A stretch of DNA of 64,000 bases. It comes from a virus. Of the stretch, positions 1 through 64,000 are shown in pieces; within the stretch, counting starts at the first letter, position 1, and each line of letters begins with the position of its first letter. The stretch is from the IMG/VR virus record IMGVR_UViG_3300034008_000032, one strand, 5' to 3'. The translations under genes and the position numbers were made by a program. The notes beneath the pieces were generated by a model that saw nothing but the letters and a program-made list of their open reading frames with translations, was not told the DNA's origin and made no database searches.

Positions 1-2
1 GC

Positions 3-206
3 GAAGGCGACCATTCTGTGTCCACGTACTGGCCGTGCGAGACGTGGGCGCTGACTGTTGCAGTGTCCACGCTGCCGGGTGTCATGGCGGACTGCTGGGA
101 GGAAGGCTTCGCCAAGGCTGGCCGGCTCATCCTGGGGTTGGACGTGGGCACGTGGCCGCCGTCCCCTAACCCGTACCGGGCAGCGGTGGATGGCGGGACG
201 CTGTGA
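3..206 (+). CDS. hypothetical protein, 5'-truncated at window edge
   Basis: Frame is open to the edge; TGA overlaps the next GTG (GTGA). Confidence 0.45.
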   Translation, partial: EGDHSVSTYWPCETWALTVAVSTLPGVMADCWEEGFAKAGRLILGLDVGTWPPSPNPYRAAVDGGTL

Positions 207-364
207 CGCCCGGCGAGTACATGGCTGCGTGGTGGGCGGAAGCGCATGCCCATCCGCGGCTGCTGGTGTTGGTGCTGGTGGGTGTCCGGGCTGTGGCCCG
301 TGAGGTCCGCTACTGGCTGGGTCGGCCCATTGACGCCGGAGATGTGGACAGCCCCACACCCTGA
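203..364 (+). CDS. small hypothetical protein (53 aa, hydrophobic middle)
   Basis: Hand-translated MTPGEYMAAWWAEAHAHPRLLVLVLVGVRAV...; GTGA overlap with the previous gene; below the ORF-track cutoff. Confidence 0.5.
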   Translation: MTPGEYMAAWWAEAHAHPRLLVLVLVGVRAVAREVRYWLGRPIDAGDVDSPTP

Positions 365-431
365 CGTGGTGTGGGGCTGCGGCGAGCCTGCCGGCCACGC
401 ACCCATCGTGGCATGCGGGGCGGTCTGGTGG

Positions 432-527
432 CTACTTGCCGAGGTGGACCACTGACGCCTTCTGCGCGGCGGCTAGGCGGCGGTTCAGGTCTGCCAGGGC
501 TTTGCGCATCTCGGGGGTCATGTACAT
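432..527 (-). CDS. 31-aa peptide MYMTPEMRKALADLNRRLAAAQKASVVHLGK
   Basis: GAAAGG Shine-Dalgarno 6 nt before the ATG; directly downstream of the minus-strand promoter at 603-568. Confidence 0.55.
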   Translation of the reverse strand: MYMTPEMRKALADLNRRLAAAQKASVVHLGK

Positions 528-567
528 GGGCTGCCTTTCGGTGGGGGGCTGGGGTGGTCGTGCTGAC

Positions 568-603
568 GTACCAATAATGGCATGCACGGATGGGTGTGGT
601 CAA
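568..603 (-). promoter_or_regulatory. promoter/operator element (minus strand)
   Basis: TTGACC-acacccatccgtgca-TGC-CATTAT-TGGTAC; same layout as the other copies and close to the 52635 copy. Confidence 0.75.
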
Positions 604-638
604 CGGGGAAATTGCCGGAAATTGTTCTGTGTCAGGGG

Positions 639-674
639 TTGCAGTCGCTGACCAACACATGCCAGAATAGGTAC
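639..674 (+). promoter_or_regulatory. leaderless promoter/operator element
   Basis: TTGCAG-N15-TGC-CAGAAT-AGGTAC, then ATG at 675. Confidence 0.8.
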
Positions 675-1211
675 ATGGACACCACGACCGGCGCACAGAC
701 GCCCACCCAGAAGATCACCGACGCGCAGATGCGTGCCCTGCACGCCATGGTGCAGAAGAACGACCCCGGCCACAACGGCTGGGTCGAGACCCCCAACAGG
801 GGTGTGCTGAACCGGCTGGTAAAGGCAGGCCTCTTGCGCGAGCGCGCCTTCCATGAGCGAGGCCCGTTGTACCGGGTGACTGACGCCGGCCGGGCGGCGC
901 ACGACGCGGTGTACACCGCGGACCGGCTGGCCGCCGAGGCGCAGGCGCGGTCGCGGGAGGCCAAGGCCGCCCGCGACGCAGCGCAGGCGCGGCGCGACGA
1001 CATGGACACCGCAGCGGAACTGCGCACCGAGGACATGGCGGCGGTGCGGGACATGCTGGGTGACGCAGCCCCCTGGTGGACGAAGGGCGGGGCCAAGCCG
1101 CACGACGACTACAGCGGCATCAGCGGCGGCGATTCGGTCGGCCGTATCACCGCCACCGAACTGCGGCGCTACCTCGAGGCTGCGCTGCGGAACGCCGGGG
1201 TGCAGGCATGA
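675..1211 (+). CDS. hypothetical protein, possible N-terminal winged helix
   Basis: Start placed at ATG 675 by the promoter element; ITDAQMRALHAM...VLNRLVKAGLL resembles a wHTH. Confidence 0.7.
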   Translation: MDTTTGAQTPTQKITDAQMRALHAMVQKNDPGHNGWVETPNRGVLNRLVKAGLLRERAFHERGPLYRVTDAGRAAHDAVYTADRLAAEAQARSREAKAARDAAQARRDDMDTAAELRTEDMAAVRDMLGDAAPWWTKGGAKPHDDYSGISGGDSVGRITATELRRYLEAALRNAGVQA

Positions 1212-1387
1212 ACCGGGACTGGACCATGAACACCGGCGAGTGCTGGTGCTATCGCACCTGCCGGGCGTGCAGCCACAGCGGCACCTGGCATGTGCACCCC
1301 GGCGAGCGTTGCCCCGTTCACCCTGACGCGCCGGGCGACTGGTCCGCGGCCGAGCGCGCCGCAGCGTTGTTGGCGGTGAAGGCGTGA
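1208..1387 (+). CDS. small Cys/His-rich hypothetical protein
   Basis: ATGA overlap; CWC..CRAC..H.H...CPVH. Confidence 0.6.
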   Translation: MNRDWTMNTGECWCYRTCRACSHSGTWHVHPGERCPVHPDAPGDWSAAERAAALLAVKA

Positions 1388-1608
1388 GCGCCCGCACCCT
1401 GACGTACCCGGAGCAGCAGGCGTACTGGCTGCTGCGGGCGGCCGGCCCGCAGGCTGCGTCTGAGGTAGCCACCCGCATGGGGTGGCCGATGGGTCCCACC
1501 CTGCGCATCCTGCTGGGGCTGCGCATAGCCGGGCTGGTGCAGGTGGCTGTGCTGCCCACCGCATCCCTGTGGTGGCTGACCCCGCCAGTCCCCGACGAGG
1601 AGGTGTGA
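1384..1608 (+). CDS. winged helix-turn-helix protein
   Basis: ASEVATRMGWPMGPTLRILLGLRIAGLV pattern; GTGA overlaps at both ends. Confidence 0.6.
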   Translation: MSARTLTYPEQQAYWLLRAAGPQAASEVATRMGWPMGPTLRILLGLRIAGLVQVAVLPTASLWWLTPPVPDEEV

Positions 1609-2054
1609 CCGTGGACGCTATGGATCCGGCCGTGCTGGAGGCTATTCGGCGCCGGTACATCCACGCGGTGGTGCCGTACACCGGCAGCGGCGCCACGGAC
1701 AGGTGGCTGAACACTGCGGACCGTGACCGTGGCCAACTACTGCTCGAGGTAGACCGGCTGCGGGCGCTGCTAGACGGTGCGCCGACGCTGACCCTGGAGT
1801 ACCGTGCCGTGTACTCGTTCCCTCCGTCGTACCTGGGCCCCACACCAGACCGCTACAGCCTGGCGCAGGCAACGCCGGACCGGCTGCCGCGCTGCCCGCG
1901 GTCCGAGGAGAACTGGGGGTTCACGTCCGGGGTGCAGTCCCGGGTGGTGGGCGCTTGGGGTCCGCAGTGCACCGGCCGCTGCGAGACCGCCGTGGTGTCC
2001 GACCGGTTCGTCCGGCGCACCGATCCTGACTGCCCACTACACAAGGAGGTTTGA
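1605..2054 (+). CDS. hypothetical protein
   Basis: GAGGAGG SD and GTGA overlap; C-terminal Cys motifs. Confidence 0.6.
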   Translation: MTVDAMDPAVLEAIRRRYIHAVVPYTGSGATDRWLNTADRDRGQLLLEVDRLRALLDGAPTLTLEYRAVYSFPPSYLGPTPDRYSLAQATPDRLPRCPRSEENWGFTSGVQSRVVGAWGPQCTGRCETAVVSDRFVRRTDPDCPLHKEV

Positions 2055-2056
2055 CC

Positions 2057-2293
2057 ATGGGCACCGAGCCTGTGACGCTGGACCGCGTCGAGGAAATCCG
2101 CGAACGCTGGTCCGTGCAGGAGAGCGCACCGGGTGTGGCGCCGTCCCCCACCGAGGCGCAGGACTACCAGGACGTGCACGAACTGCTGGCCATGCTGGAC
2201 TGGGCGGTGGCCCAACTGGCTGAGGTCGAGGGGGACCTGGAAGTCCGCAACGACGAAGTGGCTGCGCTGCGTGTGCAGGCAGGTGTGGGTTGA
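2057..2293 (+). CDS. hypothetical coiled-coil protein
   Basis: AAGGAGG SD; ORF track. Confidence 0.65.
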   Translation: MGTEPVTLDRVEEIRERWSVQESAPGVAPSPTEAQDYQDVHELLAMLDWAVAQLAEVEGDLEVRNDEVAALRVQAGVG

Positions 2294-2502
2294 TGGCGTT
2301 CGCGGTGGTGTTGGCGGTGTGCACGTTGCTGCTGGGCGGCGGCACCGTGTGGTGGCTGGGCCGGCGCGCCAACCAGCAGATTGAGGCGAAGGCGCGTGAG
2401 CGTTTCGACGCCCTGGTGCGGGAGGCGTACCTGGACGCGGCGCCGTCGCAGGAGGCGCTGGACGCGGCCGCTTGCGCGAACCTGGAGAAGACGGCGTGGT
2501 AG
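2293..2502 (+). CDS. small membrane protein
   Basis: N-terminal hydrophobic helix; TGATG coupling. Confidence 0.65.
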   Translation: MAFAVVLAVCTLLLGGGTVWWLGRRANQQIEAKARERFDALVREAYLDAAPSQEALDAAACANLEKTAW

Positions 2503-2642
2503 GTCAGTCAGCCCGCTGCCCGGTGTGTCAGCGCATCATTCGCGCCACCACGCCCGGCGGCAGTGACGGGTCCGTGGCGTGGCTGGTGAAGCATGGGCCG
2601 GTGAAGGCGCGCTGTGCTGGCAGTGGCCGGCCGGTGCGGTGA
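2496..2642 (+). CDS. small zinc-ribbon-like protein (48 aa)
   Basis: Hand-translated MVGQSARCPVCQRII...KHGPVKARCAGSGRPVR; fills the gap and overlaps the next GTG. Confidence 0.5.
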   Translation: MVGQSARCPVCQRIIRATTPGGSDGSVAWLVKHGPVKARCAGSGRPVR

Positions 2643-2884
2643 CCCGCCCGGACAGTCCCGGCGGCTGGGTGCAAACGCTGGCCGCCGAGAAGCAGGCTAT
2701 CGCCCTGGGAATCCTGGACCGCTGCCCACACGAGGGCGTCATGGGTCCGTGCACCCGAGCAGCCCGGCACCCGCTGCCGCATGCTGTGCCGGACCGGCGA
2801 AAAGGTGCCGGATTTGGTCAGATTGTGCCGGATGCTGCCAGCAGCCCCGGTAAGCGCGGCAAGACTGCAAAAAAATCCCGATAA
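2639..2884 (+). CDS. hypothetical protein
   Basis: GTGA overlap; start shortened from track ORF 2579. Confidence 0.5.
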   Translation: MTRPDSPGGWVQTLAAEKQAIALGILDRCPHEGVMGPCTRAARHPLPHAVPDRRKGAGFGQIVPDAASSPGKRGKTAKKSR

Positions 2885-2897
2885 CGGCACGCCCGTA

Positions 2898-2933
2898 TTG
2901 ACACATGCCAAGATAGGCAGATAGGGTGTTCTT
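2898..2933 (+). promoter_or_regulatory. leaderless promoter with operator dyad between -35 and -10
   Basis: TTGACA-caTGCCaagataGGCAga-TAGGGT-gttctt-ATG(2934). Confidence 0.8.
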
Positions 2934-3284
2934 ATGACCACACCAATGACCGAGACCCGCATGGCGGTCAGTCTCGCCCACAGCATCGAGCGGGACCACA
3001 ACCCCCGCGCCTACTGGAAGGGCGCACTGCCCTCTGGTGACGCCCGCAGCCTCCTGGTGGACGTAGCAGACGCCACCGGCGCCAACGGCACCCGCACCTT
3101 CACCGTCACCGTGCACGAGGTGGACCCCTCCGAGGGCAACGACACCGAAGTGCAGCGCCTGGCCGACCTGCTGCTCGAGGGGTTGGAGTCCGCGCTGCCG
3201 GACGTCACAGACCCCATAACTGACCCAGAGATGGTGGCGCGGCACGTCGCCCAGTACATGGTGCTGCGGGGGGTGCACGTATGA
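2934..3284 (+). CDS. hypothetical protein (leaderless)
   Basis: ORF track; ATG 36 nt after TTGACA. Confidence 0.75.
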   Translation: MTTPMTETRMAVSLAHSIERDHNPRAYWKGALPSGDARSLLVDVADATGANGTRTFTVTVHEVDPSEGNDTEVQRLADLLLEGLESALPDVTDPITDPEMVARHVAQYMVLRGVHV

Positions 3285-3580
3285 GCATGGACGCGGACAC
3301 GGCGGTGCGTGTGGCGGACATGCTGGACACGCAACTGATGCGGGTGGCGGACGACACCCTGACGCCGGCGCAGTTAATCAACGCCATGGCGGACTTTGTG
3401 ACCGAGGCCCGCAAGTATTCCGCCCGGCTGCGGGCAGCCCACCAGTCCCCACTGCCCGAGGGTATGGACGAAGTGCTACGGCTGGCCGCATTGATCGAGC
3501 GCGGCCACACTGACACCAACCCCAAGCCGCTGGCTGTCGACCTGGCCCGGCACCTGCTGGACCACGGGGTGCGGCTGTGA
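3281..3580 (+). CDS. hypothetical protein
   Basis: ATGA overlap. Confidence 0.7.
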   Translation: MSMDADTAVRVADMLDTQLMRVADDTLTPAQLINAMADFVTEARKYSARLRAAHQSPLPEGMDEVLRLAALIERGHTDTNPKPLAVDLARHLLDHGVRL

Positions 3581-4122
3581 CCTACAGGATGGGGGACACC
3601 AGCCCAGAGGCTGCGGCGGCGCTGCTGGCCAGCCTGGACCCGGGGGACGTTGGGCGCCGTCCGTGGGTCGCCGAGGTGGTGCGGCTGCGCGCCCTGCTGG
3701 GTAGCCCGTGGGTGCGGGTGGTGAACGGGCCGCACGAGGCCGCCACGCTGCCAGACCGCACCGTGCTGCGGTTCAACGACGGCGACGTGTGCGAACTGGG
3801 CACATACGGTGACCTGCTCGAACGGGAGCGATACCTGCACTACATGGGGCAGCAGACCAGCCCACCGCTGGACGCCGAGTGGCTGCAGTGGCCGGCCACG
3901 GTGTTGTGGAACCCGGACCAGGCCACTAACGGCTGTACCTGCATCCCCCATGACCAGTACGCCGGCGGCGGTCACACCGAGCGTCTGGTCGAGTACGACC
4001 CTGCCTGCCCTGTGCACAGCGAGCACGTGTACAACCCGCGGACCGGCGTTTGGCAGTTCGCTGACCCCGCCAAGAACGCTCGATGGGAGGCGGACCGGGC
4101 ATCGGCCGACGTCCCCTTCTGA
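3577..4122 (+). CDS. hypothetical protein
   Basis: GTGA overlap; C-terminal Cys/His motifs. Confidence 0.7.
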   Translation: MTYRMGDTSPEAAAALLASLDPGDVGRRPWVAEVVRLRALLGSPWVRVVNGPHEAATLPDRTVLRFNDGDVCELGTYGDLLERERYLHYMGQQTSPPLDAEWLQWPATVLWNPDQATNGCTCIPHDQYAGGGHTERLVEYDPACPVHSEHVYNPRTGVWQFADPAKNARWEADRASADVPF

Positions 4123-4157
4123 CCAACCTGACCACCCCAACCCCAACCGGAGGAACT

Positions 4158-4565
4158 ATGAAGGCAATCACCCGAGCACTCGCCGGCGCCGTAGCCGCAG
4201 CCACGCTTGTCCTGGCCGGCTGCACGTCCGCGGCCGACACAGCGAACGAGAACCTGACCAAGGCGGCCGAAAACTTCGAGGTGCCGCGCCGCATCGTCGG
4301 GGTCAACGGCATCACGGACCGGGTGCTGTTCTCGGTCGAGGGCTTCTGCTCGTACGAGGTGGTGGATCGCAAGTTTGAGGCAATCTGCCTCGTTGACCGG
4401 GCCAGCGGCGAGGTGGAGCGCATCACGATGGGTCTGTCCGACAACGTGACCTTCGTGTCCACGCAGACCGGCGGCAAGGAGGTGGGGCTGTTTCGGCCGC
4501 GCGTGATCTTCCGGCCCGAGAACATCGTCCCCAACTTCGACCTGTCCACCAGTGCAGGACGCTAG
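4158..4565 (+). CDS. lipoprotein (phage beta-sandwich lipoprotein family)
   Basis: GGAGG SD; signal peptide with lipobox LAGC; AADTANENLTKAAENFEVPRRIVGVNGITD family motif. Confidence 0.75.
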   Translation: MKAITRALAGAVAAATLVLAGCTSAADTANENLTKAAENFEVPRRIVGVNGITDRVLFSVEGFCSYEVVDRKFEAICLVDRASGEVERITMGLSDNVTFVSTQTGGKEVGLFRPRVIFRPENIVPNFDLSTSAGR

Positions 4566-4575
4566 GGGCACCCCC

Positions 4576-4863
4576 GTGACCATCAGCGATTTGGACGTGC
4601 AGGGCAAGCCGCCGGTGGGTGCAGCGGTCCGCTTCTACGGCCACCACGCCGGCCAGGTCCACGAGTGGCGGGTGGGCATCGTGTGGGCCCACCCCGCCAT
4701 GTTCCCCGCCTACTGCGTCATCCGAACCGAGCAGCCCGGCACAGTCATCCTGCTGCCGGCGTCCGCGCTTCACCCCACCACCCCCGATGACGCCTGGGAC
4801 GTGCACGTGCTGTCAGCGCTGCTGTGCGTATCCGACGTAGCCATCCCCGAAAGGACCACATGA
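4576..4863 (+). CDS. hypothetical protein
   Basis: Fits operon packing; stop overlaps the next ATG. Confidence 0.55.
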   Translation: MTISDLDVQGKPPVGAAVRFYGHHAGQVHEWRVGIVWAHPAMFPAYCVIRTEQPGTVILLPASALHPTTPDDAWDVHVLSALLCVSDVAIPERTT

Positions 4864-5498
4864 CCAACATCCTCCTGCTGGTGTGCATTGCACTGCTGGC
4901 AGTCATCGTCTCCCGTGACCTGCGGGCCCGGCTGCGCGAGCGCCGCACCCCACCGCCGGACACCAGCACCCTTCCCATTCAGACCGGCCAGGCTGAGTTG
5001 GACACCGCCATGTCGGCGCTGCTGACCAAGTGGACGGAGGCGCTGGACGGCGCCATCGACGAGGTGTACGCCACCCTGACCCACGCCTACCCGGGGCTGT
5101 ACGCCAACCCTGACCAGGACACGGACACGACGGTGGAGTTCCGCACCCGCGAGCCCGGCACTGGCCGGTGGGTGGACCTCTCCCCTGCGGCGGCGCTGTA
5201 CGCGCACAGGAAGGGCTTCGAGGTGGAGCGTAGGCAGTCCACCGTGACCGAGTGGGAGGTGGAGCCGAACCCCAACAAGATGGTGGCCCGGCGGGTGCCG
5301 GTCATGCCGCCGCCTGCCATGGCTATGCCCACCGAGCACCCGGACCATCCCACCGGCTACGACGCAGAGGCAGCCAAGGTGCTGGTGGGCGCAGGCGCCG
5401 GCCACGCCACGATCGCCTTCGGCGGCGACACCGGCAAGTCCGAGGGCCCGCATCTGCACTTCAGTGGTGCGCACGCAGCGCAGGCTGACGCGCTGTGA
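4860..5498 (+). CDS. membrane-anchored protein ending in an M23-peptidase-like motif
   Basis: GAAAGG SD; N-terminal TM helix; C-terminal GGDTGKSEGPHLHF. Confidence 0.65.
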   Translation: MTNILLLVCIALLAVIVSRDLRARLRERRTPPPDTSTLPIQTGQAELDTAMSALLTKWTEALDGAIDEVYATLTHAYPGLYANPDQDTDTTVEFRTREPGTGRWVDLSPAAALYAHRKGFEVERRQSTVTEWEVEPNPNKMVARRVPVMPPPAMAMPTEHPDHPTGYDAEAAKVLVGAGAGHATIAFGGDTGKSEGPHLHFSGAHAAQADAL

Positions 5499-5710
5499 CC
5501 GGGCCACGGCCCGGCGCCGCACCTGCACACCGACTGCTGGGTGTCCCACAGCCCCTGTCGCACCACGACAGTGTGGCGTTCGCCGGCTGGTGCGTAGGCA
5601 TCGGGTTGGTGGCTGTCGCTGACAGCATCGCTGCTGTGGCCGCAGCCCTGACCCCACCGTCATCCGAGCCTCCCGCCCGTGCGCCATGGCTGGACGGGGG
5701 GTTGCAGTGA
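5495..5710 (+). CDS. small membrane protein
   Basis: GTGA overlaps; hydrophobic segment. Confidence 0.5.
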   Translation: MTGPRPGAAPAHRLLGVPQPLSHHDSVAFAGWCVGIGLVAVADSIAAVAAALTPPSSEPPARAPWLDGGLQ

Positions 5711-6030
5711 GCAACCTCGAGGTGTTCCTGAACTGGCTGTCCGCGCACATGGACGGCCGGCACAACCAGTCCGACTTCGACCGCATGGTGGCCGGTGCAC
5801 AAGCCATCGGTGGCGCGCTGGCGCTGGCGCTGCTGCTGCTGGGACTGGCTGCACTGGTGGCCGCCTGCCGGCGCGGCAGCACCCGCCACCACAAGTACGT
5901 GTACTACCGCGAGGACGGCGAGCCGCTGTACGAGGGCTGGTCGCATGCGCCCGTCGCCGGCCGACGCGCAGCAGACACCCCCGAGTGGCAGCCCGCCACC
6001 ACCACCCCTACCAGAGAGGCAACCCCATGA
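5707..6030 (+). CDS. membrane protein
   Basis: GTGA overlap; TM segment ALALALLLLGLAALVAAC. Confidence 0.6.
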   Translation: MSNLEVFLNWLSAHMDGRHNQSDFDRMVAGAQAIGGALALALLLLGLAALVAACRRGSTRHHKYVYYREDGEPLYEGWSHAPVAGRRAADTPEWQPATTTPTREATP

Positions 6031-6599
6031 GTACACCTGTGGACCCCGGCCAGTACCCGCCGCAGCAGCCCTACGGTGGGCAGCAGCCGAACCCGTCCGC
6101 CGGCTGGCAGCCGCCTGCCGGGTTCCCGCCGCCGCCGCACACCGTCCCCGGCCCCAAGAAGAGGCGGGCGTGGGTGTCGCTGCTGGGCGCGTTCCTGCTC
6201 GGCCTTCTGCTGGGCGGCATCGGCAGTTGCGGCGCTGACCCGACTGTCACCACCGCCCCGGCGCCCACGGTCACCGTCACCCAGCCCGGGGCTACCGTCA
6301 CCGCACCCGTCCCTAAGGCCGACAGGACGACCGCCGCACCCAAGGCCGAGGCCACCACCGAAGCGCCGAAGGCTGCGGCCGGCATCGAGGACGGGTCATG
6401 GGCGGTGGGTGACGAGGTGAAGCCGGGTAGTTACGCGGTGCAGGCAGACGACGACTTCTGCTACTTCCAGACCAGCGCTGACGAGAACGGCGAGAAGATC
6501 GACGTTCAGGGGTTGGGCACCGGCCGGCACCGGGTCAACCTGAGGGCGGGCGACTACTTTCAGACCAGCAACTGCGGCACCTGGCAGCGTGTGAAGTGA
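6027..6599 (+). CDS. Pro-rich membrane-anchored surface protein
   Basis: P/Q-rich N-terminus, KKRR, TM helix, T/P linker, C-terminal IEDGSWAVGDEVKPGSY...CY...SNCGTW domain typical of actinobacterial surface proteins. Confidence 0.7.
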   Translation: MSTPVDPGQYPPQQPYGGQQPNPSAGWQPPAGFPPPPHTVPGPKKRRAWVSLLGAFLLGLLLGGIGSCGADPTVTTAPAPTVTVTQPGATVTAPVPKADRTTAAPKAEATTEAPKAAAGIEDGSWAVGDEVKPGSYAVQADDDFCYFQTSADENGEKIDVQGLGTGRHRVNLRAGDYFQTSNCGTWQRVK

Positions 6600-7237
6600 C
6601 CGGCGTGGACACCCCGCGGGGGGTGGTGGACGACAGCGCAGCCCACGACGCAGCGGTGGCTGAGATTGTGTGGCTGATGACGAAGGCTGGCCCGTTCGGC
6701 TCGCCTGCCGAGCGGGCAGCGAACCTGCTGGACCGGCTGGGTACCCGCGGGTCCGCAGCGCACACCTACCTGGACACGCTGGCGCGCGCGAAGCAGTACG
6801 TGGACGACAACATTCACGAGGGCGTCATCTGTCCGTGCTGCGGGCAGACCGCGCACCTGTACCGGCGGGCGTTGAACGCCGGCATGGCCCGCGCCCTGAT
6901 TCTGCTGCACCGCGCCTGCCCGGACGCACCGTACGACCAGCAGTGGCTGTACAAGCCGGACGTGCTGCGCGGCGTCGGCGCGGCGGCCCGAGACGAGTCG
7001 CTGCTGCGGTTCTGGGGGCTGCTGGAGGACAGCCAGGAGCGGCGGGCGGACGGCGGCAAGGCCGGCTGGTGGCGGGTCACCAACGACGGGCACTCGTTCG
7101 CGCGCGGCAACCTACGGGTCCCGCGGTACGTGACCGTCTACAACGGCCAATCCCACGGACTGGAGGGCCCGGACATTGACGTGCGGGACGCGCTGGGGCA
7201 CCGCTTCAACTACGACGACCTCATGCGGGGGGTGTGA
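6596..7237 (+). CDS. hypothetical protein with CPCCG motif
   Basis: ORF track; GTGA overlap. Confidence 0.75.
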   Translation: MTGVDTPRGVVDDSAAHDAAVAEIVWLMTKAGPFGSPAERAANLLDRLGTRGSAAHTYLDTLARAKQYVDDNIHEGVICPCCGQTAHLYRRALNAGMARALILLHRACPDAPYDQQWLYKPDVLRGVGAAARDESLLRFWGLLEDSQERRADGGKAGWWRVTNDGHSFARGNLRVPRYVTVYNGQSHGLEGPDIDVRDALGHRFNYDDLMRGV

Positions 7238-7238
7238 C

Positions 7239-7451
7239 ATGGCCACCAGTGCACGCGTGCCGGGGCACACCCTGATAGCGGAGGGGGCGCCGTTCGCGGT
7301 GGTGGGCGGTGCCAGGACCACCCGCACCAACCCTATGGGCACCGGCGGTTCGGGGCGCGGGCTGTGCACCTGCGGCGAGTGGTCCCCCATGCTGGACTCG
7401 TCCACGCAGCGTAAGCAGTGGCACCGCGAGCACAAGGCGGCTGTCCAGTGA
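7239..7451 (+). CDS. small hypothetical protein, possible Zn finger
   Basis: CTCG...WHREH. Confidence 0.6.
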   Translation: MATSARVPGHTLIAEGAPFAVVGGARTTRTNPMGTGGSGRGLCTCGEWSPMLDSSTQRKQWHREHKAAVQ

Positions 7452-7684
7452 CCACCCGCGAGCCTTCGTCCGAGACGGAGCATGTGGGTCAGCGTCCGTC
7501 ACGGCTGGACAGGCTGCTGCACCCCGGCTACGTGTCCAACGCCGCCGCCTCCCATTGGCGGTGCTTCCGCTGGTTTGTGGGTGACCTGCCCACCCCCGGC
7601 GGCGGAACCCTGGGCGAGGACGTGTACGAGGCCCACGAGTGGCTGCGGCAGACCTGGCTGCGCGTGACAGGCCGCCCCGAGTGA
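7448..7684 (+). CDS. hypothetical protein
   Basis: GTGA overlaps. Confidence 0.55.
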   Translation: MTTREPSSETEHVGQRPSRLDRLLHPGYVSNAAASHWRCFRWFVGDLPTPGGGTLGEDVYEAHEWLRQTWLRVTGRPE

Positions 7685-7845
7685 CCGGCTACGAGATGGT
7701 GGTCACCTTCCGGCAGACCCGCGCACCCTGGCTGTGGTACTCGAGGGCCACCGATGGAACCCGGTGGGTGGCGGGCCCGCGGCGGCTGACCGAACGACAG
7801 GCGCAGCGTGCTGCCCGCCGGCTGCTGACAAAGGTGGGGGCGTGA
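7681..7845 (+). CDS. hypothetical protein
   Basis: GTGA overlaps. Confidence 0.5.
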   Translation: MTGYEMVVTFRQTRAPWLWYSRATDGTRWVAGPRRLTERQAQRAARRLLTKVGA

Positions 7846-8063
7846 CCAGGCCCCGCGACGAGCGGCGCCTGCACTCGGTGGTGCTGGTGCTGGCTGTAGG
7901 CCACGTGCTGCTGGCGTCCCTCGCGTTCATAGTGGACCGAGACCGCTACGTGTGGCCGGTGCTGCGCGAGGTGTACCCGTGGGTGTTCGTGGCTGCGTAC
8001 GCCTGGTCGGCACGCGCCAGCAGCAAGGGGGTTGTGGACCCACCTACTCGTGTGCCACAATAG
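7842..8063 (+). CDS. small membrane protein
   Basis: Two hydrophobic segments; GTGA overlap. Confidence 0.55.
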   Translation: MTRPRDERRLHSVVLVLAVGHVLLASLAFIVDRDRYVWPVLREVYPWVFVAAYAWSARASSKGVVDPPTRVPQ

Positions 8064-8067
8064 GTAC
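8032..8067 (+). promoter_or_regulatory. leaderless promoter/operator element
   Basis: TTGTGG-N15-TGC-CACAAT-AGGTAC-ATG(8068). Confidence 0.8.
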
Positions 8068-8481
8068 ATGAACGCATACACCGAGCAGGTCACCATCGGC
8101 ACCCCGCTGCGCGCTCGCACCGAAGAGTTCTACACCGGCATCAAGCGCGGCGACATTGTCTGGGTCATCGCGCACCGCGACGGCGACGGTCTACCGGACC
8201 GGGTCGAGGTCTGCGGCGACAACGACCAGGCCAGCCTGTGCACCAGCCTGGCCGACTTCGAAGAGGTTGCCCGTGACACCCTGACGCACCGCCAGTGGCA
8301 GGCAGGCTCCCGGGTCATGGCGTCGTTGGCCAAGTCGTACCTGGAGCGCGCGTACGCGGCAGCCAACCACCAGTACCAGCCGTCCGACACCGAAGCTCTG
8401 GCATGGCTGCACAAGGCGGCGGACCTGAGGCTGCTGTCCCATCGCCTACACGTGCAGGGCGGCGATGCTGGCCGCTGGTGA
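8068..8481 (+). CDS. hypothetical protein (leaderless, moron-like)
   Basis: Has its own promoter and a downstream terminator. Confidence 0.75.
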   Translation: MNAYTEQVTIGTPLRARTEEFYTGIKRGDIVWVIAHRDGDGLPDRVEVCGDNDQASLCTSLADFEEVARDTLTHRQWQAGSRVMASLAKSYLERAYAAANHQYQPSDTEALAWLHKAADLRLLSHRLHVQGGDAGRW

Positions 8482-8498
8482 CCTGACCCTCTACCCCA

Positions 8499-8526
8499 CA
8501 GCCCCCGGAGCCGATTCCGGGGGCTG
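8499..8526 (+). terminator. hairpin terminator
   Basis: CAGCCCCCGGA-gccgat-TCCGGGGGCTG, perfect 11-bp stem. Confidence 0.7.
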
Positions 8527-8553
8527 TGTCATGTCTGGCGTATCCTGGGCGGC

Positions 8554-8946
8554 ATGTCCGACAGTGGCCAGTACACCGATGCTGCTGGGGTCACGTGGGT
8601 GCAGCAGGGGTCCGTGCTGGCTGCTGTGGACCGCAGCATCAAGGCGGCCGGCGCGGCACTAGGCGAGAAGGATGCTGGGGCTGTGGCTGCGCTGCGGGTG
8701 CTGGCCCGCAACATAGACATGGCCTCCGGGCACGACGCCAGCGTCGGCGAGGACGGCGAGTTGGTGGAGGAGCGCAGGCCCCGCGGCTTCGATAACGTCA
8801 CCCTGCCCACCTTCCTCAAGTACCTGGACGCGTTGGGGCTGACCCCGGCTGGGCGTAAGGGCATCGAGGGTGACAGCAAGCCGAAGACCGGCCGTCCGCC
8901 GCGCCTGGCGTCGGTGGCCAACCTCATGCCGCCCAAGGTGGGCTAG
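8554..8946 (+). CDS. terS: terminase small subunit
   Basis: Directly precedes TerL; DNVTLPTFLKYLDALGLTP motif of actinophage TerS. Confidence 0.8.
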   Translation: MSDSGQYTDAAGVTWVQQGSVLAAVDRSIKAAGAALGEKDAGAVAALRVLARNIDMASGHDASVGEDGELVEERRPRGFDNVTLPTFLKYLDALGLTPAGRKGIEGDSKPKTGRPPRLASVANLMPPKVG

Positions 8947-8949
8947 TCC

Positions 8950-10563
8950 ATGGCGCTGGACCTGCAGCAGAAGCCCCTCATGGGGCACACGGTGCCGCGC
9001 ATATTCACACCGCCGTTGCGGGACGTAGACGACCCCGCCCACCCCGAGTACACGCACGGGTGGGCGTGCATCTGGTTCGCGGAGCATGTGCTGGGGCTGA
9101 CCCTGGACCCGTGGCAGAAGTGGCTGCTGCGGCACGCCCTCGAGGTCCGCCCTGACGGCTCGTTCCGCTTCCGCAACGTGGTGGTTCTGGTGGCCCGCCA
9201 GAACGGCAAGTCCACCCTGTCGCAGGTGCTGGCCCTCTACTTCCTGTACGCGCTGGGCACCCGGCTGGTGCTGGGCACAGCGCAAGACCTGGACACCGCC
9301 ACCGAGGTGTGGCAGGGCGCCGTGGACATGGTGATGGAGGAGGACGAGGACGAGTCCCCTGTCCGTCCCGAGTTGCGGGCGATGGTGGACCGCATCGTCA
9401 TGGTGAATGGGCAGAAGTCCCTGAACCTGATCACGAAGGCCCGCTACAAGGTGAAGGCGGCCAGCCGCCGCAGCGGGCGCGGTCTGTCCGGGGACCTGGT
9501 GATTTTGGACGAGTTGCGGGAGCATCAGACCTTCGATGCGTGGTCTGCCCTGACGGGCACCACCAACGCCCGCCCCAACGCGCAAATTTGGGCGCTGTCC
9601 AACGCCGGCGACGTCACCAGTGTGGTGCTGCGTTTCCTGCGCATGACCGCCCACGCTGCACTGGGGGACCCGGACGGCATCTGTGCTGCGGCGGACCCGG
9701 CCGCGCTGCTGAAGGCCGCCAACGAATCGGTGGACCTGGACGGCGACGACCTGGACGTCGAGGACGTGCCCGATGACACCCTGGGGCTGTTTGAGTGGTC
9801 AGCGCCGCCTGGCTGCCATGTGAAGGACCGCAAGGGGTGGGCGTACGCCAACCCCAGCCTGGGCTACGGCCGGGTGACCGAGCGCACCCTGCAGTCCAAG
9901 TCCAACGAGCCCGAGTGGGTGTGGCGCACAGAGGGGTTGTGTCAGTGGGCGGACGGCACCCTGGACGGCTTCTTTCCTGCCGGCGCCTGGGATGAGTGCC
10001 GGGACCGTGACAGCCGGCTGGCCGATGACAGCCCGGTGGTGCTGACCCTGGACGTGTCCTGGGACCGCAGCGCAGCCCATGTGGGCATTGTGGGGTTGCG
10101 CGACGACGGGCTGACGCACGTGGAGGTGTTGGCGTCATCTGGGCGGGGTGGGCTGCCCATGGGTACGGACTGGGTGTTGCCGTGGCTGCAGTCCCCCGAG
10201 CGCAGCCAGCGGGTGCGGACCGCTGGGATAGTGGCGCAGACCCGCGGTGCGCCGGTGTCGTCCATGGTGGAGGGGTTGGAGGCTGCAGGGCTGCGGGTCA
10301 TTCCGTGGGGCGGCGGTGACCTGGGCGCAGCAACCGGCTTCCTGTACGACCTGGTGCGGGAGGGGAAGGTGCGGCACCGCGGGCAGCCAGTGCTGGACGT
10401 GGCCGCAGCCACAGCCCTACCGAAGCCGATGGGTGACTCGTATGTGGTGGACCGCAAGAAGTCCCCGAATGACGCAGCCCCACTGGTGGGCATGGTGGGC
10501 GGCTGCTGGTTCCTGAGCGCCGAAGTGGCATCTGCGTATGATGTCCTTGACAGCGTGATGTGA
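8950..10563 (+). CDS. terL: terminase large subunit
   Basis: Walker A VARQNGKS, Walker B LVILDELREH, C-terminal nuclease LDVSWDRS. Confidence 0.95.
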   Translation: MALDLQQKPLMGHTVPRIFTPPLRDVDDPAHPEYTHGWACIWFAEHVLGLTLDPWQKWLLRHALEVRPDGSFRFRNVVVLVARQNGKSTLSQVLALYFLYALGTRLVLGTAQDLDTATEVWQGAVDMVMEEDEDESPVRPELRAMVDRIVMVNGQKSLNLITKARYKVKAASRRSGRGLSGDLVILDELREHQTFDAWSALTGTTNARPNAQIWALSNAGDVTSVVLRFLRMTAHAALGDPDGICAAADPAALLKAANESVDLDGDDLDVEDVPDDTLGLFEWSAPPGCHVKDRKGWAYANPSLGYGRVTERTLQSKSNEPEWVWRTEGLCQWADGTLDGFFPAGAWDECRDRDSRLADDSPVVLTLDVSWDRSAAHVGIVGLRDDGLTHVEVLASSGRGGLPMGTDWVLPWLQSPERSQRVRTAGIVAQTRGAPVSSMVEGLEAAGLRVIPWGGGDLGAATGFLYDLVREGKVRHRGQPVLDVAAATALPKPMGDSYVVDRKKSPNDAAPLVGMVGGCWFLSAEVASAYDVLDSVM

Positions 10564-10578
10564 GGAAGGGCTGACCCC

Positions 10579-10809
10579 GTGACGGACCGTGTGGTGATAG
10601 CCGCCCCCACCCTTGCCGAGGCTGACGCTGAGGCCCGGGAGTTGGGGCTGCAGTCACGGCAGGTGCTGTGCGTCACCAACGACAGCCTGCGGGCGCTGGC
10701 CGGGCACAAGGTCACAGAGGCCAATCTGGTGCGCGTCAACGAGGGGCGTTGGTCTGACGGGCTGCGGGACACCGTGGGGTACGCGCTGCTGGCCGGCGGC
10801 TACCAGTGA
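10579..10809 (+). CDS. hypothetical protein
   Basis: GGAAGG SD; ORF track. Confidence 0.6.
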   Translation: MTDRVVIAAPTLAEADAEARELGLQSRQVLCVTNDSLRALAGHKVTEANLVRVNEGRWSDGLRDTVGYALLAGGYQ

Positions 10810-11120
10810 CAGGGCAGCGGTGGCTGCTGCAGACTGACAGCGGCGCGCAGGTGGTGGCGTTCACAGAGGACCGGCCCGGGCAGGTCATGGTGGCCACGGA
10901 CCTGCTGCTGCGGCTGTTCAGCCTGGCCGGCATGACACCGATGGATGAGGGGGGACCTGTGGACGCAGCAGTGGCTGGTCAGGTGACCCGGGACACCCAC
11001 GGCCGGTGCACCGAGTGCGGCACCACCCCGGCGCAGAACCACCGCCCGGACTGCCGCCACTTCGGCGCAGCCCCGTACGAGACGCGCCCCACCCTGCAGC
11101 CTGGCGAGGAGCGCCGCTGA
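10806..11120 (+). CDS. hypothetical protein with C-terminal CxxC...H...C
   Basis: GTGA overlap; CTECG...HRPDC. Confidence 0.6.
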   Translation: MTGQRWLLQTDSGAQVVAFTEDRPGQVMVATDLLLRLFSLAGMTPMDEGGPVDAAVAGQVTRDTHGRCTECGTTPAQNHRPDCRHFGAAPYETRPTLQPGEERR

Positions 11121-11121
11121 C

Positions 11122-12366
11122 GTGGGCTGGTTCCGTGAGGCTATCGGTCTGCCCAGCAAGGAGGAGGCGCGGACGCTGACCGCCGAGACGCTGTGGGGTG
11201 ACGCGCTGCCGTTCAACTACGTCTCCGCCACAGGTGCTGCGCCGGTGTCCCCCACCAAGGCGTTAACCCTGGCCCCCGTCTACTCGTCTGTGCGGCTGCT
11301 GGCCGACAACATCTCCACCCTGCCTGTGCAGTCATACCGCAAGGTGGGCGACGAGCGCATCCCCAGCAACAAACTGCCGGCCATGTTCGACACCATGAAG
11401 GAGGCGGGGCTGCTGGTGCCGTGGCTGTACGCCGGCATCACCAGCCTGGCCCTGCGCGGCAACGCCTACGGCTACATCATCGACCGCGACGGCTGGGGGT
11501 ATCCCACCCTCACCGATTGGCTGGACCCGTCCGTGGTGGCACCCGACGACAGGCCCGGCGCCCGCGGCGGCTGGCTGGTGAAGGGCCGGCCGGTGCCGCG
11601 CGCCGACATCGTCCACATTGTCCGCTTCGCGCAGGCAGGCAGCCGGCTGGGGTTGTCACCCATCGGGGCGTTCGCTGCAACGATGGGCGTTGCCTTGTCC
11701 GCCAAGGACTACACCCGGACATGGTTCGACAACGGCGGCTTCCCGCCCGGGTCGTTCAAGAACACCGCCAAGACTGTGACCACCACCGAGGCTGAGGTCA
11801 TCAGTAACCGGCTGACCGCAGCCATTCGCGGGCGGCGCCCCATCGTGTACGGCTCGGACTGGGACTACCAGGCCATCACCGTGCCCGAAAAGGAGGCACA
11901 GTTCCTGGCCACCATGAAGGCGACGGCCAGCGAAATCGCCGCCATTTACGGCATCCCCCCGGAGATGGTGGGCGGCGAGTCGGGCAGCAGCATGACGTAC
12001 GCCAACGTGGAGCAGAATCAGATCAACTTCGTGATGCTGACACTGCGCCCTTGGCTGGTCATCCTCGAGGCCGCATTCTCAGCCCTCATCCCGGCCGGGC
12101 AGTATATTAAGTTCAACCCGGATGCGCTAGTGCGGGCAGACCTCAAGACGCGGTGGGAAGTTAACCAAATCCGCCTCACTGTGGGTGCTGCCAGTGTTAA
12201 CGAAATTCGGGCGCAGGAAGATGAGCAGCCGATACCGGGCGGGGACGTGTACGCCAAGCCCGCAGCGGCTGCGCCAGCAGCACCACCCGCAGCACCCACC
12301 AGCCAGCCGGACACCACGCAGGACACACCAGCCGGCGAGCCAACGCCGTTACGGAGGATCTCATGA
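11122..12366 (+). CDS. portal protein (HK97 type)
   Basis: VYSSVRLLADNISTLP, ALRGNAY, GLSPI, IAAIYGIPP, TYANVEQ motifs. Confidence 0.95.
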   Translation: MGWFREAIGLPSKEEARTLTAETLWGDALPFNYVSATGAAPVSPTKALTLAPVYSSVRLLADNISTLPVQSYRKVGDERIPSNKLPAMFDTMKEAGLLVPWLYAGITSLALRGNAYGYIIDRDGWGYPTLTDWLDPSVVAPDDRPGARGGWLVKGRPVPRADIVHIVRFAQAGSRLGLSPIGAFAATMGVALSAKDYTRTWFDNGGFPPGSFKNTAKTVTTTEAEVISNRLTAAIRGRRPIVYGSDWDYQAITVPEKEAQFLATMKATASEIAAIYGIPPEMVGGESGSSMTYANVEQNQINFVMLTLRPWLVILEAAFSALIPAGQYIKFNPDALVRADLKTRWEVNQIRLTVGAASVNEIRAQEDEQPIPGGDVYAKPAAAAPAAPPAAPTSQPDTTQDTPAGEPTPLRRIS

Positions 12367-13049
12367 CTGACAACACCGAGCGGCGCTTCACTGCCAGCCA
12401 GGTGGAGGTGCGGGCCGCTGACGCTGACAAGCGCAGCATCGGCGGGTACGCAGCCAAGTTCCACAAGCCCAGCCAGAACCTGGGCGGCTTCGTGGAGTTC
12501 ATCGACGCGAAGGCGTTCAACCGTTCCCGCGGTGACGGCTGGCCGGACGTGATGGCCCGCTACAACCACGACGACATGTGGCTGCTGGGGACCACCAGCG
12601 CACGCACCCTGCGGTTGGAGACCGACGACGTCGGGCTGGTGTACACCGTCGACACCCCCCGCAGCCGCGCGGACGTGTACGAGTTGGTGCAGCGCGGCGA
12701 CGTCACCAAGTCCTCGTTCGCCTTCCGGGTCATCGGTGCGGACGGCGAGGAGTGGGGGCTGTCTGACCAGAACTTCCCGCAGCGCACCCTGCTGTCTGTG
12801 CAACTGGTGGATGTGGCGCCGGTCAACACCCCCGCCTACAAGGACACCAGCACCGCCATCCGCAGCCTGGCGCAGAAGTTCAACGCACCAGTGGACGAGG
12901 TGCGGGCCCTGTCCGAGTCAGGGGACCTGACGAAGTTCTTCGCCCGCTCGGACGGTGGCGCGGGGAAGCCCGGCTACCACAAGCGGACGTTCGGACCGGC
13001 CGCGCTTATGGCGCTGCAGTCCAAGACGCGGGACCCACACGCCAAGTAG
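12363..13049 (+). CDS. prohead maturation protease (HK97 family)
   Basis: IGGYAAKF, ARYNHDD, SSFAF, VDVAPVNTPAY. Confidence 0.95.
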   Translation: MTDNTERRFTASQVEVRAADADKRSIGGYAAKFHKPSQNLGGFVEFIDAKAFNRSRGDGWPDVMARYNHDDMWLLGTTSARTLRLETDDVGLVYTVDTPRSRADVYELVQRGDVTKSSFAFRVIGADGEEWGLSDQNFPQRTLLSVQLVDVAPVNTPAYKDTSTAIRSLAQKFNAPVDEVRALSESGDLTKFFARSDGGAGKPGYHKRTFGPAALMALQSKTRDPHAK

Positions 13050-13071
13050 CACTGCTGCTACGCTTTCACCA

Positions 13072-13200
13072 CTAGACCACCGGACTGGCCGGCTCGGGCG
13101 ACACCCGCCCGGCCAGTCCCACTAGACACCAGCCAGGTACACCCTGCAGGCTCGGGCGCAACCCGCTCTGCGACACCCCCCATTCCCATTTATGGAAGGT
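13072..13200 (+). promoter_or_regulatory. structured leader upstream of the capsid gene
   Basis: GGACTGGCCGG...CCGGCCAGTCC stem (13082-13119); two GGCTCGGGCGNNACCCGC units; two CACTAGAC. Confidence 0.5.
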
Positions 13201-13209
13201 GGCGCGCTC

Positions 13210-14484
13210 ATGAGCGACGTCGTAGCAAAGCTCCGGGACCGGCGCACCCGTGTGGTCGAAGAGGCCCGCAGGCTGGCCGAGATCGCCGCGGAGGCGAACC
13301 GCAACTTCTCCGGCGAGGAGGAGGCGCAGTGGCAGACCTTGAACTCTGAGATCGACGCGCTGGACAAGCGCATCGGTGCCATGGTGGAGGGCGAGACCCG
13401 CGCGAAGAAGACCGAGGACGCCATGCGCGACCTCGAGGGCAAGCCGCGCGTGGACGGACGCTCGGACCGTGACGACCAGCGCAGCGGCGGTGACCGTGAC
13501 GGCGGCGCAGGTGACGCTGGTATGTCGGACTACGAGGTGCAACTCCGGGGCATGCTGACCGGCGCCTCCGGTGCACCGCGGGCCATCGACGTGAAGCCGA
13601 AGGGCAAGGTGGACTTCCGCACCCTGTCCAAGTTGACGGCGCCGGCCGGCGGCAACACCATCCCCACCACGTTCTACGACCAGTTGATCCAGCACATGAT
13701 CGAGACGTCCTCGGTGCTGCAGGCTGGGGTGCGGGTGCTGAACACCACCGGCGGGGAGACCATCCAGATCCCGAAGACCACCACGCACAGCACTGCTGGG
13801 CTGGTGGCTGAGGCTGCCGCCATCGGGGTGTCCGACCCGGCGTTCGCGCAGGCCAGCCTGTCCGCCTACAAGTACGGCGTGATGGTGCAGGTGTCCCGCG
13901 AGTTGGTGGACGACTCCGCGGTGGACCTCATGGGCTACCTGGCCGAGGAGACGGGCCGGGCGCTGGGGAACGCGTTCGGCGCGCACCTCGTCACGGGCAC
14001 CGGCTCCAGCCAGCCGCGCGGCATCACCCTGGACAGCACGCTGGGTGTGACCGCCACCGGCGGCGGCAGCCCCACGGGTGACAACCTCATCGACCTGTAC
14101 TACTCCCTCATCGCGCCGTACCGCAACGCCCCCTCGGCTGCGTGGATGATGAAGGACACGTCGGTGGGTGCCCTGCGCAAGGTGAAGGACACCACCGGCC
14201 AGTACATCTGGCAGCAGGGGCTGGTGGCCGGTGCGCCGGACATGATCCTCGGCAAGCCGGTGCTGACGGACCCGTTCATGCCCGCAGTGGGTGTGGGCGC
14301 CAAGTCGGTGCTGTTCGGGGACTTCTCCCGGTACTTCGTGCGGCTGGCCGGCGGCATCCGCTTCGAGCGGTCCGACGAGTACGCCTTCAACACGGACCTC
14401 GTGACCTTCCGTGCGCTGCTGCGCGGTGACGGTGCGCTGATCGACACGTCCGGCGCTGTCAAGCACATCCTGGGCGCTGCCTAA
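13210..14484 (+). CDS. major capsid protein (HK97 fold, with N-terminal delta domain)
   Basis: Coiled-coil N-terminus; GGNTIPTTF, YKYGVMVQVSRELVDDS, ILGKPV, FGDFSRY. Confidence 0.95.
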   Translation: MSDVVAKLRDRRTRVVEEARRLAEIAAEANRNFSGEEEAQWQTLNSEIDALDKRIGAMVEGETRAKKTEDAMRDLEGKPRVDGRSDRDDQRSGGDRDGGAGDAGMSDYEVQLRGMLTGASGAPRAIDVKPKGKVDFRTLSKLTAPAGGNTIPTTFYDQLIQHMIETSSVLQAGVRVLNTTGGETIQIPKTTTHSTAGLVAEAAAIGVSDPAFAQASLSAYKYGVMVQVSRELVDDSAVDLMGYLAEETGRALGNAFGAHLVTGTGSSQPRGITLDSTLGVTATGGGSPTGDNLIDLYYSLIAPYRNAPSAAWMMKDTSVGALRKVKDTTGQYIWQQGLVAGAPDMILGKPVLTDPFMPAVGVGAKSVLFGDFSRYFVRLAGGIRFERSDEYAFNTDLVTFRALLRGDGALIDTSGAVKHILGAA

Positions 14485-14492
14485 GTCGGCCA

Positions 14493-14523
14493 GGGGGGTG
14501 CAGGTTCGTAGCCTGCGCCCCCC
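14493..14523 (+). terminator. hairpin after the capsid gene
   Basis: GGGGGGTGCAGG-ttcgtag-CCTGCGCCCCCC. Confidence 0.6.
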
Positions 14524-14547
14524 TCTCAACTCGCAAAGGAGGTCGAC

Positions 14548-14718
14548 GTGCCACTGACCTGGGACGAGGACAAGAACGCGTGGGCGGGTGGCCCTGCCAT
14601 CGCGCCCGCTGACGTGGCTGTGGCGGCACCAACCAAGGCCGAGTTTGACGCCCTGGTCGCCAAGTTCAACGCGCTGCTGGTCGCTGCGCGTGACGCCGGA
14701 CTGATCGCACTCGACTAG
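14548..14718 (+). CDS. head fibre/decoration-like peptide (56 aa)
   Basis: AAAGGAGG SD; APTKAEFDALVAKFNALLVAARDAGLI resembles the head-fibre motif; missing from the ORF track. Confidence 0.65.
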   Translation: MPLTWDEDKNAWAGGPAIAPADVAVAAPTKAEFDALVAKFNALLVAARDAGLIALD

Positions 14719-14753
14719 CCACCGGCTAGCGGACACACGAGAGAGAGATTCAC

Positions 14754-15248
14754 ATGGGAAACGTCAAGGTACTTCTCACCGGCGACATCACGGGCGCGCG
14801 TGACGGGCAGCCGTGGCCGCCCGCCGGCAGCGTCATCGAGTTGCCCGAGGATGAGGCGCAGTCGCTGGTGCACAGCGGCATGGCGAAGGCTGCCAGCGGC
14901 GCGAAGGACACCGCGGACCTGGCGGCAGCCGCCAAGGTGGTGCTGGACGAGGTGACCACGCAGCAGGTGAAGCACGCCACCACCACCCGCGAGCGTCAGG
15001 CTGTGTCCAAGCGCGCGCACGAGCCCATCAACCTGGGTGTGGCTGCGGACCTGCAGCCGGCCGAGGACGACAACGGCCCGCGGCTGCCTGAGGTCAACGC
15101 CGAGGAGTCGGCAAAGGTGGAGGATCCGGCGGTGGACACGTCCAGCGAGGACGGGCCCACCGGCGAGCAGAAGCCGCCGACGCCTAGCCCCGAGTCCGAG
15201 CAGGTGGAGGTCAAGGTCAGCAGGACCCCCGCCAAGTCGGGCAAGTAG
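14754..15248 (+). CDS. hypothetical head-region protein
   Basis: GARDGQPWPPAGSVIELPEDEAQSLV N-terminus seen after actinophage capsid genes. Confidence 0.75.
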   Translation: MGNVKVLLTGDITGARDGQPWPPAGSVIELPEDEAQSLVHSGMAKAASGAKDTADLAAAAKVVLDEVTTQQVKHATTTRERQAVSKRAHEPINLGVAADLQPAEDDNGPRLPEVNAEESAKVEDPAVDTSSEDGPTGEQKPPTPSPESEQVEVKVSRTPAKSGK

Positions 15249-15259
15249 TCCCGGCACGG

Positions 15260-15868
15260 ATGCTGGACGCCACCTACCCCGGTGTGCGCACGGAACGCGA
15301 ACAGGCCACCAGGGACATGCTGCTGGCCCTGTTCGCGGACCAAGAGTTCGACGTGCTGCAGGCGCGGCGGGTGTTGGGCGCTGACTGGGATGAGCGTCTG
15401 GCGGACGCCATGCTCGAGGCCAACATGGTCACGGGCACTGCGGTGGGGGACCGGGTGGCTGACGGGCTGGGCGGCGACTGGGTGCCGGCCGCTATGGCAG
15501 CGTGGCTGACCGTCAACGCCCGGCTGGGCGCCCGGGCCATCAATGACTCGACCAGGGCGGCGCTGGCCAAGGCCGTTGACCGCGAAGCCAAGGCACTCGC
15601 CTTCCAGCAGTTGGCGAACGCAGCCCCCGGCTATGCGCAGTCAATGGTCACCACAGCCTCCATGCTGGGGTCCCTGGACGCAGCCGAAGCGTCTGGGGCG
15701 CGGCAGAAGACGTGGCTAGCGCGGCCGGGCAGTCAACGGCACGCCAAATACTCAGGCGTGAGCGTCGTGTTGGGTAGGAAATTTGCTAACGGGATGAAGG
15801 GGCCGGGTGACCCGGCCGGCGGCGCCGATCAGGTGGCGAACTGCCACTGCTCGCTCGGGTTCGACTAA
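15260..15868 (+). CDS. MuF-like minor head protein
   Basis: KTW...RH......F.NG...PGDP.G...VANCHC. Confidence 0.75.
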   Translation: MLDATYPGVRTEREQATRDMLLALFADQEFDVLQARRVLGADWDERLADAMLEANMVTGTAVGDRVADGLGGDWVPAAMAAWLTVNARLGARAINDSTRAALAKAVDREAKALAFQQLANAAPGYAQSMVTTASMLGSLDAAEASGARQKTWLARPGSQRHAKYSGVSVVLGRKFANGMKGPGDPAGGADQVANCHCSLGFD

Positions 15869-15881
15869 GGAAAGGCGCGGC

Positions 15882-16394
15882 GTGAACACACTGGTCAGTC
15901 CAGCCGAACTGCTGCCGTTCGGGCAGTTCGCTGATGAGTTCGTGGACGCAGCCGCTGCTGGTGTGCGCGGCGACGCGGACTGGCACATCGCGCCCCGCAT
16001 GACCGAGACGGTGCGTGTGGTCCTGCGCGGCGGCGAGCGGGACACGCTGGTGTTGCCGCACACCCGCGACATGGCCGGCGCGCCGGTGGTCGTTAACAGC
16101 GTCACAGGCAACGGGGTGCTGCTGGGCGGCTGGGACTACGCGGAGGGGTGCGTGGTCCGCAGCAGTCTGGGCTGGCGCGCGTACCGGTCGGTGCTGGTCA
16201 GCATCACGCACGGCTTCGTGACCTGCCCCCCGGACCTGCTGCCGGTGCTGGCGACCCGCGCGCAGGCTGCGAAGTCGCCGCGCGACAGCAGGGTGTCGTC
16301 CTTCACCAACGGCGCCATACAGATGGCGTTTGGGGACCTGGCGTCGGTGGACCCCACCATCGCCCGGTATGCCGTCATCGGTGGGGTGGCGTAG
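15882..16394 (+). CDS. head-tail adaptor
   Basis: GGAAAGG SD; AAAGVRGDADWHIAP; position in the operon. Confidence 0.7.
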   Translation: MNTLVSPAELLPFGQFADEFVDAAAAGVRGDADWHIAPRMTETVRVVLRGGERDTLVLPHTRDMAGAPVVVNSVTGNGVLLGGWDYAEGCVVRSSLGWRAYRSVLVSITHGFVTCPPDLLPVLATRAQAAKSPRDSRVSSFTNGAIQMAFGDLASVDPTIARYAVIGGVA

Positions 16395-16714
16395 TGGCCG
16401 AGATCGAGGGGTGGCTGCTGCCCAGCGAAGTGGACGTGGAGACGTATCGCGGCGACAGCGCGTACGGCGACACCTACGCCCCGAAGGTCACAGTCGACTG
16501 CGCCATCGATGACGAGGCGCGGCTGGTCCGCGGGTCCAACGGCGACGAGGTGTTGGCGTCCACCACCCTGCGGCTGTTCCTGCGCGACGGCCCCAAGTTC
16601 AGACTGGACAGCAGGGTGACGGTCCGCGGCCGGCGCACATTCGTCATCGCCACATCGGACCGGCGCACGGACGGGCTGGGGCTGGGCGACCACTTCGAGG
16701 TGGCGCTGCGATGA
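16394..16714 (+). CDS. head-tail stopper
   Basis: YRGDSAYGDTY...RLVRGSNGDEV...SRVTV. Confidence 0.75.
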   Translation: MAEIEGWLLPSEVDVETYRGDSAYGDTYAPKVTVDCAIDDEARLVRGSNGDEVLASTTLRLFLRDGPKFRLDSRVTVRGRRTFVIATSDRRTDGLGLGDHFEVALR

Positions 16715-17046
16715 GGTTGGTGTGGCACGGGGACCGGGTGCGTAAGACGTTGCACGAGCGGGCTGAGCGTGCTGCGCGGCTGGGCGCGGAGCGGCTACTG
16801 GAGACCAGCAACAGCCGTGTCCCGAATGACCCGAAGACGCACGGCACGGACCTGCAGGACAGCGGCCAGGTGACGGTGGACGGCACCACCGCTGCGGTGT
16901 CGTACGGCACCCCGTACGCCATCGCGCAGCACGAGGCCCTGTCCTGGGAGCACCGCCCCGGGCAGCAGGCTAAGTTCCTCGAGTCCGCCATGGCCGACGA
17001 CGCCGAGCAGGTCCGCGCCATCATCCATAGGGCGCTGAAACTGTGA
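16711..17046 (+). CDS. neck / tail-completion protein (HK97 gp10-like)
   Basis: VSYGTPYAIAQHE...HRPGQQAKFLE. Confidence 0.75.
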   Translation: MRLVWHGDRVRKTLHERAERAARLGAERLLETSNSRVPNDPKTHGTDLQDSGQVTVDGTTAAVSYGTPYAIAQHEALSWEHRPGQQAKFLESAMADDAEQVRAIIHRALKL

Positions 17047-17507
17047 CCACCCCAGTACTTGAGGACCCGGCGGACTTCCGGCGCCGGCTGGTGACAGGCA
17101 CCGCGCTACTCATCGCCGGCGAGGGCATTGGCACCTGGAACGCCACCGGCACGTACACAGCAGCCCAGACCGGCATCTTCGTTATGGCGCAGCCGGACAC
17201 CCCGGACCGGCAGGTGGTGCTGTCCCCGTTCACCCTGACAGACCAGCCGGACGGGTCCATGTCACTGGAGGGGCTGCAGGTCAAGACACGCGGCAAGTCC
17301 GGGGACCCGTTCGATGTGACTGACCTGGACGACCGCATCTTCCGGCTGCTGCACGCACGCACCAACTACACACTCAGCACAGGCATTAGAATCGTGCAAA
17401 GCCTACGGAGATCGTCTGCCAGTCTGGGCCAGGACAGCAGCCGGCGTTGGTCGTGGACGAGCAACTACTACCTCGACGCGTATCACCCCGCACCGAATCG
17501 CACCTAG
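17043..17507 (+). CDS. tail terminator
   Basis: IFVMAQPDTPDRQVVL, LQVKTRG, LGQDSSRRW.W..NY. Confidence 0.75.
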   Translation: MTTPVLEDPADFRRRLVTGTALLIAGEGIGTWNATGTYTAAQTGIFVMAQPDTPDRQVVLSPFTLTDQPDGSMSLEGLQVKTRGKSGDPFDVTDLDDRIFRLLHARTNYTLSTGIRIVQSLRRSSASLGQDSSRRWSWTSNYYLDAYHPAPNRT

Positions 17508-17519
17508 GAGCGACCAGCC

Positions 17520-17894
17520 ATGGCCCAGTTCACCTATGACATCGTGCCCGGCGTTACCGGCGTCATCACCGCCGAGGGCGCCCTGGCGGACGTGTACCGC
17601 CGAGACGCCACCTACACCGAGGTGGTCGACGCAGCCGAAGTGGAAGACCTGAAAGGCAAGGCGCTTGACAAGGCGTTGCATGATGCGGGACTGCCCACCA
17701 GCGGGTCCGCCGCAGACAAGCGTGCACGTCTGGCCGACGCCGCCGCCGCCCACCAGCCGCCCGCAGGCTTCGACAAAGCGCAGATTGCGGCGCAGGCGCA
17801 GACCGCTGTGGTGGAGGACTTCGACACCGCTGCTGCACAACCCAACACCCCAGGCGCACCCGCTGACCGCGACGCCCAGACCGAGGAGAAGTAG
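17520..17894 (+). CDS. SAP/HeH-like domain protein
   Basis: LKGKALDKALHDAGLPTSGSAADKRARL. Confidence 0.6.
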   Translation: MAQFTYDIVPGVTGVITAEGALADVYRRDATYTEVVDAAEVEDLKGKALDKALHDAGLPTSGSAADKRARLADAAAAHQPPAGFDKAQIAAQAQTAVVEDFDTAAAQPNTPGAPADRDAQTEEK

Positions 17895-17897
17895 ACC

Positions 17898-18671
17898 ATG
17901 GCCATCCCCACCCGCGTCGCGCTTGGCGCCACCACACTGGCCCGCAAGTGGGCACTGGACGTCGACATCAACTACGGCCTCGGCGCCCCCATCTGGACGG
18001 GACTGTTCGGGCTGACTGAGTTCACCCCGGCCGGCACGCCCGGGCTGCAAGCGGACTCTGACTACGACAGCGCCGGGTACACGTCCAGCACCGTCACCAC
18101 GCAGGAGTGGTCCATCACGGCCACCATGCGCCGCGGTGTCATCGCCGCCCTTCCGTCCTCGTATGACGTGGGCCAGGAGTACCTGCGCAACCGGTCCCGG
18201 AACATGGGCCCGTCCAACACGGCGCACGTCCGCTACTACGAACTCAACGGGGCCACCGGGCCCAAGGCTGAGGCGTACGAGGGCTATGCGGCGGTGCAGT
18301 ACACCAACAACGGTGGCGGCCCGGACGCGCTCTCCACGGCCGGGCTGACGCTGACCGGGCAGGGTGTGCTGCTGCCCATCACGCACCCCAACGACACCCC
18401 GCTGGGTGCGCCGGTGGTGTCCGGGGTGCTGCCCACCACCACGGGTGTGGCCGGCGGCGGCCTCATTCTGGTGACGGGGGTGAACTTCTCCACCGCCACC
18501 GCTGTGACCATCGGCGGCACCGCCGTGGCGGCAGCGGACTGGGAGCCGGTCAACGACACCAACCTGGCACTGAAGGCGGTGGCGAGGACGGCCGGGCAGT
18601 ACGACGTCGTCGTGACCGGCCCCGGCGGTGCGTCGGCGGCCAGCGCCGCGTCCAAGTTGACGTACGCGTAG
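17898..18671 (+). CDS. major tail protein with C-terminal IPT/TIG (Ig-like) domain
   Basis: LARKWALDVD...DSDYDSAGY...GQEYLR; C-terminal P.VSGV.P.TG..AGG..I.VTG.NF. Confidence 0.85.
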   Translation: MAIPTRVALGATTLARKWALDVDINYGLGAPIWTGLFGLTEFTPAGTPGLQADSDYDSAGYTSSTVTTQEWSITATMRRGVIAALPSSYDVGQEYLRNRSRNMGPSNTAHVRYYELNGATGPKAEAYEGYAAVQYTNNGGGPDALSTAGLTLTGQGVLLPITHPNDTPLGAPVVSGVLPTTTGVAGGGLILVTGVNFSTATAVTIGGTAVAAADWEPVNDTNLALKAVARTAGQYDVVVTGPGGASAASAASKLTYA

Positions 18672-18685
18672 CACGCCCACAGACC

Positions 18686-18722
18686 GTGGGCGGGGGGATA
18701 CCTGGCTGGTCCCCCCGCCCAC
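18686..18722 (+). terminator. hairpin after the major tail gene
   Basis: GTGGGCGGGGGGA-N11-TCCCCCCGCCCAC, 13-bp stem. Confidence 0.7.
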
Positions 18723-18795
18723 GTCACACCCTGCAGCCAGGACCGGCGTTACACGATTTGCGTAACGCACCACCCCACAGCCAGGGAGACACAGC

Positions 18796-19461
18796 ATGAC
18801 CGACGACACACCCGCAGCCGACGAGGTACTGGCGCAAATCCGCAGCCTCAAGATGGTCCCCGAGCAGCCCGCAGTCGAGGGGCAGGTGCAGACCGCACCC
18901 CTCGAGGTGGACGGCTTCGAGGACCTCGATTCGTTCTTCGATGACAGCCTGGCCCTGCCCATCCGCGGCAAGGTGTACCGCATCCCGCCAGCGGACCCCA
19001 TGCTGGGGCTGCTGTGCAGCCGCCTCATTCTGGCCGGCGACCAGGCAGCGAACGGTCAGCGCATCGACGCCAGCACCAAGGCGGTGCTGGACGACGCCGA
19101 GGAGACGGACCTGTACATGCGGCTGCTGGGCCATACCCCAGACGCACCCGACTACAGCCCGGACCGTGACGTGTGGCAGCAGATGCACGATGACGGGCTG
19201 GACTGGCAGCGCATCCAATTCGTGGGCGCCACCGCCATGATTTGGACGGGTGTGGGTAAGGCTGCAGCGCAGGCGTTCTGGAAGTCAGGTGCCCGCCCAA
19301 AAGCCTCGGAAGCACCGACGCCACCAAGGCAACCGCAGGACCGCAAGGCCAAGGGTTCGGGGAAGTCGGGCCGTCCGGGCTCCACCGCTGGTACGACGAG
19401 CCGCAAGAGGCGTCAGGGGACCACTACCAGTGGGGGGACATCCTCCGATGCTGGCGACTAG
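18796..19461 (+). CDS. tail assembly chaperone (G)
   Basis: Lies between the major tail gene and the TMP; LALPIRGKVYRIPP. Confidence 0.8.
   Translation: MTDDTPAADEVLAQIRSLKMVPEQPAVEGQVQTAPLEVDGFEDLDSFFDDSLALPIRGKVYRIPPADPMLGLLCSRLILAGDQAANGQRIDASTKAVLDDAEETDLYMRLLGHTPDAPDYSPDRDVWQQMHDDGLDWQRIQFVGATAMIWTGVGKAAAQAFWKSGARPKASEAPTPPRQPQDRKAKGSGKSGRPGSTAGTTSRKRRQGTTTSGGTSSDAGD
19296..19302 (+). other. -1 ribosomal slippery site C CCA AAA
   Basis: XXXYYYZ heptamer in the correct phase; the -1 frame stays open to 19685. Confidence 0.75.
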
Positions 19462-19685
19462 TGGAGGCGGACCTGGCCGACCATGGCGTAGACATGGAGG
19501 ACCGGGCCATGCTGCGCCGGCGCACCTACCGCTGGCTGCGGTGCCGCATCGAGGGGTTGCTGTCCATTCCGCCGGTGCTGACGTGGACGCCGGACGGGGA
19601 CGCGGTGTGGGTACAACAGACCCGGCTGGGACTGTACTTGGACCCGCCTGATTTCAACCCGCGCGGAGGCCAGCCCCGCACCTGA
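19302..19685 (+). CDS. tail assembly chaperone frameshift extension (T)
   Basis: -1 frame reads ...QWGDILRCWRLVEADLADHGVDM...RTYRWLRCRIEGLL, typical of actinophage GT. Confidence 0.75.
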   Translation, partial: SLGSTDATKATAGPQGQGFGEVGPSGLHRWYDEPQEASGDHYQWGDILRCWRLVEADLADHGVDMEDRAMLRRRTYRWLRCRIEGLLSIPPVLTWTPDGDAVWVQQTRLGLYLDPPDFNPRGGQPRT

Positions 19686-19715
19686 CAGCAACAGAGAGGA
19701 GGTGACGCACAATGC

Positions 19716-20273
19716 TCACTTGCGCTGACGCGACTTGCGGCATCGTGCGTTACTGCATGCCCGGCATGCCCGGGACGTCGACCCGTTTGGGTGGACCCTC
19801 ACCACGGTGTTGGCTGCATCAAACGGGTGCCCGTACTTGCAGTGCGTTCTACGCGCATTCACTGCTGAAGGTCCGCTCGATGAACGCAGGACGTTGCTGC
19901 GCTGGCTGGACCCGCGCAGGTGGTCAGGGTTGCTGCACAGGGGGGTGTCGCACTCATAGTGGTCAACTACCTCGCCCGGCAATAGTGGACGTACATGGTG
20001 CTCGTATGACCAGCGGTGCACCTGGGTGCGCTTCCCGTCCACATGGAAGCGCGCATAGCCCTTGTTGCTCACGTCCGAGCCTGTCCACAGCCAGCAGCCA
20101 GTGTCAGGGTCAATGTGTATGTGGGCGCGATATCGCTCCTCGACTGTCCCGCCCGTGGCGCCGGTGTGCGCTGTGTCACCGTGCTTCTTCCAGCGGAGGT
20201 AATGCATGCCGCACATGCCCTGCCCGCCGCCGCTGGGCTTCTGACAGTCAGGCACCTTGCATGGACTCCGCAT
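19716..20273 (-). CDS. HNH homing endonuclease
   Basis: CWLWTG...GYARF...VHRWSY...VVDH.C...CSNPDHL...N; THCKYGH C-terminus. Confidence 0.9.
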   Translation of the reverse strand: MRSPCKVPDCQKPSGGGQGMCGMHYLRWKKHGDTAHTGATGGTVEERYRAHIHIDPDTGCWLWTGSDVSNKGYARFHVDGKRTQVHRWSYEHHVRPLLPGEVVDHYECDTPLCSNPDHLRGSSQRSNVLRSSSGPSAVNARRTHCKYGHPFDAANTVVRVHPNGSTSRACRACSNARCRKSRQRK

Positions 20274-20301
20274 GCGGAAACTTTACCGCACGGGAGGCAT
20301 T

Positions 20302-23300
20302 GTGCTCGACTTAGGTGAGTTGTCTGCCCGGGTGGTGGTGGACGACAGCGGCATGCCTGCTGGGCTGTCACGTGCGCACCGCCGCTTCGGTCTATTCGGG
20401 CGTCAGGTCACCACAGAGGCCGGCAGGTCAGGCACCGCAGCCGGTGCTGCGCTAGGAACGCAGTTCAGCAGCGCAGCCCGCACCCATGTGGGTCGGGCGG
20501 CGTCCGGCATCAGCGGCATGCTGGGTGGGGCACTGGGCACCATCGGCCGTTTTGGCGGGGCTGGTGTGGCTGCGCTGGGCGCTGTGGGCGCGGCCGGACT
20601 GGGCATGGGTGTGCAGGTGGCGGCCGGCAACGAGACCGCCCAGATTGCGTTTACCACCATGCTGGGGTCCGGAGAGAAGGCTGAGGCGTTTCTGACCCGG
20701 CTGAAGGACTTTGCGGCCACTACCCCCTTTGAGTTCCCTGAGTTGCAGACCGCGGCCAGCAGCCTCATCTCAGCCGGCATTGAGGCCGACAAGGTCATTC
20801 CCATCATGACCAACCTGGGCAATGTGACCAGCGGCATGGGCACTGGGGCCGAGGGTGTGAAGCGCGCCACCGTGGCGCTGCAGCAGATGAACGCCGCCGG
20901 CAAGATCACAGGCGAGGACCTGAACCAGTTGAGGGACGCCGGCATCCCGGTGTATGACCTGCTGGCGAAGGCCACCGGCAAGTCCAAGAAGGAAATCGCG
21001 GCGCTGGCACAGGCAGGCAAACTAGGCAAGACTGAGTTGGACGCCATGATGCAGGCGTTGGCGGGGCCGGCCGCGCAGGCTGGGTTGGAGCGCTTCGACG
21101 GGCTGATGGCGAAGCAGTCAGCGTCACTGGCTGGTATGTGGTCCACCGTCAAGGACACGCTGGGGCAGGGGCTGGCCACCGCCATCGCCCCCCTCATTCC
21201 CATGCTGAAAGACGGGCTGGGGGGTGCGTCAGCGTTCCTGGGCAGGCAGTTGGAGAAACTGCCCGGCATTCTGACCGGCATCACGGACGGCGCTATGGCG
21301 TTCGGGCGGTCCGATGCGTGGGGGACCATCAAGTCCGTAGCGGTCGGTGTGTTCGGGGCGGTCCGTGACGGCGCCGCTGCGGTGCCTGGGCTGCTGCGGC
21401 AGGGCCAGGATGCCCTGGACCGCTTCGGGCGGTCTGAGACGTGGGCGGCCATCAAGGAGGCCGGTGGCGGCATTGGGCGGGTGCTGCGCGATGATGTGCT
21501 GCCGTTCCTGCTGTGGTTGAAGGACACCGGGGTGCCTGCGGTGGCTGCGGTGGTCGAGTGGATGGCCCGCTGGCGTGGCGTGCTGACTCCTGTGGGTGTG
21601 GCGCTGGGCATCTTCGGGGTGGGGCTGGGCGCCACCGCCATCCAGATGCAAATCATGGCGGCCGGCGGCTTCCTGAAGTGGCTGGGGACCCTGGCCGCCA
21701 CCACTCGCATAGGCGCGGCTGCGCAGTGGGCGCTGAACGTGGCCATGACCGCGAACCCCATCGGGCTGGTGGTCATCGCCATAGCCGCACTGGTGGGCGG
21801 CCTCATCTACGCCTACAAGCACAGCGAGCGCTTCCGCGAGATCGTCAACGCAGTGTTCGGCTGGCTGGGCCGGGAGGTGCCGGCAGCATTCGGCCGGGTC
21901 CGTGACGCCATAGTGGGTGACTGGAACAAGATCACCGGCAAATTCCGGGACGCCAAGGACTGGGTGGTGGGCACCTGGAAGAAGCACTGGGATGTGGTGC
22001 TGGCTGTCCTGCTGGGCCCCATTGGGTTGGGCGTGCTGGCGGTGTCCCGCAACTGGGACAAGATCACCGGCCAATTCTCGCGGTCCAAGGACTGGGTGGT
22101 GGGTGCCTGGCGCAAGGACTGGGCTGGTGTGGGGCCCGCCATTGGTGGGGCGGTGGGGCGCGGCAAGGACGCGGTGGTGTCTGACTGGAACGACATCACC
22201 CGCAAGTTCACGTCCGCGAAGAACTGGACGGGCAGCACGTGGCGTAAGGGCTGGTCTGCTGTGTCCGGCTGGATGTCGTCTGCGGTCACGTCCGGGCAGC
22301 GGGCGTCGGGGCGTGCCATGGACGCTGTGCAGGCGGACCTGGGCGCGCTGCGTAAGTGGGCGGGCAGCACGTGGCGGCGCGGCTGGTCAGCGATCTCCGG
22401 CTGGATGTCGAGTTCGGTTAGGGCCGGCAGGGACGCAGCGAACCGCAGCCTGGACAACGCACAGTCTGACCTGGGGGCGCTGCGCGCGTGGGCTGGTGGG
22501 ACGTGGCGGCGCGGCTGGTCCGCTATCCGCAGATGGATGTCGGACCCGGTGGGCAGCGCCCGTGACGCGGTGACCAACATTTTGGGCACCAACGACAAGA
22601 CGGGGCTGCGGGGCCGGCTGTCCGGCTTCATTTCCGCCGCCGGCCGCATCTGGGACGGGCTGCGCGCCAAAATGAAGGCGCCCATCACAGCCGTCATCGG
22701 CATCGTCAACAGCGGCCTCATCGGTGCCTACAACTGGGTGATCGACAAACTGAAAATCGGTGGGCGGCTGTCACCCATCTCCATCAAAGGCTTCAAGGGC
22801 GGTGGGCCCACCGGCAGTGGCATGTCCGATGATGAGGTGGCGGGGGTCACCCACGCACACGAGCATGTGTGGACTGCGGACGAGGTGCGGAAGGCTGGCG
22901 GGCACCGGCCCATTGAGGCGCTGCGGCGGGCTGTCCGTGCAGGGCTGCGGCTGCCCGGCTACTTCCTGGGCGGCGGCGTCAACCCGCTGCCCGGTGCGTC
23001 GTGGTCGCAGCACAAATCCGGGTATGGCTTCGCGCGGTGGGCTGGTGACGGCAACAAGCCCGGCGACTTCGGGGCGCTGGTGAAGGCGTACAAGGATGGG
23101 GTGGTGGCCAGCGTCCGCACCCTGACCGGCTCGTACGGCAAGCACGTGTGGATCAACCACGGCAGGGAGAGGTCCCTGTACGCGCACCTGTCGTCGTTCC
23201 TGGTGAAGGCCAGGGACCGGGTGCGCGGCGGCGACAACGTGGGCAGGGTGGGGTCCACCGGCAACAGCACCGGGCCCCACCTGCACTTCGAACTGCGGGG

Positions 23301-24249
23301 CGGCAGCGGGCCACTGTCTGCGGTGGGTGACGCCATAAAGGGTGCGGTGGGCGCCCTGACTGAGCGGGTGAAGGCGTCATGGCTGGGTAAGTTCGCTAAC
23401 CCTGCGGACCTGCTGCGGGACCGTGCATCGAAGGCTATGGCGCAGGCCGGGCTGGGTGGGCTGGGCGCCAGCGGCTGGGGTGGTGTGGTGCGGCGCGTGC
23501 CGGGGCTGCTGCTGGATAAGGCGGTGGACAAGGCTAAGGGGTTCGCAGAAAACCTGTGGACCGACATCAGGTCTGTGGTGTCGAAGTCGTCGGCTGGCTC
23601 CACCCGAGGGCTGGGGCCGCGCGCAAGGGCGGCGCGGGCGTACACCACAGACCGTTGGGGCATCACCAACATCGGCGGCTTCTCGTACCGCAACATCGCC
23701 GGCACCCGCACCCTCTCCAAGCACGCCATCGGCAAGGCCATTGACATCATGACCAGCAATGTGGCGTTGGGAAACGAAATCGCCGGCTACTTTGCAGGGT
23801 CCGGCCGCGGGAAGTTCGGTGTGGACAACGTGATTTGGCGGCGCCGCATCCACAACGCCGGCCGTGGCGGCTGGGGCAGTTACCGCGGGGTCAACCCGCA
23901 CTATGACCACGTGCACGTCGACTTCTACAAGAGGGGCGGCGCGGTCCGCCAACGCGGCTACGCAGCCGGCACACAGTCCGCCGCGCCCGGGTTTGCCTGG
24001 ACCGGCGAGAAGGGTGCTGAGTTGGTGCTGAACCCGCAGTTGCGCAGGTACAGCGGCGGCGAGCGGGTGCTGACAGGCAGCCAGACGCGGCGGGCCATGA
24101 CCGGGCAGGGCGGTGCGGGCGGCACTGACAGCCGGCCGTACATCGGCAGCCTGACGCTGCAGTCATCCGGTAACTTGCACAGGGACCTGGATGAGGTCAT
24201 GTTCCGGGTCCGCAGCACCACCAGAGGGGGCGTGTATGCGCAGCGGTGA
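20302..24249 (+). CDS. tape measure protein with M23-like and M15-like peptidoglycan hydrolase domains
   Basis: GGGAGG SD; tape_meas N-terminal FAATTPFE; Trp-rich repeats; YAHL...GSTGNSTGPHLHF; SKHAIGKAIDI...HYDHVHV. Confidence 0.92.
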   Translation: MLDLGELSARVVVDDSGMPAGLSRAHRRFGLFGRQVTTEAGRSGTAAGAALGTQFSSAARTHVGRAASGISGMLGGALGTIGRFGGAGVAALGAVGAAGLGMGVQVAAGNETAQIAFTTMLGSGEKAEAFLTRLKDFAATTPFEFPELQTAASSLISAGIEADKVIPIMTNLGNVTSGMGTGAEGVKRATVALQQMNAAGKITGEDLNQLRDAGIPVYDLLAKATGKSKKEIAALAQAGKLGKTELDAMMQALAGPAAQAGLERFDGLMAKQSASLAGMWSTVKDTLGQGLATAIAPLIPMLKDGLGGASAFLGRQLEKLPGILTGITDGAMAFGRSDAWGTIKSVAVGVFGAVRDGAAAVPGLLRQGQDALDRFGRSETWAAIKEAGGGIGRVLRDDVLPFLLWLKDTGVPAVAAVVEWMARWRGVLTPVGVALGIFGVGLGATAIQMQIMAAGGFLKWLGTLAATTRIGAAAQWALNVAMTANPIGLVVIAIAALVGGLIYAYKHSERFREIVNAVFGWLGREVPAAFGRVRDAIVGDWNKITGKFRDAKDWVVGTWKKHWDVVLAVLLGPIGLGVLAVSRNWDKITGQFSRSKDWVVGAWRKDWAGVGPAIGGAVGRGKDAVVSDWNDITRKFTSAKNWTGSTWRKGWSAVSGWMSSAVTSGQRASGRAMDAVQADLGALRKWAGSTWRRGWSAISGWMSSSVRAGRDAANRSLDNAQSDLGALRAWAGGTWRRGWSAIRRWMSDPVGSARDAVTNILGTNDKTGLRGRLSGFISAAGRIWDGLRAKMKAPITAVIGIVNSGLIGAYNWVIDKLKIGGRLSPISIKGFKGGGPTGSGMSDDEVAGVTHAHEHVWTADEVRKAGGHRPIEALRRAVRAGLRLPGYFLGGGVNPLPGASWSQHKSGYGFARWAGDGNKPGDFGALVKAYKDGVVASVRTLTGSYGKHVWINHGRERSLYAHLSSFLVKARDRVRGGDNVGRVGSTGNSTGPHLHFELRGGSGPLSAVGDAIKGAVGALTERVKASWLGKFANPADLLRDRASKAMAQAGLGGLGASGWGGVVRRVPGLLLDKAVDKAKGFAENLWTDIRSVVSKSSAGSTRGLGPRARAARAYTTDRWGITNIGGFSYRNIAGTRTLSKHAIGKAIDIMTSNVALGNEIAGYFAGSGRGKFGVDNVIWRRRIHNAGRGGWGSYRGVNPHYDHVHVDFYKRGGAVRQRGYAAGTQSAAPGFAWTGEKGAELVLNPQLRRYSGGERVLTGSQTRRAMTGQGGAGGTDSRPYIGSLTLQSSGNLHRDLDEVMFRVRSTTRGGVYAQR

Positions 24250-24252
24250 CAC

Positions 24253-25161
24253 GTGCTGAACGGGCAGTGGCGCCTCGACTACCCGGGGACCTCGTTTGCG
24301 TTCGGCGGCTGGGATCCTGCCGCTAACCCGTTCCGGCTGCCTGGCCCCATTGGGCTGCGGGCAGCCCCCGTGGTTGGTGACGTGGAAATCGCCACGGACG
24401 ACACAGCCCGGCCGCGCACTGACGGGTACGCCATGGGCGCGGACTACCGGGGTGGGCGAACCGTAGGGTTCAGCCTGGCGTGCAGGGCGTCATCTGAGGG
24501 TGATGTGTTGGCGTTGGCCAGCACTGTGGCGACGGCGTGGCGCGGTGACACCATCCGGCGGGTGCCTGGCGCGTACGCCAGCCTGGCCACCGAGAACGCA
24601 GGACGGCAGCGCATGCTGTTCGGGCGGCCCCGCAGGTTCGTGCTGAACGACGACTTCCGTAAACAGGGGCTAGTCACCATCGAGTGCGACTTCCAGACCA
24701 TGGACGACCGCTTCTACGCCCACGACGACACAGGCATATCGCTGGCGCTGGTAAACACCCCCACGACCGGAATCGTGTTCCCGGCTACCGCGCCCATCAC
24801 CACCACAGCCACCACCGAGACGCCCGGCAGCATCGTGGTGGGCGGAGAACTGCCGGTGTGGCCAGTGGTGTCCATCAGGGGCCCGATCACCAACCCGGTG
24901 GTGACGGTGGCGGGGCAGTGGTCACTGTCGCTGGCCATGACCATCATCGCTGGGGCAACCATCACCATTGACACGCGCCCGTGGGTGCGGTCTGTGACGT
25001 CGAATGCTGGCTCGTCGTGGGCCGGCTACCTGACACGCCAGTCACGCATGGACCGCTCCAGCCTCAACCCCGGCGCTTACGCTGTAACCCTGGCAGGCGT
25101 TGACAACACTGGTCTGTCCAGTACGCAGTTCTCGTGGCGTCACGCCTACGCAGGACTATAG
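24253..25161 (+). CDS. distal tail protein (Dit)
   Basis: Follows the TMP; GGELPVWPVVSIRGPITNPVV; IDTRPWVRSV. Confidence 0.8.
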   Translation: MLNGQWRLDYPGTSFAFGGWDPAANPFRLPGPIGLRAAPVVGDVEIATDDTARPRTDGYAMGADYRGGRTVGFSLACRASSEGDVLALASTVATAWRGDTIRRVPGAYASLATENAGRQRMLFGRPRRFVLNDDFRKQGLVTIECDFQTMDDRFYAHDDTGISLALVNTPTTGIVFPATAPITTTATTETPGSIVVGGELPVWPVVSIRGPITNPVVTVAGQWSLSLAMTIIAGATITIDTRPWVRSVTSNAGSSWAGYLTRQSRMDRSSLNPGAYAVTLAGVDNTGLSSTQFSWRHAYAGL

Positions 25162-25175
25162 GAAGAGGTAACAAA

Positions 25176-26150
25176 GTGCCCTGGGATCCAGTACCTTATG
25201 TGATTGGTAACGGCGCGCAGCACTCCGAAGGGGTGTTCCGCCTGGTCGGCTACAACGCCCTGAACGGCAACGAGGGCGTGCTGGGCACCAACGACCTACG
25301 GGTGACAGCCCTGGGCACCCCGGGCGCTGCTGTGAACGTCGGTGTGGGCGCCTGCAGCATGCTGGGCCGCGGGGCCAGCCAGGTAGCCGAGATGTACGCG
25401 GCGCGCATGTTGACCACAGACACTGTGGCTATCGCAGCAACTGGTGCAGGCGCTGGCCGATCCGATTTGGTCATTGGCCGCATCGAGGACCCCAACATCA
25501 GCGGGTCCGGCTGGGGCGCCCCTGGCGTGCTGGCCACCGGCCCGTACGTCTTCACCCGGGTCATCAGCGGGGTTCCGAACACCACCACCGACGTGACCCA
25601 GTTGAACCTGGGATACACCGCGGTCACCCTGGCCCGCATCGACCTGCCCGTCAACACGGCTGCCATCACCCAGTCGATGATTGTGGACCTGCGGAAAATC
25701 GCCAACCCGCGGCGCGACTCCCGGCTGTACACAGCCAACCCGGGGCTGGTGTACAACCTGACCAGCGCGTCGTTTGTCAACTGGTTCGGGCAGTGGGCTA
25801 TCCCGGTGCCGGTGTGGGCCACCCGGGCGGTGCTGGTGGTGACGGTCGGCGGCGCCAGAATTGATCGAGTGTCCGCGTCCGTCAACGGCAACGCGTTCGG
25901 GCAGATACGGGCGGTGCTTGGGTCAGCGGTCACACAGGGCGCCGGCTACGACCTGGACGCGGTGGCGCAGACCTCGGTGTCCCGGTGGACACTGAACGCC
26001 GGCGACACCGTCGCCATCCCGTCCAGCATGCGCGGCACCACACAGACGTTGGCCATTCAGGGGCTGAAGTCTGGTGGCACCAAGAACCTATACGCAGACA
26101 CCAGCACCTTCGCCTCGGTGAGCGTCGAGTTCCAAGAGTCTGCGACGTAG
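25176..26150 (+). CDS. minor tail protein
   Basis: GGAAGAGG SD; GVLGTNDLRV...RSDLVIGRIEDP...VTLARID. Confidence 0.75.
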   Translation: MPWDPVPYVIGNGAQHSEGVFRLVGYNALNGNEGVLGTNDLRVTALGTPGAAVNVGVGACSMLGRGASQVAEMYAARMLTTDTVAIAATGAGAGRSDLVIGRIEDPNISGSGWGAPGVLATGPYVFTRVISGVPNTTTDVTQLNLGYTAVTLARIDLPVNTAAITQSMIVDLRKIANPRRDSRLYTANPGLVYNLTSASFVNWFGQWAIPVPVWATRAVLVVTVGGARIDRVSASVNGNAFGQIRAVLGSAVTQGAGYDLDAVAQTSVSRWTLNAGDTVAIPSSMRGTTQTLAIQGLKSGGTKNLYADTSTFASVSVEFQESAT

Positions 26151-26153
26151 CCG

Positions 26154-28514
26154 ATGGCGCTTGCGCGCCACGCCAGCACCCCGGCAGCGGTCAGCAGCAC
26201 CTACGCCACCACGCTGGTAACGGCACAGTTCACCCCGCCGGTCGGGTCGCTGCTCATGTGTGTGTCCGGCTACGACACGCAGAACACCAACCGCATCGAG
26301 ACCGCCACCACTGACGCGGGCAGCACCACCGCCTGGCAGCGGGTGCAGATGCTGGCGGTGACTGGCGGCATGGTCGCCATCGATTGGGCGCGGGTGACGT
26401 CATCGGTGCCCACCCGGGTGCGGTCAACGTACGACGGCGCGCAGACGCGCTGCGACATGTTCGTGCTGGTCATCACCGGGCAGGCAGCCAACCCACTCGG
26501 CGCGTCGGCTGCGGTGGTGTGCGGGACACAGCAGACCATCAACTGGAACGCCACGCAGGCTGGGTCGAAACTGGTAGCGGTCTACGAGGCATGGGACGCC
26601 GGCCCCATACCGACGTCGTCGGCTATGACCGTACTCGCATCGCATGACCCCGACTCGCTGCCTGAGAGGTACACGTATGCGGCGTGGCTGCAGACCGGGA
26701 CAACACCCACCAGCGGCGGCGCAAACACGGTCACGTTCGCGGGCACAACGGCTGGTGCGCCGTTGGCGTGGGTCGAGGTGGTGCCCAGCACCACAGACTC
26801 GTACGCGGGGTCCGGCGGGCTGTCAGGGGCCGGCGCACTGCAGGGCGTGCGGCGGGTGCCTGGGGCTGGTGGCACGTCCGGCGCCGGCACCGTGTCTGGG
26901 GCGGGTGTGCAGGCGCTGCCCGCGCAGGGTGTGGTGTCCGGGGCTGGTGCGCTGGCTGGCGGTGTCAGGACGCCGTCGCTGCAGACGATGCGTGGGCTGT
27001 CCGGCGTCGGCACCCTGGTGGGCTACGGCGGGTCAACGCTGGAGCAGTACGTGTACCGGCCAGCACCTCCCATTGACCGCACCCATCGGGTGGCGTGGCG
27101 CTACATCGCCCAGAACATGCTCACCAAGCAGTTCCTGAACTGGGAGGTGCCGCTGACCACAGATGGACCCGAGCATGCGCTGTCCGGGCCAGGGTCACTG
27201 AAGGGGACTGTCACCCCAGAAATTGGGCAGATGCTGGACGCAAACACCGGCGAGCCGATTCTGCAGGAGTGGCAGACAGCCATTTACGCCGAGGCGGACG
27301 GGCAAATCAGGTGGGGTGGGCTGGTCGTCAGGTCCGGCTTCTCTGGGGCGGCGTGGGAGTTGGAATGCGCAGGATTCACCACCTACCCGCACGGCATGCC
27401 GTACACCGGCCCGTACTGGGCGCGCATCAACTACGACCCCATCCAAATCTTCTACGCCATCTGGCAGCACCTGCAGACGCAGCCCGACGGGAACATCGGC
27501 ATGGAGTATGTGCTGCCGAACGACTGCCCTGTGCGGGTGGGGACTCCGGCTGCGGGCGGCTACCACGAGTACCAGTTCGGGGGCGCATGGTACAACGCAG
27601 CCACCGCCCCGGGGCCCATCTACAATGCTGCCGTGTCGGCGCTGGCGCTGCCTATGACCGCCACGCAGACCAACCTCACGGTGCGGGCGTTGCAGAACTT
27701 CGGCAAGCCGCCGCTGCCGTTCACGGTCCGCATCGGCTCTGAGGACCTGTCCGTGACCGCCCGCTCTGGGCTGAAGTTCACGGTGGTCCGCGGGCTGGGT
27801 GCTACCAACCCGGCCGCGCACGCGGCCGGCACCGAAGTGAACTACACCGGCACACCAGTGCGGGACGTGGACCCCATCGAGGCCGAGCCGTATGTTCTGG
27901 CGTGGTGGGAGACCACAGACTGCGGACAGGAAATTGACAAACTGGCGCAGGAAACCCCGTTCGATTACAGCGAGGAGCACTGGTGGGACGGGGCGACCAT
28001 CCGGCATCGGGTGCGCGTGGACTACCCGCGCTTGGGGCGGCGCCGTACAGACCTGGCGTTCATCCAAGGGGACAACATCACCAGCGTGGTGCCGGTCACT
28101 CGTGACGGGGACGCGTTCGCCAACACCGTGCTGGGCATCGGCAAGGGAGAGGGCGCGCAGTCACTGCGCAGCGAGGTCGCGCACCGCGACGGGCGGGTCC
28201 GCCGGGTGGCGGTGTACACAGACAAGGCGGCCGGCACCAGCGCCCGCCTGACCTCCCTCACTCGCAGCGAATGGGGGCGGCGGCAACTACTGCCCGAAAT
28301 CTCCAGCATTGACGTGATGGACCACCCGCACGCCCGGATAGGCTCATGGAACCTGGGGGACGACATCCTGGTGCGCGCTGACCTGCCGTGGATTGGCTGG
28401 ACCGAGGTGTGGTGCCGCATCGTGGGTTGGCAGCAGCAGGGCGAGGCCAAGGCCACGCTGACGCTGCGGCGCTCGGACTCCTTCTCCTACGGACAGGCGG
28501 CGCAGACCACATGA
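26154..28514 (+). CDS. baseplate hub/Tal-like protein with an N-terminal beta-rich domain and Gly repeats
   Basis: LSGPGSLKGTV, IRWGGLV, RRRTDLAFIQGDNI, ANTVLGIGKGEG, HARIGSWNLGDDI. Confidence 0.75.
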   Translation: MALARHASTPAAVSSTYATTLVTAQFTPPVGSLLMCVSGYDTQNTNRIETATTDAGSTTAWQRVQMLAVTGGMVAIDWARVTSSVPTRVRSTYDGAQTRCDMFVLVITGQAANPLGASAAVVCGTQQTINWNATQAGSKLVAVYEAWDAGPIPTSSAMTVLASHDPDSLPERYTYAAWLQTGTTPTSGGANTVTFAGTTAGAPLAWVEVVPSTTDSYAGSGGLSGAGALQGVRRVPGAGGTSGAGTVSGAGVQALPAQGVVSGAGALAGGVRTPSLQTMRGLSGVGTLVGYGGSTLEQYVYRPAPPIDRTHRVAWRYIAQNMLTKQFLNWEVPLTTDGPEHALSGPGSLKGTVTPEIGQMLDANTGEPILQEWQTAIYAEADGQIRWGGLVVRSGFSGAAWELECAGFTTYPHGMPYTGPYWARINYDPIQIFYAIWQHLQTQPDGNIGMEYVLPNDCPVRVGTPAAGGYHEYQFGGAWYNAATAPGPIYNAAVSALALPMTATQTNLTVRALQNFGKPPLPFTVRIGSEDLSVTARSGLKFTVVRGLGATNPAAHAAGTEVNYTGTPVRDVDPIEAEPYVLAWWETTDCGQEIDKLAQETPFDYSEEHWWDGATIRHRVRVDYPRLGRRRTDLAFIQGDNITSVVPVTRDGDAFANTVLGIGKGEGAQSLRSEVAHRDGRVRRVAVYTDKAAGTSARLTSLTRSEWGRRQLLPEISSIDVMDHPHARIGSWNLGDDILVRADLPWIGWTEVWCRIVGWQQQGEAKATLTLRRSDSFSYGQAAQTT

Positions 28515-30970
28515 GCACATCCGAAGTTGAGGCGTTGGCGCGGACGGTAGCGGACCTGCAGCGCAGGCTGGCGGCCATGGAACGGTCACCGCAGTTGGAG
28601 CGGTCGTCAGTGCAGGACGACGCAGGCGGCACGTACGGGGTGCGGGCCGGCATCATCAACGGTGCGCAGGCTGCGTCGAATGCTGCAGCCGCGCTGCAGG
28701 GGCTGGTGGATGTGCAGGCGCGCACGGACGGCAAGGTGACCGTCTTCTACACGCAGACCGCACCCACCGAGGAGGAGCACAACCCCGAGTACAACGACCA
28801 GTGGCTAGTCACCGGCGGCGGCACCAATTACCTGGGCACCCTGTACGCGGAGGGGACGCTGCTGCGCTACGACGGGGACACGTGGCTGGTGTCACAGGAC
28901 GCCGGCACCGCGGCGGCTGCGTTGGCCGCAGCCCAGAACGCGCAGGACACCGCGGACGGCAAGATTGAGACGTACTGGGCTATGGCAGACCCTGCCCCCG
29001 GCATCCCGGGCGGTCCACGCTCGGGGGACCTGTGGTATCAGGTGGACCCCAACCCGGCCAGCAATGCTGTGCTGGCGGTGTGGCGGTGGGACCTGTCGTT
29101 GGCTGGGTGGCGTGCGCTGCCGTTGGCTGGTGCGGCCATTGCGGTGGGTGGGGTGTCCGCTGACCGGCTGTCGCTGGGGGTGACCACCAACCTGGTGCAG
29201 GACCCTGCGTTCCTGGGCCCCATGTGGGTGCCGCCGCTGCGCACCACCGCACCGCTGGGTGTGTCGGACTGGCTGCCGCCGGCGCCTGACGAGGCGTTCC
29301 CGGACAGCAACTACCTGCGCGCGCAGAACCGGACACCTGGCGCGTACGGCAGTGTGTCTGCTGACTCCACCTGGCGACTGACGCCACGCATCCCGGTGGA
29401 CGCCGGCCGCACTGTGCGCTGCGCTGTCCTGTGGCGCTGCGACGCAGCAGCCATCACCGGAGCCATCCTGCCCAGCGGCACCACCCCCACCCTGGCCCGG
29501 GTCCGTGTCTACTTCTACAGGTCTGGCACCGCAGACGACGGGCCCGCGCTGTCCGGCACAGACCAATTGGGGCAGGTGGTGATAGGCACCGCCACCGCCG
29601 GGGTGTACGGCACGTGGATACCACTAGAGGCCAACTTTACGGTGCCCGAGGGGTACACCAGCGTGGTGTTCGCAGTGCAGACCACGTACCAGACCGCAGG
29701 CAACATCGACTTCATCAAACCGGAGATGCAGGTGCTGTGGGACCGCATGCGGTCCGGGGACTACCGCGACGGCCAGGCAGGGTGGGGCTTCGATTCGTCC
29801 ACGTCACAGGTGCAGGGAATGAACGTCCTAGAGACGTTGGGCGCCCGTCTGGTGGCCGGGGAGCAATTCAATGTCGGCGGATACGACTTGGTAAAGGACA
29901 TTCTCGGTCCACTGCCCCGCGGAATTGTGGCCTACGACATTTCCACAACTGGATTCAATACCGGCGACGCTATAACAGTCGGCACCGAATATAAGGTGTT
30001 TGAATTTGCGGCCACTAACCTGGGCGGTGGCCGACTGTACCGCATTGTGTGCATGGGTCATTTCGAGTCGTTGGCCGGTGACGTGTTCGATCTACGCATC
30101 AGGCACACCGTGGACGGGTCAGTGCCCACCACCTCCTCCACCATTATGCGGAACCATCGCATCCGCATAGGCGACACCCCAGCAAGCATCGCCTTCCAAT
30201 TCGAGAAGGTGTTCTCGTTTGTCCTGCAATACCCCAACGTGCGGTTCGCTATCTGCTTTGCGCGGGTGGGCGGACCTAGCCCCACCGGCACCGGGTCAGG
30301 TCACATCTACGGGACGGGGCAGCAGACCACCGCAGACCGCGCCTTCGTCGTCTACGTGGAGGATGTGGGACTGTACGCAGGCGCCGCTGACGCTGGCACC
30401 CTCAGCCAGAAGAGTGTGCAGGCCGGCGGCACCGTCCAGCCGGACCCGGTGAACACGTACACCGGCGAGTGGGCCGCCACATGGTCACGCTCCTATGACG
30501 AGGGACTGGCTACCCGTGAGGGGGTGGACACGTCTGACCTGTACCAGGGGTACGAGGACACCGCGCACGGACACACCCGAAGTCTTTTCGGATTCAACTA
30601 CGCCGACATCCAAGCCAAGTTGGCTGGGGCCACCATCAAGGCAGTCACCCTGACCTACCGGGTGCGCCACGCCCGACTGTCGCAGGGCGCAGCCATTCGG
30701 CTGTGCAGCCACAACTACACCACCAAGCCGGCATCGTGGGCTGCAGCGAGCGTGATACAGGGACGCATGACGTTCGCCAGCCAGCAGGAGGGCGTGCCGT
30801 ACCGGCAGGCGTTGCCCGTGGCCATCGGAAACGAGTTGAAGGCCGGCACCACCCGCGGGCTGGGGTTCGGGCCGGTGTCTGTGGACAGCGCCGCGTCGGC
30901 CAACTTCTGCTTCCTGTACGGCGCCGGCAGCCAATCCGCACCGAAACTCATCATCCAGTACACCCGCTGA
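28511..30970 (+). CDS. minor tail / receptor-binding protein
   Basis: Coiled-coil N-terminus, DGKVTVF/DGKIETY repeats, CBM-like middle, C-terminal ATWSRSY...LYQG...IQAKLAGATI domain. Confidence 0.75.
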   Translation: MSTSEVEALARTVADLQRRLAAMERSPQLERSSVQDDAGGTYGVRAGIINGAQAASNAAAALQGLVDVQARTDGKVTVFYTQTAPTEEEHNPEYNDQWLVTGGGTNYLGTLYAEGTLLRYDGDTWLVSQDAGTAAAALAAAQNAQDTADGKIETYWAMADPAPGIPGGPRSGDLWYQVDPNPASNAVLAVWRWDLSLAGWRALPLAGAAIAVGGVSADRLSLGVTTNLVQDPAFLGPMWVPPLRTTAPLGVSDWLPPAPDEAFPDSNYLRAQNRTPGAYGSVSADSTWRLTPRIPVDAGRTVRCAVLWRCDAAAITGAILPSGTTPTLARVRVYFYRSGTADDGPALSGTDQLGQVVIGTATAGVYGTWIPLEANFTVPEGYTSVVFAVQTTYQTAGNIDFIKPEMQVLWDRMRSGDYRDGQAGWGFDSSTSQVQGMNVLETLGARLVAGEQFNVGGYDLVKDILGPLPRGIVAYDISTTGFNTGDAITVGTEYKVFEFAATNLGGGRLYRIVCMGHFESLAGDVFDLRIRHTVDGSVPTTSSTIMRNHRIRIGDTPASIAFQFEKVFSFVLQYPNVRFAICFARVGGPSPTGTGSGHIYGTGQQTTADRAFVVYVEDVGLYAGAADAGTLSQKSVQAGGTVQPDPVNTYTGEWAATWSRSYDEGLATREGVDTSDLYQGYEDTAHGHTRSLFGFNYADIQAKLAGATIKAVTLTYRVRHARLSQGAAIRLCSHNYTTKPASWAAASVIQGRMTFASQQEGVPYRQALPVAIGNELKAGTTRGLGFGPVSVDSAASANFCFLYGAGSQSAPKLIIQYTR

Positions 30971-31074
30971 CAGACCCACAAGGGCTGGCATTACACTGGC
31001 TGTGGAAAACCCCGCCAGCCAGGCACACACAACACCCGTCCCCTGCACACATGAGGGAGGGGGAGGAGTTACAT

Positions 31075-31287
31075 ATGGCAGGCATTTTGTGGTCACAGCA
31101 GGAAAAACTGGCTGGGGCCGTTGCGGCGTTGCAGGAGTGGACGGACAGGGCGCAGGCGGTGGGTGTGCGGGTGACCCAGTTGAACCTGACCCTGCTGGAC
31201 GCTGACAACCCGGAGCGCAGTTCGTACGTCATCTTCGAGTGGGATGAGGCTGCCGGCGAGTACGCATTCCGCACTGCGGGCGACTGA
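31075..31287 (+). CDS. hypothetical protein
   Basis: GGAGGAG SD. Confidence 0.65.
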   Translation: MAGILWSQQEKLAGAVAALQEWTDRAQAVGVRVTQLNLTLLDADNPERSSYVIFEWDEAAGEYAFRTAGD

Positions 31288-31290
31288 CCT

Positions 31291-31602
31291 GTGGACGAGG
31301 TGTTCCTGTGGCTGCAGGGCGGCGGCGGGACGTTAGGCGCCGCGTCTCTGGTGGGCATATTCATCATCTTGGTGTTCACTGGCCGCATTGTCCCTAATTC
31401 GACTGTGATGAAGATGCTGGAATTCAGAGAGCAGCAGATACGTGATTGGAGGGATGCATACCTGAAGTCCGAAGAGGCCAGGGGTGTGCAGGATAAGCAG
31501 GTGCAGGAACTGTTAGAGCATTCCCGAACCACAGTCAGGGTACTGGAATCCCTGCAGCGCACGACAACCCCGAACAGGAGCGACGCAGGCCATGCTCCGT
31601 AA
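31291..31602 (+). CDS. membrane protein (holin-like)
   Basis: One TM helix followed by a coiled coil; lysis-cassette position. Confidence 0.65.
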   Translation: MDEVFLWLQGGGGTLGAASLVGIFIILVFTGRIVPNSTVMKMLEFREQQIRDWRDAYLKSEEARGVQDKQVQELLEHSRTTVRVLESLQRTTTPNRSDAGHAP

Positions 31603-31825
31603 CCTTGTCAGGTGGTGGCAGATGCGGTACAGGTCACAGTTCGCCCCGAACCCGGACGCGATAGCCGAGGCGTCTGCTGCTGCCGTGGCGGCCACGCAGG
31701 CGCTGGCGCAGGTGCAGGCACAGGGCATGGAAGTCACCAAAGTCAGCAAGGAGTTGCGCGGGTATCGTGAACGTAACGGGTTTGCGGAATTGCTAAACGA
31801 CTCAATGCGCAGGAGACACAAGTGA
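31592..31825 (+). CDS. small lysis-cassette protein
   Basis: LRGYRERNGFAELL motif; overlapping neighbours. Confidence 0.65.
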   Translation: MLRNLVRWWQMRYRSQFAPNPDAIAEASAAAVAATQALAQVQAQGMEVTKVSKELRGYRERNGFAELLNDSMRRRHK

Positions 31826-32235
31826 ATTTTAACGACTACAACGACTGGGCCACGGTGATGATTGCCTTGGGCTGGCCTGTGCTTACCATATTCATCCTGC
31901 TGTACGGCCTCCGTTCACCGTGGCGGTCCACTGCCGCCGGCAGGGCGCTCATGCAACTGGCTGTGGCGCTGTGGCTGCTGTACGCACTGGGTGCAGCCAA
32001 CGCAGCCTGGGGCAACGACTGGCCGTACCGGGGGGTGCTGCGGGCAATCGTTTTCACCACCACCACCGCATCGTTTGTGCGGCTGCTGGTGCTGCTGGTA
32101 CGCATTCAGCGGAGGCCGGCGATAGAGGAGAGTCTGCCACCAGAGGACGGGCGCGGGGTGCTCAAGGAGTACCCGCACCCGCCTGACCCGGACGAGGCTG
32201 TGCTAGGGGTGGCACCCTTGAACAAGCAGGACTGA
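31822..32235 (+). CDS. three-TM membrane protein (holin-like)
   Basis: YGLRSPWRSTAAGRALM...WPYRGVLRAIVF. Confidence 0.7.
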   Translation: MNFNDYNDWATVMIALGWPVLTIFILLYGLRSPWRSTAAGRALMQLAVALWLLYALGAANAAWGNDWPYRGVLRAIVFTTTTASFVRLLVLLVRIQRRPAIEESLPPEDGRGVLKEYPHPPDPDEAVLGVAPLNKQD

Positions 32236-32258
32236 CACCTACTACAGGAGACACTGAT

Positions 32259-33368
32259 ATGGCAACCACTGTGGCGCCTGACGCCCTGTACGACATCTAC
32301 GAGTTGATCGACCCCTACTTCGACACCATGAAGGTCGGCGGGGTGGTGGGCGACGCCAAGCACGGGTCCGGCTACCACCTGTCCCGGGCACGACTGTTGG
32401 AGCGCGGGCTGACCCGGGACTACAGCATCCAGTGCCCCGCCGACAAGCGCGGCCCCAGCAACGCGGCGTGCGGCATCGACATCACGTTCGGGCGGCTGTC
32501 TGAGTTGGTGACTGTGCACCGCCGCCTGAAGGTGGCGTGCGAGAACAAGGACCCGCGCATAGCCCCCGTGCGGGAGACCATCGGCACCCTGGACGGCAAG
32601 AACGTGTCCGGCTACAACAGGGTGGCCACCGGCACCGGCAGCCGGTCCCGCGTCGGCTGGCACCCCGACGACTGGTCGAACGACTCGCACCTGTGGCACG
32701 AGCATGTGTCGGTGCTGCGGGACTACTGCGATGACCGCAACATGATGCGCGGGCTGGCAGAGGTCATCGCCGGCGTCCCCCGCGGCAAGTTCGGCTGGAA
32801 GGGCGACGTGGACAAGACGGACAGCAAGCCGGACGTGACCCCCACCTACCTGGGCCCGTACTGGACCACCCGGGAGACGTTGGCGGTGCACCCCACCAAG
32901 GGCGACATTCCCCGCCCCCGCGGGTTCGCGGTTACCACCGGCAAGACGATCTCCAACTCAGACCCCAAGGCGCCTGTCCTCATCACCGAGGCCGGCTACC
33001 GATACCGGCTGGCGGACCTCAGCAAGACCAAGCCGCTGCCCCTCATTTCGCTGCGGGCTGTGGTGGCCGCGCTGAAGACCGGCTCCGCACTCGAGGTTGG
33101 TGTGGACGGCGAGCAGATTCAGATCATGGCGAACCGGGCGCACCAGCGGTCCAGCACCAACTACGTCATCGAGGACGTGAACGGGGTGTTGGGTCATGAC
33201 ACCCGCCGGTCCCTGGCGCTGCTGCAAATGGACCTGTGCAACAAGGCGGGCTCGCGGTTGACGAAGGACGACTGCTGGCCGAACAAGGGGCACCACCCGG
33301 ACTGCGACGGGCTGCCCGGCCCTGAGTTGTTCAGGTCCATGGGCATCGACAACTCAGACGACAACTAG
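32259..33368 (+). CDS. endolysin (probable M15-fold Zn peptidase plus cell-wall-binding C-terminus)
   Basis: GYH...DYS...AACGIDI...SHLWHEHVS; C-terminal LALLQ...DGLPGP; flanked by holin-like genes. Confidence 0.7.
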   Translation: MATTVAPDALYDIYELIDPYFDTMKVGGVVGDAKHGSGYHLSRARLLERGLTRDYSIQCPADKRGPSNAACGIDITFGRLSELVTVHRRLKVACENKDPRIAPVRETIGTLDGKNVSGYNRVATGTGSRSRVGWHPDDWSNDSHLWHEHVSVLRDYCDDRNMMRGLAEVIAGVPRGKFGWKGDVDKTDSKPDVTPTYLGPYWTTRETLAVHPTKGDIPRPRGFAVTTGKTISNSDPKAPVLITEAGYRYRLADLSKTKPLPLISLRAVVAALKTGSALEVGVDGEQIQIMANRAHQRSSTNYVIEDVNGVLGHDTRRSLALLQMDLCNKAGSRLTKDDCWPNKGHHPDCDGLPGPELFRSMGIDNSDDN

Positions 33369-33376
33369 GGGCTGCT

Positions 33377-34138
33377 GTGCCTGCCACACCGTCCCCGTTC
33401 TGGTACTGGGGCTCGGTCACCCCCATCGAGCGCGCCGGGTTTCCGCAACAGATCGCGTTCGCTGGACCCCGGGACCTGTACATGTCGCAGGCCATCAACC
33501 GGCCCGACGACGAGTACGAGGACATGGTGATTACGCGCTTCTTCGACTTGAAGCCGTTGTCAACCATGCGGGGCATGTGGGGGCACGGCTACCCGATGAA
33601 CGTGCGGTCGGTGGGGCGCGGGGTGGCGCTCATCACGTTCAAAAACAACACGCCCGCCGGCCCGCAGTGGGTGGAGATTCCGTACGTGGCGGACCATGTG
33701 TGGACTGACCGCTGGCTGAACTGGCACCGCACTGTAGCGCCGCCGGTTCACCCGCCGCAGCCGCAGCCGTACTGGTGCCAGGGTCGGGTGCTGTACAAGG
33801 GCTGCGTGTACGAGTTGTTTGGTGGCCCGTTCGAGGATGACGGTATGACGCACCCTGACAGCGGGCCGGTGTCGCTGCGGGTGTGGCGGGACGGTGTGCT
33901 GCTGCACACTATCGACGCCAGCATGCTGGGCCGGGTGGGTCAGAACGTTGACGGGCTGCCCGTCAACGGCCGGCTGGAGCCTGAGGGGCTGGCCCTGACC
34001 ACCGCCCCGGACGGGCTGCCGTGCCTGGTGCTGAACATTGCCTGCGGTAAGGGCTGGGACGGCCAGGACACCCTAATCTGCTACCTGTACTACTACCCCC
34101 TAGAGACAGCGGCAGCCGCCGCCATCCGGGCCAAGTGA
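33377..34138 (+). CDS. hypothetical protein, possible TagC-like beta-propeller
   Basis: QQIAF...LYMSQ...M...GHG...EPEGLA pattern. Confidence 0.5.
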   Translation: MPATPSPFWYWGSVTPIERAGFPQQIAFAGPRDLYMSQAINRPDDEYEDMVITRFFDLKPLSTMRGMWGHGYPMNVRSVGRGVALITFKNNTPAGPQWVEIPYVADHVWTDRWLNWHRTVAPPVHPPQPQPYWCQGRVLYKGCVYELFGGPFEDDGMTHPDSGPVSLRVWRDGVLLHTIDASMLGRVGQNVDGLPVNGRLEPEGLALTTAPDGLPCLVLNIACGKGWDGQDTLICYLYYYPLETAAAAAIRAK

Positions 34139-34151
34139 AGGGCGGGACACC

Positions 34152-34439
34152 ATGGGTCAGAGGATCACGCTGAACGGTGCGCGGCGGGTCACCCGTACTG
34201 TGTTTGCGGCCATTGTGGGGGTGGCGGCCATGCTGCCGCTCATCTACTCTGCTGCCGCGCAGGGGGACCCAGCCGAGGCCACCGGGTGGGCTGCTGTGCT
34301 GCTGGGCATTGCCGGGGCCATCACCCGGGTCATGGCGGTGCCGGCTGTGGAGTTGTGGCTGCAGCGGTTCCTGCCGTTCCTGGCCGCGAAGCCGGACACC
34401 GAGGGCACCGCTGCCGTGGTGGAGCCGTACGAGCGGTAG
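34152..34439 (+). CDS. holin
   Basis: RTVFAAIVGVAAMLP...GAITRVMAVPAVELWL, actinophage holin pattern. Confidence 0.75.
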   Translation: MGQRITLNGARRVTRTVFAAIVGVAAMLPLIYSAAAQGDPAEATGWAAVLLGIAGAITRVMAVPAVELWLQRFLPFLAAKPDTEGTAAVVEPYER

Positions 34440-34490
34440 CCTTACATGCAAGCGCTCACCCCAAGCCTGTGCTCGGGTTAGGCACTTTCC

Positions 34491-34520
34491 GGGGCGGCCC
34501 GCATTCGGACGGGCCGCCCC
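34491..34520 (+). terminator. hairpin after the holin
   Basis: GGGGCGGCCCG-cattcgga-CGGGCCGCCCC. Confidence 0.65.
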
Positions 34521-34540
34521 CTCACACACAGGAGGCAGTC

Positions 34541-34750
34541 ATGGTTGTGACTAAGGCCAACAGCGGTGGGTCGCTCGGCGCGCGTCCGCAGTCAGAGACG
34601 GACGCCACCATCGGTGCCCTGACCGGGCAGACCGGCGAGCGCGGCGGGAAGCCGAAGCCCGGCGGCTCCAAGGACGGCAGGCTGGCCGGCAACGAGGGCG
34701 GTAAGGGCAAGACGCTGAAGACGCCCGGTGCCAAGAAGGGCAAGAAGTAG
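34541..34750 (+). CDS. small Gly/Lys-rich basic protein
   Basis: CAGGAGG SD; ends KTLKTPGAKKGKK. Confidence 0.65.
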   Translation: MVVTKANSGGSLGARPQSETDATIGALTGQTGERGGKPKPGGSKDGRLAGNEGGKGKTLKTPGAKKGKK

Positions 34751-34751
34751 C

Positions 34752-35006
34752 GTGGCTGCGGCTGCGGACGTGCTGCACCTGGCGTCGCTGATTGGCCGGA
34801 CTGTGACCGTGACCCGGTATGCCACCGACGAAATCGGTAACAGCATCTATCCGTGGCAGCCGGTGGAGGTGGGTAGCGGGGTGCTGGCGTCTGTGGCTGG
34901 TACCCGCAACGCTGAGGGCGCAGAGACTGTGACGCTGACGTGGGCTGACGGCGGCGTCTACGAGATGACGGACAACATCGGGGCCCTGTCCTTCCGCGTG
35001 GAATAA
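34752..35006 (+). CDS. hypothetical protein
   Basis: ORF track; ends just before the promoter. Confidence 0.6.
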   Translation: MAAAADVLHLASLIGRTVTVTRYATDEIGNSIYPWQPVEVGSGVLASVAGTRNAEGAETVTLTWADGGVYEMTDNIGALSFRVE

Positions 35007-35019
35007 CCCACAAGGGTAC

Positions 35020-35055
35020 TTGCGTGACCGGCTGGCGGCATGCCACAATAGACAC
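35020..35055 (+). promoter_or_regulatory. leaderless promoter/operator element
   Basis: TTGCGT-N15-TGC-CACAAT-AGACAC-ATG(35056). Confidence 0.8.
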
Positions 35056-35517
35056 ATGACCACCGCTACCGCCCCCGCCGAAGTTACCGCCCGCTTCGTC
35101 AAGCCCCGGCTCTGCAGCCGCTGCCGCGGCGAGGGGCTGGTGTCCTCTCGGGTGGTGTACGCCGGCGGGCCTGGCGGCTGCTTCAAGTGCGACGGCTGGG
35201 GCTGGGTCGAGGGCGACCGGGCCACCATCGAAGCAGCGAAGGCCCGCACCGCAGCGATGACCGGCATGATCCGCGACAGCATCTCAGCCCTGGAGGCGGC
35301 CGGTCTGACCCCCCGCTACTCCACCGACCTGTGCTACGGCATCGACCACCTGGCCACTAACGCCCCCGCCCGGTACGAGTCGGCGCTGCAGTCATACCTG
35401 GCCGGTCACCCCGGCCTGGCCCGTGCGCTGTGGGCGTACACCGCCGAAGCCGGCTTCGTGCACTACGGCACCCGCAACCTGACTGCGGCAGAGGCCCTGG
35501 CCCTGCTGACCGACTGA
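35056..35517 (+). CDS. DnaJ-type zinc-finger protein (leaderless)
   Basis: CSRCRGEG...CFKCDGWG. Confidence 0.7.
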   Translation: MTTATAPAEVTARFVKPRLCSRCRGEGLVSSRVVYAGGPGGCFKCDGWGWVEGDRATIEAAKARTAAMTGMIRDSISALEAAGLTPRYSTDLCYGIDHLATNAPARYESALQSYLAGHPGLARALWAYTAEAGFVHYGTRNLTAAEALALLTD

Positions 35518-35531
35518 GAGAGGCGCACGCC

Positions 35532-35702
35532 ATGGAAGAGACTTGGCTAGGACAGATTCTGCGGGACGGGCAGTGGGTGGACTACGCCCGTGGCACCGAG
35601 GACGCGGCGCGGACCTGGCAGGCGGGCAGCCCTACGACCCGCCGGGTGGTGGACTGGATCGACAAAGATCGGGTGCTGGTGCATCCGTCTAACCCACGTT
35701 GA
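35532..35702 (+). CDS. hypothetical protein
   Basis: GAGAGG SD. Confidence 0.6.
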   Translation: MEETWLGQILRDGQWVDYARGTEDAARTWQAGSPTTRRVVDWIDKDRVLVHPSNPR

Positions 35703-35734
35703 CCATGCCACATGCGGCATGCCATAATTGGCGT
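35699..35734 (+). promoter_or_regulatory. leaderless promoter/operator of the XRE gene
   Basis: TTGACC-atgccacatgcggca-TGC-CATAAT-TGGCGT-ATG(35735). Confidence 0.8.
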
Positions 35735-35980
35735 ATGTCTACTTCAACCATCACCAATCTGGCGGATCTGGTACGCACCAGACGCCAAGCGAAGGGTCTG
35801 TCCATCCGTGAACTCGGGCAGCAGACCGGCACCTCCATGTCGTCCATGAATCGTCTGGAGTTGCAGAACATCGTGCCCCTGGCGCCGTCCATCTTCCGCA
35901 TCGCGGACGTGCTGGACATCGACCTGGAGACGCTGAAGACGCTCGTGTTGCAGTGCGCCAACGCCGGCAAGACCGGCTGA
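35735..35980 (+). CDS. XRE-family HTH transcriptional regulator
   Basis: LVRTRRQAKGLSIRELGQQTGTSMSSMNRLE...RIADVLDI. Confidence 0.88.
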   Translation: MSTSTITNLADLVRTRRQAKGLSIRELGQQTGTSMSSMNRLELQNIVPLAPSIFRIADVLDIDLETLKTLVLQCANAGKTG

Positions 35981-35997
35981 GGAAACTGTCACAGCGC

Positions 35998-36014
35998 CCT
36001 GCCAAAATTGACAC
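35998..36014 (+). promoter_or_regulatory. operator/-10 element without a TTG -35
   Basis: TGC-CAAAAT-TGACAC, then a short leader with AAGGAAGGGGG SD. Confidence 0.55.
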
Positions 36015-36045
36015 AACATCACCCCACAAGGAAGGGGGTTGAGGC

Positions 36046-36462
36046 ATGACCACCTCACCCACAGATCACACCGAGACCGCCGACCAGGCTGTGCGTCAGT
36101 CCGCCTGGGATAAGGCGTTGTGGCTGCACGATCAGATGACGGACGCGCTGGCCAGGGCCGCGGGGGGCCCGGGCGGCGCCGGCTACCGTGACCCGCACGC
36201 AGCCGGTGACGCCGGCGAGTTCCGCACCCGGCTGTACGCCATCATCACCGAGCACGACTTTTGGGACACCCGGGTGGACCCGCTGGGGCTGTCCTACTTC
36301 GAGCGCCGGGCCGCAGCATGGCTGCTGCCTGACGTGGACCGTGCCCACTGCACCCACGACAGCGCCACCTGCGAGGTCCACTGGGGCCGTCGTTTCGTGG
36401 GCGCCGGCGGCGGACCGTGCAGAGACGGCCGGACCTCGGCCACCGAGGCTGGTGTCCTGTGA
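36046..36462 (+). CDS. hypothetical protein
   Basis: SD present; ORF track. Confidence 0.7.
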   Translation: MTTSPTDHTETADQAVRQSAWDKALWLHDQMTDALARAAGGPGGAGYRDPHAAGDAGEFRTRLYAIITEHDFWDTRVDPLGLSYFERRAAAWLLPDVDRAHCTHDSATCEVHWGRRFVGAGGGPCRDGRTSATEAGVL

Positions 36463-37454
36463 CCGCCGCGAAAGGTACAGACGTAGCCACCCTGTTGGAG
36501 CCGGTGTCCCCCGATGACCCGCGCTGGGCTGCGCTGCGCGCCGAGTTTCCTCCGGACGAGTTGGAGCACAAGCCGCAGCCGGTGGGTAAGGCGAAGCAGG
36601 GCGAGCAGCGCAACATGCGCGGCAAGTGCGAGCCTGGACGCCGTGACCCCGACAACTGGCCCATCAGCGCAGACGAGTACTTCTGCGGCGGCTACCACGC
36701 ACGGTCAGTGCACCTGGCGTACGTGGGCCATGCGGGGCTGAAAATGCGCCTCAACGATGTGGTGGGACCGGCGCTGTGGGAGTGGGAGCCGCTGGCGCTG
36801 ACCCCGACGGGGCTGCCGCTGTTCAGTGACGGCGGCATGTGGATCAGGCTCACCATCATGGGCTACTCGAAGATCGGCTTCGGTGACGCGCAGGGCAAGA
36901 ACGGCCCGGACGCTATCAAGGAAATCATCGGGGACGCGCTGCGGAATGCTGCGCAGCAGTTCGGCATCGCCACCTACCTGTGGGGCAAGTCGGATCGGGC
37001 GCTACTGATGCGCGAGTACGAGCCGCCGCCGGCTGGGGCTGTGGACCGCCGCGACGAGCCGACGCACCCCGAGGGTGCCAGCCACCCCGGCGAGGGTGCG
37101 TATGGACCTGGGGACGCGGTGCGGACTGGGGTTGTGCAGTATCAGGAGTCGGACCCGCGGCAGCCTGCAGCGCAGCCCGCCGAGCAGTCGGCGCAGCAGC
37201 AGGCAAGCGATGCGCTGGCGCAGGCGCGTGCCCGGCACCGGGCAGCCATCGCCAAGGCGCACCCGGACTGGGACAACACCAGGAAGGGCGACGAGATTGC
37301 CCGCATGCTGGCTGAGCGGAACACCGCCGGCGGCTGGCCGGTGGACATGAACACCGCCACAGTGGAGGACTGGAACTACCTGACGCAGTTCTGGAACGAC
37401 AGCGCGGATGCTGCCGCGCTGTCACAGCCACAACCCGAGGCGGTGCAGGGATGA
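36459..37454 (+). CDS. Rad52/Sak-like single-strand annealing protein
   Basis: YVGHAGLKMRLNDV...MWIRLTI...KEIIGDALRNAAQQFGIATYLW. Confidence 0.85.
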   Translation: MTAAKGTDVATLLEPVSPDDPRWAALRAEFPPDELEHKPQPVGKAKQGEQRNMRGKCEPGRRDPDNWPISADEYFCGGYHARSVHLAYVGHAGLKMRLNDVVGPALWEWEPLALTPTGLPLFSDGGMWIRLTIMGYSKIGFGDAQGKNGPDAIKEIIGDALRNAAQQFGIATYLWGKSDRALLMREYEPPPAGAVDRRDEPTHPEGASHPGEGAYGPGDAVRTGVVQYQESDPRQPAAQPAEQSAQQQASDALAQARARHRAAIAKAHPDWDNTRKGDEIARMLAERNTAGGWPVDMNTATVEDWNYLTQFWNDSADAAALSQPQPEAVQG

Positions 37455-38092
37455 CCGTCGAGGACATTGTGGACGCCGAGGTCATTGGGGACACGGCACC
37501 GGAGACGCGGAAGGACCGCGCCCGCCGGCTGCTACTGGAGGCCGCGATTTTGGACCGGCTGACCGCAGCCAACCGGGAGGCGCGGCGGGCCATCGCTGAC
37601 GAGTACGAGGCCAGTGACGCTGACGTGGCCTCGTATGAGGGTGTGCCGCTGGGCCGGGTGCGCATGGACAACGGCCGGGTCACGGTCAGTGTCACAGACC
37701 AGGCGTACGCGCTGCGGTGGGTGCAGGCCAACGCCCCCCATCAGGTGCAGGAGGATGTGGTGGTCACGGTCACCCCGGACGGGTTGGCGTGGCTGTCTGA
37801 GCATCACCCGGAGTGGCTGGTGGAGCAGGTGCTGTCCTGCGAGGTCCACCCGGCGTTCCTGACCGCGCTGGTGGCGCGGGTCAAGAAGGCGAAGGGTCAG
37901 TGGGTGACGAAGGACGGGCTGCCGGACGTTTGGACGGACCCGGACACCGGCGAGGAGTCCACGGGGCTGCCGCCGTTCATCGGCTACCGGCAGGGGGACC
38001 CCATCCTGAACGTCACCTTGTCCGATGAGGCGCCCGGCGTGGCGCTGCGGCTTCTGGCTGGACGGCTGCCCGAGTTGGAGGGCCTCTCGTGA
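37451..38092 (+). CDS. hypothetical protein
   Basis: ATGA overlap. Confidence 0.75.
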   Translation: MTVEDIVDAEVIGDTAPETRKDRARRLLLEAAILDRLTAANREARRAIADEYEASDADVASYEGVPLGRVRMDNGRVTVSVTDQAYALRWVQANAPHQVQEDVVVTVTPDGLAWLSEHHPEWLVEQVLSCEVHPAFLTALVARVKKAKGQWVTKDGLPDVWTDPDTGEESTGLPPFIGYRQGDPILNVTLSDEAPGVALRLLAGRLPELEGLS

Positions 38093-38289
38093 GAATGGGA
38101 ATCACCTTCTACCTGGTTGGGGGGCGCGTTGTTCACTGGGACATGCCGACCGCCCAAGGTGAGGCCATCCTCAACCTCATGCAGGCGGGGGCGCCGTGGG
38201 TGGCTATAGACGACCCAGACGATGGCACCACGCGCGCGCTGGCGCAGGCGCACATCACTTCGTTTGATGTGGTCCGTAACCGTGGCTAG
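38089..38289 (+). CDS. hypothetical protein
   Basis: GTGA overlap. Confidence 0.6.
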   Translation: MRMGITFYLVGGRVVHWDMPTAQGEAILNLMQAGAPWVAIDDPDDGTTRALAQAHITSFDVVRNRG

Positions 38290-38698
38290 CACCGACGCTG
38301 CGCTGCGTTACATACGCGGCCACTACGGGGTGCCGGCCCGCCGCGGGCAGCGCATCCTGTACACCGACACCGCCGGCCAGGGCATGCTGGGCACCATCAC
38401 CGGTGGGTCCGGCGCGCACCTGATTGTGCAGTTCGACAACCCAGCAGCGCAACGCCGGCAGCGGCTGCACCCCACCTGGCAGGTGCAGTACCTGGAACGC
38501 ATGTGGCGGTGCACAGCCTGTGGCAAGTGGTCGCATGCTGTCCGCCGGCCAAAATACCACCGGGTCACAGTGGTGGACGAGCCCGCCGAGGGCACTGCAC
38601 TCGAGTACCTGGCGGCCAGTCTGGACCCGGACGACCAGGACGCCTGGGTGGTGCCCTGCGGACCGTTTGTGCGCTACGAGGCGCGGCGGGCGGAGTGA
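38282..38698 (+). CDS. hypothetical protein
   Basis: YIRGHYGVPARRG...HPTW motif recalled from other phages. Confidence 0.65.
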   Translation: MASTDAALRYIRGHYGVPARRGQRILYTDTAGQGMLGTITGGSGAHLIVQFDNPAAQRRQRLHPTWQVQYLERMWRCTACGKWSHAVRRPKYHRVTVVDEPAEGTALEYLAASLDPDDQDAWVVPCGPFVRYEARRAE

Positions 38699-39075
38699 GC
38701 GACGTGGATCGGGTCGCAGCCGCGCTGGCTGCGGCCACCCTGACGTACACCGACGAGGTTGACCTGCATGCTGACATGGCGCGGGTCATGGCTGCTGCTG
38801 GCATCCGTTTCCGGCGCGAGGTCACCCTGACCTACCCGGCGCCGGCCACCGCCCGCGGACGCATCGACTTCCTGACCGACAACGGCGCAGGCATCGAGGT
38901 CAAGGTGGCCGGCAGCCTGGCTGCTGCCACCCGCCAACTGCTGCGATACGCGCACAGCCCGGACGTGCGTGCGCTGCTGCTGGTGACCACCGTTGCCGCC
39001 CACCGCGGCATCCCACAGGTGCTGGCCGGCGTGCCAGTCACCCTCCACTCACTGACAGGACAGGGGCTGCGATGA
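38695..39075 (+). CDS. PD-(D/E)XK restriction-endonuclease-like protein
   Basis: REV...GRIDFL....GIEVK...QLLRYA. Confidence 0.75.
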   Translation: MSDVDRVAAALAAATLTYTDEVDLHADMARVMAAAGIRFRREVTLTYPAPATARGRIDFLTDNGAGIEVKVAGSLAAATRQLLRYAHSPDVRALLLVTTVAAHRGIPQVLAGVPVTLHSLTGQGLR

Positions 39076-40865
39076 CCACGCGCACCTACGGCAAGTACCG
39101 CTACATCTCGGAGGAGGAACTACCGGAGCATCTGCGGACCACCCGCCGCCGCGGGCACGCAGGCTACTGGGCGCTGCAGGCAGAGCCGGCTGTGTCCATG
39201 CGCGCCAAGCGCATGTTCGGCCGCGCCACCAGTGACCGCAAGGGGTATCTGCACTTCCGGCACACCGTGGAGACCGCCCGGGACCTGCAGTGGTTCATCG
39301 AGCGATACCCGCTGCAGCCCATGGATGACCAGTCCGCGGACATGCTGGCCATGGCCGCGAAGCAGCACCGCGAGGCCGAGGAGTTGGTGACCTCCATCCT
39401 GGCCGGGGACTACCAGCCGCACCTGAACGCTGACCCCACCGAGCGGGCCCGGGACTACCAGTTGGCGGCCATGCAACTGCTGCGCGCCGTGGGTGGGCTG
39501 CTACTGACAGACGAGGTGGGGCTGGGTAAAACGTTCACCGCAGCCCTCAACTTCCTGCACGACGACGGGCTGCCGGCGCTGGTGGTGGCACCCACCCACC
39601 TGGCGTCACACCGCGGCGGCCGGTGGGTGGAGGAACTGGACAGCCACTTCCCGTTCCTGCGCTACCACGTGATCCGCAAGGGCACCCCGTACACCAGTGC
39701 GGACCCGCGAAAGCATCGGCTGGAATTCGAGCAGGCGGACGTGCTCATCACCACCTACAACAAACTGGACGGGTGGGCTGACGCGCTGACGGGCCGGCTG
39801 AAGTACATCGTCTTCGACGAGGTACAAGACCTGCGGCGCGGCGCCGACTCCGCGAAGGGCGTCGCTGCCGCGCGCATCGCTGACAGTGTGCCGTACCGGC
39901 TGGGGCTGACCGCGACTCCTGTGTACAACTACGCCGGCGAGGCGTGGAACATTCTGGACGTCATCAACCCCGGCACCCTGGGCAGCATTGAGGAATTCAC
40001 CCGCGAGTGGGGGGCGCTGGCGTGGGGCAGCCACATCAAGGTGGCGAACCCGGCAGCGCTCGGCTCGTACCTGCGGGAGCAGGGCGTCATGCTGGGACGC
40101 ACCCGTAAGGACGTGGGCCGGGAGTTGCCGCAAACCATCAAGGTGACCGAGACCGTGGACAGTGACCCGGCTGCGCTGGACGCGGTGGCCGGTGACGCAG
40201 CAGCCATGGCCAGGCTGGTGCTGGACAGCAAGGCCGAGAAGTTCGAGCGGTTCAGGTCCGCCGGCGAACTGGACATGATGATGCGGCAGGCCACCGGCAT
40301 CGGCAAGGCGCCGTACGTGGCCGAGTTTGTGCGCATGCTGTGCGAGTCAGAGGGGCGGGTGGTGCTGTGGGGCTGGCATCGAGCCGTCTACGACATCTGG
40401 CTGCAGCGGCTGGCTGACCTGCGGCCGGTGCTGTACACCGGCAGCGAATCGCCTACACAGAAGGCTGCTGCGGTGGCGAAATTCACCAGCCCCCTCGAGG
40501 ATTGGGACGACCCAGACGCGGCCCGAGTGCTCATCATGTCGCTGCGGTCCGGGGCTGGGGTGGACGGGCTGCAGAAGCACGCACGGGTGGGTGTGTTCGG
40601 GGAGTTGGACTGGTCGCCGCAGGTCCACGAGCAGTGCATTGGCCGGCTGCGCCGTGACGGCATGGGCACAGACCCAGCACTGGCCTACTTCCTGGTGTCC
40701 GAGGAAGGGTCTGATCCGTCCATCGCGGAGGTGCTGCAGGTGAAGCGGCAGCAGGGCGAGCAGTTGGTGTCACCTGACGGGCGGCTGTTCGACAACGCCA
40801 CCTCGGATGTGAACCGCACCCGCCTGTTGGCTGAGGCTGCGCTGCGTAGGGCTGGTGGCCGATGA
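39072..40865 (+). CDS. SNF2-family helicase
   Basis: LLTDEVGLGKT, VFDEVQ, GLTATP, SLRSGAGVDGLQ, EQCIGRLRRDG. Confidence 0.92.
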   Translation: MTTRTYGKYRYISEEELPEHLRTTRRRGHAGYWALQAEPAVSMRAKRMFGRATSDRKGYLHFRHTVETARDLQWFIERYPLQPMDDQSADMLAMAAKQHREAEELVTSILAGDYQPHLNADPTERARDYQLAAMQLLRAVGGLLLTDEVGLGKTFTAALNFLHDDGLPALVVAPTHLASHRGGRWVEELDSHFPFLRYHVIRKGTPYTSADPRKHRLEFEQADVLITTYNKLDGWADALTGRLKYIVFDEVQDLRRGADSAKGVAAARIADSVPYRLGLTATPVYNYAGEAWNILDVINPGTLGSIEEFTREWGALAWGSHIKVANPAALGSYLREQGVMLGRTRKDVGRELPQTIKVTETVDSDPAALDAVAGDAAAMARLVLDSKAEKFERFRSAGELDMMMRQATGIGKAPYVAEFVRMLCESEGRVVLWGWHRAVYDIWLQRLADLRPVLYTGSESPTQKAAAVAKFTSPLEDWDDPDAARVLIMSLRSGAGVDGLQKHARVGVFGELDWSPQVHEQCIGRLRRDGMGTDPALAYFLVSEEGSDPSIAEVLQVKRQQGEQLVSPDGRLFDNATSDVNRTRLLAEAALRRAGGR

Positions 40866-41140
40866 GTGGGCCGCTGGCGCAGCCGGCCGCGCACAGGGTC
40901 ACCCTGGGCACGCTGCGGCATGTGGGGCGCGGGCTGGTGGTGCTGGTGGACGTGTGGCCCAGCGAGCGGTGGTGGGTGTGGCCGGTGTCCTGCCTGTCTG
41001 AGACGGTGGGGCGGGCCATCACCACAGCACGCGCAGCCGGCTACAAACTGGAGGTGGTGTGGGTCAGCGTTCGGCTGGACGAGGCGCACCCCTACCGGCT
41101 GCGCACAGTGACTGTGACAGGGAGGTTGGGGCATGCCTGA
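40862..41140 (+). CDS. hypothetical protein
   Basis: ATGA overlap. Confidence 0.55.
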   Translation: MSGPLAQPAAHRVTLGTLRHVGRGLVVLVDVWPSERWWVWPVSCLSETVGRAITTARAAGYKLEVVWVSVRLDEAHPYRLRTVTVTGRLGHA

Positions 41141-41492
41141 CGTTGTAAATCCGGTTCAGGTGGAGCAGCGCATTTTGTGGCTGGCGAACGCCATCGCTGA
41201 GGGGGTGGACGTGTGCAACCGCCACTACAAGGCGTACCTGGACGCGGACCGGGCGTACGACGCAGCCAAGGCGCGCGCCTACCTGGACGCGGACGGGTCC
41301 ATCAAGGCGAAGGAATGCGAGGCCGAGTTGGCTACCACTGACCTGCGGGCAGTGCTGGACGTAGCAGATGCCGCCTACCGCTACGCGGACCGCCGTGCGA
41401 AGGCACTCGAGTCTGAGTTGCGCGCCTGGCAGTCTGTGGGTGCCAGCGTCCGCGCCATGTACGGCGTGGCTGGCAGAGGGGAGCACACATGA
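41133..41492 (+). CDS. coiled-coil hypothetical protein
   Basis: GGGAGG SD; all-helical pattern. Confidence 0.75.
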   Translation: MPDVVNPVQVEQRILWLANAIAEGVDVCNRHYKAYLDADRAYDAAKARAYLDADGSIKAKECEAELATTDLRAVLDVADAAYRYADRRAKALESELRAWQSVGASVRAMYGVAGRGEHT

Positions 41493-41595
41493 TCGGAATC
41501 TACCGGGCCGGGTGGCCCAGCAGGCTACATCCGCCGCAGCGCGTTGGTCGCTGGTGGGTGTGGGTTGGCCCGTACGTGCTTGGGTGGAGGTGCTC

Positions 41596-41796
41596 GTGAA
41601 GTCGTCCGACATCCCCGATGCGCACGTGGTGGAGTTGGCTCGGCGGTGGGCGCACCAACCCGGCCAACCCGGCGTCGTGGCTGCGCTCGTAGCCGAGGGT
41701 GTGCCGGCCAAGTTGGCCGTACACAAGGTGGAGCGGCTCGTAGCACGTGGACTGCTCGACTACGGCGTGAGTCCTAACTACGCGTGGCCGGCGTGA
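41596..41796 (+). CDS. hypothetical protein
   Basis: GGAGG SD; GTGA overlap with the next gene. Confidence 0.65.
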   Translation: MKSSDIPDAHVVELARRWAHQPGQPGVVAALVAEGVPAKLAVHKVERLVARGLLDYGVSPNYAWPA

Positions 41797-42317
41797 AGCG
41801 CGGCGAGCCGATGCGGCGCACACCCCTGGCGCGCGGCACATCCTCGATGGCGCGCACCGCCATGAAGCGCACCAGCAGCAGCCGGCCAGCGCGCGCTGCT
41901 GTGCCGGCGCTGACGGACGCAGAGCAGGCGTGCCTGGACCGGGACGGGCAGACCTGCCAGCGGTGCCTGATATCGCTGTGGGGCATCATGGCCAGTAAGC
42001 ATCATCGCAAGCGGCGCCGCGAATATGACGCGGACCGGGTGGAGAACATTGTGCTGCTGTGCGGGTCCGGCAACACTGGTTGTCACGGGTTTGTCACCGA
42101 GCATCCGCGGACCGCCCGAGATGAGGGGTGGGTGGTGTGGTCCACCGGCAAGCCCGAGGAGGTTCCGTGCCTGACCGCGCCGGGCTGCACCGGCCGGAAG
42201 CCGGACAGTCCCGCCGGCTACCGCAGCATGAAGATGTTCCTGCCTGACGGCACCATGGTGGAGGACGCACTCATTGTGCTGCCGGGCACGGGCCCTATCT
42301 GGGAGGCGAGTGAATGA
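41793..42317 (+). CDS. HNH endonuclease
   Basis: RDGQTCQRC...HHRK...NIVLLCG...CHGFV. Confidence 0.85.
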   Translation: MKRGEPMRRTPLARGTSSMARTAMKRTSSSRPARAAVPALTDAEQACLDRDGQTCQRCLISLWGIMASKHHRKRRREYDADRVENIVLLCGSGNTGCHGFVTEHPRTARDEGWVVWSTGKPEEVPCLTAPGCTGRKPDSPAGYRSMKMFLPDGTMVEDALIVLPGTGPIWEASE

Positions 42318-42571
42318 GTGCAGGCGAGTGGGCGGTGCTGCTGGTTCTGTTTGGCATGGCGGGGCTGGCGCTGCTGGTGATGTTGGTGGGGCAGCACCTG
42401 CGGCACCTGCGGGCTGGGCCGCCGCGCGGGTGTCCTAGCGTGTCCACCCTGCACGGGACAGGCTACGACGCGCGCCCTGCAGGGCTGCTGTGTCACCGCC
42501 GGGCAGGGCACCGCTACAGCCACGCCGGCTTCTCGGCGGACGGCCGGCTGTGGACGTGGCCGCAGACGTGA
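42314..42571 (+). CDS. membrane-anchored hypothetical protein
   Basis: N-terminal TM helix. Confidence 0.65.
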   Translation: MSAGEWAVLLVLFGMAGLALLVMLVGQHLRHLRAGPPRGCPSVSTLHGTGYDARPAGLLCHRRAGHRYSHAGFSADGRLWTWPQT

Positions 42572-42921
42572 GGGCTGCGGAGGCGTGGGCGCTGCAGGCG
42601 GCTGCCATGGACGAGGACACCGAACTGCTGCCGAAGGTGCTGGACCTGGCCAAGACGCTGCGGTGGACGCTGCGCTTCCACGACTACGTACCGCTGCGGA
42701 ACGGGCGCGGATTCCTAGACCTGCTCATGCTGCACCCCGGCCGGGGGCTGGTGCTGGCCGCTGAGTTGAAGTCGCACCGGGGCCGGGTGACCCCCGAGCA
42801 GAACCTGTGGCTGGACGGCTGGCGCGCGGTCGCTGCTACCGCACCCAACGTGCTGGTGCACGTGTGGCGCCCCCTGGACTTGTTGGACGGAACCATCGCC
42901 AAGGTACTTGCGCGCACCTGA
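42568..42921 (+). CDS. VRR-NUC-like nuclease / resolvase
   Basis: GFLDLLML...AELKSHRGRVTPEQNLWL. Confidence 0.8.
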   Translation: MRAAEAWALQAAAMDEDTELLPKVLDLAKTLRWTLRFHDYVPLRNGRGFLDLLMLHPGRGLVLAAELKSHRGRVTPEQNLWLDGWRAVAATAPNVLVHVWRPLDLLDGTIAKVLART

Positions 42922-42943
42922 CCTGACATGCCAGAATAGACAC
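42908..42943 (+). promoter_or_regulatory. leaderless promoter/operator element
   Basis: TTGCGC-N15-TGC-CAGAAT-AGACAC-ATG(42944). Confidence 0.8.
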
Positions 42944-43210
42944 ATGACCACCACACAGTACCCCGTCCGCCGCATTGCCGGCACCGACTGCAGCGCCCGC
43001 CTGAGCCGGCGCAGCAACGACGGCAGCATCCGTGACTACGCAATCCTTGACGCCACAGGCGCCGTTATTGGCCTCGTGTCTTGGCACACCGCCCGGGTGG
43101 GCCGGTCCGCCGGCTACCACGAAGGCCGTGGCTGCTACAGCCACGACGTGCGGTGCTTCCGTAACCTGGCCGAGGCCGCCCACTACTTCGCAGGCCAGGT
43201 GACCGCGTGA
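42944..43210 (+). CDS. hypothetical protein (leaderless)
   Basis: Start defined by the promoter element. Confidence 0.7.
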   Translation: MTTTQYPVRRIAGTDCSARLSRRSNDGSIRDYAILDATGAVIGLVSWHTARVGRSAGYHEGRGCYSHDVRCFRNLAEAAHYFAGQVTA

Positions 43211-43524
43211 CCACCGCTGCGGACAGCCCGCAGGTGCAGGAACGAATCGCTGCGGCGCGGGCGGTGTTCGCCCGACACCCTGACTGGCCGGCGTCCACCC
43301 TGGCGATGATGCTGGTGGAGCAGTTGGACCCGGGCACCACGGTGTGGGTGCGCGGCGAGGCTGTCCGATACTGGCGGGTGGCGTGGCGGCGCGGCACAGC
43401 CCGACGTGGCCGACACATGGCGGTCTACACCAAGCCCGGCGAGGCGCGGCGCCCTGACGGCACCGCCACCCGGTACGTGGTCGACCCTGCGCAGGTCAGC
43501 CTGACCCCGCCGGCTACTTCGTAG
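43207..43524 (+). CDS. hypothetical protein
   Basis: GTGA overlap. Confidence 0.65.
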   Translation: MTTAADSPQVQERIAAARAVFARHPDWPASTLAMMLVEQLDPGTTVWVRGEAVRYWRVAWRRGTARRGRHMAVYTKPGEARRPDGTATRYVVDPAQVSLTPPATS

Positions 43525-43533
43525 CAGCGCGCG

Positions 43534-43935
43534 TCACGGCAGCGCGCGATACACCAGCACGTCCATGCGCAGATCGGTGTTGTTGTAGCGAGTGACTTGG
43601 TACGGCACGCAGGCGTTGGCGCTCCGCAGGTTGGTGTACCCGTAGCCGCGGGTGCCGAACTTTGACGGCGAGTTGACCCGGTACGAGGCGTACCCCACCG
43701 GGGACTGCTGGCCCGGGTAGAGGACGCGGTGTGGCGCATCGTAGGTGGTGCAGTTGGTGTCGCTCCACACGTTGATGGCGTAGATGGACTGGGTGCTGTT
43801 GTAGATGACGTTGACGTTGCAGGTGGACGATGGGCAGGGCCCTGCGTGGGCGGGGGTGACCGTGGCCAGGGTCAGCGGGACTGCGAGGGCTACTGCGGCG
43901 GCCATGCTGGCGGCGGCTCGGCGGGGTGATGTCAT
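43534..43935 (-). CDS. secreted Cys-containing protein
   Basis: Signal peptide (RR, hydrophobic core, AHA cleavage site); 4 Cys; beta-rich mature part; no credible + strand gene here. Confidence 0.75.
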   Translation of the reverse strand: MTSPRRAAASMAAAVALAVPLTLATVTPAHAGPCPSSTCNVNVIYNSTQSIYAINVWSDTNCTTYDAPHRVLYPGQQSPVGYASYRVNSPSKFGTRGYGYTNLRSANACVPYQVTRYNNTDLRMDVLVYRALP

Positions 43936-43961
43936 GCTTGACGGTATCTCTACCAGAGGGG

Positions 43962-43997
43962 TTGTGTCACCCCTGACAGGTATGCCACTATAGGTAC
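43962..43997 (+). promoter_or_regulatory. leaderless promoter/operator element
   Basis: TTGTGT-N15-TGC-CACTAT-AGGTAC-ATG(43998). Confidence 0.8.
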
Positions 43998-44813
43998 ATG
44001 ACCACCGCAGACACCCAAACCGACCCCACCGTCTACGTGGACCCGTGCCCTGGCATGAAGGGCACCGACACCATCGTCCGCACCTGCGGCAACTGCGGCG
44101 GTGACGGCGTCGTGCACTTCGGCCGCGTCGTCCTCGACGGCTACGTGCACGGAGAGCGCACCCAAGGACGCGTCTGCTTCGACTGCGACGGCAGCGGCAA
44201 GAACACCGTCAAGGTGTCCAGCCTGCGGGCCACCGCACACCGGCACGTCAAGCAGGCTGTGGCAGCCCGGGAGGCAGAAGTGCTGGCCGACATCAGCCGC
44301 GGCGCGTGGCGGCACAGCAGCCCCGATCTGGCGGCTGCGCTGGACCGGCTGAAGGTCATCGAGGACAGCAGCGGCTTCTACTGGTCGCTGTACCACCACG
44401 TCGGCAAGCACGGTGGGCTGACCGACAAGCAGGGCGAGGCGATGCTGCAGACTGTGGCTGACCACGACGCACGGGAGGCTGCGAAGGCTGCCGAACTGGC
44501 CGCGCAGTCCCCGGTGGTGACCGGCCGGCAGACCGTGACCGGCGAAGTGCTGGCCCGCAAGACGGTGGACGGCTACGCATACGGCAGCCTCGAGGTGAAA
44601 CTGCTGGTGCGCGACGACCGCGGCTTCAAGGTGTACGGCACCTGCCCCAAGTCTCTGCTGGGGGACTGGGTGGACGGCGAACTGGTGGGCAACGTCCAGA
44701 AGGGCGATCATGTCACCTTCGTGGCCACCCTCGAGGCCAGCCGTGACGACGAGGCGTTCGGCTTCTTCCGCCGGCCGACCGCGGCCAACATTGTGGCGGG
44801 GGCGCTGCTGTGA
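43998..44813 (+). CDS. DnaJ-type Zn finger plus OB-fold-like protein (leaderless)
   Basis: CGNCGGDG...CFDCDGSG; C-terminal VTGEVLARK...KVYGT...VTFVAT. Confidence 0.7.
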   Translation: MTTADTQTDPTVYVDPCPGMKGTDTIVRTCGNCGGDGVVHFGRVVLDGYVHGERTQGRVCFDCDGSGKNTVKVSSLRATAHRHVKQAVAAREAEVLADISRGAWRHSSPDLAAALDRLKVIEDSSGFYWSLYHHVGKHGGLTDKQGEAMLQTVADHDAREAAKAAELAAQSPVVTGRQTVTGEVLARKTVDGYAYGSLEVKLLVRDDRGFKVYGTCPKSLLGDWVDGELVGNVQKGDHVTFVATLEASRDDEAFGFFRRPTAANIVAGALL

Positions 44814-45169
44814 CGGACGATGCGGAGGAGCCGATGCTGTTCGGCGGCTTCCCCACCCCGGCGCCCGAGCCGCAACCCGAGCAGTCCACCGCCGACAGGC
44901 GGCGGGCTGCGTTGGAGCGGCGGCGGGCGAAGGTGGCCGCGCACATTGAGCGCGGCTTCCACCCGCTGCTGCTGGACGGACCGCACATGCCGCTGCTGGG
45001 CGTAGACAGGGACGGTGCCGGCCACACGTGCGGGGACTGCGTGCACCGTGTCTTGAAACGCCTGGGCGGCACGTACCCCAAGTGTGACCTGGGCCCGGTG
45101 ACTGGTGGGCCCGCCACTGACGTGTTGGCCCGCTGGCCGGCGTGTTACCGCTGGGAGGGGAAGGGCTGA
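44810..45169 (+). CDS. hypothetical Cys-containing protein
   Basis: TCGDCVH...YPKC...WPAC. Confidence 0.7.
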   Translation: MTDDAEEPMLFGGFPTPAPEPQPEQSTADRRRAALERRRAKVAAHIERGFHPLLLDGPHMPLLGVDRDGAGHTCGDCVHRVLKRLGGTYPKCDLGPVTGGPATDVLARWPACYRWEGKG

Positions 45170-45411
45170 TGGACCGCTGCACCTACTGTGGCCGGCGCCG
45201 GCAGTGCTGGGCTATCCAACGGAAGGGCGGAGGCAACTACCGCCGCGCCGGCCGGGGGTATTGGGGACGCATCTGCGGTGAGTGTGTGCTGTCCCTGCTG
45301 GACGGCAACGAGCACCGCGACGGGTCACAGACCGTGGACCGCTACAACCTGGGCAGTCTGCGCCGCATCGCCCGCCTACTTGTGCCAACAGAGGAAGGTG
45401 TGCCAAACTAG
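45169..45411 (+). CDS. zinc-finger-like hypothetical protein
   Basis: CTYC...ICGEC; TGATG coupling. Confidence 0.65.
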   Translation: MDRCTYCGRRRQCWAIQRKGGGNYRRAGRGYWGRICGECVLSLLDGNEHRDGSQTVDRYNLGSLRRIARLLVPTEEGVPN

Positions 45412-45415
45412 GCAC
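45380..45415 (+). promoter_or_regulatory. leaderless promoter/operator element
   Basis: TTGTGC-N15-TGC-CAAACT-AGGCAC-ATG(45416); perfect dyad GTGCC-N6-GGCAC. Confidence 0.78.
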
Positions 45416-45787
45416 ATGAACACCGCAGCCCCGAGTCAAGAGCCGCGCCGGATGGAGATGGCGCGCATGACGCCCAGCCAGAAGCGGATGACTGTGCAGT
45501 CCCTGATGGGGCGCCGGTCCCTGGTCTACGTGAAGGTGGCCAAGCCAACACCGCTGACGGTGGCGTTCGACGTGGAGGTAATCGGGGTGGGTGTGTCCCT
45601 GCTGGGTGACACCGACAAGGCTGTGGACCTGACCTGCCGCATGTACGGCGAGGACAACCGCTGGGCAACGGTCCCGCTGGCGTCCGTGGTGGGCATGACC
45701 CCGCTGCCGTGGCCCGTCACTGACCCCCGCCACCCGGACTACGTGGCCCCGAAAACTGTCTACACCGCACTACCCCCCCGCCGCTGA
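45416..45787 (+). CDS. hypothetical protein (leaderless)
   Basis: Start defined by the promoter element. Confidence 0.7.
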   Translation: MNTAAPSQEPRRMEMARMTPSQKRMTVQSLMGRRSLVYVKVAKPTPLTVAFDVEVIGVGVSLLGDTDKAVDLTCRMYGEDNRWATVPLASVVGMTPLPWPVTDPRHPDYVAPKTVYTALPPRR

Positions 45788-45830
45788 CTTAGCGGCTCTG
45801 GGATTCCAACCCCCACAGAAAGAAGGCACC

Positions 45831-46208
45831 ATGCCTCAGTCCATTTACGTGCACCTGCTGGACGGCACCTCGTGCACCGGCCGGCAGCACGACATCGGAG
45901 ACCCAGACATCCTCATCTGCGATGCGCATGACCGCCGAACCATGACCCGGGAGGCGCGGGCGCTGAGGCAGCAGCAACAGACCCCGGCCACACTGGAGGC
46001 TGCGGTGGGTGACACCCTGACAGGGCACCACCTGAGCCTGCCGCCCGGCAGTATTGTGCTGTCCAACGGACCCACAGGCACCGCCTACCAGCGGCACCAC
46101 CGCGACGGCATGTTCCACGGCACCAACGGGCGCATGTTCACGCAGGCAGACCTCATCCGCTACCAGGGTGCTGTGGTGGTCTACGTGGCACCCAAGGACG
46201 AGCGGTGA
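45831..46208 (+). CDS. hypothetical protein
   Basis: AAGAAGG SD. Confidence 0.7.
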   Translation: MPQSIYVHLLDGTSCTGRQHDIGDPDILICDAHDRRTMTREARALRQQQQTPATLEAAVGDTLTGHHLSLPPGSIVLSNGPTGTAYQRHHRDGMFHGTNGRMFTQADLIRYQGAVVVYVAPKDER

Positions 46209-46408
46209 AGCGCTGGCTGGCAAGACTGCTGGAGCGGCGCGCAACGTCTCTCCTGCCGCAGAGCCTGCGCGTCCGGCTGGCCGCCATTGGCGACGTGGAC
46301 GACTGCTACGAGTGCGACCGGCTGACCGTGTGGGACGGCGAGGTCTGCACCGGCTGCGGGCGCACCTGGGGCTACGACGCGGACTGGCCGTACGAGGTCA
46401 AGCCGTGA
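46205..46408 (+). CDS. small zinc-ribbon protein
   Basis: CYEC...CTGCG. Confidence 0.65.
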   Translation: MKRWLARLLERRATSLLPQSLRVRLAAIGDVDDCYECDRLTVWDGEVCTGCGRTWGYDADWPYEVKP

Positions 46409-47481
46409 GCGGCTTCGTGGACCCGCTGGCCCCCGAGGCGCTGTTCGAGTCGGAGGCGGCGCCGGCGGTCACCCTGGCCGACCGGTTCGGGGTGCCGCCG
46501 TTCAGCGTGTTGGACCGGCGGGCTGGGCTGTGGCAGGAGCGGAAGCGGGCGTGGCTGTCCCTGGGCATCAAGTCCGAGTTGGGGCGGGACACGAACCTGC
46601 TGAAGAGGTCCGGCTTCACCGATGACTACTTCAACGGCGCCGGCCAGTTCAAGCACAAGCGTGGCAGTGGCCCGCACCCGGGCGGCGGCGGTGGCGGTGC
46701 GTGGCTGGGTCAGAAGGCCGGCGGCGGCACCGCCTCCTATGACCCGAAGTGGGGCGGCGGGGACGGCGAGGCCGGGGATGTGGAGACGGTAGGCACGTCC
46801 ATCTTTGACCCGGTGCTGGCCGAGTTGGCGGTCCGCTGGTTCAGCAAGGTGGGCTGGCAGGTGCTGGACCCGTTCGCCGGCGGCAGTGTCCGTGGCATTG
46901 TGTCCGGGGTGCTGGGCCGGGACTACCTGGGTGTGGACCTGCGCGCCGATCAGGTGAACGCCAACTGGCAGCAGATCGGTCTGGTGCCGGACGGGCTACC
47001 CAAGCCGCGGTGGCTGGCTGGTGACAGCCTGCACGTGCTGCCAGCGCTGACCCACTTTGCTGCCGACCTGATCCTGACCTGCCCCCCGTACGCCGACCTG
47101 GAGGTGTACTCGGACGACCCGCGGGACCTGTCCACCATGGACTACGACATGTTCCTCGTGGTGCAGCAGGCCATCCTGGCGGAGGCCGTTGAGCACCTGC
47201 GACCAAACCGGTTCGTGGTGTGGGTGACCAGCGATGTGCGGGACAAGGCAAAGGTGGGCAGTCCGTACCGGGCGCTGGTGGCTGACACCATCCATGCCGC
47301 GCAGGACTGCGGGCTCGAGTTGTACAACGACCTGGTGATTCTGGACCCGGTGGGGTCTGGTGCTGTGCGCGCCGGCCGTCACTTCTCCAGCGCCCGCAAG
47401 GTCATCCGTATGCACCAGCATGCGCTGGTGTTCGTGAAGGGCGACCCGAAGGTCGCCACAGACGAGATGGGGACGGTGTGA
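46405..47481 (+). CDS. DNA methyltransferase (N4-C/N6-A type), copy 1
   Basis: VLDPFAGGSVRG (SAM binding) precedes TCPPY (catalytic). Confidence 0.88.
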   Translation: MSGFVDPLAPEALFESEAAPAVTLADRFGVPPFSVLDRRAGLWQERKRAWLSLGIKSELGRDTNLLKRSGFTDDYFNGAGQFKHKRGSGPHPGGGGGGAWLGQKAGGGTASYDPKWGGGDGEAGDVETVGTSIFDPVLAELAVRWFSKVGWQVLDPFAGGSVRGIVSGVLGRDYLGVDLRADQVNANWQQIGLVPDGLPKPRWLAGDSLHVLPALTHFAADLILTCPPYADLEVYSDDPRDLSTMDYDMFLVVQQAILAEAVEHLRPNRFVVWVTSDVRDKAKVGSPYRALVADTIHAAQDCGLELYNDLVILDPVGSGAVRAGRHFSSARKVIRMHQHALVFVKGDPKVATDEMGTV

Positions 47482-47711
47482 CCTGGGACCAAGGCGCCCC
47501 CGAGCCGCCACCCGAGGTGGTCTGCGTCACTGACTACAGCACACCAGATTGGGACCCGTGCGACCCAGCCAGTCCCCGCTGGGGGCGCACAACGGACGGG
47601 CACTGGAAGGGCTACAAGAACGGCTACAAGACCTACGTGGGGTGGGACGAACTGACCCGGCGCTGGGGGCCACTGACCGATACTGGACTACGACTGAAGG
47701 GCGCAGAATGA
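47478..47711 (+). CDS. hypothetical protein
   Basis: GTGA/ATGA overlaps; WDELTRRWGPLT. Confidence 0.65.
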   Translation: MTWDQGAPEPPPEVVCVTDYSTPDWDPCDPASPRWGRTTDGHWKGYKNGYKTYVGWDELTRRWGPLTDTGLRLKGAE

Positions 47712-48748
47712 CCACAGCAGAGGGCTGGGCAGAGCAGGGCGAGGACGCGGGACTGTTTGACTACGAGCGGCCCGCTGCGGTGTCCCTGGCAGACAAGTTC
47801 GGGGTGCCTCCCATGTCGGTGCTGGACCGCCGGGCAGGGGACTGGCAGGCCCGCAAGCGGCGGTGGCTGACCATGGGCATCGAGTCCGAGTTGGGGCGCG
47901 GAGGGGACCTGCTGTTCAACGCCGGCATCCCGGTGCCTGGGCAGCGGCCCGGCTACGACCCTGCGAAGGCGTCGGCGGTGGGCATCACCGCCCCCGGACG
48001 CGACGACTTCCTGGCCCGGCTGCTGCGCGGCGAGGAGAACAACTACAGCCCGCTGAAGGCTGCCGGGGTGTCGGTGTTCGACCCGGTGCTGTGCGAACTG
48101 GCGTACCGGTGGCACACCCTGGTGGGTGACGCTGTGCTGGACCCGTTCGCGGGCGGCTCGGTGCGCGGCATTGTGGCCAGCGTGCTGCAGCGCAACTACA
48201 CCGGCATAGACCTGCGCGGCGAGCAGGTGGCAGCCAACCGCACCCAAGCGCACCTGGGGACCAACAACCACTGGCCGGTGTGGATCGAGGGCGACAGTAC
48301 CGCCATGGACACCCTGCTGCACCCTGACGGGCGCTACGACATGCTACTCACCTGCCCGCCGTACGGCGACCTCGAGGTGTACAGCGACGACCCCCGGGAC
48401 CTGTCCACCATGGACCACCAGCAGTTCCTGGCGATGCAGCAGGTCATCATCTATCGGGCTGCGGAGCGGTTGCGTGAGCACCGGTTCGCGGTGTGGGTCA
48501 CCAGCGACATCCGCGACAAGAAGGGTGCGTACCGTGGGCTGGTCGCTGACACGATCGGCCAGTTCGAGTCGGCCGGTATGCGGTTCTGGAACGACGCTGT
48601 GCTGCTGGACCCGGTGGGCACCGCAGCCGTCCGCGCCGAACGCCCGTTCCGGGCCAGCCGCAAACTGACCCGCGTGCACCAGCACATGCTGGTGTTCCTG
48701 AAGGGTGACGCCAAGCAGGCGACCCAGCGCCTCGAGGGTGACGCATGA
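47708..48748 (+). CDS. DNA methyltransferase (N4-C/N6-A type), copy 2
   Basis: VLDPFAGGSVRG, TCPPYGDLEVYS; paralog of 46405-47481. Confidence 0.88.
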   Translation: MTTAEGWAEQGEDAGLFDYERPAAVSLADKFGVPPMSVLDRRAGDWQARKRRWLTMGIESELGRGGDLLFNAGIPVPGQRPGYDPAKASAVGITAPGRDDFLARLLRGEENNYSPLKAAGVSVFDPVLCELAYRWHTLVGDAVLDPFAGGSVRGIVASVLQRNYTGIDLRGEQVAANRTQAHLGTNNHWPVWIEGDSTAMDTLLHPDGRYDMLLTCPPYGDLEVYSDDPRDLSTMDHQQFLAMQQVIIYRAAERLREHRFAVWVTSDIRDKKGAYRGLVADTIGQFESAGMRFWNDAVLLDPVGTAAVRAERPFRASRKLTRVHQHMLVFLKGDAKQATQRLEGDA

Positions 48749-49092
48749 CCAGCCCTGACGAGGCAAGCGCGCTGTTGGCCCGGCACCTGCGGGTGCTGGC
48801 GTCAGCGGCTGGTGTGACGGACTGGCCGGCGTACATCAGGTCCGTCGCTGACCACCACGACGCCGGCACCGCATGGCTGGACGAGGACATGCTCGACGGG
48901 GTAACGTTATGCGGCTCGCCGGCGGCCGACGTGCCCATGTTGGCCACCTACCACCCCCAGTGCCACACCTGGGTGCCGTGCATGCTGCCAGCCGGCCACG
49001 ACCCCCGCGCAGGGCATTGGTCCACCAGCGGCAGCGCCGGCGGGCAGGTCCGCTGGACGGACGGCACCGACCCCATGGTGCTGCCGTGCTGA
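48745..49092 (+). CDS. hypothetical protein
   Basis: ATGA overlap. Confidence 0.65.
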   Translation: MTSPDEASALLARHLRVLASAAGVTDWPAYIRSVADHHDAGTAWLDEDMLDGVTLCGSPAADVPMLATYHPQCHTWVPCMLPAGHDPRAGHWSTSGSAGGQVRWTDGTDPMVLPC

Positions 49093-49208
49093 CCCGGGAG
49101 CAGGTGGAGGTGTGGGTGCAGCGGGCATGCTTGGCCGGTATCGCTGTCGCCGGTCTAGCGCTAGTGGTGCTGGCAGTGTGCGTTCTGCTGGCGCTGGTGC
49201 TGCAGTGA
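49086..49208 (+). CDS. small membrane peptide
   Basis: Hydrophobic stretch; TGATG coupling to the next gene. Confidence 0.5.
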   Translation: MLTREQVEVWVQRACLAGIAVAGLALVVLAVCVLLALVLQ

Positions 49209-49354
49209 TGGACAAGACGTTGGCTGCCGTGCAGGCGGCGGCGGCCGGGCTGCGCCAAGGCTGCCAGGTGGTCATGCTGACCTGCATCCTGTCACTGCTG
49301 CTACTGGCGGTGGCTGTGCTGCTGGGGTTGATAGCGGGCCCGCAGTGGCGCTGA
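49208..49354 (+). CDS. small membrane peptide
   Basis: Hydrophobic stretch. Confidence 0.5.
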   Translation: MDKTLAAVQAAAAGLRQGCQVVMLTCILSLLLLAVAVLLGLIAGPQWR

Positions 49355-49521
49355 CACCCGACCTGCGCGCCTACCTGGCTGGGCTGCCCGGCCGCTGCAC
49401 CGAGTGCTGCAGACACATAGCCAGGCAGGGTGGTCACGCAGAGGGTTGTAGGGGTACGATGCCAGAACCGGTTCCGCCAGATGACCAGCCGGCCCTGAAC
49501 GAAATTGAGGGCCAGGGTTGA
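49345..49521 (+). CDS. small hypothetical protein
   Basis: Hand-translated MALTPDLRAYLAGLPGRCTECCRH... Confidence 0.45.
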   Translation: MALTPDLRAYLAGLPGRCTECCRHIARQGGHAEGCRGTMPEPVPPDDQPALNEIEGQG

Positions 49522-49574
49522 CCAGACCCTGACCCTCGCAGCACCACTAGTTGACCGACTAAGCCTAGGAAGTA

Positions 49575-49982
49575 GTGCCAGTGAAAACTATACCAACATC
49601 GGCCACGCACCGTCCAGTGGAACGCCAGCCTGTCTCACACGCGCTGCGCTGGGCGACATTGTGCCGCTACAACTTCTCGTGCCGCTACTGTGGACTACCC
49701 GCCGGTGTGGTGGTGCTGCAGATCGAGCACGTCATCCCCGTGGCCCACGGCGGCACCAGTGACCCGTGGAACCTCGTTCCTGCCTGCGCCGAATGCAACC
49801 GAGGCAAGGGCGTCACGATGCCGCCGGCAGACCTGCTGCGGGCGGTCTGGGCTGAGTACATGGCGCACCCGGCACCGTACGTCCGGCAGTGCCTGGTCTG
49901 CCTCGAGCCGACCTTGTCTGACCCCGCCTGCCCGCCGCTGTGCGAGGACTGCTGCGGACGCATCATGGCGGTGCAGGCATGA
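49575..49982 (+). CDS. HNH endonuclease
   Basis: CRYCG...IEHVIPVAHGG...NLVPACAECNRGKG. Confidence 0.88.
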   Translation: MPVKTIPTSATHRPVERQPVSHALRWATLCRYNFSCRYCGLPAGVVVLQIEHVIPVAHGGTSDPWNLVPACAECNRGKGVTMPPADLLRAVWAEYMAHPAPYVRQCLVCLEPTLSDPACPPLCEDCCGRIMAVQA

Positions 49983-50857
49983 GCGGCACACTGCCCGAGG
50001 TCACTCAGGAGCGCGAGGGATGGTCAAAGGTCCCTCACTGGTTGCTGCGCGAGGTCAACCCAACGTGCGTGGTTGTGTACGCCCACATGGCGTCGTACGC
50101 CTGGCTGCCTGACGGCGCCCGGCCGCCGGTGTCACGCATAGCCAAGGAGTTAGACATGTCCGTACGAACCGTTCAGCGGGCACTGGGTGACCTGGCAGAC
50201 CACGGCGCAATCGAGGTAACCGAGCGGTGGTCTGAGGTTGGCCAGCAGATGCCCAGCCGATACCACCTACGGCTGACAAAGAAGGAGGGTGCCAAATCTG
50301 ACACCCTCCAAGGAACTACGTCGAACCACCAGGGTGACAAATCTGACACCCTCCCGCTTGGGGGTGACACGGATGACACCCCCGGGGGTGACACCAGTGT
50401 CACCGGGGGGGTGACACTGGTGTCACCCGAACAAGAACAACAAGAACAAGACCCAAGAAAGATGGCCCGCGAAGCGGCCCGTGCTCGTTCGGATGCGCTT
50501 TTCGCTGAGTTCTGGACGGTGTACCCGCGGCACGAAAAGAAGCAGTTGGCCAAGCGAAAGTGGGACACGCTGGTGCTGACCAAGGGCGTGGACCCGCTGG
50601 ACATACTGGCCGGCGCACGGGTGTATGCCCGCGCCAACGCCGCCCAGAAGCCCGAGTACATCGCCCACCCCACGTCATGGCTAAACGCCGGCCGCTGGGA
50701 GGACGAGGTGGTCACTAAGGGCAGCCCGGCGCCCACCCCGCCGCCTGCGCTGCCCGTGGTGCTGAACGACAGCCGCGAGCCTGACTGGATCACAGCAGCA
50801 CCGCAGCCCCGTCAGCCCACACCCCCTGTCCCGTCGAACGTCCGGAGCATTCGGTGA
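49979..50857 (+). CDS. replication initiator (HTH, lambda O/RepA-like)
   Basis: N-terminal wHTH IAKELDMSVRTVQRAL; C-terminal FAEFWTVYPR...HPTSWLNAGRWEDE; internal iterons; DnaB downstream. Confidence 0.85.
   Translation: MSGTLPEVTQEREGWSKVPHWLLREVNPTCVVVYAHMASYAWLPDGARPPVSRIAKELDMSVRTVQRALGDLADHGAIEVTERWSEVGQQMPSRYHLRLTKKEGAKSDTLQGTTSNHQGDKSDTLPLGGDTDDTPGGDTSVTGGVTLVSPEQEQQEQDPRKMAREAARARSDALFAEFWTVYPRHEKKQLAKRKWDTLVLTKGVDPLDILAGARVYARANAAQKPEYIAHPTSWLNAGRWEDEVVTKGSPAPTPPPALPVVLNDSREPDWITAAPQPRQPTPPVPSNVRSIR
50287..50428. repeat. five dyad iterons (probable replication origin)
   Basis: GGGTGNCA-N4-TGNCACC(C) at about 50287, 50332, 50362, 50386 and 50409; A-rich tract follows (50430-50460). 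Confidence 0.75.
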
Positions 50858-51102
50858 TGACAGATACCGCGTTTGTCCTGGTGACGCTGCTGTTTTGCTG
50901 GCATGTTGCGGCATGGATTGTGCTGGTGTGCTGCGAGAGCGTCCGCCTGCTGCCTTTGCCGCCGCGGTGGCCGCTGCTGTACACGGTGGTGGTGTGGCTG
51001 CTGGCCCCTGCGGCTGCGCTGGCTCTGCTGCCGGGGTTTGTGCTGCTGCGGCTGCTGCTGCCCACCTGGCGTGACGTTGACGCCTACGAGGTGGAGTCGT
51101 GA
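50857..51102 (+). CDS. membrane protein
   Basis: Two hydrophobic helices. Confidence 0.6.
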   Translation: MTDTAFVLVTLLFCWHVAAWIVLVCCESVRLLPLPPRWPLLYTVVVWLLAPAAALALLPGFVLLRLLLPTWRDVDAYEVES

Positions 51103-52631
51103 GCGCGCTACCTGTAGGTCATGAGCAGCCGCTGCGGCGCCGTCCGCGGGCTATCACCCCGGACATGGTGCCGTACGGCGACGACGGCCCCGAGGACTAC
51201 CAGCCGGTGGACGTGGTGGTGGTGGAGGATGAGCCGGTGGTGGTCGCGCCCCGCCCTGACGATGTGGTGGTCGAGGACGACGGCGCGGTGGACGCGGTGG
51301 CGATGCTGTCCGGGCCGGCTACCGGCCCCAACGACCTGTGGTGGGAGCGGGCGGTCATAGCCAGCGTCTTGCAGGGCTACCAGGACGTGGCTGGGCTGGC
51401 GCGGGTGGTCACCCCGCAGGACTTCTACCAGCCCATGCACGAGGAAATCTGGCAGACCATTGTGGACCTGTGGGTGGACGGGGTGACCCCGACCGTCCTC
51501 ATGGTGATGGACCGCATGGGCATGGCCGCGCACCGGCTGCCGCGGGGCCCCATCTACCTGTCAGACCTCGCCTCCTCTGTGGATGTGCGTCCGGCGCAGG
51601 CAGCGGACTACGCAGAGCGGGTGCGGGACTGCAGCATCAAGCGGCAAATCCGGGATATGGGCATTCGGGCGATGCAGTTGGTGGAGAACGCGGACTACAA
51701 GGGCTACGAGATGCTGGCCCGGCTGCAGGGGTGGTTTGATCGGGTGCAAGACCGTCAGACCACCGGCGCGTCCGATATCACCAGCGCCTTCGAGAAGGTC
51801 ATCGACATCGCAGAGAACGGGCAGACGCTGGGCATTGACAGCCCATGGCCGGACCTGGACGAACTGCTGGGCGGTGCGTTCCCGGGCCAACTGATTGTGC
51901 TGGGCGCCCGCCCCGGTGTCGGCAAATCCATCTTCGGGGAGAATTGGGCTACGCACACCGCCCGGCAGCCCGGCAACGAGGTGCTGTTCTGCAGCATGGA
52001 AATGTCGGACGCCGAGTTGACGATGCGGACCATGGCGCACACTGCCGGGGTGAACCTGACCCGGCTGCGGACCGGCCGGGACGCCCTCACCGAGTCAGAT
52101 TGGCAGCGCATCCGTGACGCGTCCGCCACCGTGACTGGAGCGCACATCACGTACGTGGACGAGGCCACACAGACCATCACCAGCATCACCATGGCCGCCC
52201 GGCAGGCGCACCAGCGTGCCCGCCGCAACGGCCGCCGGCTGGCCCTCATTGTGGTGGACTACGTGGGGCTCATCACCGCCAGCAACTCCCGCCACAACGC
52301 CCGCGAGACCATCAACGAGGCCACCCGCGGGCTGAAGAAACTGGCGAAGGAGTTGGACTGCGCAGTGCTGCTGCTGGCGCAGTTGAACCGGCAGGCGTCC
52401 GGCCGGGCGAACCCGCAGCCAGTGCTGACTGACCTGAAGGAGTCCGGCAGCCTGGAGCAGGACGCGGACGTGGTGCTGCTGCTGCACGAGGTGGAAACCG
52501 AGGACGGCGACCGTGTCATCAAGACCGGCGAGGTGCTGTGCATCGTCCCCAAGTCCCGCAACGGCCCCACCGGGGTGCGGTCATTCGACAAGTGGGGCGC
52601 CTACGCCAGTCTGAGAACTCGCGGCGCCTGA
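51099..52631 (+). CDS. dnaB: replicative DNA helicase
   Basis: GARPGVGKS, FCSMEMS, IVVDYVGLI, LAQLNR, DLKESGSLEQDADVV. Confidence 0.95.
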   Translation: MSALPVGHEQPLRRRPRAITPDMVPYGDDGPEDYQPVDVVVVEDEPVVVAPRPDDVVVEDDGAVDAVAMLSGPATGPNDLWWERAVIASVLQGYQDVAGLARVVTPQDFYQPMHEEIWQTIVDLWVDGVTPTVLMVMDRMGMAAHRLPRGPIYLSDLASSVDVRPAQAADYAERVRDCSIKRQIRDMGIRAMQLVENADYKGYEMLARLQGWFDRVQDRQTTGASDITSAFEKVIDIAENGQTLGIDSPWPDLDELLGGAFPGQLIVLGARPGVGKSIFGENWATHTARQPGNEVLFCSMEMSDAELTMRTMAHTAGVNLTRLRTGRDALTESDWQRIRDASATVTGAHITYVDEATQTITSITMAARQAHQRARRNGRRLALIVVDYVGLITASNSRHNARETINEATRGLKKLAKELDCAVLLLAQLNRQASGRANPQPVLTDLKESGSLEQDADVVLLLHEVETEDGDRVIKTGEVLCIVPKSRNGPTGVRSFDKWGAYASLRTRGA

Positions 52632-52634
52632 CTG

Positions 52635-52670
52635 TTGACCACACCCATGCTGGCATGCCACAATTGGTAC
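52635..52670 (+). promoter_or_regulatory. leaderless promoter/operator element
   Basis: TTGACC-N15-TGC-CACAAT-TGGTAC-ATG(52671). Confidence 0.8.
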
Positions 52671-52919
52671 ATGACCAAGCCCACCGAGAACGCCACCCAC
52701 CCGCTGCTGACGTGGACCGCCGCGGACCTGCGGCTGTGCATCGGACTGCAGGTGCCGGACGGGGTGACCGCAGTGGAGTGGGACACCACCGACAGCAAGG
52801 GCTGCTTCGTGCTGTCGGACGGGCGGGTGTTCGTCCGCAACCCTGACTTCCCGCGGTGGTCCGCGGATCGCTGGGTGGACGCCCGCGATGACGTGTCCAT
52901 GACCGAGGCCACAGCGTGA
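52671..52919 (+). CDS. hypothetical protein (leaderless)
   Basis: Start defined by the promoter element. Confidence 0.7.
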   Translation: MTKPTENATHPLLTWTAADLRLCIGLQVPDGVTAVEWDTTDSKGCFVLSDGRVFVRNPDFPRWSADRWVDARDDVSMTEATA

Positions 52920-53266
52920 CTGACGCCCACACCTTGACGTGTCCTGGCGATGACGGGTGCACCTGCGTCGAGCCGGGTACTGTCCGGGCACCGCACCGGG
53001 CACCTTCTGTGTTCATGGCCCGCTGCACAGCCGGCCATGTCACCCGCGGCACCGCAGACCAATTCAACGCCGGCCGCGGGTATCTGCGGTGCGACTGCGG
53101 GCTGACCGCGCCCGCAAACCGCATGGACGTGCAGCACCGCCCCACCATCCCGTGCGGCCCGCGCTGCTGGCGCGCGCACGGCACCACCTGCCACTGCGCG
53201 TGCGCCGGCGTCAACCACGGCACAGCACTCGCCTACACCGAAACCCGAAAGCCGAGGCTCGTATGA
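52916..53266 (+). CDS. Cys-rich metal-binding protein
   Basis: CGPRCWRAHGTTCHCACAGVNHG. Confidence 0.7.
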   Translation: MTDAHTLTCPGDDGCTCVEPGTVRAPHRAPSVFMARCTAGHVTRGTADQFNAGRGYLRCDCGLTAPANRMDVQHRPTIPCGPRCWRAHGTTCHCACAGVNHGTALAYTETRKPRLV

Positions 53267-53736
53267 CCCTGCACCGCAGCCAGTCAGACCCTGACGCGCT
53301 AAGCGCGGACCGCATCAAGCAGCACGTCCTGCAACTCGAGCAGGTGGGGACATCGGCGGTGGTGGACCGGGTGAACCTGCAGCGCATGGATGTGCGCGTC
53401 ACCGAGGAGTTCGTGGCAGGCAGCCTGCGTGCGTCCCTGTACGGCTACGTGCTGTCTGAACGCCTGGCCGAGGACACCGTGACCGAGAGTGTGTGCGTGC
53501 CAGCCACCTGGGTGGATCACGCCAAGGACGCGCTGCGCGAGTGGGTGGAGGAGCGGGATCTGCGGGCCCGGCCGGTCTACTGGCTGCTGCGCCGTTGGCC
53601 GGTACGTCACCGCGAGGTCACCCTGACCGCCACCTGGCATCGTGCGGCCACCCGCCCCATGTCCACCCTGCAGGTGGACAGCCTGGGGCCTGTCGTCTAC
53701 CAGGAGCGCAGCAGCCACCACCTGGACGGTGTGTGA
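53263..53736 (+). CDS. hypothetical protein
   Basis: ATGA overlap. Confidence 0.7.
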   Translation: MTLHRSQSDPDALSADRIKQHVLQLEQVGTSAVVDRVNLQRMDVRVTEEFVAGSLRASLYGYVLSERLAEDTVTESVCVPATWVDHAKDALREWVEERDLRARPVYWLLRRWPVRHREVTLTATWHRAATRPMSTLQVDSLGPVVYQERSSHHLDGV

Positions 53737-54047
53737 TGGGGTGGCCGTGGGTGGCGCTGCGCGCCCGGCGTGCCCCGCAGGGCCGACTGCCCGGCTGGGA
53801 GGCTGACGGGTGGGCGTTCCCGTCAGCCCGCCGAAGCCTGCTGCGCCGCATCGATGACTGGCTGGACCAACTGGGCGCACCCCCACCCGGCGTGTGCATG
53901 CTGTGCGGCGGACCCGCCGAGTCAGACGATGACCTGTGCACCACCTGCGACACCAGCATGACCCCCACCGCGCACCTGCGGGCCGTCGACGCCTGGTTCA
54001 CCCGCAACCCACCCCTCGAGCAGCAGGACAGGAGCCAGCACACATGA
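53736..54047 (+). CDS. hypothetical protein with a Zn ribbon
   Basis: CMLCG...LCTTC. Confidence 0.6.
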   Translation: MGWPWVALRARRAPQGRLPGWEADGWAFPSARRSLLRRIDDWLDQLGAPPPGVCMLCGGPAESDDDLCTTCDTSMTPTAHLRAVDAWFTRNPPLEQQDRSQHT

Positions 54048-54406
54048 CCGCCACCACACCACCGGCGCTGCCGTTCACCCGCCAGCCCGGCCGCATACCC
54101 CCGCTGGGGGTGCAACGCTGGGACCCCGAGTACTGGGTGCCGTACGTCATCGGGGTCGGCGGCTTCCTGGCCGTCCCGGAGGTCCGCGGCATCTTGGTGA
54201 ACATGCGCCAGCGCCGCGAAGTGCGCATGGGGCTGCGGGAGCAGGTGGACTACTGCCACCGCACCATCACCGAATGCGTCACCGCCCTGGCCGCCTTCCA
54301 CCCGGACACCCGAGATGTGCCGTGGGCGAAGGTCCGCCGCACCGTGCTGGTGTGCACCCTGGCGTGGCTGTGCGTCCACTTCCTGTCCAACGCGGAGACC
54401 GTGTGA
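54044..54406 (+). CDS. hypothetical protein
   Basis: ATGA overlap; hydrophobic segments. Confidence 0.65.
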   Translation: MTATTPPALPFTRQPGRIPPLGVQRWDPEYWVPYVIGVGGFLAVPEVRGILVNMRQRREVRMGLREQVDYCHRTITECVTALAAFHPDTRDVPWAKVRRTVLVCTLAWLCVHFLSNAETV

Positions 54407-54597
54407 CTACCCGGCCGCTGCCGCCTGAGCGCCGCAAACCGCACCCGCGTGCACTGACCGGACCCCTGGACGAGCAGCCACCGAAAATCCGCCGCGCCCG
54501 CGCCAAGATACGGGCCCTGCAGGTCGTGGCCGCCGCGCACCCGTCCGAGTACCGACGTGCGTACCGGGACCAACTAGAAAAAGTGGGGCTGGCGTGA
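54403..54597 (+). CDS. small basic hypothetical protein
   Basis: GTGA overlaps. Confidence 0.55.
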   Translation: MTTRPLPPERRKPHPRALTGPLDEQPPKIRRARAKIRALQVVAAAHPSEYRRAYRDQLEKVGLA

Positions 54598-54698
54598 CTG
54601 AGTGGTGGCATGTGGTGGCTGCTGCCCTCGCCCTGTACGCCTTCTCGGTGCTGTGGCGCTGGGCTGGCACCGACGACGACGACCCGAGGTACAAGTGA
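54594..54698 (+). CDS. small membrane peptide (34 aa)
   Basis: Hand-translated; GTGA overlaps at both ends. Confidence 0.5.
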   Translation: MTEWWHVVAAALALYAFSVLWRWAGTDDDDPRYK

Positions 54699-54943
54699 CG
54701 CGCGCCCGCCGCCCGGCCGGCTGGACCCGCCGCGAGTGGCTGTACGGACAGGTGGCGGACTGGCTGCTGGTCCGCTGCGGCTGGCTAGCCGAGAGGCGCG
54801 GTGACCTGCACGAGATGCAGCACCTGGCCGCGCAGGCGGCGGCCGGCGACACGTCCCCCGAATCACATACCAGCGGGTGCATAGCACCGGCGGTGCTGCA
54901 CGTGGCAAAGGTGGTCCGCGCCGGCGATAGGAGCCAGCAGTGA
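54695..54943 (+). CDS. hypothetical protein
   Basis: GTGA overlaps. Confidence 0.55.
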   Translation: MTRARRPAGWTRREWLYGQVADWLLVRCGWLAERRGDLHEMQHLAAQAAAGDTSPESHTSGCIAPAVLHVAKVVRAGDRSQQ

Positions 54944-55110
54944 CCGGCGGATGGCTGCAGGCAGGACTGCTGGTGTCCCTGGTCAGCGTGGTGGCCGTCG
55001 GTGTCATCGGCAACAGCCGCCAGTACGTCCGGGTGCGCCTTGCTGTGGCCGGGATGGCGCTGGCGTTCGTCCTGTACGCGATGGCTGTCTGCTGGGCGTC
55101 TGTCCTATGA
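54940..55110 (+). CDS. small two-TM membrane protein
   Basis: Hand-translated; overlaps at both ends. Confidence 0.55.
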   Translation: MTGGWLQAGLLVSLVSVVAVGVIGNSRQYVRVRLAVAGMALAFVLYAMAVCWASVL

Positions 55111-55544
55111 GGTGGATTTTCCCGGCGCGGCTGCCGGACATACGAGACTTCCGTCTGCCGGTGCACGACGGAGACACGCTGTGGCTGACCGTCGACAAGG
55201 GGCACCGAGACGCCAAGGTGATGGACAACCGGCTGAAGGGGCTGTACGCCCCCGAGGTCGGCCACCCCGGCGGCGCTGAGACGCACGCGCAGGTGCTGGC
55301 GTGGCTGGCCACCCACGGCGCCCTGGTCGAAGACACATTCCGGCCGTGGCCGCTGGCCGTGGAGCACTTCAAGACACGGGGCGCCAATGACGTGCAGACG
55401 CTGAACCGGTGGGTGGCTATGGTGTGGGCTGGTGACCCCGACGATGTGCGCGCCGGCAAGCCGCTGCCGTGCCTGAACACCGACATCGCGTTGTGGCTGC
55501 ACATGGAGCACCCAGAGTGGGGCGGTGGCACAGGTGGCAGGTGA
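55107..55544 (+). CDS. thermonuclease (SNase-like)
   Basis: VHDGDT...RLKGLYAPE...TLNRWVA.VW...LN. Confidence 0.8.
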   Translation: MRWIFPARLPDIRDFRLPVHDGDTLWLTVDKGHRDAKVMDNRLKGLYAPEVGHPGGAETHAQVLAWLATHGALVEDTFRPWPLAVEHFKTRGANDVQTLNRWVAMVWAGDPDDVRAGKPLPCLNTDIALWLHMEHPEWGGGTGGR

Positions 55545-55734
55545 GGGTGCAGGTGTCCCCCCGCGGCTGGTGGCCCTAGATGCGTGCACGTGGTGCAGCC
55601 ACGGACCACACGAGCGCGCCTGCCCGCGAGTCATCGCCAAGGGCGGGTACAACAGCAAATATGAGCAGGTCACAGACAACGTGGACTGCCCCTGCGTCAA
55701 GAGGAGTGTGCATGTCCCGCAAGTTGCCGGCTGA
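55525..55734 (+). CDS. small Cys/His protein (start uncertain)
   Basis: CTWCSHGPHERAC...CPC. Confidence 0.5.
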   Translation: MAQVAGEGAGVPPRLVALDACTWCSHGPHERACPRVIAKGGYNSKYEQVTDNVDCPCVKRSVHVPQVAG

Positions 55735-55915
55735 CGACATGACCGCCGAAGCCCTGGACCAGTTGGCTGCCACCGGCACAGACCGTGACTGGCAAATCGC
55801 CACAGGTGCCTGCGGCGGCTGCGGCAGCCCCACCTGCCACCGCGGGAAACTGTGCACCGAGCCGGTGTGCAAGTGGTGCCCGTCCCGTAACGTCCCCTGC
55901 CCCTCGGAGGTCTGA
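55712..55915 (+). CDS. small Cys-rich protein
   Basis: AGGAG SD; CGGC...CH...C...CKWC. Confidence 0.6.
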   Translation: MSRKLPADDMTAEALDQLAATGTDRDWQIATGACGGCGSPTCHRGKLCTEPVCKWCPSRNVPCPSEV

Positions 55916-56025
55916 TGCCCCGCGCCTTCTACGTGTCTCTCGCCTTGGCGCTGTGGACCATCGCCCTGTCCCTGGCCGGACTGCTGGTGTGCAGTGTGGT
56001 GGGGTTGGTGCTGACCCATGGCTGA
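55915..56025 (+). CDS. small membrane peptide
   Basis: GGAGG SD; TGATG coupling. Confidence 0.5.
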   Translation: MPRAFYVSLALALWTIALSLAGLLVCSVVGLVLTHG

Positions 56026-56239
56026 CCTCATCAACGTCCGCGCCCTGTGGGCACACGCCCTGTCCGAGTGCACAGCCGTGTACGACCCCGCCGACCCAGA
56101 CGCCCCCATCGAGGTGATTCGTAACGGCCGGGTGTGGCTGACTCTGCCGCCGTTGCCGCCAGAGTTGCGCGGCAGCACCGGCGCTCTGGGTGTCATGCTG
56201 GACGGCAAAGGGTGGCTGGCGCTGCACCCCAAGGCGTAG
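56018..56239 (+). CDS. hypothetical protein
   Basis: ORF track. Confidence 0.6.
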   Translation: MADLINVRALWAHALSECTAVYDPADPDAPIEVIRNGRVWLTLPPLPPELRGSTGALGVMLDGKGWLALHPKA

Positions 56240-56299
56240 CACGGGTGACATGTACGATGGGCGACATCTAGCCTGACCCATTCCGCGTGGAGGAACACC

Positions 56300-57130
56300 G
56301 TGGCCAAGAGCACCCCTGACCAGCGAATCACCAAGCGCCGCGTGACCCTGGTGAACAGCGCGTTCGTGGGCACTGGCCCGGACGGGCGGGACCTGTACCA
56401 GCGCAGCGAGGTAGTCGACTACGTACCCGACGATGTGCGGGACGGGGTGAACGTCCTCGAGGCGTACCTGGCGGCGGTCCGGCCGGCGTGGCAGTCCGTC
56501 ACCGTGTCCGAAGAGTTCGACGCCGGCCCGGCCGGCTACGAGGGGCAGACGTACATCCCGGACGTGGTGGTGGTGCCCCCGGCAGCGGACGGCTCGGCCG
56601 GCGAGCGCCGGTACACCGTGCAGCACCCCGCAGCCGGCCGCACCTACGACGCCGAGACCGCCATCAGCAAGCGCGGCGGCGGCAGCGCACCCGACGCCGG
56701 CCCCGAGTCGTACCACCCGGGCGGCCCCGGCTTCATCGGGCTGCAGGCCCTCATCCTCACCCTGGGGCTGGGGCTGGCGTCCGCATGGATGCCCATCCAG
56801 ACCGCCACCCGCAAGAACCTGCTGGCCACCGCCTACGCCAACGACTCCGTTTCCTGCGCACTGTACTCAACGGTGCCTGGCGCGTCAGCCGGCACGGAAC
56901 TGACCGGCGGCAGCCCCGCCTACGCCCGCATCGCACCCGCCTGGGGTGCACCCGCCAACGGTGTGGTGTCCACCGGCGCCATGACCTTCAATGTGGCGTC
57001 CGGGTCCACCGTGGCCGGCTTCGGTCTGTACAACTCTGGGGCGGTCTACCAGGACGGCGCATCGCTGACCTCGCAGGCGTTCGCCAGTCAGGGCACGTAC
57101 GCGCTGACCATCACCTACACCCAGACCTGA
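56300..57130 (+). CDS. minor tail/fibre-associated protein (C-terminal domain from about 56789) with an N-terminal extension
   Basis: GGAGG SD; MPIQT...LATAYA...GTELTGGSPAYARI...SQAFASQGTY resembles actinophage minor tail proteins. Confidence 0.7.
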   Translation: MAKSTPDQRITKRRVTLVNSAFVGTGPDGRDLYQRSEVVDYVPDDVRDGVNVLEAYLAAVRPAWQSVTVSEEFDAGPAGYEGQTYIPDVVVVPPAADGSAGERRYTVQHPAAGRTYDAETAISKRGGGSAPDAGPESYHPGGPGFIGLQALILTLGLGLASAWMPIQTATRKNLLATAYANDSVSCALYSTVPGASAGTELTGGSPAYARIAPAWGAPANGVVSTGAMTFNVASGSTVAGFGLYNSGAVYQDGASLTSQAFASQGTYALTITYTQT

Positions 57131-57170
57131 CCTGCGCCTGCGGGCGCGGCAGTAGAAAGGGTGGCGGCTG

Positions 57171-57815
57171 ATGCCCGACGCGAAGGTCAGCGCATTACCG
57201 AACGGCGGCACCCCGGCAGACACCGACATCGTTTTGGTGGCGTCTGCCGGGGCCAGCGAGACGTTCACCATGAATCAACTCACCGCCTACTTTGAATCGC
57301 GGGCACGGCAAAGTAACGGCTCCTTGGCCGCGCAGGCGTTCGCCGTCGGCGGGCAGTCGTATGTGATCGGCTCCAATGTGACCATCCCCACCGGCCGGCT
57401 GCAGGCTAAAACGATGTACCGTTGCCGTTTCAACATCACCAAGACGGCAGCCGGGACGATTGCACCTGTAATACAGATACATGTGGGCACTGGCGGTGTG
57501 GTAGGCGACAGCAGCAAAGGGACGCACACGTTCGCTGCTCAGACAGCCGCCGTCGACTCTGGCCTAATCGAGGTGTACGGCGTGTTCCGCACAGTCGGTG
57601 CTGGCACCAGCGCGGTACTGCAAACCGTAGTTCAGTTGAGTCACGCACTGTCAATCACAGGCTTCTCCACCGAGGTCAGCCCCACCCGGCAGGCTGCCTC
57701 GCCTGGCTTTGACTCCACTGTGGCCGGGCTACAAGTTGGCGTCTCGGTCAGCCCTGGCGCGGCTGCTGCGTGGACAACCAACATGGTGCAGGCCGAGTTG
57801 TTCAACCTGGCTTAG
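57171..57815 (+). CDS. putative structural (fibre-associated) protein
   Basis: GAAAGG SD; KVSALP.G.TP..TD motif; beta-rich. Confidence 0.65.
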   Translation: MPDAKVSALPNGGTPADTDIVLVASAGASETFTMNQLTAYFESRARQSNGSLAAQAFAVGGQSYVIGSNVTIPTGRLQAKTMYRCRFNITKTAAGTIAPVIQIHVGTGGVVGDSSKGTHTFAAQTAAVDSGLIEVYGVFRTVGAGTSAVLQTVVQLSHALSITGFSTEVSPTRQAASPGFDSTVAGLQVGVSVSPGAAAAWTTNMVQAELFNLA

Positions 57816-57818
57816 GCC

Positions 57819-60800
57819 ATGCCCGATTACATTCTCCAAGAGGACGGCAGCCGCATCCTCCTGGAGGACGGCAGCGGTTCTGTCCTGCGCGATTTCATCG
57901 TCGAGCAGGTCTACATCGATGCGTCCTTCAATGCTGGCATCACCAACCTGGTGCTGGGCGTCACCCCCACAGGCGGCGGGGTCACCAACCCGTCCGGGCG
58001 GGTGCAGTTGGCTACAGGCACCACCGCCGGCTACTCGACTGCCAGCAAAGTGTCCCGGGTCTTTTCCAACGACAACAGCACAGCCACCACCTACACCGAC
58101 GCGGTGTACGAGTTTGACATCATCATGCCCACCGCCGAGGGCTATCCCACCTTCTGTTTTCGGCAGGTCAGCAGTGACATCTCCAACGGCAACAACGGCT
58201 ACACGCTGCTGCTGGGCAGCAACGTAGCGGCCGGAATTCAAATTGACCGCGGCGTCAACTTCACATACACCGCTATCGGCAACGGAACGCAGACGTGGGT
58301 AGCCGGCACCCCGTACCGCATCAAAGTGGTACTGCGTGGCGCCATTATTCAGGTGTACGTCGACGGCGTGCTGAAGGTAGACATATCGGACGGCACCTAC
58401 CTGTCGGGCTATTCGGGGTGGCTCATCAACCCTGGCGGCGGCACCGTCTCGGCTCCGTTCCAATTCGACAATCTGCGGGTCACCAACGGCGGCGAGCCAG
58501 CGCAGACCGGCTACAGCGGCACCGGGCTGCTGTCAGGTGCTGGGCAGGCGGGCGGCACTGGCACTGCCAGGCACACCGCAGCCGGCGCCGGTGCACTGTC
58601 AGGGTCCGGGTCTCTGACAGCCCAAGGTGGCGACCCGCTCCTCCAATGGAGGACGGCGCGGACAGCCGGCACATCCACCATCCTCGCCATCGGCGACTCG
58701 TTGACTGAAGGCCAGGGTGCACCCACCCGGGCCGGGCGGTGGCTGGACAGGCTAAGGGACGCATCCCGTGGCGCCGCAGCCGGCGGCATCAACTACCAGC
58801 CGTCGCACTACTACACCTACAGTCCAGACTCGACGTGGTTCCGGCCAGGTGTGGCCACCGGCACCATTCTGTACAGCCCCTGGGCTGGCAACCTGGGCGG
58901 CAGAGTCGCTGAGTTGTCAGTCGGTGCCACCCTGACCTACACCGTGACCGGCACCTCGGTGGACATTTGGCACACCACCAACGGTGGCACCCTCACCTAT
59001 CAGGTGGACAGCGGTGCGGCGGTCAGCGTTAACACCGCCGGCACCTACCAACCCAACGCCCGCATCACAGGCGTGTCGCTGGGGGCGGCCGGTCAGCACA
59101 CCGTCCGCATCACCGCCACCGCCGGCACAGTCTATTTCGGCGGGCTGACTGTCTACGACGGCGACGAGACCACAGGCACCCGCGTATTTGAGGCCGGCCA
59201 TTCCGGGTGGACCGCAGCCAATCACATGCAGGACACCCAGTTTCAGAAGGTGGCGTGGGGGCTAGTAGCCCCTGACCTGGCCATCGTCACCTTGGGCTTG
59301 AATGACGCCAAATCCATCACCGCCGCCGCGTTTAAAACTAACCTGCAAACCATCATCGCCGCACTGAAGGCGCTACCGAAGGTCCCATCCATCCTGTTGG
59401 TGGCCTCGTATGCACCAGACCAGGGTGCAATGGGGTACAGCGCCGCCACCTGGCAAACGTACGTGACCGCGATGAAGGAACTGGCCGCCAGCGAAGGCAC
59501 TGCTGTGCTGGATCTGTCGGCCACCATGCCACCGGCCACCACGTCAGGTACAGGCTTCTACTCCGCTGACGGCATCCACCCCAACACCTCTGGACACACC
59601 CAAATCGCCACCTTGGTGGGTAGCGCTTTAGGTGTCGCTGCTGTCGAAGCGAAGTCCGGCACCGGGCTGTTGTCTGGTGCGGGCGCTGTGGCTGGGTCCG
59701 GCAGCCCGCGCATCGTCGACCCTGAGGGACTGACCGGCGCCGGCACCCTGGCCGGGTCCGGCCGCGCAGCCACCGCCACATCTGGTGCACTGTCCGGCTC
59801 GGGTGCACTGTCCGCTGCAGGCAGTCCACGGCCGGCCGGCACCGGCTCCCTGGCCGGGTCCGGCGCGCTGACCGCGACGGGCACTGTCCCACTAGCCGCG
59901 CTGGTAGACGATTTCAACGACGGCGCAATCGACACCCGCGGCGGCTACACATTCGGCACCATTGCAGAGACTGGCGGGCGGCTGCGCGCGTCCGCAGCCC
60001 TGGAAACGGCAAGCGGCTGGGTCAGCGGCCCGCAGTACGACCTGCGCAACTCGGCGTTGTCGGCGCAAATGTACCGACCCACCGGCACCACCGCCGGCGG
60101 CGCCACCGAGATGCAGATATTCCCGGCGTCCGGGGACGGCGCCACCCGGTTCATCGTGGCCGTCGAGCGCAGTGGCTTCCTCACAGCCCAAGTGCAGGTT
60201 GGGTACGCCGAGACGGGCGTTGACGGCGGCAGCCAGACCGTGCAGGTGCCTGACGGTACATACGCCCGCATCCGCCACACCGCCCCAACCGTGTACTTCG
60301 AGTACCACAACGGCACCGCCTGGGTGACTTTCCGCACCGTCACCACAGTGCCTGCCTGGGTGACGGACGGCGGCGGGCACCGTGCGCAGTTGGCCGCGAG
60401 TGGGTACGGCGGCGCTGTCGGCGGGCCCGTGGTGTCCGAGTTCGACAACCTGAACATCGCACCACCAGTGCTGCAGAATTTCGCGGGCACCGGCGTACTG
60501 TCCGGCGCAGGCACCGTCGCTGCGGCAGGCGTTGCGCGCCCAGCCGGCGCAGGTGTCCTAGTTGGCGGCGGCGCGGTCACGGGTGCCGGTGTAGCCCGCC
60601 CAGCCGGTGCGGGGGTGCTGTCTGGCGCCGGGTCCCTGGCCGGGTCAGGGGTAGCCACGCAGACTACCGGCGGTGCTGGGCTGCTGTCCGGCGCAGGCGC
60701 GGTGGCGGGGCTGTCCACGGTGGCAGCGGCGGGTTCGGGCGTCCTGTCAGGTGCTGGAGCGGTCACCGCTACTGGCCGCCCGGCGGTGCAGCGCCCCGGG

Positions 60801-62621
60801 TCTCTGTCAGGTGCAGGTGCGGTCACTGGTGCCACAGCCCCGCAGATTACCGGCGCAGGTGTCCTCTCTGGTGCCGGCGCCCTGTCCGCCACCGGCGCAC
60901 CGTCAACTAGTGACGCTGGTGCACTGTCCGGCGACGGCACTCTGACAGGTGCAGGCTCTGGCGCACAGAACGGCGCAGGCGCTGGGCTACTGACCGGCTC
61001 TGGCGCGCTGACCGCCACCGGCACCCCCCGTGCCGCAGCAGCCGGCACGTTGGCCGGCGCAGGCACACTGTCAGCGTCTGCGCTGCTGGCGGTCACTCGC
61101 CAAGGGTTCCTGGCTGGGGCCGGCGCGGTGGCCGGTGCTGGGGTGGCTACTGCCGCAGCCGCCGGCTCTGGCACCCTGGCCGGCTCTGGGCAGGTGGCTG
61201 GTGTAGGTGCCGCCACTGTAGCCCTCACTGGCGCTCTGTCAGGTGCTGGCGCCTTGTCGTCTGCTGGCGGCGGCACAGCCCCCGGGGCGGGGGCCCTGGC
61301 CGGTACTGGCGCGCTGACCGCCACCAGCCGGCCCGCCTACACCACACCTGGCGCGCTGTCAGGTTCAGGCGCCGTCGCAGGCTCGGGGACAGCCAGCAGT
61401 GCGTCCGGCGGAACGGGTGCGCTGTCTGGTGCTGGTGCACTGACCGCCACCACCACCCTGGCCACCGCCCAACCCGGCAGCCTGTTGGGGTCTGGCAGTC
61501 TGGCGGGGGCGGGCGCAGCAACGCAGGCGGGCGGCAGCACCGGAGCCCTGTCCGGCGCTGGTGCACTGACCGCGATCACCACACCCCGCCCTGCAGCCCC
61601 TGGAGCCCTGTCTGGTGTCGGCGCCCTGTCGACGTCGTCGGCTGTAGCAGTGTCGCCACTCGCAGCACTGTCGGGGGCGGGCGCAGTCACAGGGTCAGGT
61701 GTTGCGTCCAGTGCGGCTGCTGGTGCTGGCGTGCTGTCCGGGTCCGGCACGGGTGCTGGTGCTGGCGTGCCGGCTGTTGCTGGGGCGGGTGCCCTGTCGG
61801 GTGCGGGTGCGCTGACCACTGCAGGCGGTGGAACAGCCCCCGGCTCAGGCACCCTGACCGGCGCCGGCACACTGACTACAGCCTCCACTATCACCACCTC
61901 GAGGGCTGGCGTGCTTGCCGGCGCAGGCACCCTGGCCGCCGCAGGTGGCGTGCACGTACCAAACGTGGGACAGTTGGCGGGTACAGGTGCCCTGGCGGCT
62001 GGCGGGCAGACCGCACTCAGCGGGGGCGGGTTCCTGTCTGGTGCAGGCGTCCTGGCCTCGACGTCGTCCGCAAGGGTGGCCGGGGCGGCTGCACTGTCTG
62101 GTGCTGGTGTGCTGTCGTCTGCAGGCGGCGGCACCCAAGTGTCCGCCGGCGCTGGGGCCCTGTCAGGTCTGGGTGCGGTGTCCGCGTTCGCCACCCCCAC
62201 CCCCGCAGCGTCAGGTGCCCTGACAGGTGCAGGTGTCCTGACCGGCGCTACCGGCCCCGTCCGGGTCACCGCCGGCAGTCTGACCTCAGGCATCGGTGTG
62301 CTGGCCGCTGCAGTCACCACCGCCACCAAGGGTGCTGGCACCCTGACCGGCCTCGGCGCCCTGACCGCAGCCGGCGGGCAGGGGCAGCGCGCCACCGCAC
62401 TACTGACTGGCGCCGGGCTGCTGACCGGCGTTGGCGTCGCCTACCTGCTGCCACCCGAGGCCGTCCTCACCCGCGCCTACCTGACCCGCGGCACCACAGC
62501 CACCCTCACCGCAGACCGCACCGCCACCGTCACCCGCCCAGCCCCTGCGATACTGGACCGTGGCACCACAGCACTACTGACACGCGGTGTCACCGCAACG
62601 CTAGGAGACGCCGATGGGTAG
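57819..62621 (+). CDS. 1600-aa fibre-like protein: lectin-like domain, SGNH hydrolase, second lectin-like domain, long Gly/Ala repeat
   Basis: SGNH blocks GDSLTEG / GHSG / TLGLND / DGIHPNTSGH; LVDDFNDG lectin-like start; GxLSGAGAL repeats. Confidence 0.8.
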   Translation: MPDYILQEDGSRILLEDGSGSVLRDFIVEQVYIDASFNAGITNLVLGVTPTGGGVTNPSGRVQLATGTTAGYSTASKVSRVFSNDNSTATTYTDAVYEFDIIMPTAEGYPTFCFRQVSSDISNGNNGYTLLLGSNVAAGIQIDRGVNFTYTAIGNGTQTWVAGTPYRIKVVLRGAIIQVYVDGVLKVDISDGTYLSGYSGWLINPGGGTVSAPFQFDNLRVTNGGEPAQTGYSGTGLLSGAGQAGGTGTARHTAAGAGALSGSGSLTAQGGDPLLQWRTARTAGTSTILAIGDSLTEGQGAPTRAGRWLDRLRDASRGAAAGGINYQPSHYYTYSPDSTWFRPGVATGTILYSPWAGNLGGRVAELSVGATLTYTVTGTSVDIWHTTNGGTLTYQVDSGAAVSVNTAGTYQPNARITGVSLGAAGQHTVRITATAGTVYFGGLTVYDGDETTGTRVFEAGHSGWTAANHMQDTQFQKVAWGLVAPDLAIVTLGLNDAKSITAAAFKTNLQTIIAALKALPKVPSILLVASYAPDQGAMGYSAATWQTYVTAMKELAASEGTAVLDLSATMPPATTSGTGFYSADGIHPNTSGHTQIATLVGSALGVAAVEAKSGTGLLSGAGAVAGSGSPRIVDPEGLTGAGTLAGSGRAATATSGALSGSGALSAAGSPRPAGTGSLAGSGALTATGTVPLAALVDDFNDGAIDTRGGYTFGTIAETGGRLRASAALETASGWVSGPQYDLRNSALSAQMYRPTGTTAGGATEMQIFPASGDGATRFIVAVERSGFLTAQVQVGYAETGVDGGSQTVQVPDGTYARIRHTAPTVYFEYHNGTAWVTFRTVTTVPAWVTDGGGHRAQLAASGYGGAVGGPVVSEFDNLNIAPPVLQNFAGTGVLSGAGTVAAAGVARPAGAGVLVGGGAVTGAGVARPAGAGVLSGAGSLAGSGVATQTTGGAGLLSGAGAVAGLSTVAAAGSGVLSGAGAVTATGRPAVQRPGSLSGAGAVTGATAPQITGAGVLSGAGALSATGAPSTSDAGALSGDGTLTGAGSGAQNGAGAGLLTGSGALTATGTPRAAAAGTLAGAGTLSASALLAVTRQGFLAGAGAVAGAGVATAAAAGSGTLAGSGQVAGVGAATVALTGALSGAGALSSAGGGTAPGAGALAGTGALTATSRPAYTTPGALSGSGAVAGSGTASSASGGTGALSGAGALTATTTLATAQPGSLLGSGSLAGAGAATQAGGSTGALSGAGALTAITTPRPAAPGALSGVGALSTSSAVAVSPLAALSGAGAVTGSGVASSAAAGAGVLSGSGTGAGAGVPAVAGAGALSGAGALTTAGGGTAPGSGTLTGAGTLTTASTITTSRAGVLAGAGTLAAAGGVHVPNVGQLAGTGALAAGGQTALSGGGFLSGAGVLASTSSARVAGAAALSGAGVLSSAGGGTQVSAGAGALSGLGAVSAFATPTPAASGALTGAGVLTGATGPVRVTAGSLTSGIGVLAAAVTTATKGAGTLTGLGALTAAGGQGQRATALLTGAGLLTGVGVAYLLPPEAVLTRAYLTRGTTATLTADRTATVTRPAPAILDRGTTALLTRGVTATLGDADG
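60480..62440 (+). repeat. degenerate protein repeat of about 18-20 aa: G-x-L-(S/A/T)-G-(A/S)-G-(A/T)-(L/V)
   Basis: About 35 units by eye; shorter blocks near 58510-58620 and 59650-59890. Confidence 0.8.
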
Positions 62622-62898
62622 GTGGCCGCAGTACCAGCGGGAGACCTTCGAAAACCTCGACACCCACCTGGACAACTACGGCACACCCGTGCCTGACGGC
62701 GAGTATCAGGTGCAGGTGGTCAACCACGGCACCAGGCCCACACCCGGCGACGGGGTATGGTGGCAGCCGGTCCCGGCTAGAATCACGGGGCTGGCGGTTG
62801 GCCGGTACGACGCCTACACCCGCTGGGTGCGCGGCGACGGTCAGAAGGTCATCGACCATGTGGGAGAGCAAGGCTTCCCGTCCTTCGAGATCGTCTAA
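62614..62898 (+). CDS. hypothetical protein (possible fibre chaperone/adaptor)
   Basis: AGGAG SD; overlaps the fibre gene stop. Confidence 0.65.
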   Translation: MGRWPQYQRETFENLDTHLDNYGTPVPDGEYQVQVVNHGTRPTPGDGVWWQPVPARITGLAVGRYDAYTRWVRGDGQKVIDHVGEQGFPSFEIV

Positions 62899-62915
62899 TT
62901 CCCAAGGAGACCAAA

Positions 62916-64000
62916 GTGAGACCACCCCGCCTTGCCGCGCTGCTGACCGCAGCCGGCGTGACAGCAACAGCGATGCTCGCAGCAGCACTGCCAGCACAGG
63001 CAGCCCTGGCGCCGGTAACCAACGCCGGCGCCGCAGCCAGCGTCGGCTCGTGTGTGGCTGTACCCACCTACGACTCCACCCCCACCACCTCTGACTGCCC
63101 TAGCGGCTACGGCGGCATCGCGCTGAACACGTCTCGCAATGTGGCCGCGGTGTGGTGCGGCGCCGGCTGGGAATGCAGGAAGCAGAACTACGGCGGCGAC
63201 TACACATACTGGACCCCCGGCCCGAAGTGGCTGGACACCCCGGACTACACCCGCAAAATCTGGTCACGGCAGATAGCCGCACCTACACCGACGCCCACCC
63301 CGACACCGACGCAGGCACCTGACACCACCGTCACCACGTCCAACGTCACGTCAACCACGGTCACCGTCAACTGGACCGCTGTAGCCGGCGCCACCGGCTA
63401 CTACGTTGAGCGCGACGGTCAAGATTCCACCGGAGGGGGGCCCTGGGGCATCGAGGACCCGGCCACCGCACGCTCCCGGGTGTTCGACAAACTGATTCCG
63501 GGCGGCACCTACACCTTCTCGGTCACCCCGCGGCCCGGTGGCGTCAAGAAGAGCGTCACTGTCACCCTGCCGGGTGGCACCACCAGCCCGTCACCCACGG
63601 CCACTCCGTCCGAGACGACCAGCCCCACCCCGACGCCCACCACCACTGCGCCGGTGGACCCCACCGACTCCACCCCCGGCTGGCTGTCAGGTGCGGCGTC
63701 CCTGTACGCAGGCAACGGCACCTTCGGCACCTGGCGTGGGTCCCCCGTAGAGATTGGCGGCACCTGGCTGAACGACACCGCCGCCTACACCCTGCGGCCC
63801 GCCAGTGCATGCGGCGGCTGCAACGGCGAGTGGACCAACTTCGACGGGGCTATGGACATCGCGGTCAACCCGCCGTCCTTCCCGGGCTGGGCGGCCACCG
63901 CGGGCGGCGCGTCTGACCAGTTCTTCACAGACATGGCGAAGCAGATCAGCAGCGCACGCGCCGGTAAGGGCATCTCGTACGTCCGGCCGTGGCACGAGTG
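62916..64000 (+). CDS. secreted FN3 plus GH26-like glycoside hydrolase, 3'-truncated by the window
   Basis: AAGGAG SD; hand-translated open to the edge; signal peptide (AQA), PT linkers, FN3 (VTVNW...GYYVER...L.PG.TYTFSV), FGTWRGS...YVRPWHE. Confidence 0.75.
   Translation, partial: MRPPRLAALLTAAGVTATAMLAAALPAQAALAPVTNAGAAASVGSCVAVPTYDSTPTTSDCPSGYGGIALNTSRNVAAVWCGAGWECRKQNYGGDYTYWTPGPKWLDTPDYTRKIWSRQIAAPTPTPTPTPTQAPDTTVTTSNVTSTTVTVNWTAVAGATGYYVERDGQDSTGGGPWGIEDPATARSRVFDKLIPGGTYTFSVTPRPGGVKKSVTVTLPGGTTSPSPTATPSETTSPTPTPTTTAPVDPTDSTPGWLSGAASLYAGNGTFGTWRGSPVEIGGTWLNDTAAYTLRPASACGGCNGEWTNFDGAMDIAVNPPSFPGWAATAGGASDQFFTDMAKQISSARAGKGISYVRPWHE

Follow-up and report, generated by a model that had tools for sequence, protein, structure and literature searches.

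The DNA analysed here, 64,000 nucleotides of the IMG/VR virus record IMGVR_UViG_3300034008_000032 (hereafter the window), carries part of a tailed-phage genome, has a G+C content of 68% and has nearly all of its genes on the plus strand. Several metagenome assemblies from biocrusts contain contigs of 91,472-91,628 bp that encode proteins identical in sequence to the window's, and the full genome, which was rebuilt from overlapping metagenome loci, measures 91,480 bp and closes on itself. Since assemblies made independently for at least five biocrust samples show 100% identity wherever they overlap, the phage population is clonal or has spread very recently; the same identity makes variation within the population uninformative about the feature that concerns us here, the purge of the tetranucleotide AGCT. 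Besides the genes listed in Table 1, the window codes for a SNF2 helicase, an annealing protein, DnaB and a 1600-aa protein with an SGNH domain. No cultured phage gave a megablast match to the window DNA, no tRNAs were found in the phage genome, and the Pfam lists covering the genome, in which most genes are without any family, include no integrase family.

Table 1. Features of the window and the two AGCT sites that survive in it (a slash marks a codon boundary).
Feature	Position	Strand	Remarks
AGCT-purged phage DNA	1..64000	.	The window, ~70% of the 91,480-bp genome, which is purged throughout likewise
Surviving AGCT site 1, AAGCTC	8394..8397	.	Phase xxA/GCT (GAA GCT, Glu-Ala), ORF 8032-8481
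Large terminase (TerL)	8950-10563		
Portal, prohead protease and major capsid	11122..14484	+	Pfam Phage_portal, Phage_capsid; region compared site by site with AGCT-normal relatives
Portal (start)	11122		
HK97-type major capsid	13192-14484		
Surviving AGCT site 2, AAGCTC	13229..13232	.	Phase xAG/CTx (AAG CTC, Lys-Leu)
Tape measure	20257-24249		
ParB-like + N6/N4 amino-methyltransferase, copy 1	46405..47481 (longest ORF from 46054)	+	Pfam PF01555, phrog_498/12517, phrog_15396
ParB-like + N6/N4 amino-methyltransferase, copy 2	47708..48748 (longest ORF from 47549)	+	Weak matches to solved N4C/N6A methyltransferases
Small HNH endonuclease	49581..49982	+	One of four HNH genes in the genome; precomputed Pfam HNH, HNH_5

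No cognate pair of methylase and nuclease for AGCT was encountered among the phage genes. The sole methylases are the two ParB-fused amino-methyltransferases, whose matches to solved structures are weak and do not allow a specificity to be read from them; the first copy is not a C5-methylase of the M.AluI type. Furthermore, in the Pfam and PHROG family lists for the whole genome no phage gene matches a restriction-enzyme family or a C5-methylase, and we know of no Pfam model or NCBIfam accession for R.AluI or an AluI-like enzyme. The nucleases of the genome include HNH proteins of 228, 133 and 71 aa among the four HNH genes and, outside the window, a 667-aa protein that joins an FtsK/SpoIIIE-like region to a GIY-YIG nuclease domain (L010:10325-12328); directly downstream of the latter lies the gene for a 594-aa peptidoglycan hydrolase with M23 and NlpC/P60 domains (L010:12333-14117). 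The phage genes thus include no evident means of self-protection and no evident AGCT nuclease of the phage's own.

AGCT occurs twice in the window, where 188 copies are expected from mononucleotide composition and 187 from a second-order Markov model. The initial annotation had noticed just these two copies, at 8394 and 13229 and both as AAGCTC, and had put the compositional expectation very roughly at 150-200; its count was exact for the window. The 27 kb of the genome beyond the window contain no AGCT at all, giving 2 copies in 91,480 bp against 269-276 expected. As a codon-aware null, we shuffled synonymous codons 300 times within the 66 plus-strand CDS (46 kb), holding the protein sequences and the pooled codon usage fixed. 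This check, which the initial annotation had called for, yielded 113.2 +/- 6.5 AGCT, with 93 in the lowest shuffle, against the 2 observed (z = -17.2), an observed/expected (o/e) ratio nowhere near 1. The null errs on the conservative side, the codon usage that it preserves having itself been shaped by avoidance; over the whole genome, the codon-aware o/e of AGCT is 0.01.

Avoidance was also said to extend through every module, and this was borne out: each full 5-kb segment is separately depleted of AGCT (P ≤ 1.3e-5), and the compositionally atypical 1600-aa gene has 0 copies against 12.2 expected. The word is likewise missing from two minus-strand gene blocks beyond the window (0 versus 13.5 and 0 versus 12.1 expected) and from intergenic DNA (0 versus 20 expected, P = 2e-9), which argues that the DNA, and not its coding, is under constraint. 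The proposal that AGCT had been avoided through synonymous codon choice understates the purge, which takes in intergenic DNA as well.

Within genes, AGCT can fall in three codon phases, all of which have been emptied: one site is left in 51 opportunities for xAG/CTx, one in 163 for xxA/GCT and none in 76 for AGC/T. After codons ending in AG, leucine is written TTG 49 times, TTA once, CTC once and never CTG, as compared with 978 CTG and 91 TTG elsewhere. The codons preceding leucine have shifted too, with GAA making up 33% of its pair before Leu (12% elsewhere), CAA 41% (10% elsewhere) and AAA 79% (7% elsewhere), and the six example positions given in the initial annotation are all real GAG/AAG-TTG or AAA-CTG pairs. 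Ahead of a T-initial codon, serine is never AGC (0/76 versus 236/707 elsewhere) and shows no enrichment of AGT (2/76), TCN codons being used in their place, while alanine is GCT in just 1 of 163 cases after an NNA codon, as against 234 of 1737 elsewhere. The purge of ~270 sites has thus been paid for with rare codons (TTG, GAA, CAA, AAA) used systematically, with switches between Ser codon families and with some amino-acid changes.

Whether AGCT or a longer site such as AGCTG/CAGCT is depleted was a question raised by the initial annotation, and the counts settle it in favour of AGCT. All the flanking contexts tested are empty or nearly so, with AGCTA, AGCTC, AGCTG and their complements (including AAGCT) at 0-2 copies against 85-183 expected and with the 6-bp palindromes CAGCTG and GAGCTC absent, and the twelve one-mismatch neighbours of AGCT stand at ordinary levels (68-637 copies; 268-637 for those matched in G+C). 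Longer or degenerate targets (CAGCTG, GAGCTC, AAGCTT, RGCY) were rejected on these counts, together with the abundance of GGCT, AGCC and GGCC. Under the codon-aware null for the whole genome, AGCT is the sole near-zero word among all 4-, 5- and 6-mers, the remaining strongly depleted words having o/e ratios from 0.25 to about 0.9. Since neither its neighbours nor other 4-6-mers are comparably depleted, the target of the purge is AGCT itself, a 4-bp palindrome.

Relatives of the phage do not share this depletion. In the closest of them (L101/L116), the capsid protein is 88% identical, the capsid gene is 84% identical at the nucleotide level and identity across a 9.4-kb alignment is 75%. L116 has 66 AGCT against 46 expected; of the 38 that fall within the alignment, not one is kept as AGCT in the phage, as compared with 253 of 598 positions (42%) for 4-mers of the same composition (Fisher p = 3e-9); AGTT stands in place of AGCT at 11 of the 38, AACT at 5, and other changes are seen at 22. 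Similarly, in the portal, protease and capsid genes, 0 of 14 AGCT positions of L101 are kept versus 113 of 222 for same-composition 4-mers (p = 1e-4), and 11 of the 14 replacements in these genes are synonymous. At 12682, 13682 and 13901, two relatives both have AGCT within the same amino-acid pair that the phage encodes with a synonymous AGTT, and at 12802 the phage has AACT, which is synonymous against L101. Relatives at 38-63% TerL identity also have a normal AGCT content, and across 72 loci with a related TerL in named genomes the AGCT o/e has its median at 1.33 and does not fall below 0.48. The purge is therefore not a matter of inherited composition, given the values for L116 and for these 72 loci. 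It is derived and lineage-specific, because a relative with 88% capsid identity has normal AGCT, and it arose within the lineage of this phage. The 'long-term' selection of the initial annotation needs to be qualified to that extent, since the purge is not ancient in the family.

Some further observations were made on the relatives and on another viral contig. The genome is mosaic with respect to L116 (8950-14484), in that the 84% of the capsid gene compares with 77% nucleotide identity in portal-protease and 65-76% in TerL and the tail genes; the best TerL protein match found anywhere is 65%. A parallel purge of TGCA in L015/L104 (one phage; ENA ERZ27293403, IMG/VR 3300025875) was considered and rejected, since TGC as a whole is depleted there, strand-asymmetrically, and TGCA is scarce as a consequence (TGC 46 versus 232 expected, GCA 148 versus 272 expected). 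The 5,896-bp contig L111 (IMGVR_UViG_3300027976_000933; 59% GC), a distant capsid relative at 37% identity, has 0 AGCT against 21 expected and is possibly an independent AGCT-free phage. A 13.6-kb viral contig of 43% GC (L100, IMGVR_UViG_3300010352_001860) has no ACGT and no CTAG, each against ~51 expected.

The two sites that survive in the window have the common context AAGCTCNGG. The first precedes the small terminase gene by ~160 nt and is found in all independent assemblies. The second lies about 20-40 nt inside the major capsid gene, at its very start, and seems to be an ancestral site that has so far escaped removal, because the homologous position in a relative (L015) is AGCT too, again within a Lys-Leu pair. 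Both sites could be removed by synonymous change.

Second among the purged words comes another palindrome, GATC. Its purge is weaker and leaves 105 copies, where a Markov model expects 189 and mononucleotide composition 269, with a codon-aware o/e of 0.42 for the genome; 8 of 51 GATC positions of L116 are retained in the phage (p = 1.6e-4), and in typical actinobacterial relatives GATC reaches 2-3x expectation. Other depleted words, namely GAGC/GCTC, CGAC, CTCC/GGAG and CAGGCC (codon-aware o/e 0.25-0.7), were put down to codon-pair or Shine-Dalgarno-like biases of the ordinary sort. Also very scarce in the genome are several palindromes of 6 bp (TCGCGA 0, AGGCCT 2, CGATCG 2, GGATCC 4 and CCTAGG 4 copies, where the expectation for each is ~31 by composition and 4-8 by a Markov model), and CGCG and GGCC have been lost to an above-average degree relative to L116, with 33 of 147 and 23 of 86 retained.

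A search of five actinobacterial genomes returned no DNA match to the phage, and TerL has no close relative among genome contigs. The 72 TerL loci are nearly all prophages of Actinomycetes (Kribbella, Nocardioides, Terrabacter, Micrococcaceae, Nocardia, Microbacterium), and since the same holds for almost every TerL or capsid relative in a named genome, an actinomycete is a plausible host. The tetranucleotide signature weakly favours loci of the Kribbella type.

It is well supported by these data that selection acts on the DNA word AGCT itself, and that neither a longer site nor a habit of codon use nor biased mutation accounts for the purge. In our assessment, the purge probably reflects strong selection against this double-stranded word by a host-encoded, AGCT-specific nuclease, most simply a type IIP enzyme of the AluI kind. 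An AGCT-type host restriction or defence system was also what the initial annotation proposed; selection against the word is upheld by the codon-aware shuffles, by the emptying of all codon phases and by the intergenic DNA, and from there we infer both a restriction enzyme of the host as the agent and an actinomycete as the host. The pattern would suit a homodimeric type II enzyme, because a 4-bp palindrome such as AGCT is its typical target and GATC is a palindrome as well. On this reading, each AGCT in unmethylated incoming DNA would carry a chance of lethal cleavage, and each site lost would raise the chance of successful infection, such that synonymous changes, occasional amino-acid changes and intergenic substitutions may over time have disposed of all but two sites. 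For the purge to become near-total, the phage would have to move often between hosts that have the restriction-modification (R-M) system and hosts that lack it, because phage emerging from an R-M host would be methylated and protected. Points against host restriction are that no candidate yielded an AGCT-specific enzyme or methylase, that two synonymously removable sites persist, and that AGCT has been lost without R-M in pandoraviruses, which implies that such a loss is not always due to classical restriction.

That the agent is something other than a classical type II enzyme of the host, either a mechanism related to the one behind the AGCT loss of pandoraviruses and other viruses or a lone phage nuclease that cuts AGCT in host DNA, we regard as unlikely; if it were so, a phage-bacterium pair on a cultivable scale would make the AGCT puzzle experimentally tractable. 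The first form of this idea, in which AGCT is recognised by a non-classical defence or interference system, encoded by the host or acting on DNA processing, as proposed for clade-A pandoraviruses, is quite unlikely in itself. Pandoraviruses do purge the same word without an R-M explanation (10.1101/712018), and no AGCT enzyme came to light here, but type II systems are common in bacterial hosts, and AGCT-specific ones are documented (PMC12707154; motifs in PMC8919816). Host restriction is also the simpler reading and fits every observation, including the joint purge of a second palindrome, GATC.

The second form, to which we give a lower probability again, holds that one of the four HNH proteins, or the FtsK-like/GIY-YIG fusion, is an AGCT nuclease that degrades host DNA, and that the phage, its own genome being free of sites, needs no methylase. 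HNH and GIY-YIG folds occur in some type II enzymes, and a genome without a C5-methylase that encodes several nucleases of no assigned specificity would suit such a scheme; many phages, however, have HNH genes for homing or packaging nucleases, and the 228-aa HNH protein has only the catalytic core in common with the HNH protein of a relative. Moreover, the phage genes are without a match to any restriction-enzyme family, nothing ties the HNH and GIY-YIG genes to AGCT, and the partial purge of GATC would require a second explanation.

Mutational erosion, in which AG(m5C)T is methylated and deamination of m5C turns it into AGTT or AACT with no selection at all, is highly improbable and was largely refuted by the codon phases. 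AGTT and AACT are indeed the commonest replacements at the L116 positions, but in the xAG/CTx phase they are the only synonymous single steps in any case, and the xxA/GCT phase, where both products are non-synonymous, is emptied equally. Nor is AGT, the product expected in the AGC/T phase, favoured over TCN codons, and more than half of the L116 positions carry other changes in a phage that encodes no C5-methylase. Just as hard to credit is selection at the RNA level by a sequence-specific endoribonuclease (for instance the toxin of a toxin-antitoxin system) cutting AGCU in phage transcripts, for although nearly the whole genome is probably transcribed and strand asymmetry cannot tell DNA from RNA targeting when the word is a palindrome, an RNA target needs no palindrome, palindromes make up only 16 of the 256 tetramers, the secondary purge has likewise fallen on a palindrome, and intergenic DNA and both gene orientations are equally purged.

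The avoidance of restriction sites by phages is a strategy known for decades, and the purge described here is an extreme case of it. What is particular is its completeness for a 4-bp word across 91 kb, together with direct evidence that it originated after the split from a relative that is still close; the phage thereby offers a quantified example of how fully a 4-bp restriction target can be erased within the divergence that separates it from a relative with an 88% identical capsid protein. Its AGCT-free, GATC-poor fingerprint may also serve as a clue in linking phage to host, since the host or host range should include strains that restrict and methylate AGCT. The AluI system (AGCT, AG(m5C)T) is among the closest known parallels. 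AluI comes from Arthrobacter luteus, now Cellulosimicrobium cellulans, so that the purged word is the word recognised by an enzyme of actinobacterial source and the phage's relatives are actinobacterial prophages; the phage differs in having no C5-methylase like M.AluI. Both M.AluI and R.AluI act on AGCT (PMC12707154), and AGCT methylation motifs are on record (PMC8919816).

Near-complete elimination of type II sites has been reported for about one-tenth of phage genomes, mostly of non-temperate phages (Rusinov et al. 2018, PMC6286503), and site purging has been reviewed (PMC12707154). The present case resembles these in that a short palindromic word of type II kind is almost gone, beyond what composition and codon usage account for, from a dsDNA phage that may be non-temperate; it differs in that the step from site to enzyme is here an indirect one and in the extremity of the effect, with 2 of about 270 sites left for a 4-bp word in 91 kb. 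Viruses that carry their own R-M system and have purged its site, as is seen with chloroviruses or giant viruses, offer a further parallel, from which the phage departs in having no recognisable cognate pair. Literature searches returned no account of AGCT avoidance specifically in actinobacteriophages.

The same word has, however, been lost from other viruses. One of them is the halovirus HRTV-7, in whose genome AGCT does not occur, for which the authors of that study hold host R-M responsible (PMC7230728); both it and the phage are tailed viruses from which AGCT has been removed and in which GATC is depleted too. HRTV-7, however, is an archaeal myovirus with a complete loss of CTAG and GATC, whereas the phage described here is an actinophage-like siphovirus with a partial loss of GATC and no special loss of CTAG. 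In clade-A pandoraviruses, from which AGCT has also been purged, an R-M explanation was tested experimentally and rejected (Poirot et al. 2019, bioRxiv 10.1101/712018). The likeness to the phage extends to the word itself, the non-directed substitutions, the restriction to a lineage, the GC-rich genome and the equal treatment of coding and non-coding DNA. The phage adds a prokaryotic case to the viruses without AGCT, and, whereas pandoraviruses are giant viruses of eukaryotes, it is its prokaryotic host that makes R-M the default explanation here.

Follow-up and report, generated by a model that had tools for sequence, protein, structure and literature searches.

Near-identical, probably leaderless promoters with an imperfect dyad over the -10 in an uncultured biocrust phage

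Comparison with described phage systems

In the temperate phage phiC31 the c repressor reportedly binds conserved inverted repeat (CIR) operators at a family of similar promoters scattered over the early region. This repressor is large, the CIRs are 17-bp sites near but not inside the -10, the early promoters are not SigA-like and leaderless starts are no hallmark of them. The phage described here resembles phiC31 in being an actinophage with very similar dispersed promoters, each with a conserved but mostly imperfect inverted repeat and possibly served by one repressor, but its box overlaps the -10. The 434 and lambda Cro units provide another likeness, with a small XRE-HTH protein predicted to dimerise, an imperfect dyad of about 14 bp over the -10 and proposed autoregulation. 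The lambdoid phages have six operators at two promoters, whereas the site is present at as many as 26 promoters here; in most of these one half-site is good and the other poor, and neither a CI partner nor an integrase is seen.

In the Cluster O mycobacteriophages (Corndog group) the SigA-like promoters number 8-9, some of them giving leaderless mRNAs, and there is a 17-bp dyad, TGTTCGG-N3-CCGAACA, which is perfectly symmetric, is present in more than 30 copies and often lies inside genes (PMC4351075). Promoter pairs that diverge from AT-richer intergenic regions occur here as well, and so does a dyad in many copies for which a regulator has been proposed. The differences are that 26 promoters are present rather than 8-9, that an imperfect dyad forms one element with the -10 and discriminator instead of standing apart, and that C at -12 and positions +4 to +8 are conserved. 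In the lytic Thermus phage phiYS40 a middle and late promoter class gives mostly leaderless transcripts (Sevostyanova 2007, as summarised in PMC3594737). The present phage would likewise be lytic with a mostly leaderless promoter class. By the same summary, the phiYS40 host belongs to a different phylum, its promoter class has no -35 and marks middle and late genes, and phiYS40 shifts host IF2/IF3 levels, nothing similar being detectable in the present phage.

The stoperators of L5 and L1 are asymmetric operators at which mycobacteriophage repressors act, present in multiple copies (PMC1934351). Dozens of short dispersed sites oriented with transcription, presumably read by a single protein, are common to those phages and the present one. 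Stoperators differ in being asymmetric 13-bp sites, located mostly in genes or between them, which block elongation and are not promoters, and their phages are temperate with an integrase. An L5-type assignment was rejected since every copy here is a putative promoter where a gene begins, none lies in the body of an operon and no integrase domain was found.

The probable promoter family and its start codons

The phage genome comprises about 91.5 kb, circularly assembled from biocrust (soil-crust) metagenomes and uncultured; the phage apparently infects an actinobacterium and apparently is lytic. The window, the whole 64-kb stretch of DNA that was analysed, represents 70% of the genome, and the remaining 27.5 kb were fetched and scanned too. 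Biocrust DNA runs are the only runs holding phage sequence, and contigs from other samples belong to the same phage.

All nine canonical copies of the sequence-only reading were found at their places, 603(-), 639, 8032, 35020, 35699, 42908, 43962, 45380 and 52635, together with its two variants at 2898 and 36000, the latter without a -35. The pattern TTGNNN-N15-TGCCANNNT occurs 9 times in the window with 0.43 expected, a number reached in 0 of 100 shuffles, and the core TGCCANNATWGRYRY has 9 matches with 0.06 expected. Genome-wide the family has 26 members, 14 of which come from the 27.5 kb outside the window. The regulon would therefore number about 26 units and not the ten or so scattered cassettes first proposed, since the window is only part (70%) of the genome. 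Every copy is situated at a gene 5' end, co-oriented with the gene behind it, and none of the 26 is inside a gene body. The description of each copy as the head of a cassette also holds; the cassettes are small and their genes mostly without known function. The copies in the window and associated features are as follows.

396..434, - strand: doubtful, weak twelfth in-window copy (413(-)), TAGCCA-N15-TGC-CACGAT-GGGTGC-GTG with GTG at +1; PWM 16.4, 2/5 arm pairs, ORF with poor coding support
565..603, - strand: family promoter, leftward half of a divergent pair, TTGACC-N15-TGC-CATTAT-TGGTAC; GTC in place of ATG, then a leader of about 70 nt with GAAAGG and a 31-aa ORF, 432-527(-)
616..640, + strand: upstream element CCGGAAATTGTTCTGTG, at about -59 to -40, common to three out-of-window family promoters
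639..677, + strand: family promoter, rightward half of the divergent pair, TTGCAG-N15-TGC-CAGAAT-AGGTAC-ATG
675-1211, + strand: 178-aa gene behind the 639 promoter, with weak winged-helix matches; Prodigal start at 675
2898..2936, + strand: variant, a canonical leaderless-type promoter, TTGACA-18-TAGGGT-6-ATG, with the box TGCCAAGATAGGCA (2906-2919) within the spacer, uncoupled from the -10
8032..8070, + strand: family promoter followed by a 137-aa gene, TerS (8554), TerL (8950) and the structural operon, with Terminase_6 and portal domain matches
35020..35058, + strand: family promoter of the AGACAC subtype, heading 153-aa and 56-aa genes
35699..35737, + strand: family promoter of the XRE-HTH gene, box TGCCA-TAAT-TGGCG, 4/5 arm pairs
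35735..35980, + strand: 81-aa XRE/Cro-type HTH protein, candidate regulator (HTH_31, 3.6e-8)
36000..36014, + strand: box TGCCAAAATTGACAC directly 3' of the HTH gene stop, without a -35, 4/5 arm pairs; a 31-nt leader with a Shine-Dalgarno site, then 138-aa, SSAP and SNF2-helicase genes
42908..42946, + strand: family promoter of the AGACAC subtype, heading an 88-aa gene
43962..44000, + strand: family promoter heading a 271-aa gene (phrog_4265), divergent from gene 43534-43905(-)
45380..45418, + strand: family promoter heading a 123-aa gene; best in-window dyad, GTGCC-AAACTA-GGCAC
52635..52673, + strand: family promoter 4 nt past the DnaB stop, heading an 82-aa gene and about 15 small genes

The layout of the family is TTG, an 18-bp spacer, TGC-CANAAT, a 6-nt discriminator conserved as WGGYAC, and ATG. 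Positions T-15, G-14, C-13, C-12, A-11 and T-7 are invariant and the TTG at -36 to -34 is conserved, with T-36 in 16, T-35 in 19 and G-34 in 15 of the 20 leaderless copies; the spacing is 17 bp in three copies and the -35 is poor in 6 of the 26. A TTGnnn 17-18 bp 5' of the hexamer is characteristic of sigma-70/SigA promoters, and the TGn abutting the hexamer together with A-11 and T-7, found in 26/26 copies, of extended -10 promoters. The T at -12 of TANNNT is not found; the -10 starts with C, as had been noticed in the first reading, and does so in all 26 copies and in the HTH-gene promoters of three related phages. C-27 is present in 20/20 leaderless copies and the rest of the spacer is variable, so the copies are not recent duplicates. 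The layout is very probably that of a host sigma-A-type extended -10 promoter giving leaderless mRNAs. The gene tables and domain scans contained no domain of a sigma factor, RNA polymerase or integrase.

ATG is located exactly at the predicted +1 in 20 copies and GTG in one, so that 21 of the 26 have a start codon exactly 7 nt after T-7. The nine ATGs previously placed 36 nt after the TTG belong to eight of the nine canonical copies and to the 2898 variant. The 22 nt upstream of these starts are filled by the promoter itself and hold no Shine-Dalgarno sequence, while non-family genes often have AGGAGG-like sites. The preference for AUG known from leaderless genes is seen in the family (20 ATG, 1 GTG), and the start codons elsewhere are 69 ATG, 56 GTG and 3 TTG, ATG making up 54% in non-family genes. 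Independent gene calls begin at the family ATGs. The proposal of leaderless mRNAs is thus well supported by the geometry, the absent Shine-Dalgarno sequence, the ATG in 20 of 21 starts and the gene calls. Positions +4 to +8 are strongly conserved as A[A/C]CAC, are common to different phages and look like a transcription or translation signal, not an operator. As far as the sequence alone can tell, the family, its geometry, placement and orientation, the missing Shine-Dalgarno and a design kept in relatives are features of the DNA itself, from which the start sites and the sigma factor can be inferred.

The dyad and its candidate reader

The dyad is a 14-bp imperfect element reaching from -15 to -2, TGCCA-N4-(T/A)GG(T/C)A, with its centre at -8.5. 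Three of the five arm pairs match in 16 of the 26 copies, four in 8 and all five in 1, and the consensus right arm is GGTA, not GGCA. The perfect dyad described at 45401 exists, in an N6 register, but only there, most copies having 3/5 arm pairs. The best dyads (4 to 5 of 5) belong to the atypical copies 582(-), 36000, 75113 and 2906 and to the HTH promoter. The combination A-4/T-3, which breaks both inner pairs, never occurs (Fisher 0.002). Extra TGCCA/TGGCA half-sites showed no enrichment around the promoters.

The HTH gene is the only XRE-HTH gene and is flanked by the family copies 35699 and 36000. A homodimer was predicted through residues 47-75 with a score of 0.63, the best control reaching 0.01; the score mark is attained by 21 of 30 solved homodimers but by none of 23 monomers. 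The gene of a predicted dimeric HTH regulator thus lies beside its putative site, as in Cro/434-type units. It is the sole regulator visible to Pfam, and another protein could read the box because most of the small genes lack annotation.

The L100/L104 contig is syntenic to window positions 6.6-38.7 kb and has three copies of the form TGTYA-WWAT-TGAYAC-ATG; L105 has four family copies. Complementary runs about the same centre are found at the HTH promoters of the window phage (4), L104 (5), L108 (5) and L105 (2), with perfect arms in L104 (TGTCA-TAAT-TGACA) and L108 (GGCAA-CA-TTGCC), the chance probability of a run of 5 or more being 0.004 per promoter. Position -13 is C in 26/26 copies here and T in 5/7 of the relatives' copies (Fisher 9e-5), and position -4 is G in 20/26 here and A in 7/7 there (Fisher 4e-4), values that overstate the support because copies within one genome are not independent. 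The two positions are symmetric and change together, from C/G in the window phage to T/A in the relatives; in L104 this change goes along with a different recognition helix, HVSTVIRLE, the window phage having SMSSMNRLE. L105 has the L104-type helix, yet its left arms are a mixture of TGCCA and TGTCA and its HTH promoter has only 3/5 arm pairs. The -12 C and the TG are common to the HTH-gene promoter and its three orthologues, and may reflect a preference of the host polymerase, not an operator, as they are kept where the arms differ. In L107, a temperate relative, the HTH homologue is in the Cro position beside an integrase. The terminase operon, too, has the box at its promoter, in the window phage as in a relative.

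A standard promoter combined with the operator of an HTH dimer is, by a little, favoured as the whole explanation. Host primary-sigma (SigA-type) polymerase would read TTG at -36 to -34, the 18-bp spacer, the extended -10 (T-15, G-14) and CANAAT with its key A-11 and T-7, and would start transcription 7 nt past T-7, on the A of the ATG, so that the mRNA is leaderless and translated without a Shine-Dalgarno sequence. The dyad over -15 to -2 would be the operator of the 81-aa XRE/Cro-like dimer (35735-35980). Made from a family promoter with a strong dyad, the protein would repress its own gene and, as it accumulates, damp the other family promoters with graded affinity. The HTH gene is probably autoregulated through the dyad; that the same protein acts on most of the family has an even chance. 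The earlier proposal of one regulator acting through an operator gains from the dyads at the HTH promoters, the co-variation of -13 and -4, the box apart from the -10 at 2898 and the predicted dimer. It loses by the 3/5 pairs in 16/26 copies, the mixed arms of L105, the box at the late operon and the conservation of +4 to +8.

Alternative explanations and the control of gene expression

The family may be one of promoters only, strong host-SigA promoters tuned for leaderless expression with no common regulator; this account is the less probable but a serious one. C-13, C-12, WGGYAC and +4 to +8 would then serve polymerase binding, the precise choice of the A of ATG as start, escape and 70S loading, and the HTH protein would, if it bound DNA, act on nothing but its own promoter and the neighbouring 36000 site. 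The poor consensus dyad (3/5 in 16/26 copies) agrees with this, as do the -12 C and TG kept despite different arms at the four HTH-gene promoters, ATGAACAC kept across phages ahead of unrelated genes, and the membership of the late-operon promoter. AC at +7/+8 occurs in 16/19 family genes and in 15/128 others (p = 2e-10), the A/C-rich start is kept in leadered copies too, and single look-alike sites precede ATG in unrelated actinobacterial genomes. T4 early promoters, with far more information than host promoters, are one precedent, and the 8-9 SigA-like, partly leaderless promoters of Cluster O are another (PMC4351075). The symmetric joint change of -13 and -4 is, however, not predicted by polymerase contacts, and the absent A-4/T-3 combination, the box uncoupled from the -10 at 2898 and the same-centre perfect dyads at orthologous HTH promoters likewise favour an operator. 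A promoter class defined by a phage sigma or a factor modifying or appropriating the polymerase, like T4 MotA/AsiA or SPO1 gp28, would explain C-12/C-13 and the invariant C-27, the last of which a standard promoter does not require; most of the phage genes are without annotation. It is very improbable, as the gene tables and scans show no Sigma70 or RNA polymerase domain and as the TTG, 18-bp spacer, TG extension, A-11 and T-7 are primary-sigma signals; moreover, the earliest genes need the unmodified host enzyme, the family covers the first genes of every divergent region, and C-27 is lost in a relative.

The repeats may also act chiefly as recombination points, promoter and start codon forming a portable junction for swaps of small genes, as proposed for the promoter-early stem-loop cassettes of T4-type phages. 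In the syntenic relative the terminase-proximal promoters are directly followed by genes unrelated to those of the window phage, whereas the genes on either side are 46-61% identical; a block with its own promoter copy (34752-35702) is missing there, and the small gene 82144-82536 is placed elsewhere. Terminator-like hairpins are directly 5' of 3-4 of the 26 copies, but upstream hairpins are on average no more stable than the background. This explanation is unlikely: one relative was compared, the indel edges are not both on repeats, the shared core of about 25 bp is short for homologous exchange, the contigs from other samples are not mosaics, and such a role would be secondary to promoter function and not replace it. 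The cassette exchange suggested earlier stays anecdotal, the swapped first genes and the block being seen in one relative.

For the preferred combination of promoter and operator, the box in the promoter that precedes the terminase and structural genes means that a simple early shut-off does not fit and that one repressor alone cannot separate early from late genes. About 26 transcription units of this phage very likely start, judged by their layout, from near-identical promoters giving mRNA from the start codon, and the family is a design well known from phages, here packed unusually densely.

Genome context and promoter census

The promoter family consists of TTG, an 18-bp spacer, TGC-CANAAT and a 6-nt discriminator followed by ATG at the predicted +1, and the box is the dyad over the -10 and the discriminator. 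The pattern is confirmed and extended, and its regulatory interpretation is partly supported. The pattern TTGNNN-N15-TGCCANNNT has nine matches in the window against a mean of 0.43 in shuffles (at least nine in 0/100 shuffles), and the 15-nt core TGCCANNATWGRYRY has nine matches against 0.06 expected. All nine canonical copies of the sequence-only reading are present, as are its two variants at 2898 and at 36000, the latter without a -35. The ATG placed exactly 36 nt past the TTG in nine copies is borne out: eight of these copies are canonical and the ninth is the 2898 variant.

Contigs of 91,472 to 91,628 bp with identical proteins occur in four biocrust metagenome assemblies with different start points on the same circle, so that the window covers 70% of a phage genome of roughly 91.5 kb. 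The remaining 27,480 bp were taken from a JGI contig and appended as coordinates 64001-91480. Phage sequence is contained in DNA sequencing runs from biocrust only. The window has a G+C content of 68% and almost exclusively plus-strand genes, and no tRNA was found in it; three minus-strand gene blocks all lie beyond it. No integrase domain is present in any gene table of the ~91.5-kb genome, and among cultured phages none is close by DNA and none has the motif. The host is probably an actinobacterium, because some terminase homologues with 55-65% identity are labelled Pedococcus and Mycobacteriales.

Gene content of the window
8.5 to 34.5 kb: structural, tail and lysis genes, including terminase, portal, protease, capsid and tape measure
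35 to 57 kb: XRE-HTH, Rad52-like annealing protein, SNF2 helicase, two DNA methylases, replication initiator, DnaB and many small genes
49940-50857: replication-initiator gene

An inverted repeat, GGAGGGTG-N10-CACCCTCC, is located within the replication-initiator gene (window 50281-50312) and may be an origin-related structure.

The scan of the whole genome gave 26 family members, so that the scattered cassettes of the sequence-only reading stand while their number, about 10, does not. In the lists below copies are named by promoter start or by box position (2898 and 2906 are the same copy, as are 603 and 582 on the minus strand).

Family members in the whole genome, by sequence at +1
20 copies: ATG
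1 copy, 413 (minus strand): GTG, doubtful
1 copy, 78045 (minus strand): ACG, as seen in one assembly
4 copies, 582 (minus strand), 36000, 75113 and 2906: leadered or variant

Atypical copies in the window
603 (minus strand): GTC in place of ATG; a leader of roughly 70 nt, GAAAGG and then a 31-aa ORF, also called by Prodigal
36000 (plus strand): box without a -35; the 31-nt leader behind it contains a Shine-Dalgarno
2898 (plus strand): box TGCCAAGATAGGCA within the spacer of a canonical TTGACA-18-TAGGGT-6-ATG promoter of the same geometry
413 (minus strand): weak and doubtful copy with GTG at +1, from the PWM scan

All 26 copies are found at gene 5' ends and are co-oriented with the gene, the nine minus-strand copies falling in minus-strand gene blocks. 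None of the 26 lies within a gene body anywhere in the genome. The copies include three divergent promoter pairs, and their density is highest at 76-81 kb, with seven copies per 5 kb or nearly one per small gene, whereas the 27-kb structural block has none except 8053 at its head.

The 78045 copy in L083, a sequence from outside the window, is otherwise perfect and precedes an 87-codon ORF; its ACG may reflect strain variation, inactivation of the start or a fault in the assembly. L083 also holds an uncalled Cys-rich ORF of 53 aa (zinc-ribbon-like; 76094-76252, minus strand), which begins at the ATG of copy 76267 (minus strand).

Anatomy of the probable leaderless promoter

Conservation was taken position by position over the 20 copies predicted to be leaderless. 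T-15, G-14, C-13, C-12, A-11, T-7 and the start codon A+1 T+2 G+3 are invariant, and T-36, T-35, G-34, A-9, A-8, G-5, A-2, C-1, A+4 and A+7 nearly so. Within the spacer, C-27 is present in 20/20 copies (e.g. window 648, 8041 and 35029) and is not kept in the relative L100. The spacer is otherwise variable, and the copies are therefore maintained by selection rather than being recent duplications.

In layout the copies match an extended -10 promoter of the primary-sigma type, with 18 bp in the spacer and the ATG beginning 7 nt after T-7, and they very probably give leaderless mRNAs; the sole departure from the standard is C instead of T at -12. A phage RNA polymerase or phage sigma factor was considered and no such domain was found in gene tables or domain scans of the phage genome. 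A sigma-54 reading of the opposite-strand TGGCA was rejected because it has no TTGC partner and because actinobacteria are not known to have sigma-54.

The family genes have no space for a Shine-Dalgarno, and AGGAGG-like sites are frequent ahead of non-family genes. ATG is the start codon in 20/21 family genes as against 54% of other genes, and A(A/C)C-AC at +4 to +8 is found in 16/19 family genes and 15/128 others (p = 2e-10). The conserved ATGAACAC start is common to different phages and stands ahead of unrelated genes, which suggests that it acts in initiating transcription or in leaderless translation.

A further conserved element, CCGGAAWTTGTTCYGTG, was observed around -59 to -40 in four family promoters (window 616-640; 68266, minus strand; 70230, minus strand; 81307, plus strand), the last three sites lying beyond the window. 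Three of the four promoters belong to divergent pairs. The element could be UP-like or the site of another regulator.

The box as a candidate operator

One regulator acting through an operator on -10 to +1 had been proposed, and this is more probable for one promoter than for the family. The 81-aa XRE-HTH protein (gene at window 35735-35980, plus strand) is the only recognisable regulator, and its promoter carries a dyad with 4/5 arm pairs. The promoter of the orthologue in the syntenic relative L104 has a perfect dyad, TGTCA-TAAT-TGACA, and that of a more distant homologue in the phage L108 a perfect GGCAA-CA-TTGCC with the same centre (-8.5); the chance of a complementary run of 5 is 0.004 per promoter. 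The window phage has C/G at the symmetric positions -13/-4 where the relatives have T/A, and the recognition helices differ. For the HTH protein a symmetric homodimer, held together by the C-terminal half, is predicted with a score of 0.63 against 0.01 for the best control, a level attained by 21/30 solved homodimers and 0/23 monomers. A homologue occupies the Cro position in the temperate relative L107.

Against an operator, the consensus dyad is weak, with the right arm GGTA rather than GGCA and only 3/5 arm pairs in 16/26 copies. Extra TGCCA/TGGCA half-sites are not enriched near promoters, the boxes of the phage L105 mix left arms although the recognition helix is single, and a box is also present at the late-operon promoter. 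In favour of an operator, besides the comparisons above, the A-4/T-3 combination, which would break both inner pairs, is absent from all copies, the box is uncoupled from the -10 at 2898, and the best dyads belong to leadered or atypical copies. Taken together, these points make it likely that the HTH gene is autoregulated by way of the dyad, and a family-wide role of the HTH protein at the boxes is about as likely as not.

Relatives, possible cassette exchange and wider meaning

Relatives were sought by terminase, DnaB and a 271-aa gene in IMG/VR and JGI metagenomes, and two useful ones only were obtained. The contig L100/L103/L104 (30.7 kb) shows synteny with window 6.6-38.7 kb (protein identity 45-81%) and has three promoters of the same design, each immediately followed by ATG. 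The design is also kept in a third phage, L105, with four copies and ATGAACACA starts.

Promoters of the syntenic relative (L100/L104)
Terminase operon: two copies, boxes TGTTAATATTGATAC and TGTCATAATTGATAC
Orthologous HTH gene: one copy, box TGTCATAATTGACAC

The family is absent from the more distant terminase relatives L101 and L102 and from the 271-aa gene relatives L085-L097. Because closer relatives have copies and the more distant terminase relatives none, the promoter design as compared here is confined to a small phage lineage. Searching viral and genome collections for the exact motif gave single chance-level matches (64 in 596 Gb). A word-index search for HTH homologues returned the protein itself only, and an exhaustive HMMER search was required to find others. 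A 127-aa gene and an integrase lie divergently to the homologue in the Cro position of L107 (9915-10000). The promoter of this homologue is of the leaderless kind with TACTAT, and its -35 is covered by the palindrome TTGAC-AA-GTCAA.

In the comparison with the one syntenic phage, the two genomes have unrelated genes in first place after the terminase-proximal promoters. Three small genes and a family promoter of their own form a block (34752-35702) that is found in the window phage only, the relative's contig lacking it at 26656-26815, and the small gene at 82144-82536 has moved, its position in the relative being between the HTH gene and the Rad52-like gene. This one comparison fits promoter-bounded cassettes and gives anecdotal support to the suggestion that the repeats serve as recombination points. 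Contigs from other samples are fragments of the same phage and include no mosaic relatives. Hairpins upstream of the copies show no excess stability over background.

phiC31 is known for dispersed repressor sites. L5/L1 have such sites as well (PMC1934351), and a leaderless promoter class is described for phiYS40 (PMC3594737). Cluster O mycobacteriophages combine multi-copy host-type promoters and leaderless starts with a multi-copy dyad (PMC4351075). The present family differs in its density (26 copies in 91 kb), in having an imperfect dyad fused to the -10 and discriminator of promoters read as leaderless, and in the combination of -12 C with conserved +4 to +8.

A joint reading is tentative and rather doubtful as a whole. 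One 81-aa Cro-like dimer would be the sole timer of a large lytic actinophage, its target being a half-good, half-poor dyad within the -10/discriminator of every one of the roughly 26 leaderless promoters. Units would be shut down in an order given by how symmetric their right arms are, and promoter, operator and start codon, fused together and carrying the ATGAACAC start, would form a portable junction for accessory-gene exchange in the phage lineage.

If this is true, one compact module of host-type promoter, built-in operator and leaderless start could organise a 91-kb genome, with about one transcription unit per 1-2 kb of the accessory regions under a single small protein. The 26 natural variants would then allow start-site choice and strength of leaderless promoters in actinobacteria to be probed, together with the reason for the tolerance of, or preference for, C at -12 and the function of the conserved +4 to +8. 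Being small and portable, the module could serve as an expression or repression part for high-GC hosts.

What the first reader, a model, noticed from the sequence alone, without database searches (positions are those of the whole stretch)
35699..36014. XRE gene flanked by two operator sites: candidate master regulator
The only clear XRE-HTH gene is itself leaderless from one of the elements, which has an extra ATGCCA half-site in its spacer. A second dyad (36000) lies right after its stop, ahead of the Rad52/SNF2 operon. At 2898 the same dyad sits between -35 and a different -10 (TAGGGT). That shows the dyad can be separated from the promoter hexamers, as expected of a protein-binding site. 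XRE dimers binding 14-18 bp dyads is established; that this protein binds this dyad is inference.
Basis: partly seen in the sequence, partly recalled or inferred. Interest (0 to 1): 0.65.

Follow-up and report, generated by a model that had tools for sequence, protein, structure and literature searches.

The report
Cro-like phage regulator with promoter-embedded dyads
A small Cro-type DNA-binding gene in an uncultivated actinobacterial phage sits behind a promoter carrying two back-to-back palindromes; it probably represses itself, but its proposed control of all eleven look-alike phage promoters is untested and much of the "operator" is the promoter itself.

Summary
Bases 35735-35980 encode an 81-aa XRE/Cro-type helix-turn-helix protein. 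It starts 6 nt after the -10 of TTGACC-18-CATAAT (TG at -15/-14), so the mRNA is predicted to be leaderless. A 14-mer, TGCCAnnMTwGryr, occurs 11 times against 0.22 expected. One copy lies in the XRE promoter, with a second dyad abutting it in the spacer. Another copy lies 20 nt after the XRE stop.

Most of the "dyad" is ordinary promoter anatomy: extended -10 TG, A-11, T-7, G-5, C-1/A+1. The left arm is invariant, the right arm is never perfect, and the bare dyad TGCC-N6-GGCA is not enriched (7 vs 5.0).

Three things favour a real operator:
- All 11 copies have C-13 and C-12, which is not canonical.
- Two dyads sit in promoter spacers where they cannot act as the -10.
- The only relative found (IMG/VR fragment, XRE 44% identical, same position and geometry) has a perfect palindrome, TGTCA-TAAT-TGACA. 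Both arms and the recognition helix differ from the window.

The site after the stop is not conserved in that relative. A small winged-helix protein (1384-1608) is a rival binder.

Verdict: a Cro-like autoregulator is plausible; a "master regulator" is unproven. This is a new member of a known kind.

The parts
35699..35704 (+). -35 hexamer TTGACC of the XRE promoter; it overlaps the stop codon (35700-35702) of the upstream 56-aa ORF
35705..35720 (+). Spacer dyad O2: ATGCC-ACATGC-GGCAT with perfect 5-bp arms, core TGCCACATGCGGCA at 35706-35719. It spans -29..-16 and has no -10-like centre
35720..35733 (+). Promoter-embedded dyad O1: TGCCATAATTGGCG at -15..-2. It contains the extended -10 TG (35720-35721) and the -10 hexamer CATAAT (35723-35728)
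35735..35980 (+). XRE/Cro-type HTH gene, 81 aa with five helices. The ATG is at the predicted +1, giving a leaderless mRNA
   Evidence: The homologue in G002 starts at the same MST, with an in-frame TGA two codons upstream of its ATG
36000..36013 (+). Family member TGCCAAAATTGACA after the XRE stop. It has no -35. It may be an internal extended -10 promoter and/or an operator ahead of the leadered gene at 36046 (SD at 36030-38). It is not conserved in G002
36046..40865 (+). Downstream early operon: 138-aa ORF, single-strand annealing protein (36417-37454), unknown ORFs, and SNF2 helicase (39072-40865)
2898..2936 (+). Variant promoter TTGACA-18-TAGGGT-6-ATG, with the 14-mer TGCCAAGATAGGCA (2906-2919) in its spacer at -28..-15
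569..582 (-). Family copy TGCCATTATTGGTA on the minus strand, leadered and divergent from the 639 promoter
639..677 (+). Canonical leaderless promoter copy (TTGCAG...TGCCAGAATAGGTAcATG) driving 675-1211
8032..8070 (+). Canonical copy heading the terminase-capsid-tail-lysis operon (8068-34439)
35020..35058 (+). Canonical copy driving 35056-35702, the genes just upstream of XRE. This unit is absent from G002
42908..42946 (+). Canonical copy
43962..44000 (+). Canonical copy
45380..45418 (+). Canonical copy with the best dyad among them (GTGCC-N6-GGCAC). A further TGCCA overlaps its -35
52635..52673 (+). Canonical copy after the DnaB helicase gene. TGGCA|TGCCA forms a 10-bp palindrome at -20..-11
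1384..1608 (+). Rival DNA-binding candidate: a 74-aa protein that looks like a small winged helix
   Evidence: TrmB, E = 1e-3, below cutoff; Atlas features 0.94-0.95 to MarR/IclR/ArsR-like clusters

Best explanation
The window is an uncultivated actinobacterial siphovirus. It has 11 copies of one promoter element. Nine have the form TTGnnn - 15 nt - TGC-CAnnAT - wGryAc, and in eight of these an ATG follows directly at the predicted +1. The element reads as a host sigma-A-type extended -10 promoter that makes leaderless mRNAs.

The XRE gene (35735-35980) is expressed from the copy closest to consensus. It lies immediately after the lysis cassette, ahead of the recombination and replication genes. 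This is the position Cro occupies in temperate relatives.

The most likely mechanism is as follows. The 81-aa five-helix protein dimerises and binds 14-16 bp dyads of the type TGCC-N6-GGCA, the same 4+6+4 layout as phage 434 operators. It binds first at its own promoter, where two dyads abut and cover -29..-2, so it represses itself. It binds more weakly at the other copies, where the dyad is imperfect and is overlaid on the -10/discriminator. 2898 and 45380 are the best of these. The result would be a turning-down of early transcription.

Shown here: the gene, its fold, the promoter geometry, the copy-number statistics, and the conservation of position with a changed palindrome in one relative.

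Inferred: dimerisation, binding, repression, the ranking of sites, and any genome-wide role.
For: - The XRE domain scores above Pfam cutoffs and hits PHROG transcriptional regulator/repressor families.
- The AF2 model (pLDDT 83) has five helices. It superposes on 434 Cro (TMt 0.84, rmsd 1.4), P22 c2 (TMt 0.87), SinR-N, C.BclI and ClgR.
- The 14-mer family has 11 copies against 0.22 expected.
- A generic pattern TTG-N22-ANNNT-N6-RTG recovers only these sites (9 vs 1.28 expected).
- C-13 and C-12 are invariant in 11/11 copies. Actinobacterial sigma-A promoters use TAnnnT (PMC3890552). Canonical TGNTANNNT is depleted in this genome (4 vs 24.8). The CC is therefore not explained by RNA polymerase preference.
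- Two dyads occupy spacer positions where they cannot be the -10: 35706-35719 at -29..-16 and 2906-2919 at -28..-15.
- The relative G002 is syntenic and 65-75% identical in nucleotide sequence over capsid to holin. Its XRE homologue (44% identity) sits in the same place with identical geometry. Its 14-mer is the perfect palindrome TGTCATAATTGACA: C-13->T is matched by G-4->A, and the recognition helix differs (TSMSSMNR vs VHVSTVIR).
- No terminator separates XRE from the downstream operon.
- In Arthrobacter phage Pitbull (SSAP 55% identical), an HTH gene occupies the same first-early-gene position, next to a divergent HTH gene and an integrase.
Against: - Most conserved positions are promoter determinants: TG at -15/-14, A-11, T-7, G-5, C-1/A+1.
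- The left arm is invariant, but the right arm matches TGGCA at only 3-4 of 5 positions in every copy. At -3, T is nearly as common as C.
- The bare dyad is not enriched (7 vs 5.0).
- The compensatory change rests on one relative and one site. Using the window's own right-arm base frequencies, I estimate about a 5% chance of a perfect palindrome arising without selection.
- Abutting 14-bp sites are 14 bp centre to centre. To my knowledge this is unusual for cooperative Cro/CI-type dimers.
- The 36000 site is missing in G002.
- The same element drives the structural operon at 8032. Uniform repression would be self-defeating for a lytic programme.
- XRE has no homologue above 50% identity. Operator-protein covariation cannot be tested further.
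Confidence: 0.45

Rival explanations
1. Promoter only. The 14-mer is an optimised, lineage-specific extended -10 / discriminator / start-site module for leaderless mRNAs, read by host RNA polymerase. The partial two-fold symmetry is a by-product. XRE regulates something else (a different site, host genes, or only the perfect ATGCC-N6-GGCAT palindrome in its own spacer), or it has no link to the family.
For: - The conserved positions map onto known sigma-70-family contacts.
- The left arm is invariant and the right arm is degenerate.
- The bare dyad is not enriched.
- Every promoter-geometry match in the window carries the motif, so there is no motif-free promoter to contrast with.
- C-12 is also kept in G002 (TGT-CATAAT), as a polymerase-level feature would be.
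- 36000 and 569(-) work equally well as plain extended -10 promoters with leaders.
Against: - It does not explain the invariant C-13, a free position in TGn, which changes to T in G002 together with its symmetric partner.
- It does not explain the -10-less dyad at 35706.
- It does not explain the 14-mer sitting in the spacer of a canonical TTGACA/TAGGGT promoter at 2898.
- The right arm is kept in the three copies that are not followed directly by an ATG.
Confidence: 0.3
2. The dyad is a real operator, but another phage protein binds it. The best candidate is the 74-aa winged-helix-like product of 1384-1608. Less likely candidates are the 178-aa product of 675-1211 or an unrecognised factor. 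XRE would then be only one of the regulated genes.
For: - 1384-1605 gives a weak TrmB winged-helix hit (E = 1e-3).
- Its Atlas feature neighbours are MarR/IclR/ArsR-type small wHTH proteins (0.94-0.95).
- It lies in the operon fed by the divergent promoter pair 603(-)/639, which has a switch-like layout.
- Most early ORFs have no family assignment.
Against: - The Pfam hit is below cutoff, and Atlas scores of 0.9 or more occur by chance in 4-10% of shuffled proteins.
- No operator features are specific to its own promoter.
- XRE is the only protein whose own promoter carries an additional dyad.
- XRE is the only protein for which a relative shows a changed palindrome together with a changed recognition helix.
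Confidence: 0.12
3. XRE is not a transcriptional governor of the phage. It would instead be an antitoxin-like or host-directed HTH protein, for example paired with the conserved 138-aa downstream ORF.
For: - The closest phage-database hits to the homologue P0013 are Xre-family antitoxins (38% identity, E about 0.01).
- The downstream ORF 36046-36462 is conserved next to it in G002 (37.5% identity) and has no family assignment.
Against: - The hits are marginal.
- The gene pair lies at the head of a recombination/replication operon.
- No toxin family was detected.
- The palindromes over its own promoter fit autoregulation in either case.
Confidence: 0.05

Closest known systems
Phage 434 / P22 Cro and repressor DNA-binding domains with their 14-bp operators
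   Same: Both have a five-helix XRE fold (434 Cro TMt 0.84, rmsd 1.4; P22 c2 TMt 0.87). Both are small, single-domain proteins. The dyad layout of 4-5 bp arms around a 4-6 bp centre within 14 bp overlaps the -10 of early promoters (the 434 operator layout is from my own knowledge). XRE is among the first genes of the early operon.
   Different: There is no divergent CI-type repressor gene or PRM next to it, and no integrase in the window. The sites abut at 14 bp centre to centre rather than being spaced by 6-7 bp. Sequence identity is only 17-24%. The operator is fused to an extended -10 and the +1 of leaderless mRNAs. The copies are spread over the genome, including the late operon.
Restriction-modification controller (C) proteins, e.g. 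C.BclI, C.AhdI, C.Esp1396I
   Same: Similar size and fold (C.BclI is rank 4; C.AhdI and C.Esp1396I are also listed). From my own knowledge, they autoregulate through tandem palindromic boxes at their own promoter, and some C genes are transcribed as leaderless mRNAs.
   Different: No restriction endonuclease gene lies next to XRE. The two methyltransferase genes are 10 kb away (46054-48748). C-boxes are not dispersed over a genome.
Mycobacteriophage L5 (Cluster A) repressor gp71 with stoperators; Streptomyces phage phiC31 repressor with conserved inverted repeats
   Same: In these actinophages a single phage repressor recognises many dispersed short sites at or near promoters (own knowledge).
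   Different: L5 sites are asymmetric 13-mers that also act within transcription units, and both phages are temperate with an integrase. Here there is no evidence of lysogeny in the window, the sites are only at promoters, and XRE shares no detectable sequence similarity with any cultured-phage protein.
ClgR, the actinobacterial XRE-family regulator
   Same: It is the best Foldseek match (3f51; E = 1.8e-3, prob 1.00). It is a small actinobacterial XRE protein that binds a palindrome (own knowledge).
   Different: Identity is 17-19%. ClgR is a cellular activator of clp/lon genes, and its operator is unrelated.

Membership tests
XRE / Cro-C1-type HTH proteins (Pfam HTH_3, HTH_31) | Domain score above the curated gathering threshold | tested here: met
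   HTH_31 scores 34.0 bits against a cutoff of 27. HTH_3 scores 26.8 bits against a cutoff of 23.
XRE / Cro-C1-type HTH proteins (Pfam HTH_3, HTH_31) | Five-helix fold with helix 2-turn-helix 3 superposable on 434 Cro / P22 c2 | tested here: met
   The AF2 model has pLDDT 83.4 and helices at 9-20, 24-31, 35-42, 50-60 and 64-79. Foldseek gives probability 1.00 for 434 Cro, P22 c2, SinR and ClgR, with rmsd 1.3-1.4 over about 62 residues.
XRE / Cro-C1-type HTH proteins (Pfam HTH_3, HTH_31) | Dimer binding to a two-fold symmetric operator | not testable with these tools
   Needs EMSA, footprinting or DAP-seq.
Sigma-70/sigma-A extended -10 promoter giving a leaderless mRNA | TG at -15/-14, with A-11 and T-7 of the -10 hexamer | tested here: met
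   Present in 11 of 11 copies.
Sigma-70/sigma-A extended -10 promoter giving a leaderless mRNA | T at -12 (TAnnnT consensus of actinobacterial sigma-A promoters, PMC3890552) | tested here: not met
   C is at -12 in all 11 copies, and also in G002. Only the separate TAGGGT hexamer at 2922-2927 has T-12.
Sigma-70/sigma-A extended -10 promoter giving a leaderless mRNA | -35 TTGnnn at 17-18 nt, and a start codon 6 nt after the hexamer | tested here: met
   TTG-N21-CANNNT-N6-ATG occurs at 8 sites against 0.25 expected. 569(-) has the -35 but carries a leader. 36000 has neither a -35 nor a leaderless start.
Sigma-70/sigma-A extended -10 promoter giving a leaderless mRNA | Mapped transcription start at the A of the ATG | not testable with these tools
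   Needs 5'-RACE or dRNA-seq of infected cells. The host is unknown.
Lambda/434-type CI-Cro genetic switch | Divergently transcribed repressor gene sharing the operator region with the cro-like gene | tested here: not met
   All ORFs around 34.4-36.5 kb are on the + strand, and no second HTH gene is adjacent. The same holds in G002.
Dispersed single-repressor regulon of a temperate actinophage (L5 stoperator / phiC31 CIR type) | Integrase and lysogeny module, with a repressor conferring immunity | tested here: inconclusive
   Pfam found no integrase among 58 non-structural ORFs of the window. However, a contig of 91.6 kb is reported for this protein, so about 27 kb lies outside the window.
R-M controller (C) protein | Gene adjacent to, and controlling, a restriction endonuclease gene | tested here: not met
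   The neighbours are a 56-aa ORF, a 138-aa ORF and an SSAP. The HNH and methyltransferase genes lie 6-13 kb away.

The most novel reading that the evidence does not exclude
One 81-aa Cro-like protein would act as a genome-wide governor of an apparently lytic actinophage. Its operator would be built into the segment from the extended -10 TG to +1 of every phage promoter, including the single promoter of the 27-kb structural/lysis operon and its own. The non-canonical C-13/C-12, in a genome purged of canonical TAnnnT, would exist to create that operator. Operator arms and recognition helix would co-evolve between related phages (TGCCA/TGGCA versus TGTCA/TGACA), giving lineage-specific, immunity-like transcription control without a CI/integrase module.
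Probability: 0.2. Interest if true: 0.55.

Novelty: new member of a known kind. Interest (0 to 1): 0.35.

Why it matters
If XRE binds these dyads, this phage would offer a compact and tractable example of whole-genome transcription control. It would involve one small regulator and an operator fused to an extended -10 leaderless promoter. Such parts (strong actinobacterial leaderless promoters with a built-in repressor site) could be useful for expression systems in high-GC Gram-positive bacteria. It would also give a pair of diverged operator/recognition-helix variants for studying specificity. If XRE does not bind, the region is an ordinary small HTH gene behind a good promoter. The only notable point would then be the unusual, strictly conserved TGCCAnnAT -10 region of this phage lineage.

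Tried and rejected
- Near-identity DNA search against 50,697 phage records found no match.
- tblastn of XRE against the phage records found no match.
- A search for XRE relatives in IMG/VR by peptide patterns found none, so the window's own phage is not in that collection.
- The word-indexed search of 5.8 billion proteins returned only the protein itself.
- The exhaustive HMMER search of 1.84 billion representatives found no single-domain homologue above 47% identity. The top scores are multi-HTH repeat proteins.
- The SSAP gave no IMG/VR relatives. DnaB gave only a 26%-identity hit.
- SNF2 gave 19 loci at 52-57% identity. These carry neither the motif, nor any extended -10 leaderless promoters, nor an XRE homologue, so they were uninformative.
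Two viral pattern scans also gave chance hits, apart from G002 itself.
- The XRE alignment found nothing at E <= 1e-8 in 401 genomes of the order of a Plantibacter genome.
- The PDB sequence search found no hit.
- The idea that the HTH_36 protein 49940-50857 is a rival regulator was rejected. It is a replication initiator (phrog_270, E = 7.5e-29), with its own iteron array inside the gene.
- The idea that a phage sigma factor reads the elements was not supported. Pfam found no sigma domain, and all promoters share one type, so the host enzyme must start the programme.
- The idea that the 2898 variant arose by a simple 8-nt duplication was checked by eye and does not restore canonical geometry.

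Full report
**What the window is.** The window is 68% GC and almost all ORFs are on the + strand.
- The gene order is: small terminase (8554), large terminase (8950-10563), portal, capsid, a 1330-aa tape measure, tail genes, and lysis genes up to 34439.
- An early region follows with a single-strand annealing protein (36417-37454, phrog_3290), an SNF2 helicase (39072-40865), HNH genes, two N6/N4 methyltransferases, a replication initiator (49940-50857) and DnaB (51099-52631).
- The large terminase is only about 50% identical to those of Arthrobacter and Microbacterium phages.
- There is no near DNA match among deposited phages, and no whole genome is held.
- It is therefore an uncultivated actinobacterial siphovirus. 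The longest contig reported for the XRE protein is 91.6 kb, so about 27 kb lies outside the window.

**Checking the observation.**
- The ORF 35735-35980 encodes 81 aa and matches Pfam HTH_31 and HTH_3 above their curated cutoffs. It also matches PHROG regulator/repressor families.
- An AlphaFold2 model (pLDDT 83) has the five helices of the Cro/C1 fold. It superposes on 434 Cro, P22 c2, SinR-N, C.BclI and ClgR.
- Upstream lies TTGACC (35699-35704), an 18-nt spacer, and CATAAT (35723-35728) preceded by TG. Six nucleotides later comes the ATG. This is the only consensus promoter hit in 34.4-36.5 kb, and no terminator follows the gene.
- The spacer holds not just a half-site but a full second dyad, TGCCACATGCGGCA (35706-35719). 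With flanks it forms the perfect-armed ATGCC-N6-GGCAT.
- TGCCAAAATTGACA lies at 36000-36013, 20 nt after the stop. It is ahead of a Shine-Dalgarno sequence and the ATG at 36046.
- At 2898, TTGACA-18-TAGGGT-6-ATG carries TGCCAAGATAGGCA in its spacer.

**The repeated element.**
- The pattern TGCCANNMTWGRYR occurs 11 times against 0.22 expected.
- Aligned, nine copies read TTGnnn - 15 nt - TGCCAnnATwGryA. Eight are followed by c/tATG, usually ATGACCACC.
- A purely geometric pattern (TTG-N21-CANNNT-N6-ATG) finds the same eight sites and nothing else. Relaxing position -12 and the start codon adds only 2898.
- The geometry matches an extended -10 promoter with the start codon at +1. TG is at -15/-14, the hexamer CAnnAT is at -12..-7, and a 6-nt discriminator follows.
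- This fits actinobacterial sigma-A promoters (TAnnnT, weak -35 ttgnca, frequent TGn) and the abundance of leaderless mRNAs there (PMC3890552).
- One copy (8032) heads the whole 27-kb structural/lysis operon. The others head early units.

**How much of the 'dyad' is just promoter?** A good deal of it.
- T-15/G-14, A-11 and T-7 are standard RNA-polymerase contacts.
- From my own knowledge of E. coli work, G at -5 is the favoured discriminator base for sigma region 1.2, and C-1/A+1 is the usual start context.
- The left arm TGCCA is invariant in 11/11 copies. The right arm matches TGGCA at only 3-4 of 5 positions, and no copy is perfect.
- The bare dyad TGCC-N6-GGCA is not enriched in the window (7 vs 5.0; 21% of shuffles reach 7).
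- On these grounds alone the symmetry could be incidental.

**What speaks for a protein-binding site anyway.**
1. C-13 and C-12 are invariant, yet -13 is a free position in TGn and -12 is normally T. Canonical TGNTANNNT is strongly depleted in this genome (4 vs 24.8). TANNNT in coding sequence is also depleted (90 vs 230 under codon shuffling). This suggests the host enzyme does read TAnnnT, which makes the universal C-12 of the phage's own promoters a deliberate-looking departure.
2. Two family dyads sit at nearly the same spacer position, -29..-16 at the XRE promoter and -28..-15 at 2898. There they cannot act as the -10 that serves the start codon. The one at 35706 lacks an A/T-rich centre altogether.
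3. The right arm is retained in the three copies that are not followed directly by an ATG (569-, 2906, 36000).
4. TGNCA-type half-sites are over-represented in the 30 nt upstream of the elements (9 vs 1.3). This test was post hoc, and some hits overlap -35 hexamers.

**The one informative relative.**
- HMMER against 1.84 billion representatives found no single-domain homologue closer than 47% identity (P0013).
- A 74%-identity relative of P0013 lies on the IMG/VR contig UViG_3300025875_000093, a 23.7-kb fragment.
- That contig is a true relative of the window phage. It is 65-75% identical in nucleotide sequence from capsid to holin, in the same order, and the holin-region ORF is 81% identical in protein.
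- Its XRE homologue (44% identity) lies at the same place, right after the lysis cassette, ahead of homologues of 36046, the SSAP and 38222.
- The promoter geometry is identical: TTGACG - 15 nt - TGTCATAATTGACA - c - ATGTCTACT. An in-frame TGA lies two codons upstream of the ATG, which fixes the start codon.
- The 14-mer is a perfect 5+4+5 palindrome. Both arms differ from the window (TGCCA/TGGCG becomes TGTCA/TGACA), so C-13->T is matched by G-4->A.
- The predicted recognition helix also differs (TSMSSMNR vs VHVSTVIR).
- This is what an operator co-evolving with its protein would look like, but it is one site in one relative. A at -4 already occurs in 3 of 11 window copies. From the window's own right-arm frequencies I estimate about a 5% chance of a perfect palindrome without selection.
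- The element after the stop (36000) has no counterpart in the relative. The 35020 promoter unit is also absent there.

**Other candidate binders.**
- Among 58 non-structural ORFs scanned, XRE is the only HTH_3/HTH_31 protein.
- The HTH_36 protein 49940-50857 is a replication initiator (phrog_270), with an iteron array inside its own gene.
- The 74-aa product of 1384-1608 gives a sub-threshold TrmB hit, and its Atlas feature neighbours are MarR/IclR/ArsR-type small winged-helix proteins. It remains a possible alternative.
- No sigma factor and no integrase were detected in the window.

**Placement.**
- In Arthrobacter phage Pitbull (SSAP 55% identical), an HTH gene opens a similarly ordered early operon (excise, SSAP, HNH, methylase, initiator, DnaB). 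A divergent HTH gene and a tyrosine integrase lie next to it.
- The window's XRE occupies that Cro-like position but without the divergent partner.

**Conclusion.**
- Best reading (confidence about 0.45): XRE is a Cro-like repressor that binds TGCC-N6-GGCA-type dyads. It binds most strongly at the double site over its own promoter (negative autoregulation) and perhaps more weakly at other copies.
- 'Promoter only' (about 0.3) and 'another protein binds' (about 0.12) remain live alternatives.
- The 'master regulator' label is not established.
- This is a new member of a familiar kind of phage regulator. The unusual detail is an operator-like symmetry fused to a strictly conserved, non-canonical extended -10 of leaderless promoters.
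No look-alike was found in other windows of the scan.

Noticed in passing
window 50286-50428: An array of about five paired iteron-like repeats (GGGTGACA / TGTCACCC, including the perfect 18-bp palindromes GGTGACAC-CA-GTGTCACC) lies inside the replication-initiator gene 49940-50857. It is probably a lambda-like origin within the initiator gene. The first unit, TGCCAAATCTGACA, has the same 5+4+5 layout as the promoter 14-mer at 36000.
   Followed up: partly
whole window: The canonical -10 is depleted. TGNTANNNT occurs 4 times against 24.8 expected under dinucleotide shuffles. TANNNT in coding sequence occurs 90 times against 230 +/- 17 under codon shuffling. TGNCANNNT is not depleted (108 vs 118). 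This suggests selection against spurious host promoters. Codon-junction TA avoidance may contribute.
   Followed up: partly
window, 30 nt upstream of the 11 elements: Extra TGCCA/TGGCA half-sites (3 vs 0.7 expected, P = 0.036) and TGNCA-type half-sites (9 vs 1.3) occur in promoter spacers. Examples are TGGCA|TGCCA at 52651-52660 and GTGCCAA repeated 18 nt apart at 45382 and 45400. Positions and orientations vary, and the test was post hoc.
   Followed up: partly
window 675, 8068, 35056, 42944, 43998, 45416, 52671: Most leaderless genes begin ATGACCACC or ATGAACACC (Met-Thr-Thr or Met-Asn-Thr). This A/C-rich run after the start may matter for leaderless translation.
   Followed up: no
L263:9925-9960 (IMG/VR UViG_3300025875_000093): In the relative, a GC-rich inverted repeat (GAGACCC...GGGTCTC) lies between the lysine-rich last protein of the lysis region and the XRE promoter. 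It is terminator-like but has no T run. The window instead has two extra genes and an extra promoter copy (35020) at this place. This was seen by eye and not folded.
   Followed up: no
L004-L022 (IMG/VR loci with the SNF2 homologue): Nineteen phage contigs share the SNF2 helicase at 52-57% identity. None has the TGCCA element, extended -10 leaderless promoters, or an XRE homologue. The promoter system is therefore specific to a narrow lineage.
   Followed up: yes
window 34541-34750 and L263:~9700-9876: A small lysine/glycine-rich protein ending ...GGKGKTLK...KK closes the lysis region in both phages. Its 3' end in the window contains a chance-looking TGCCAAGAAGGGCA (34729) that is not conserved in the relative.
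   Followed up: no
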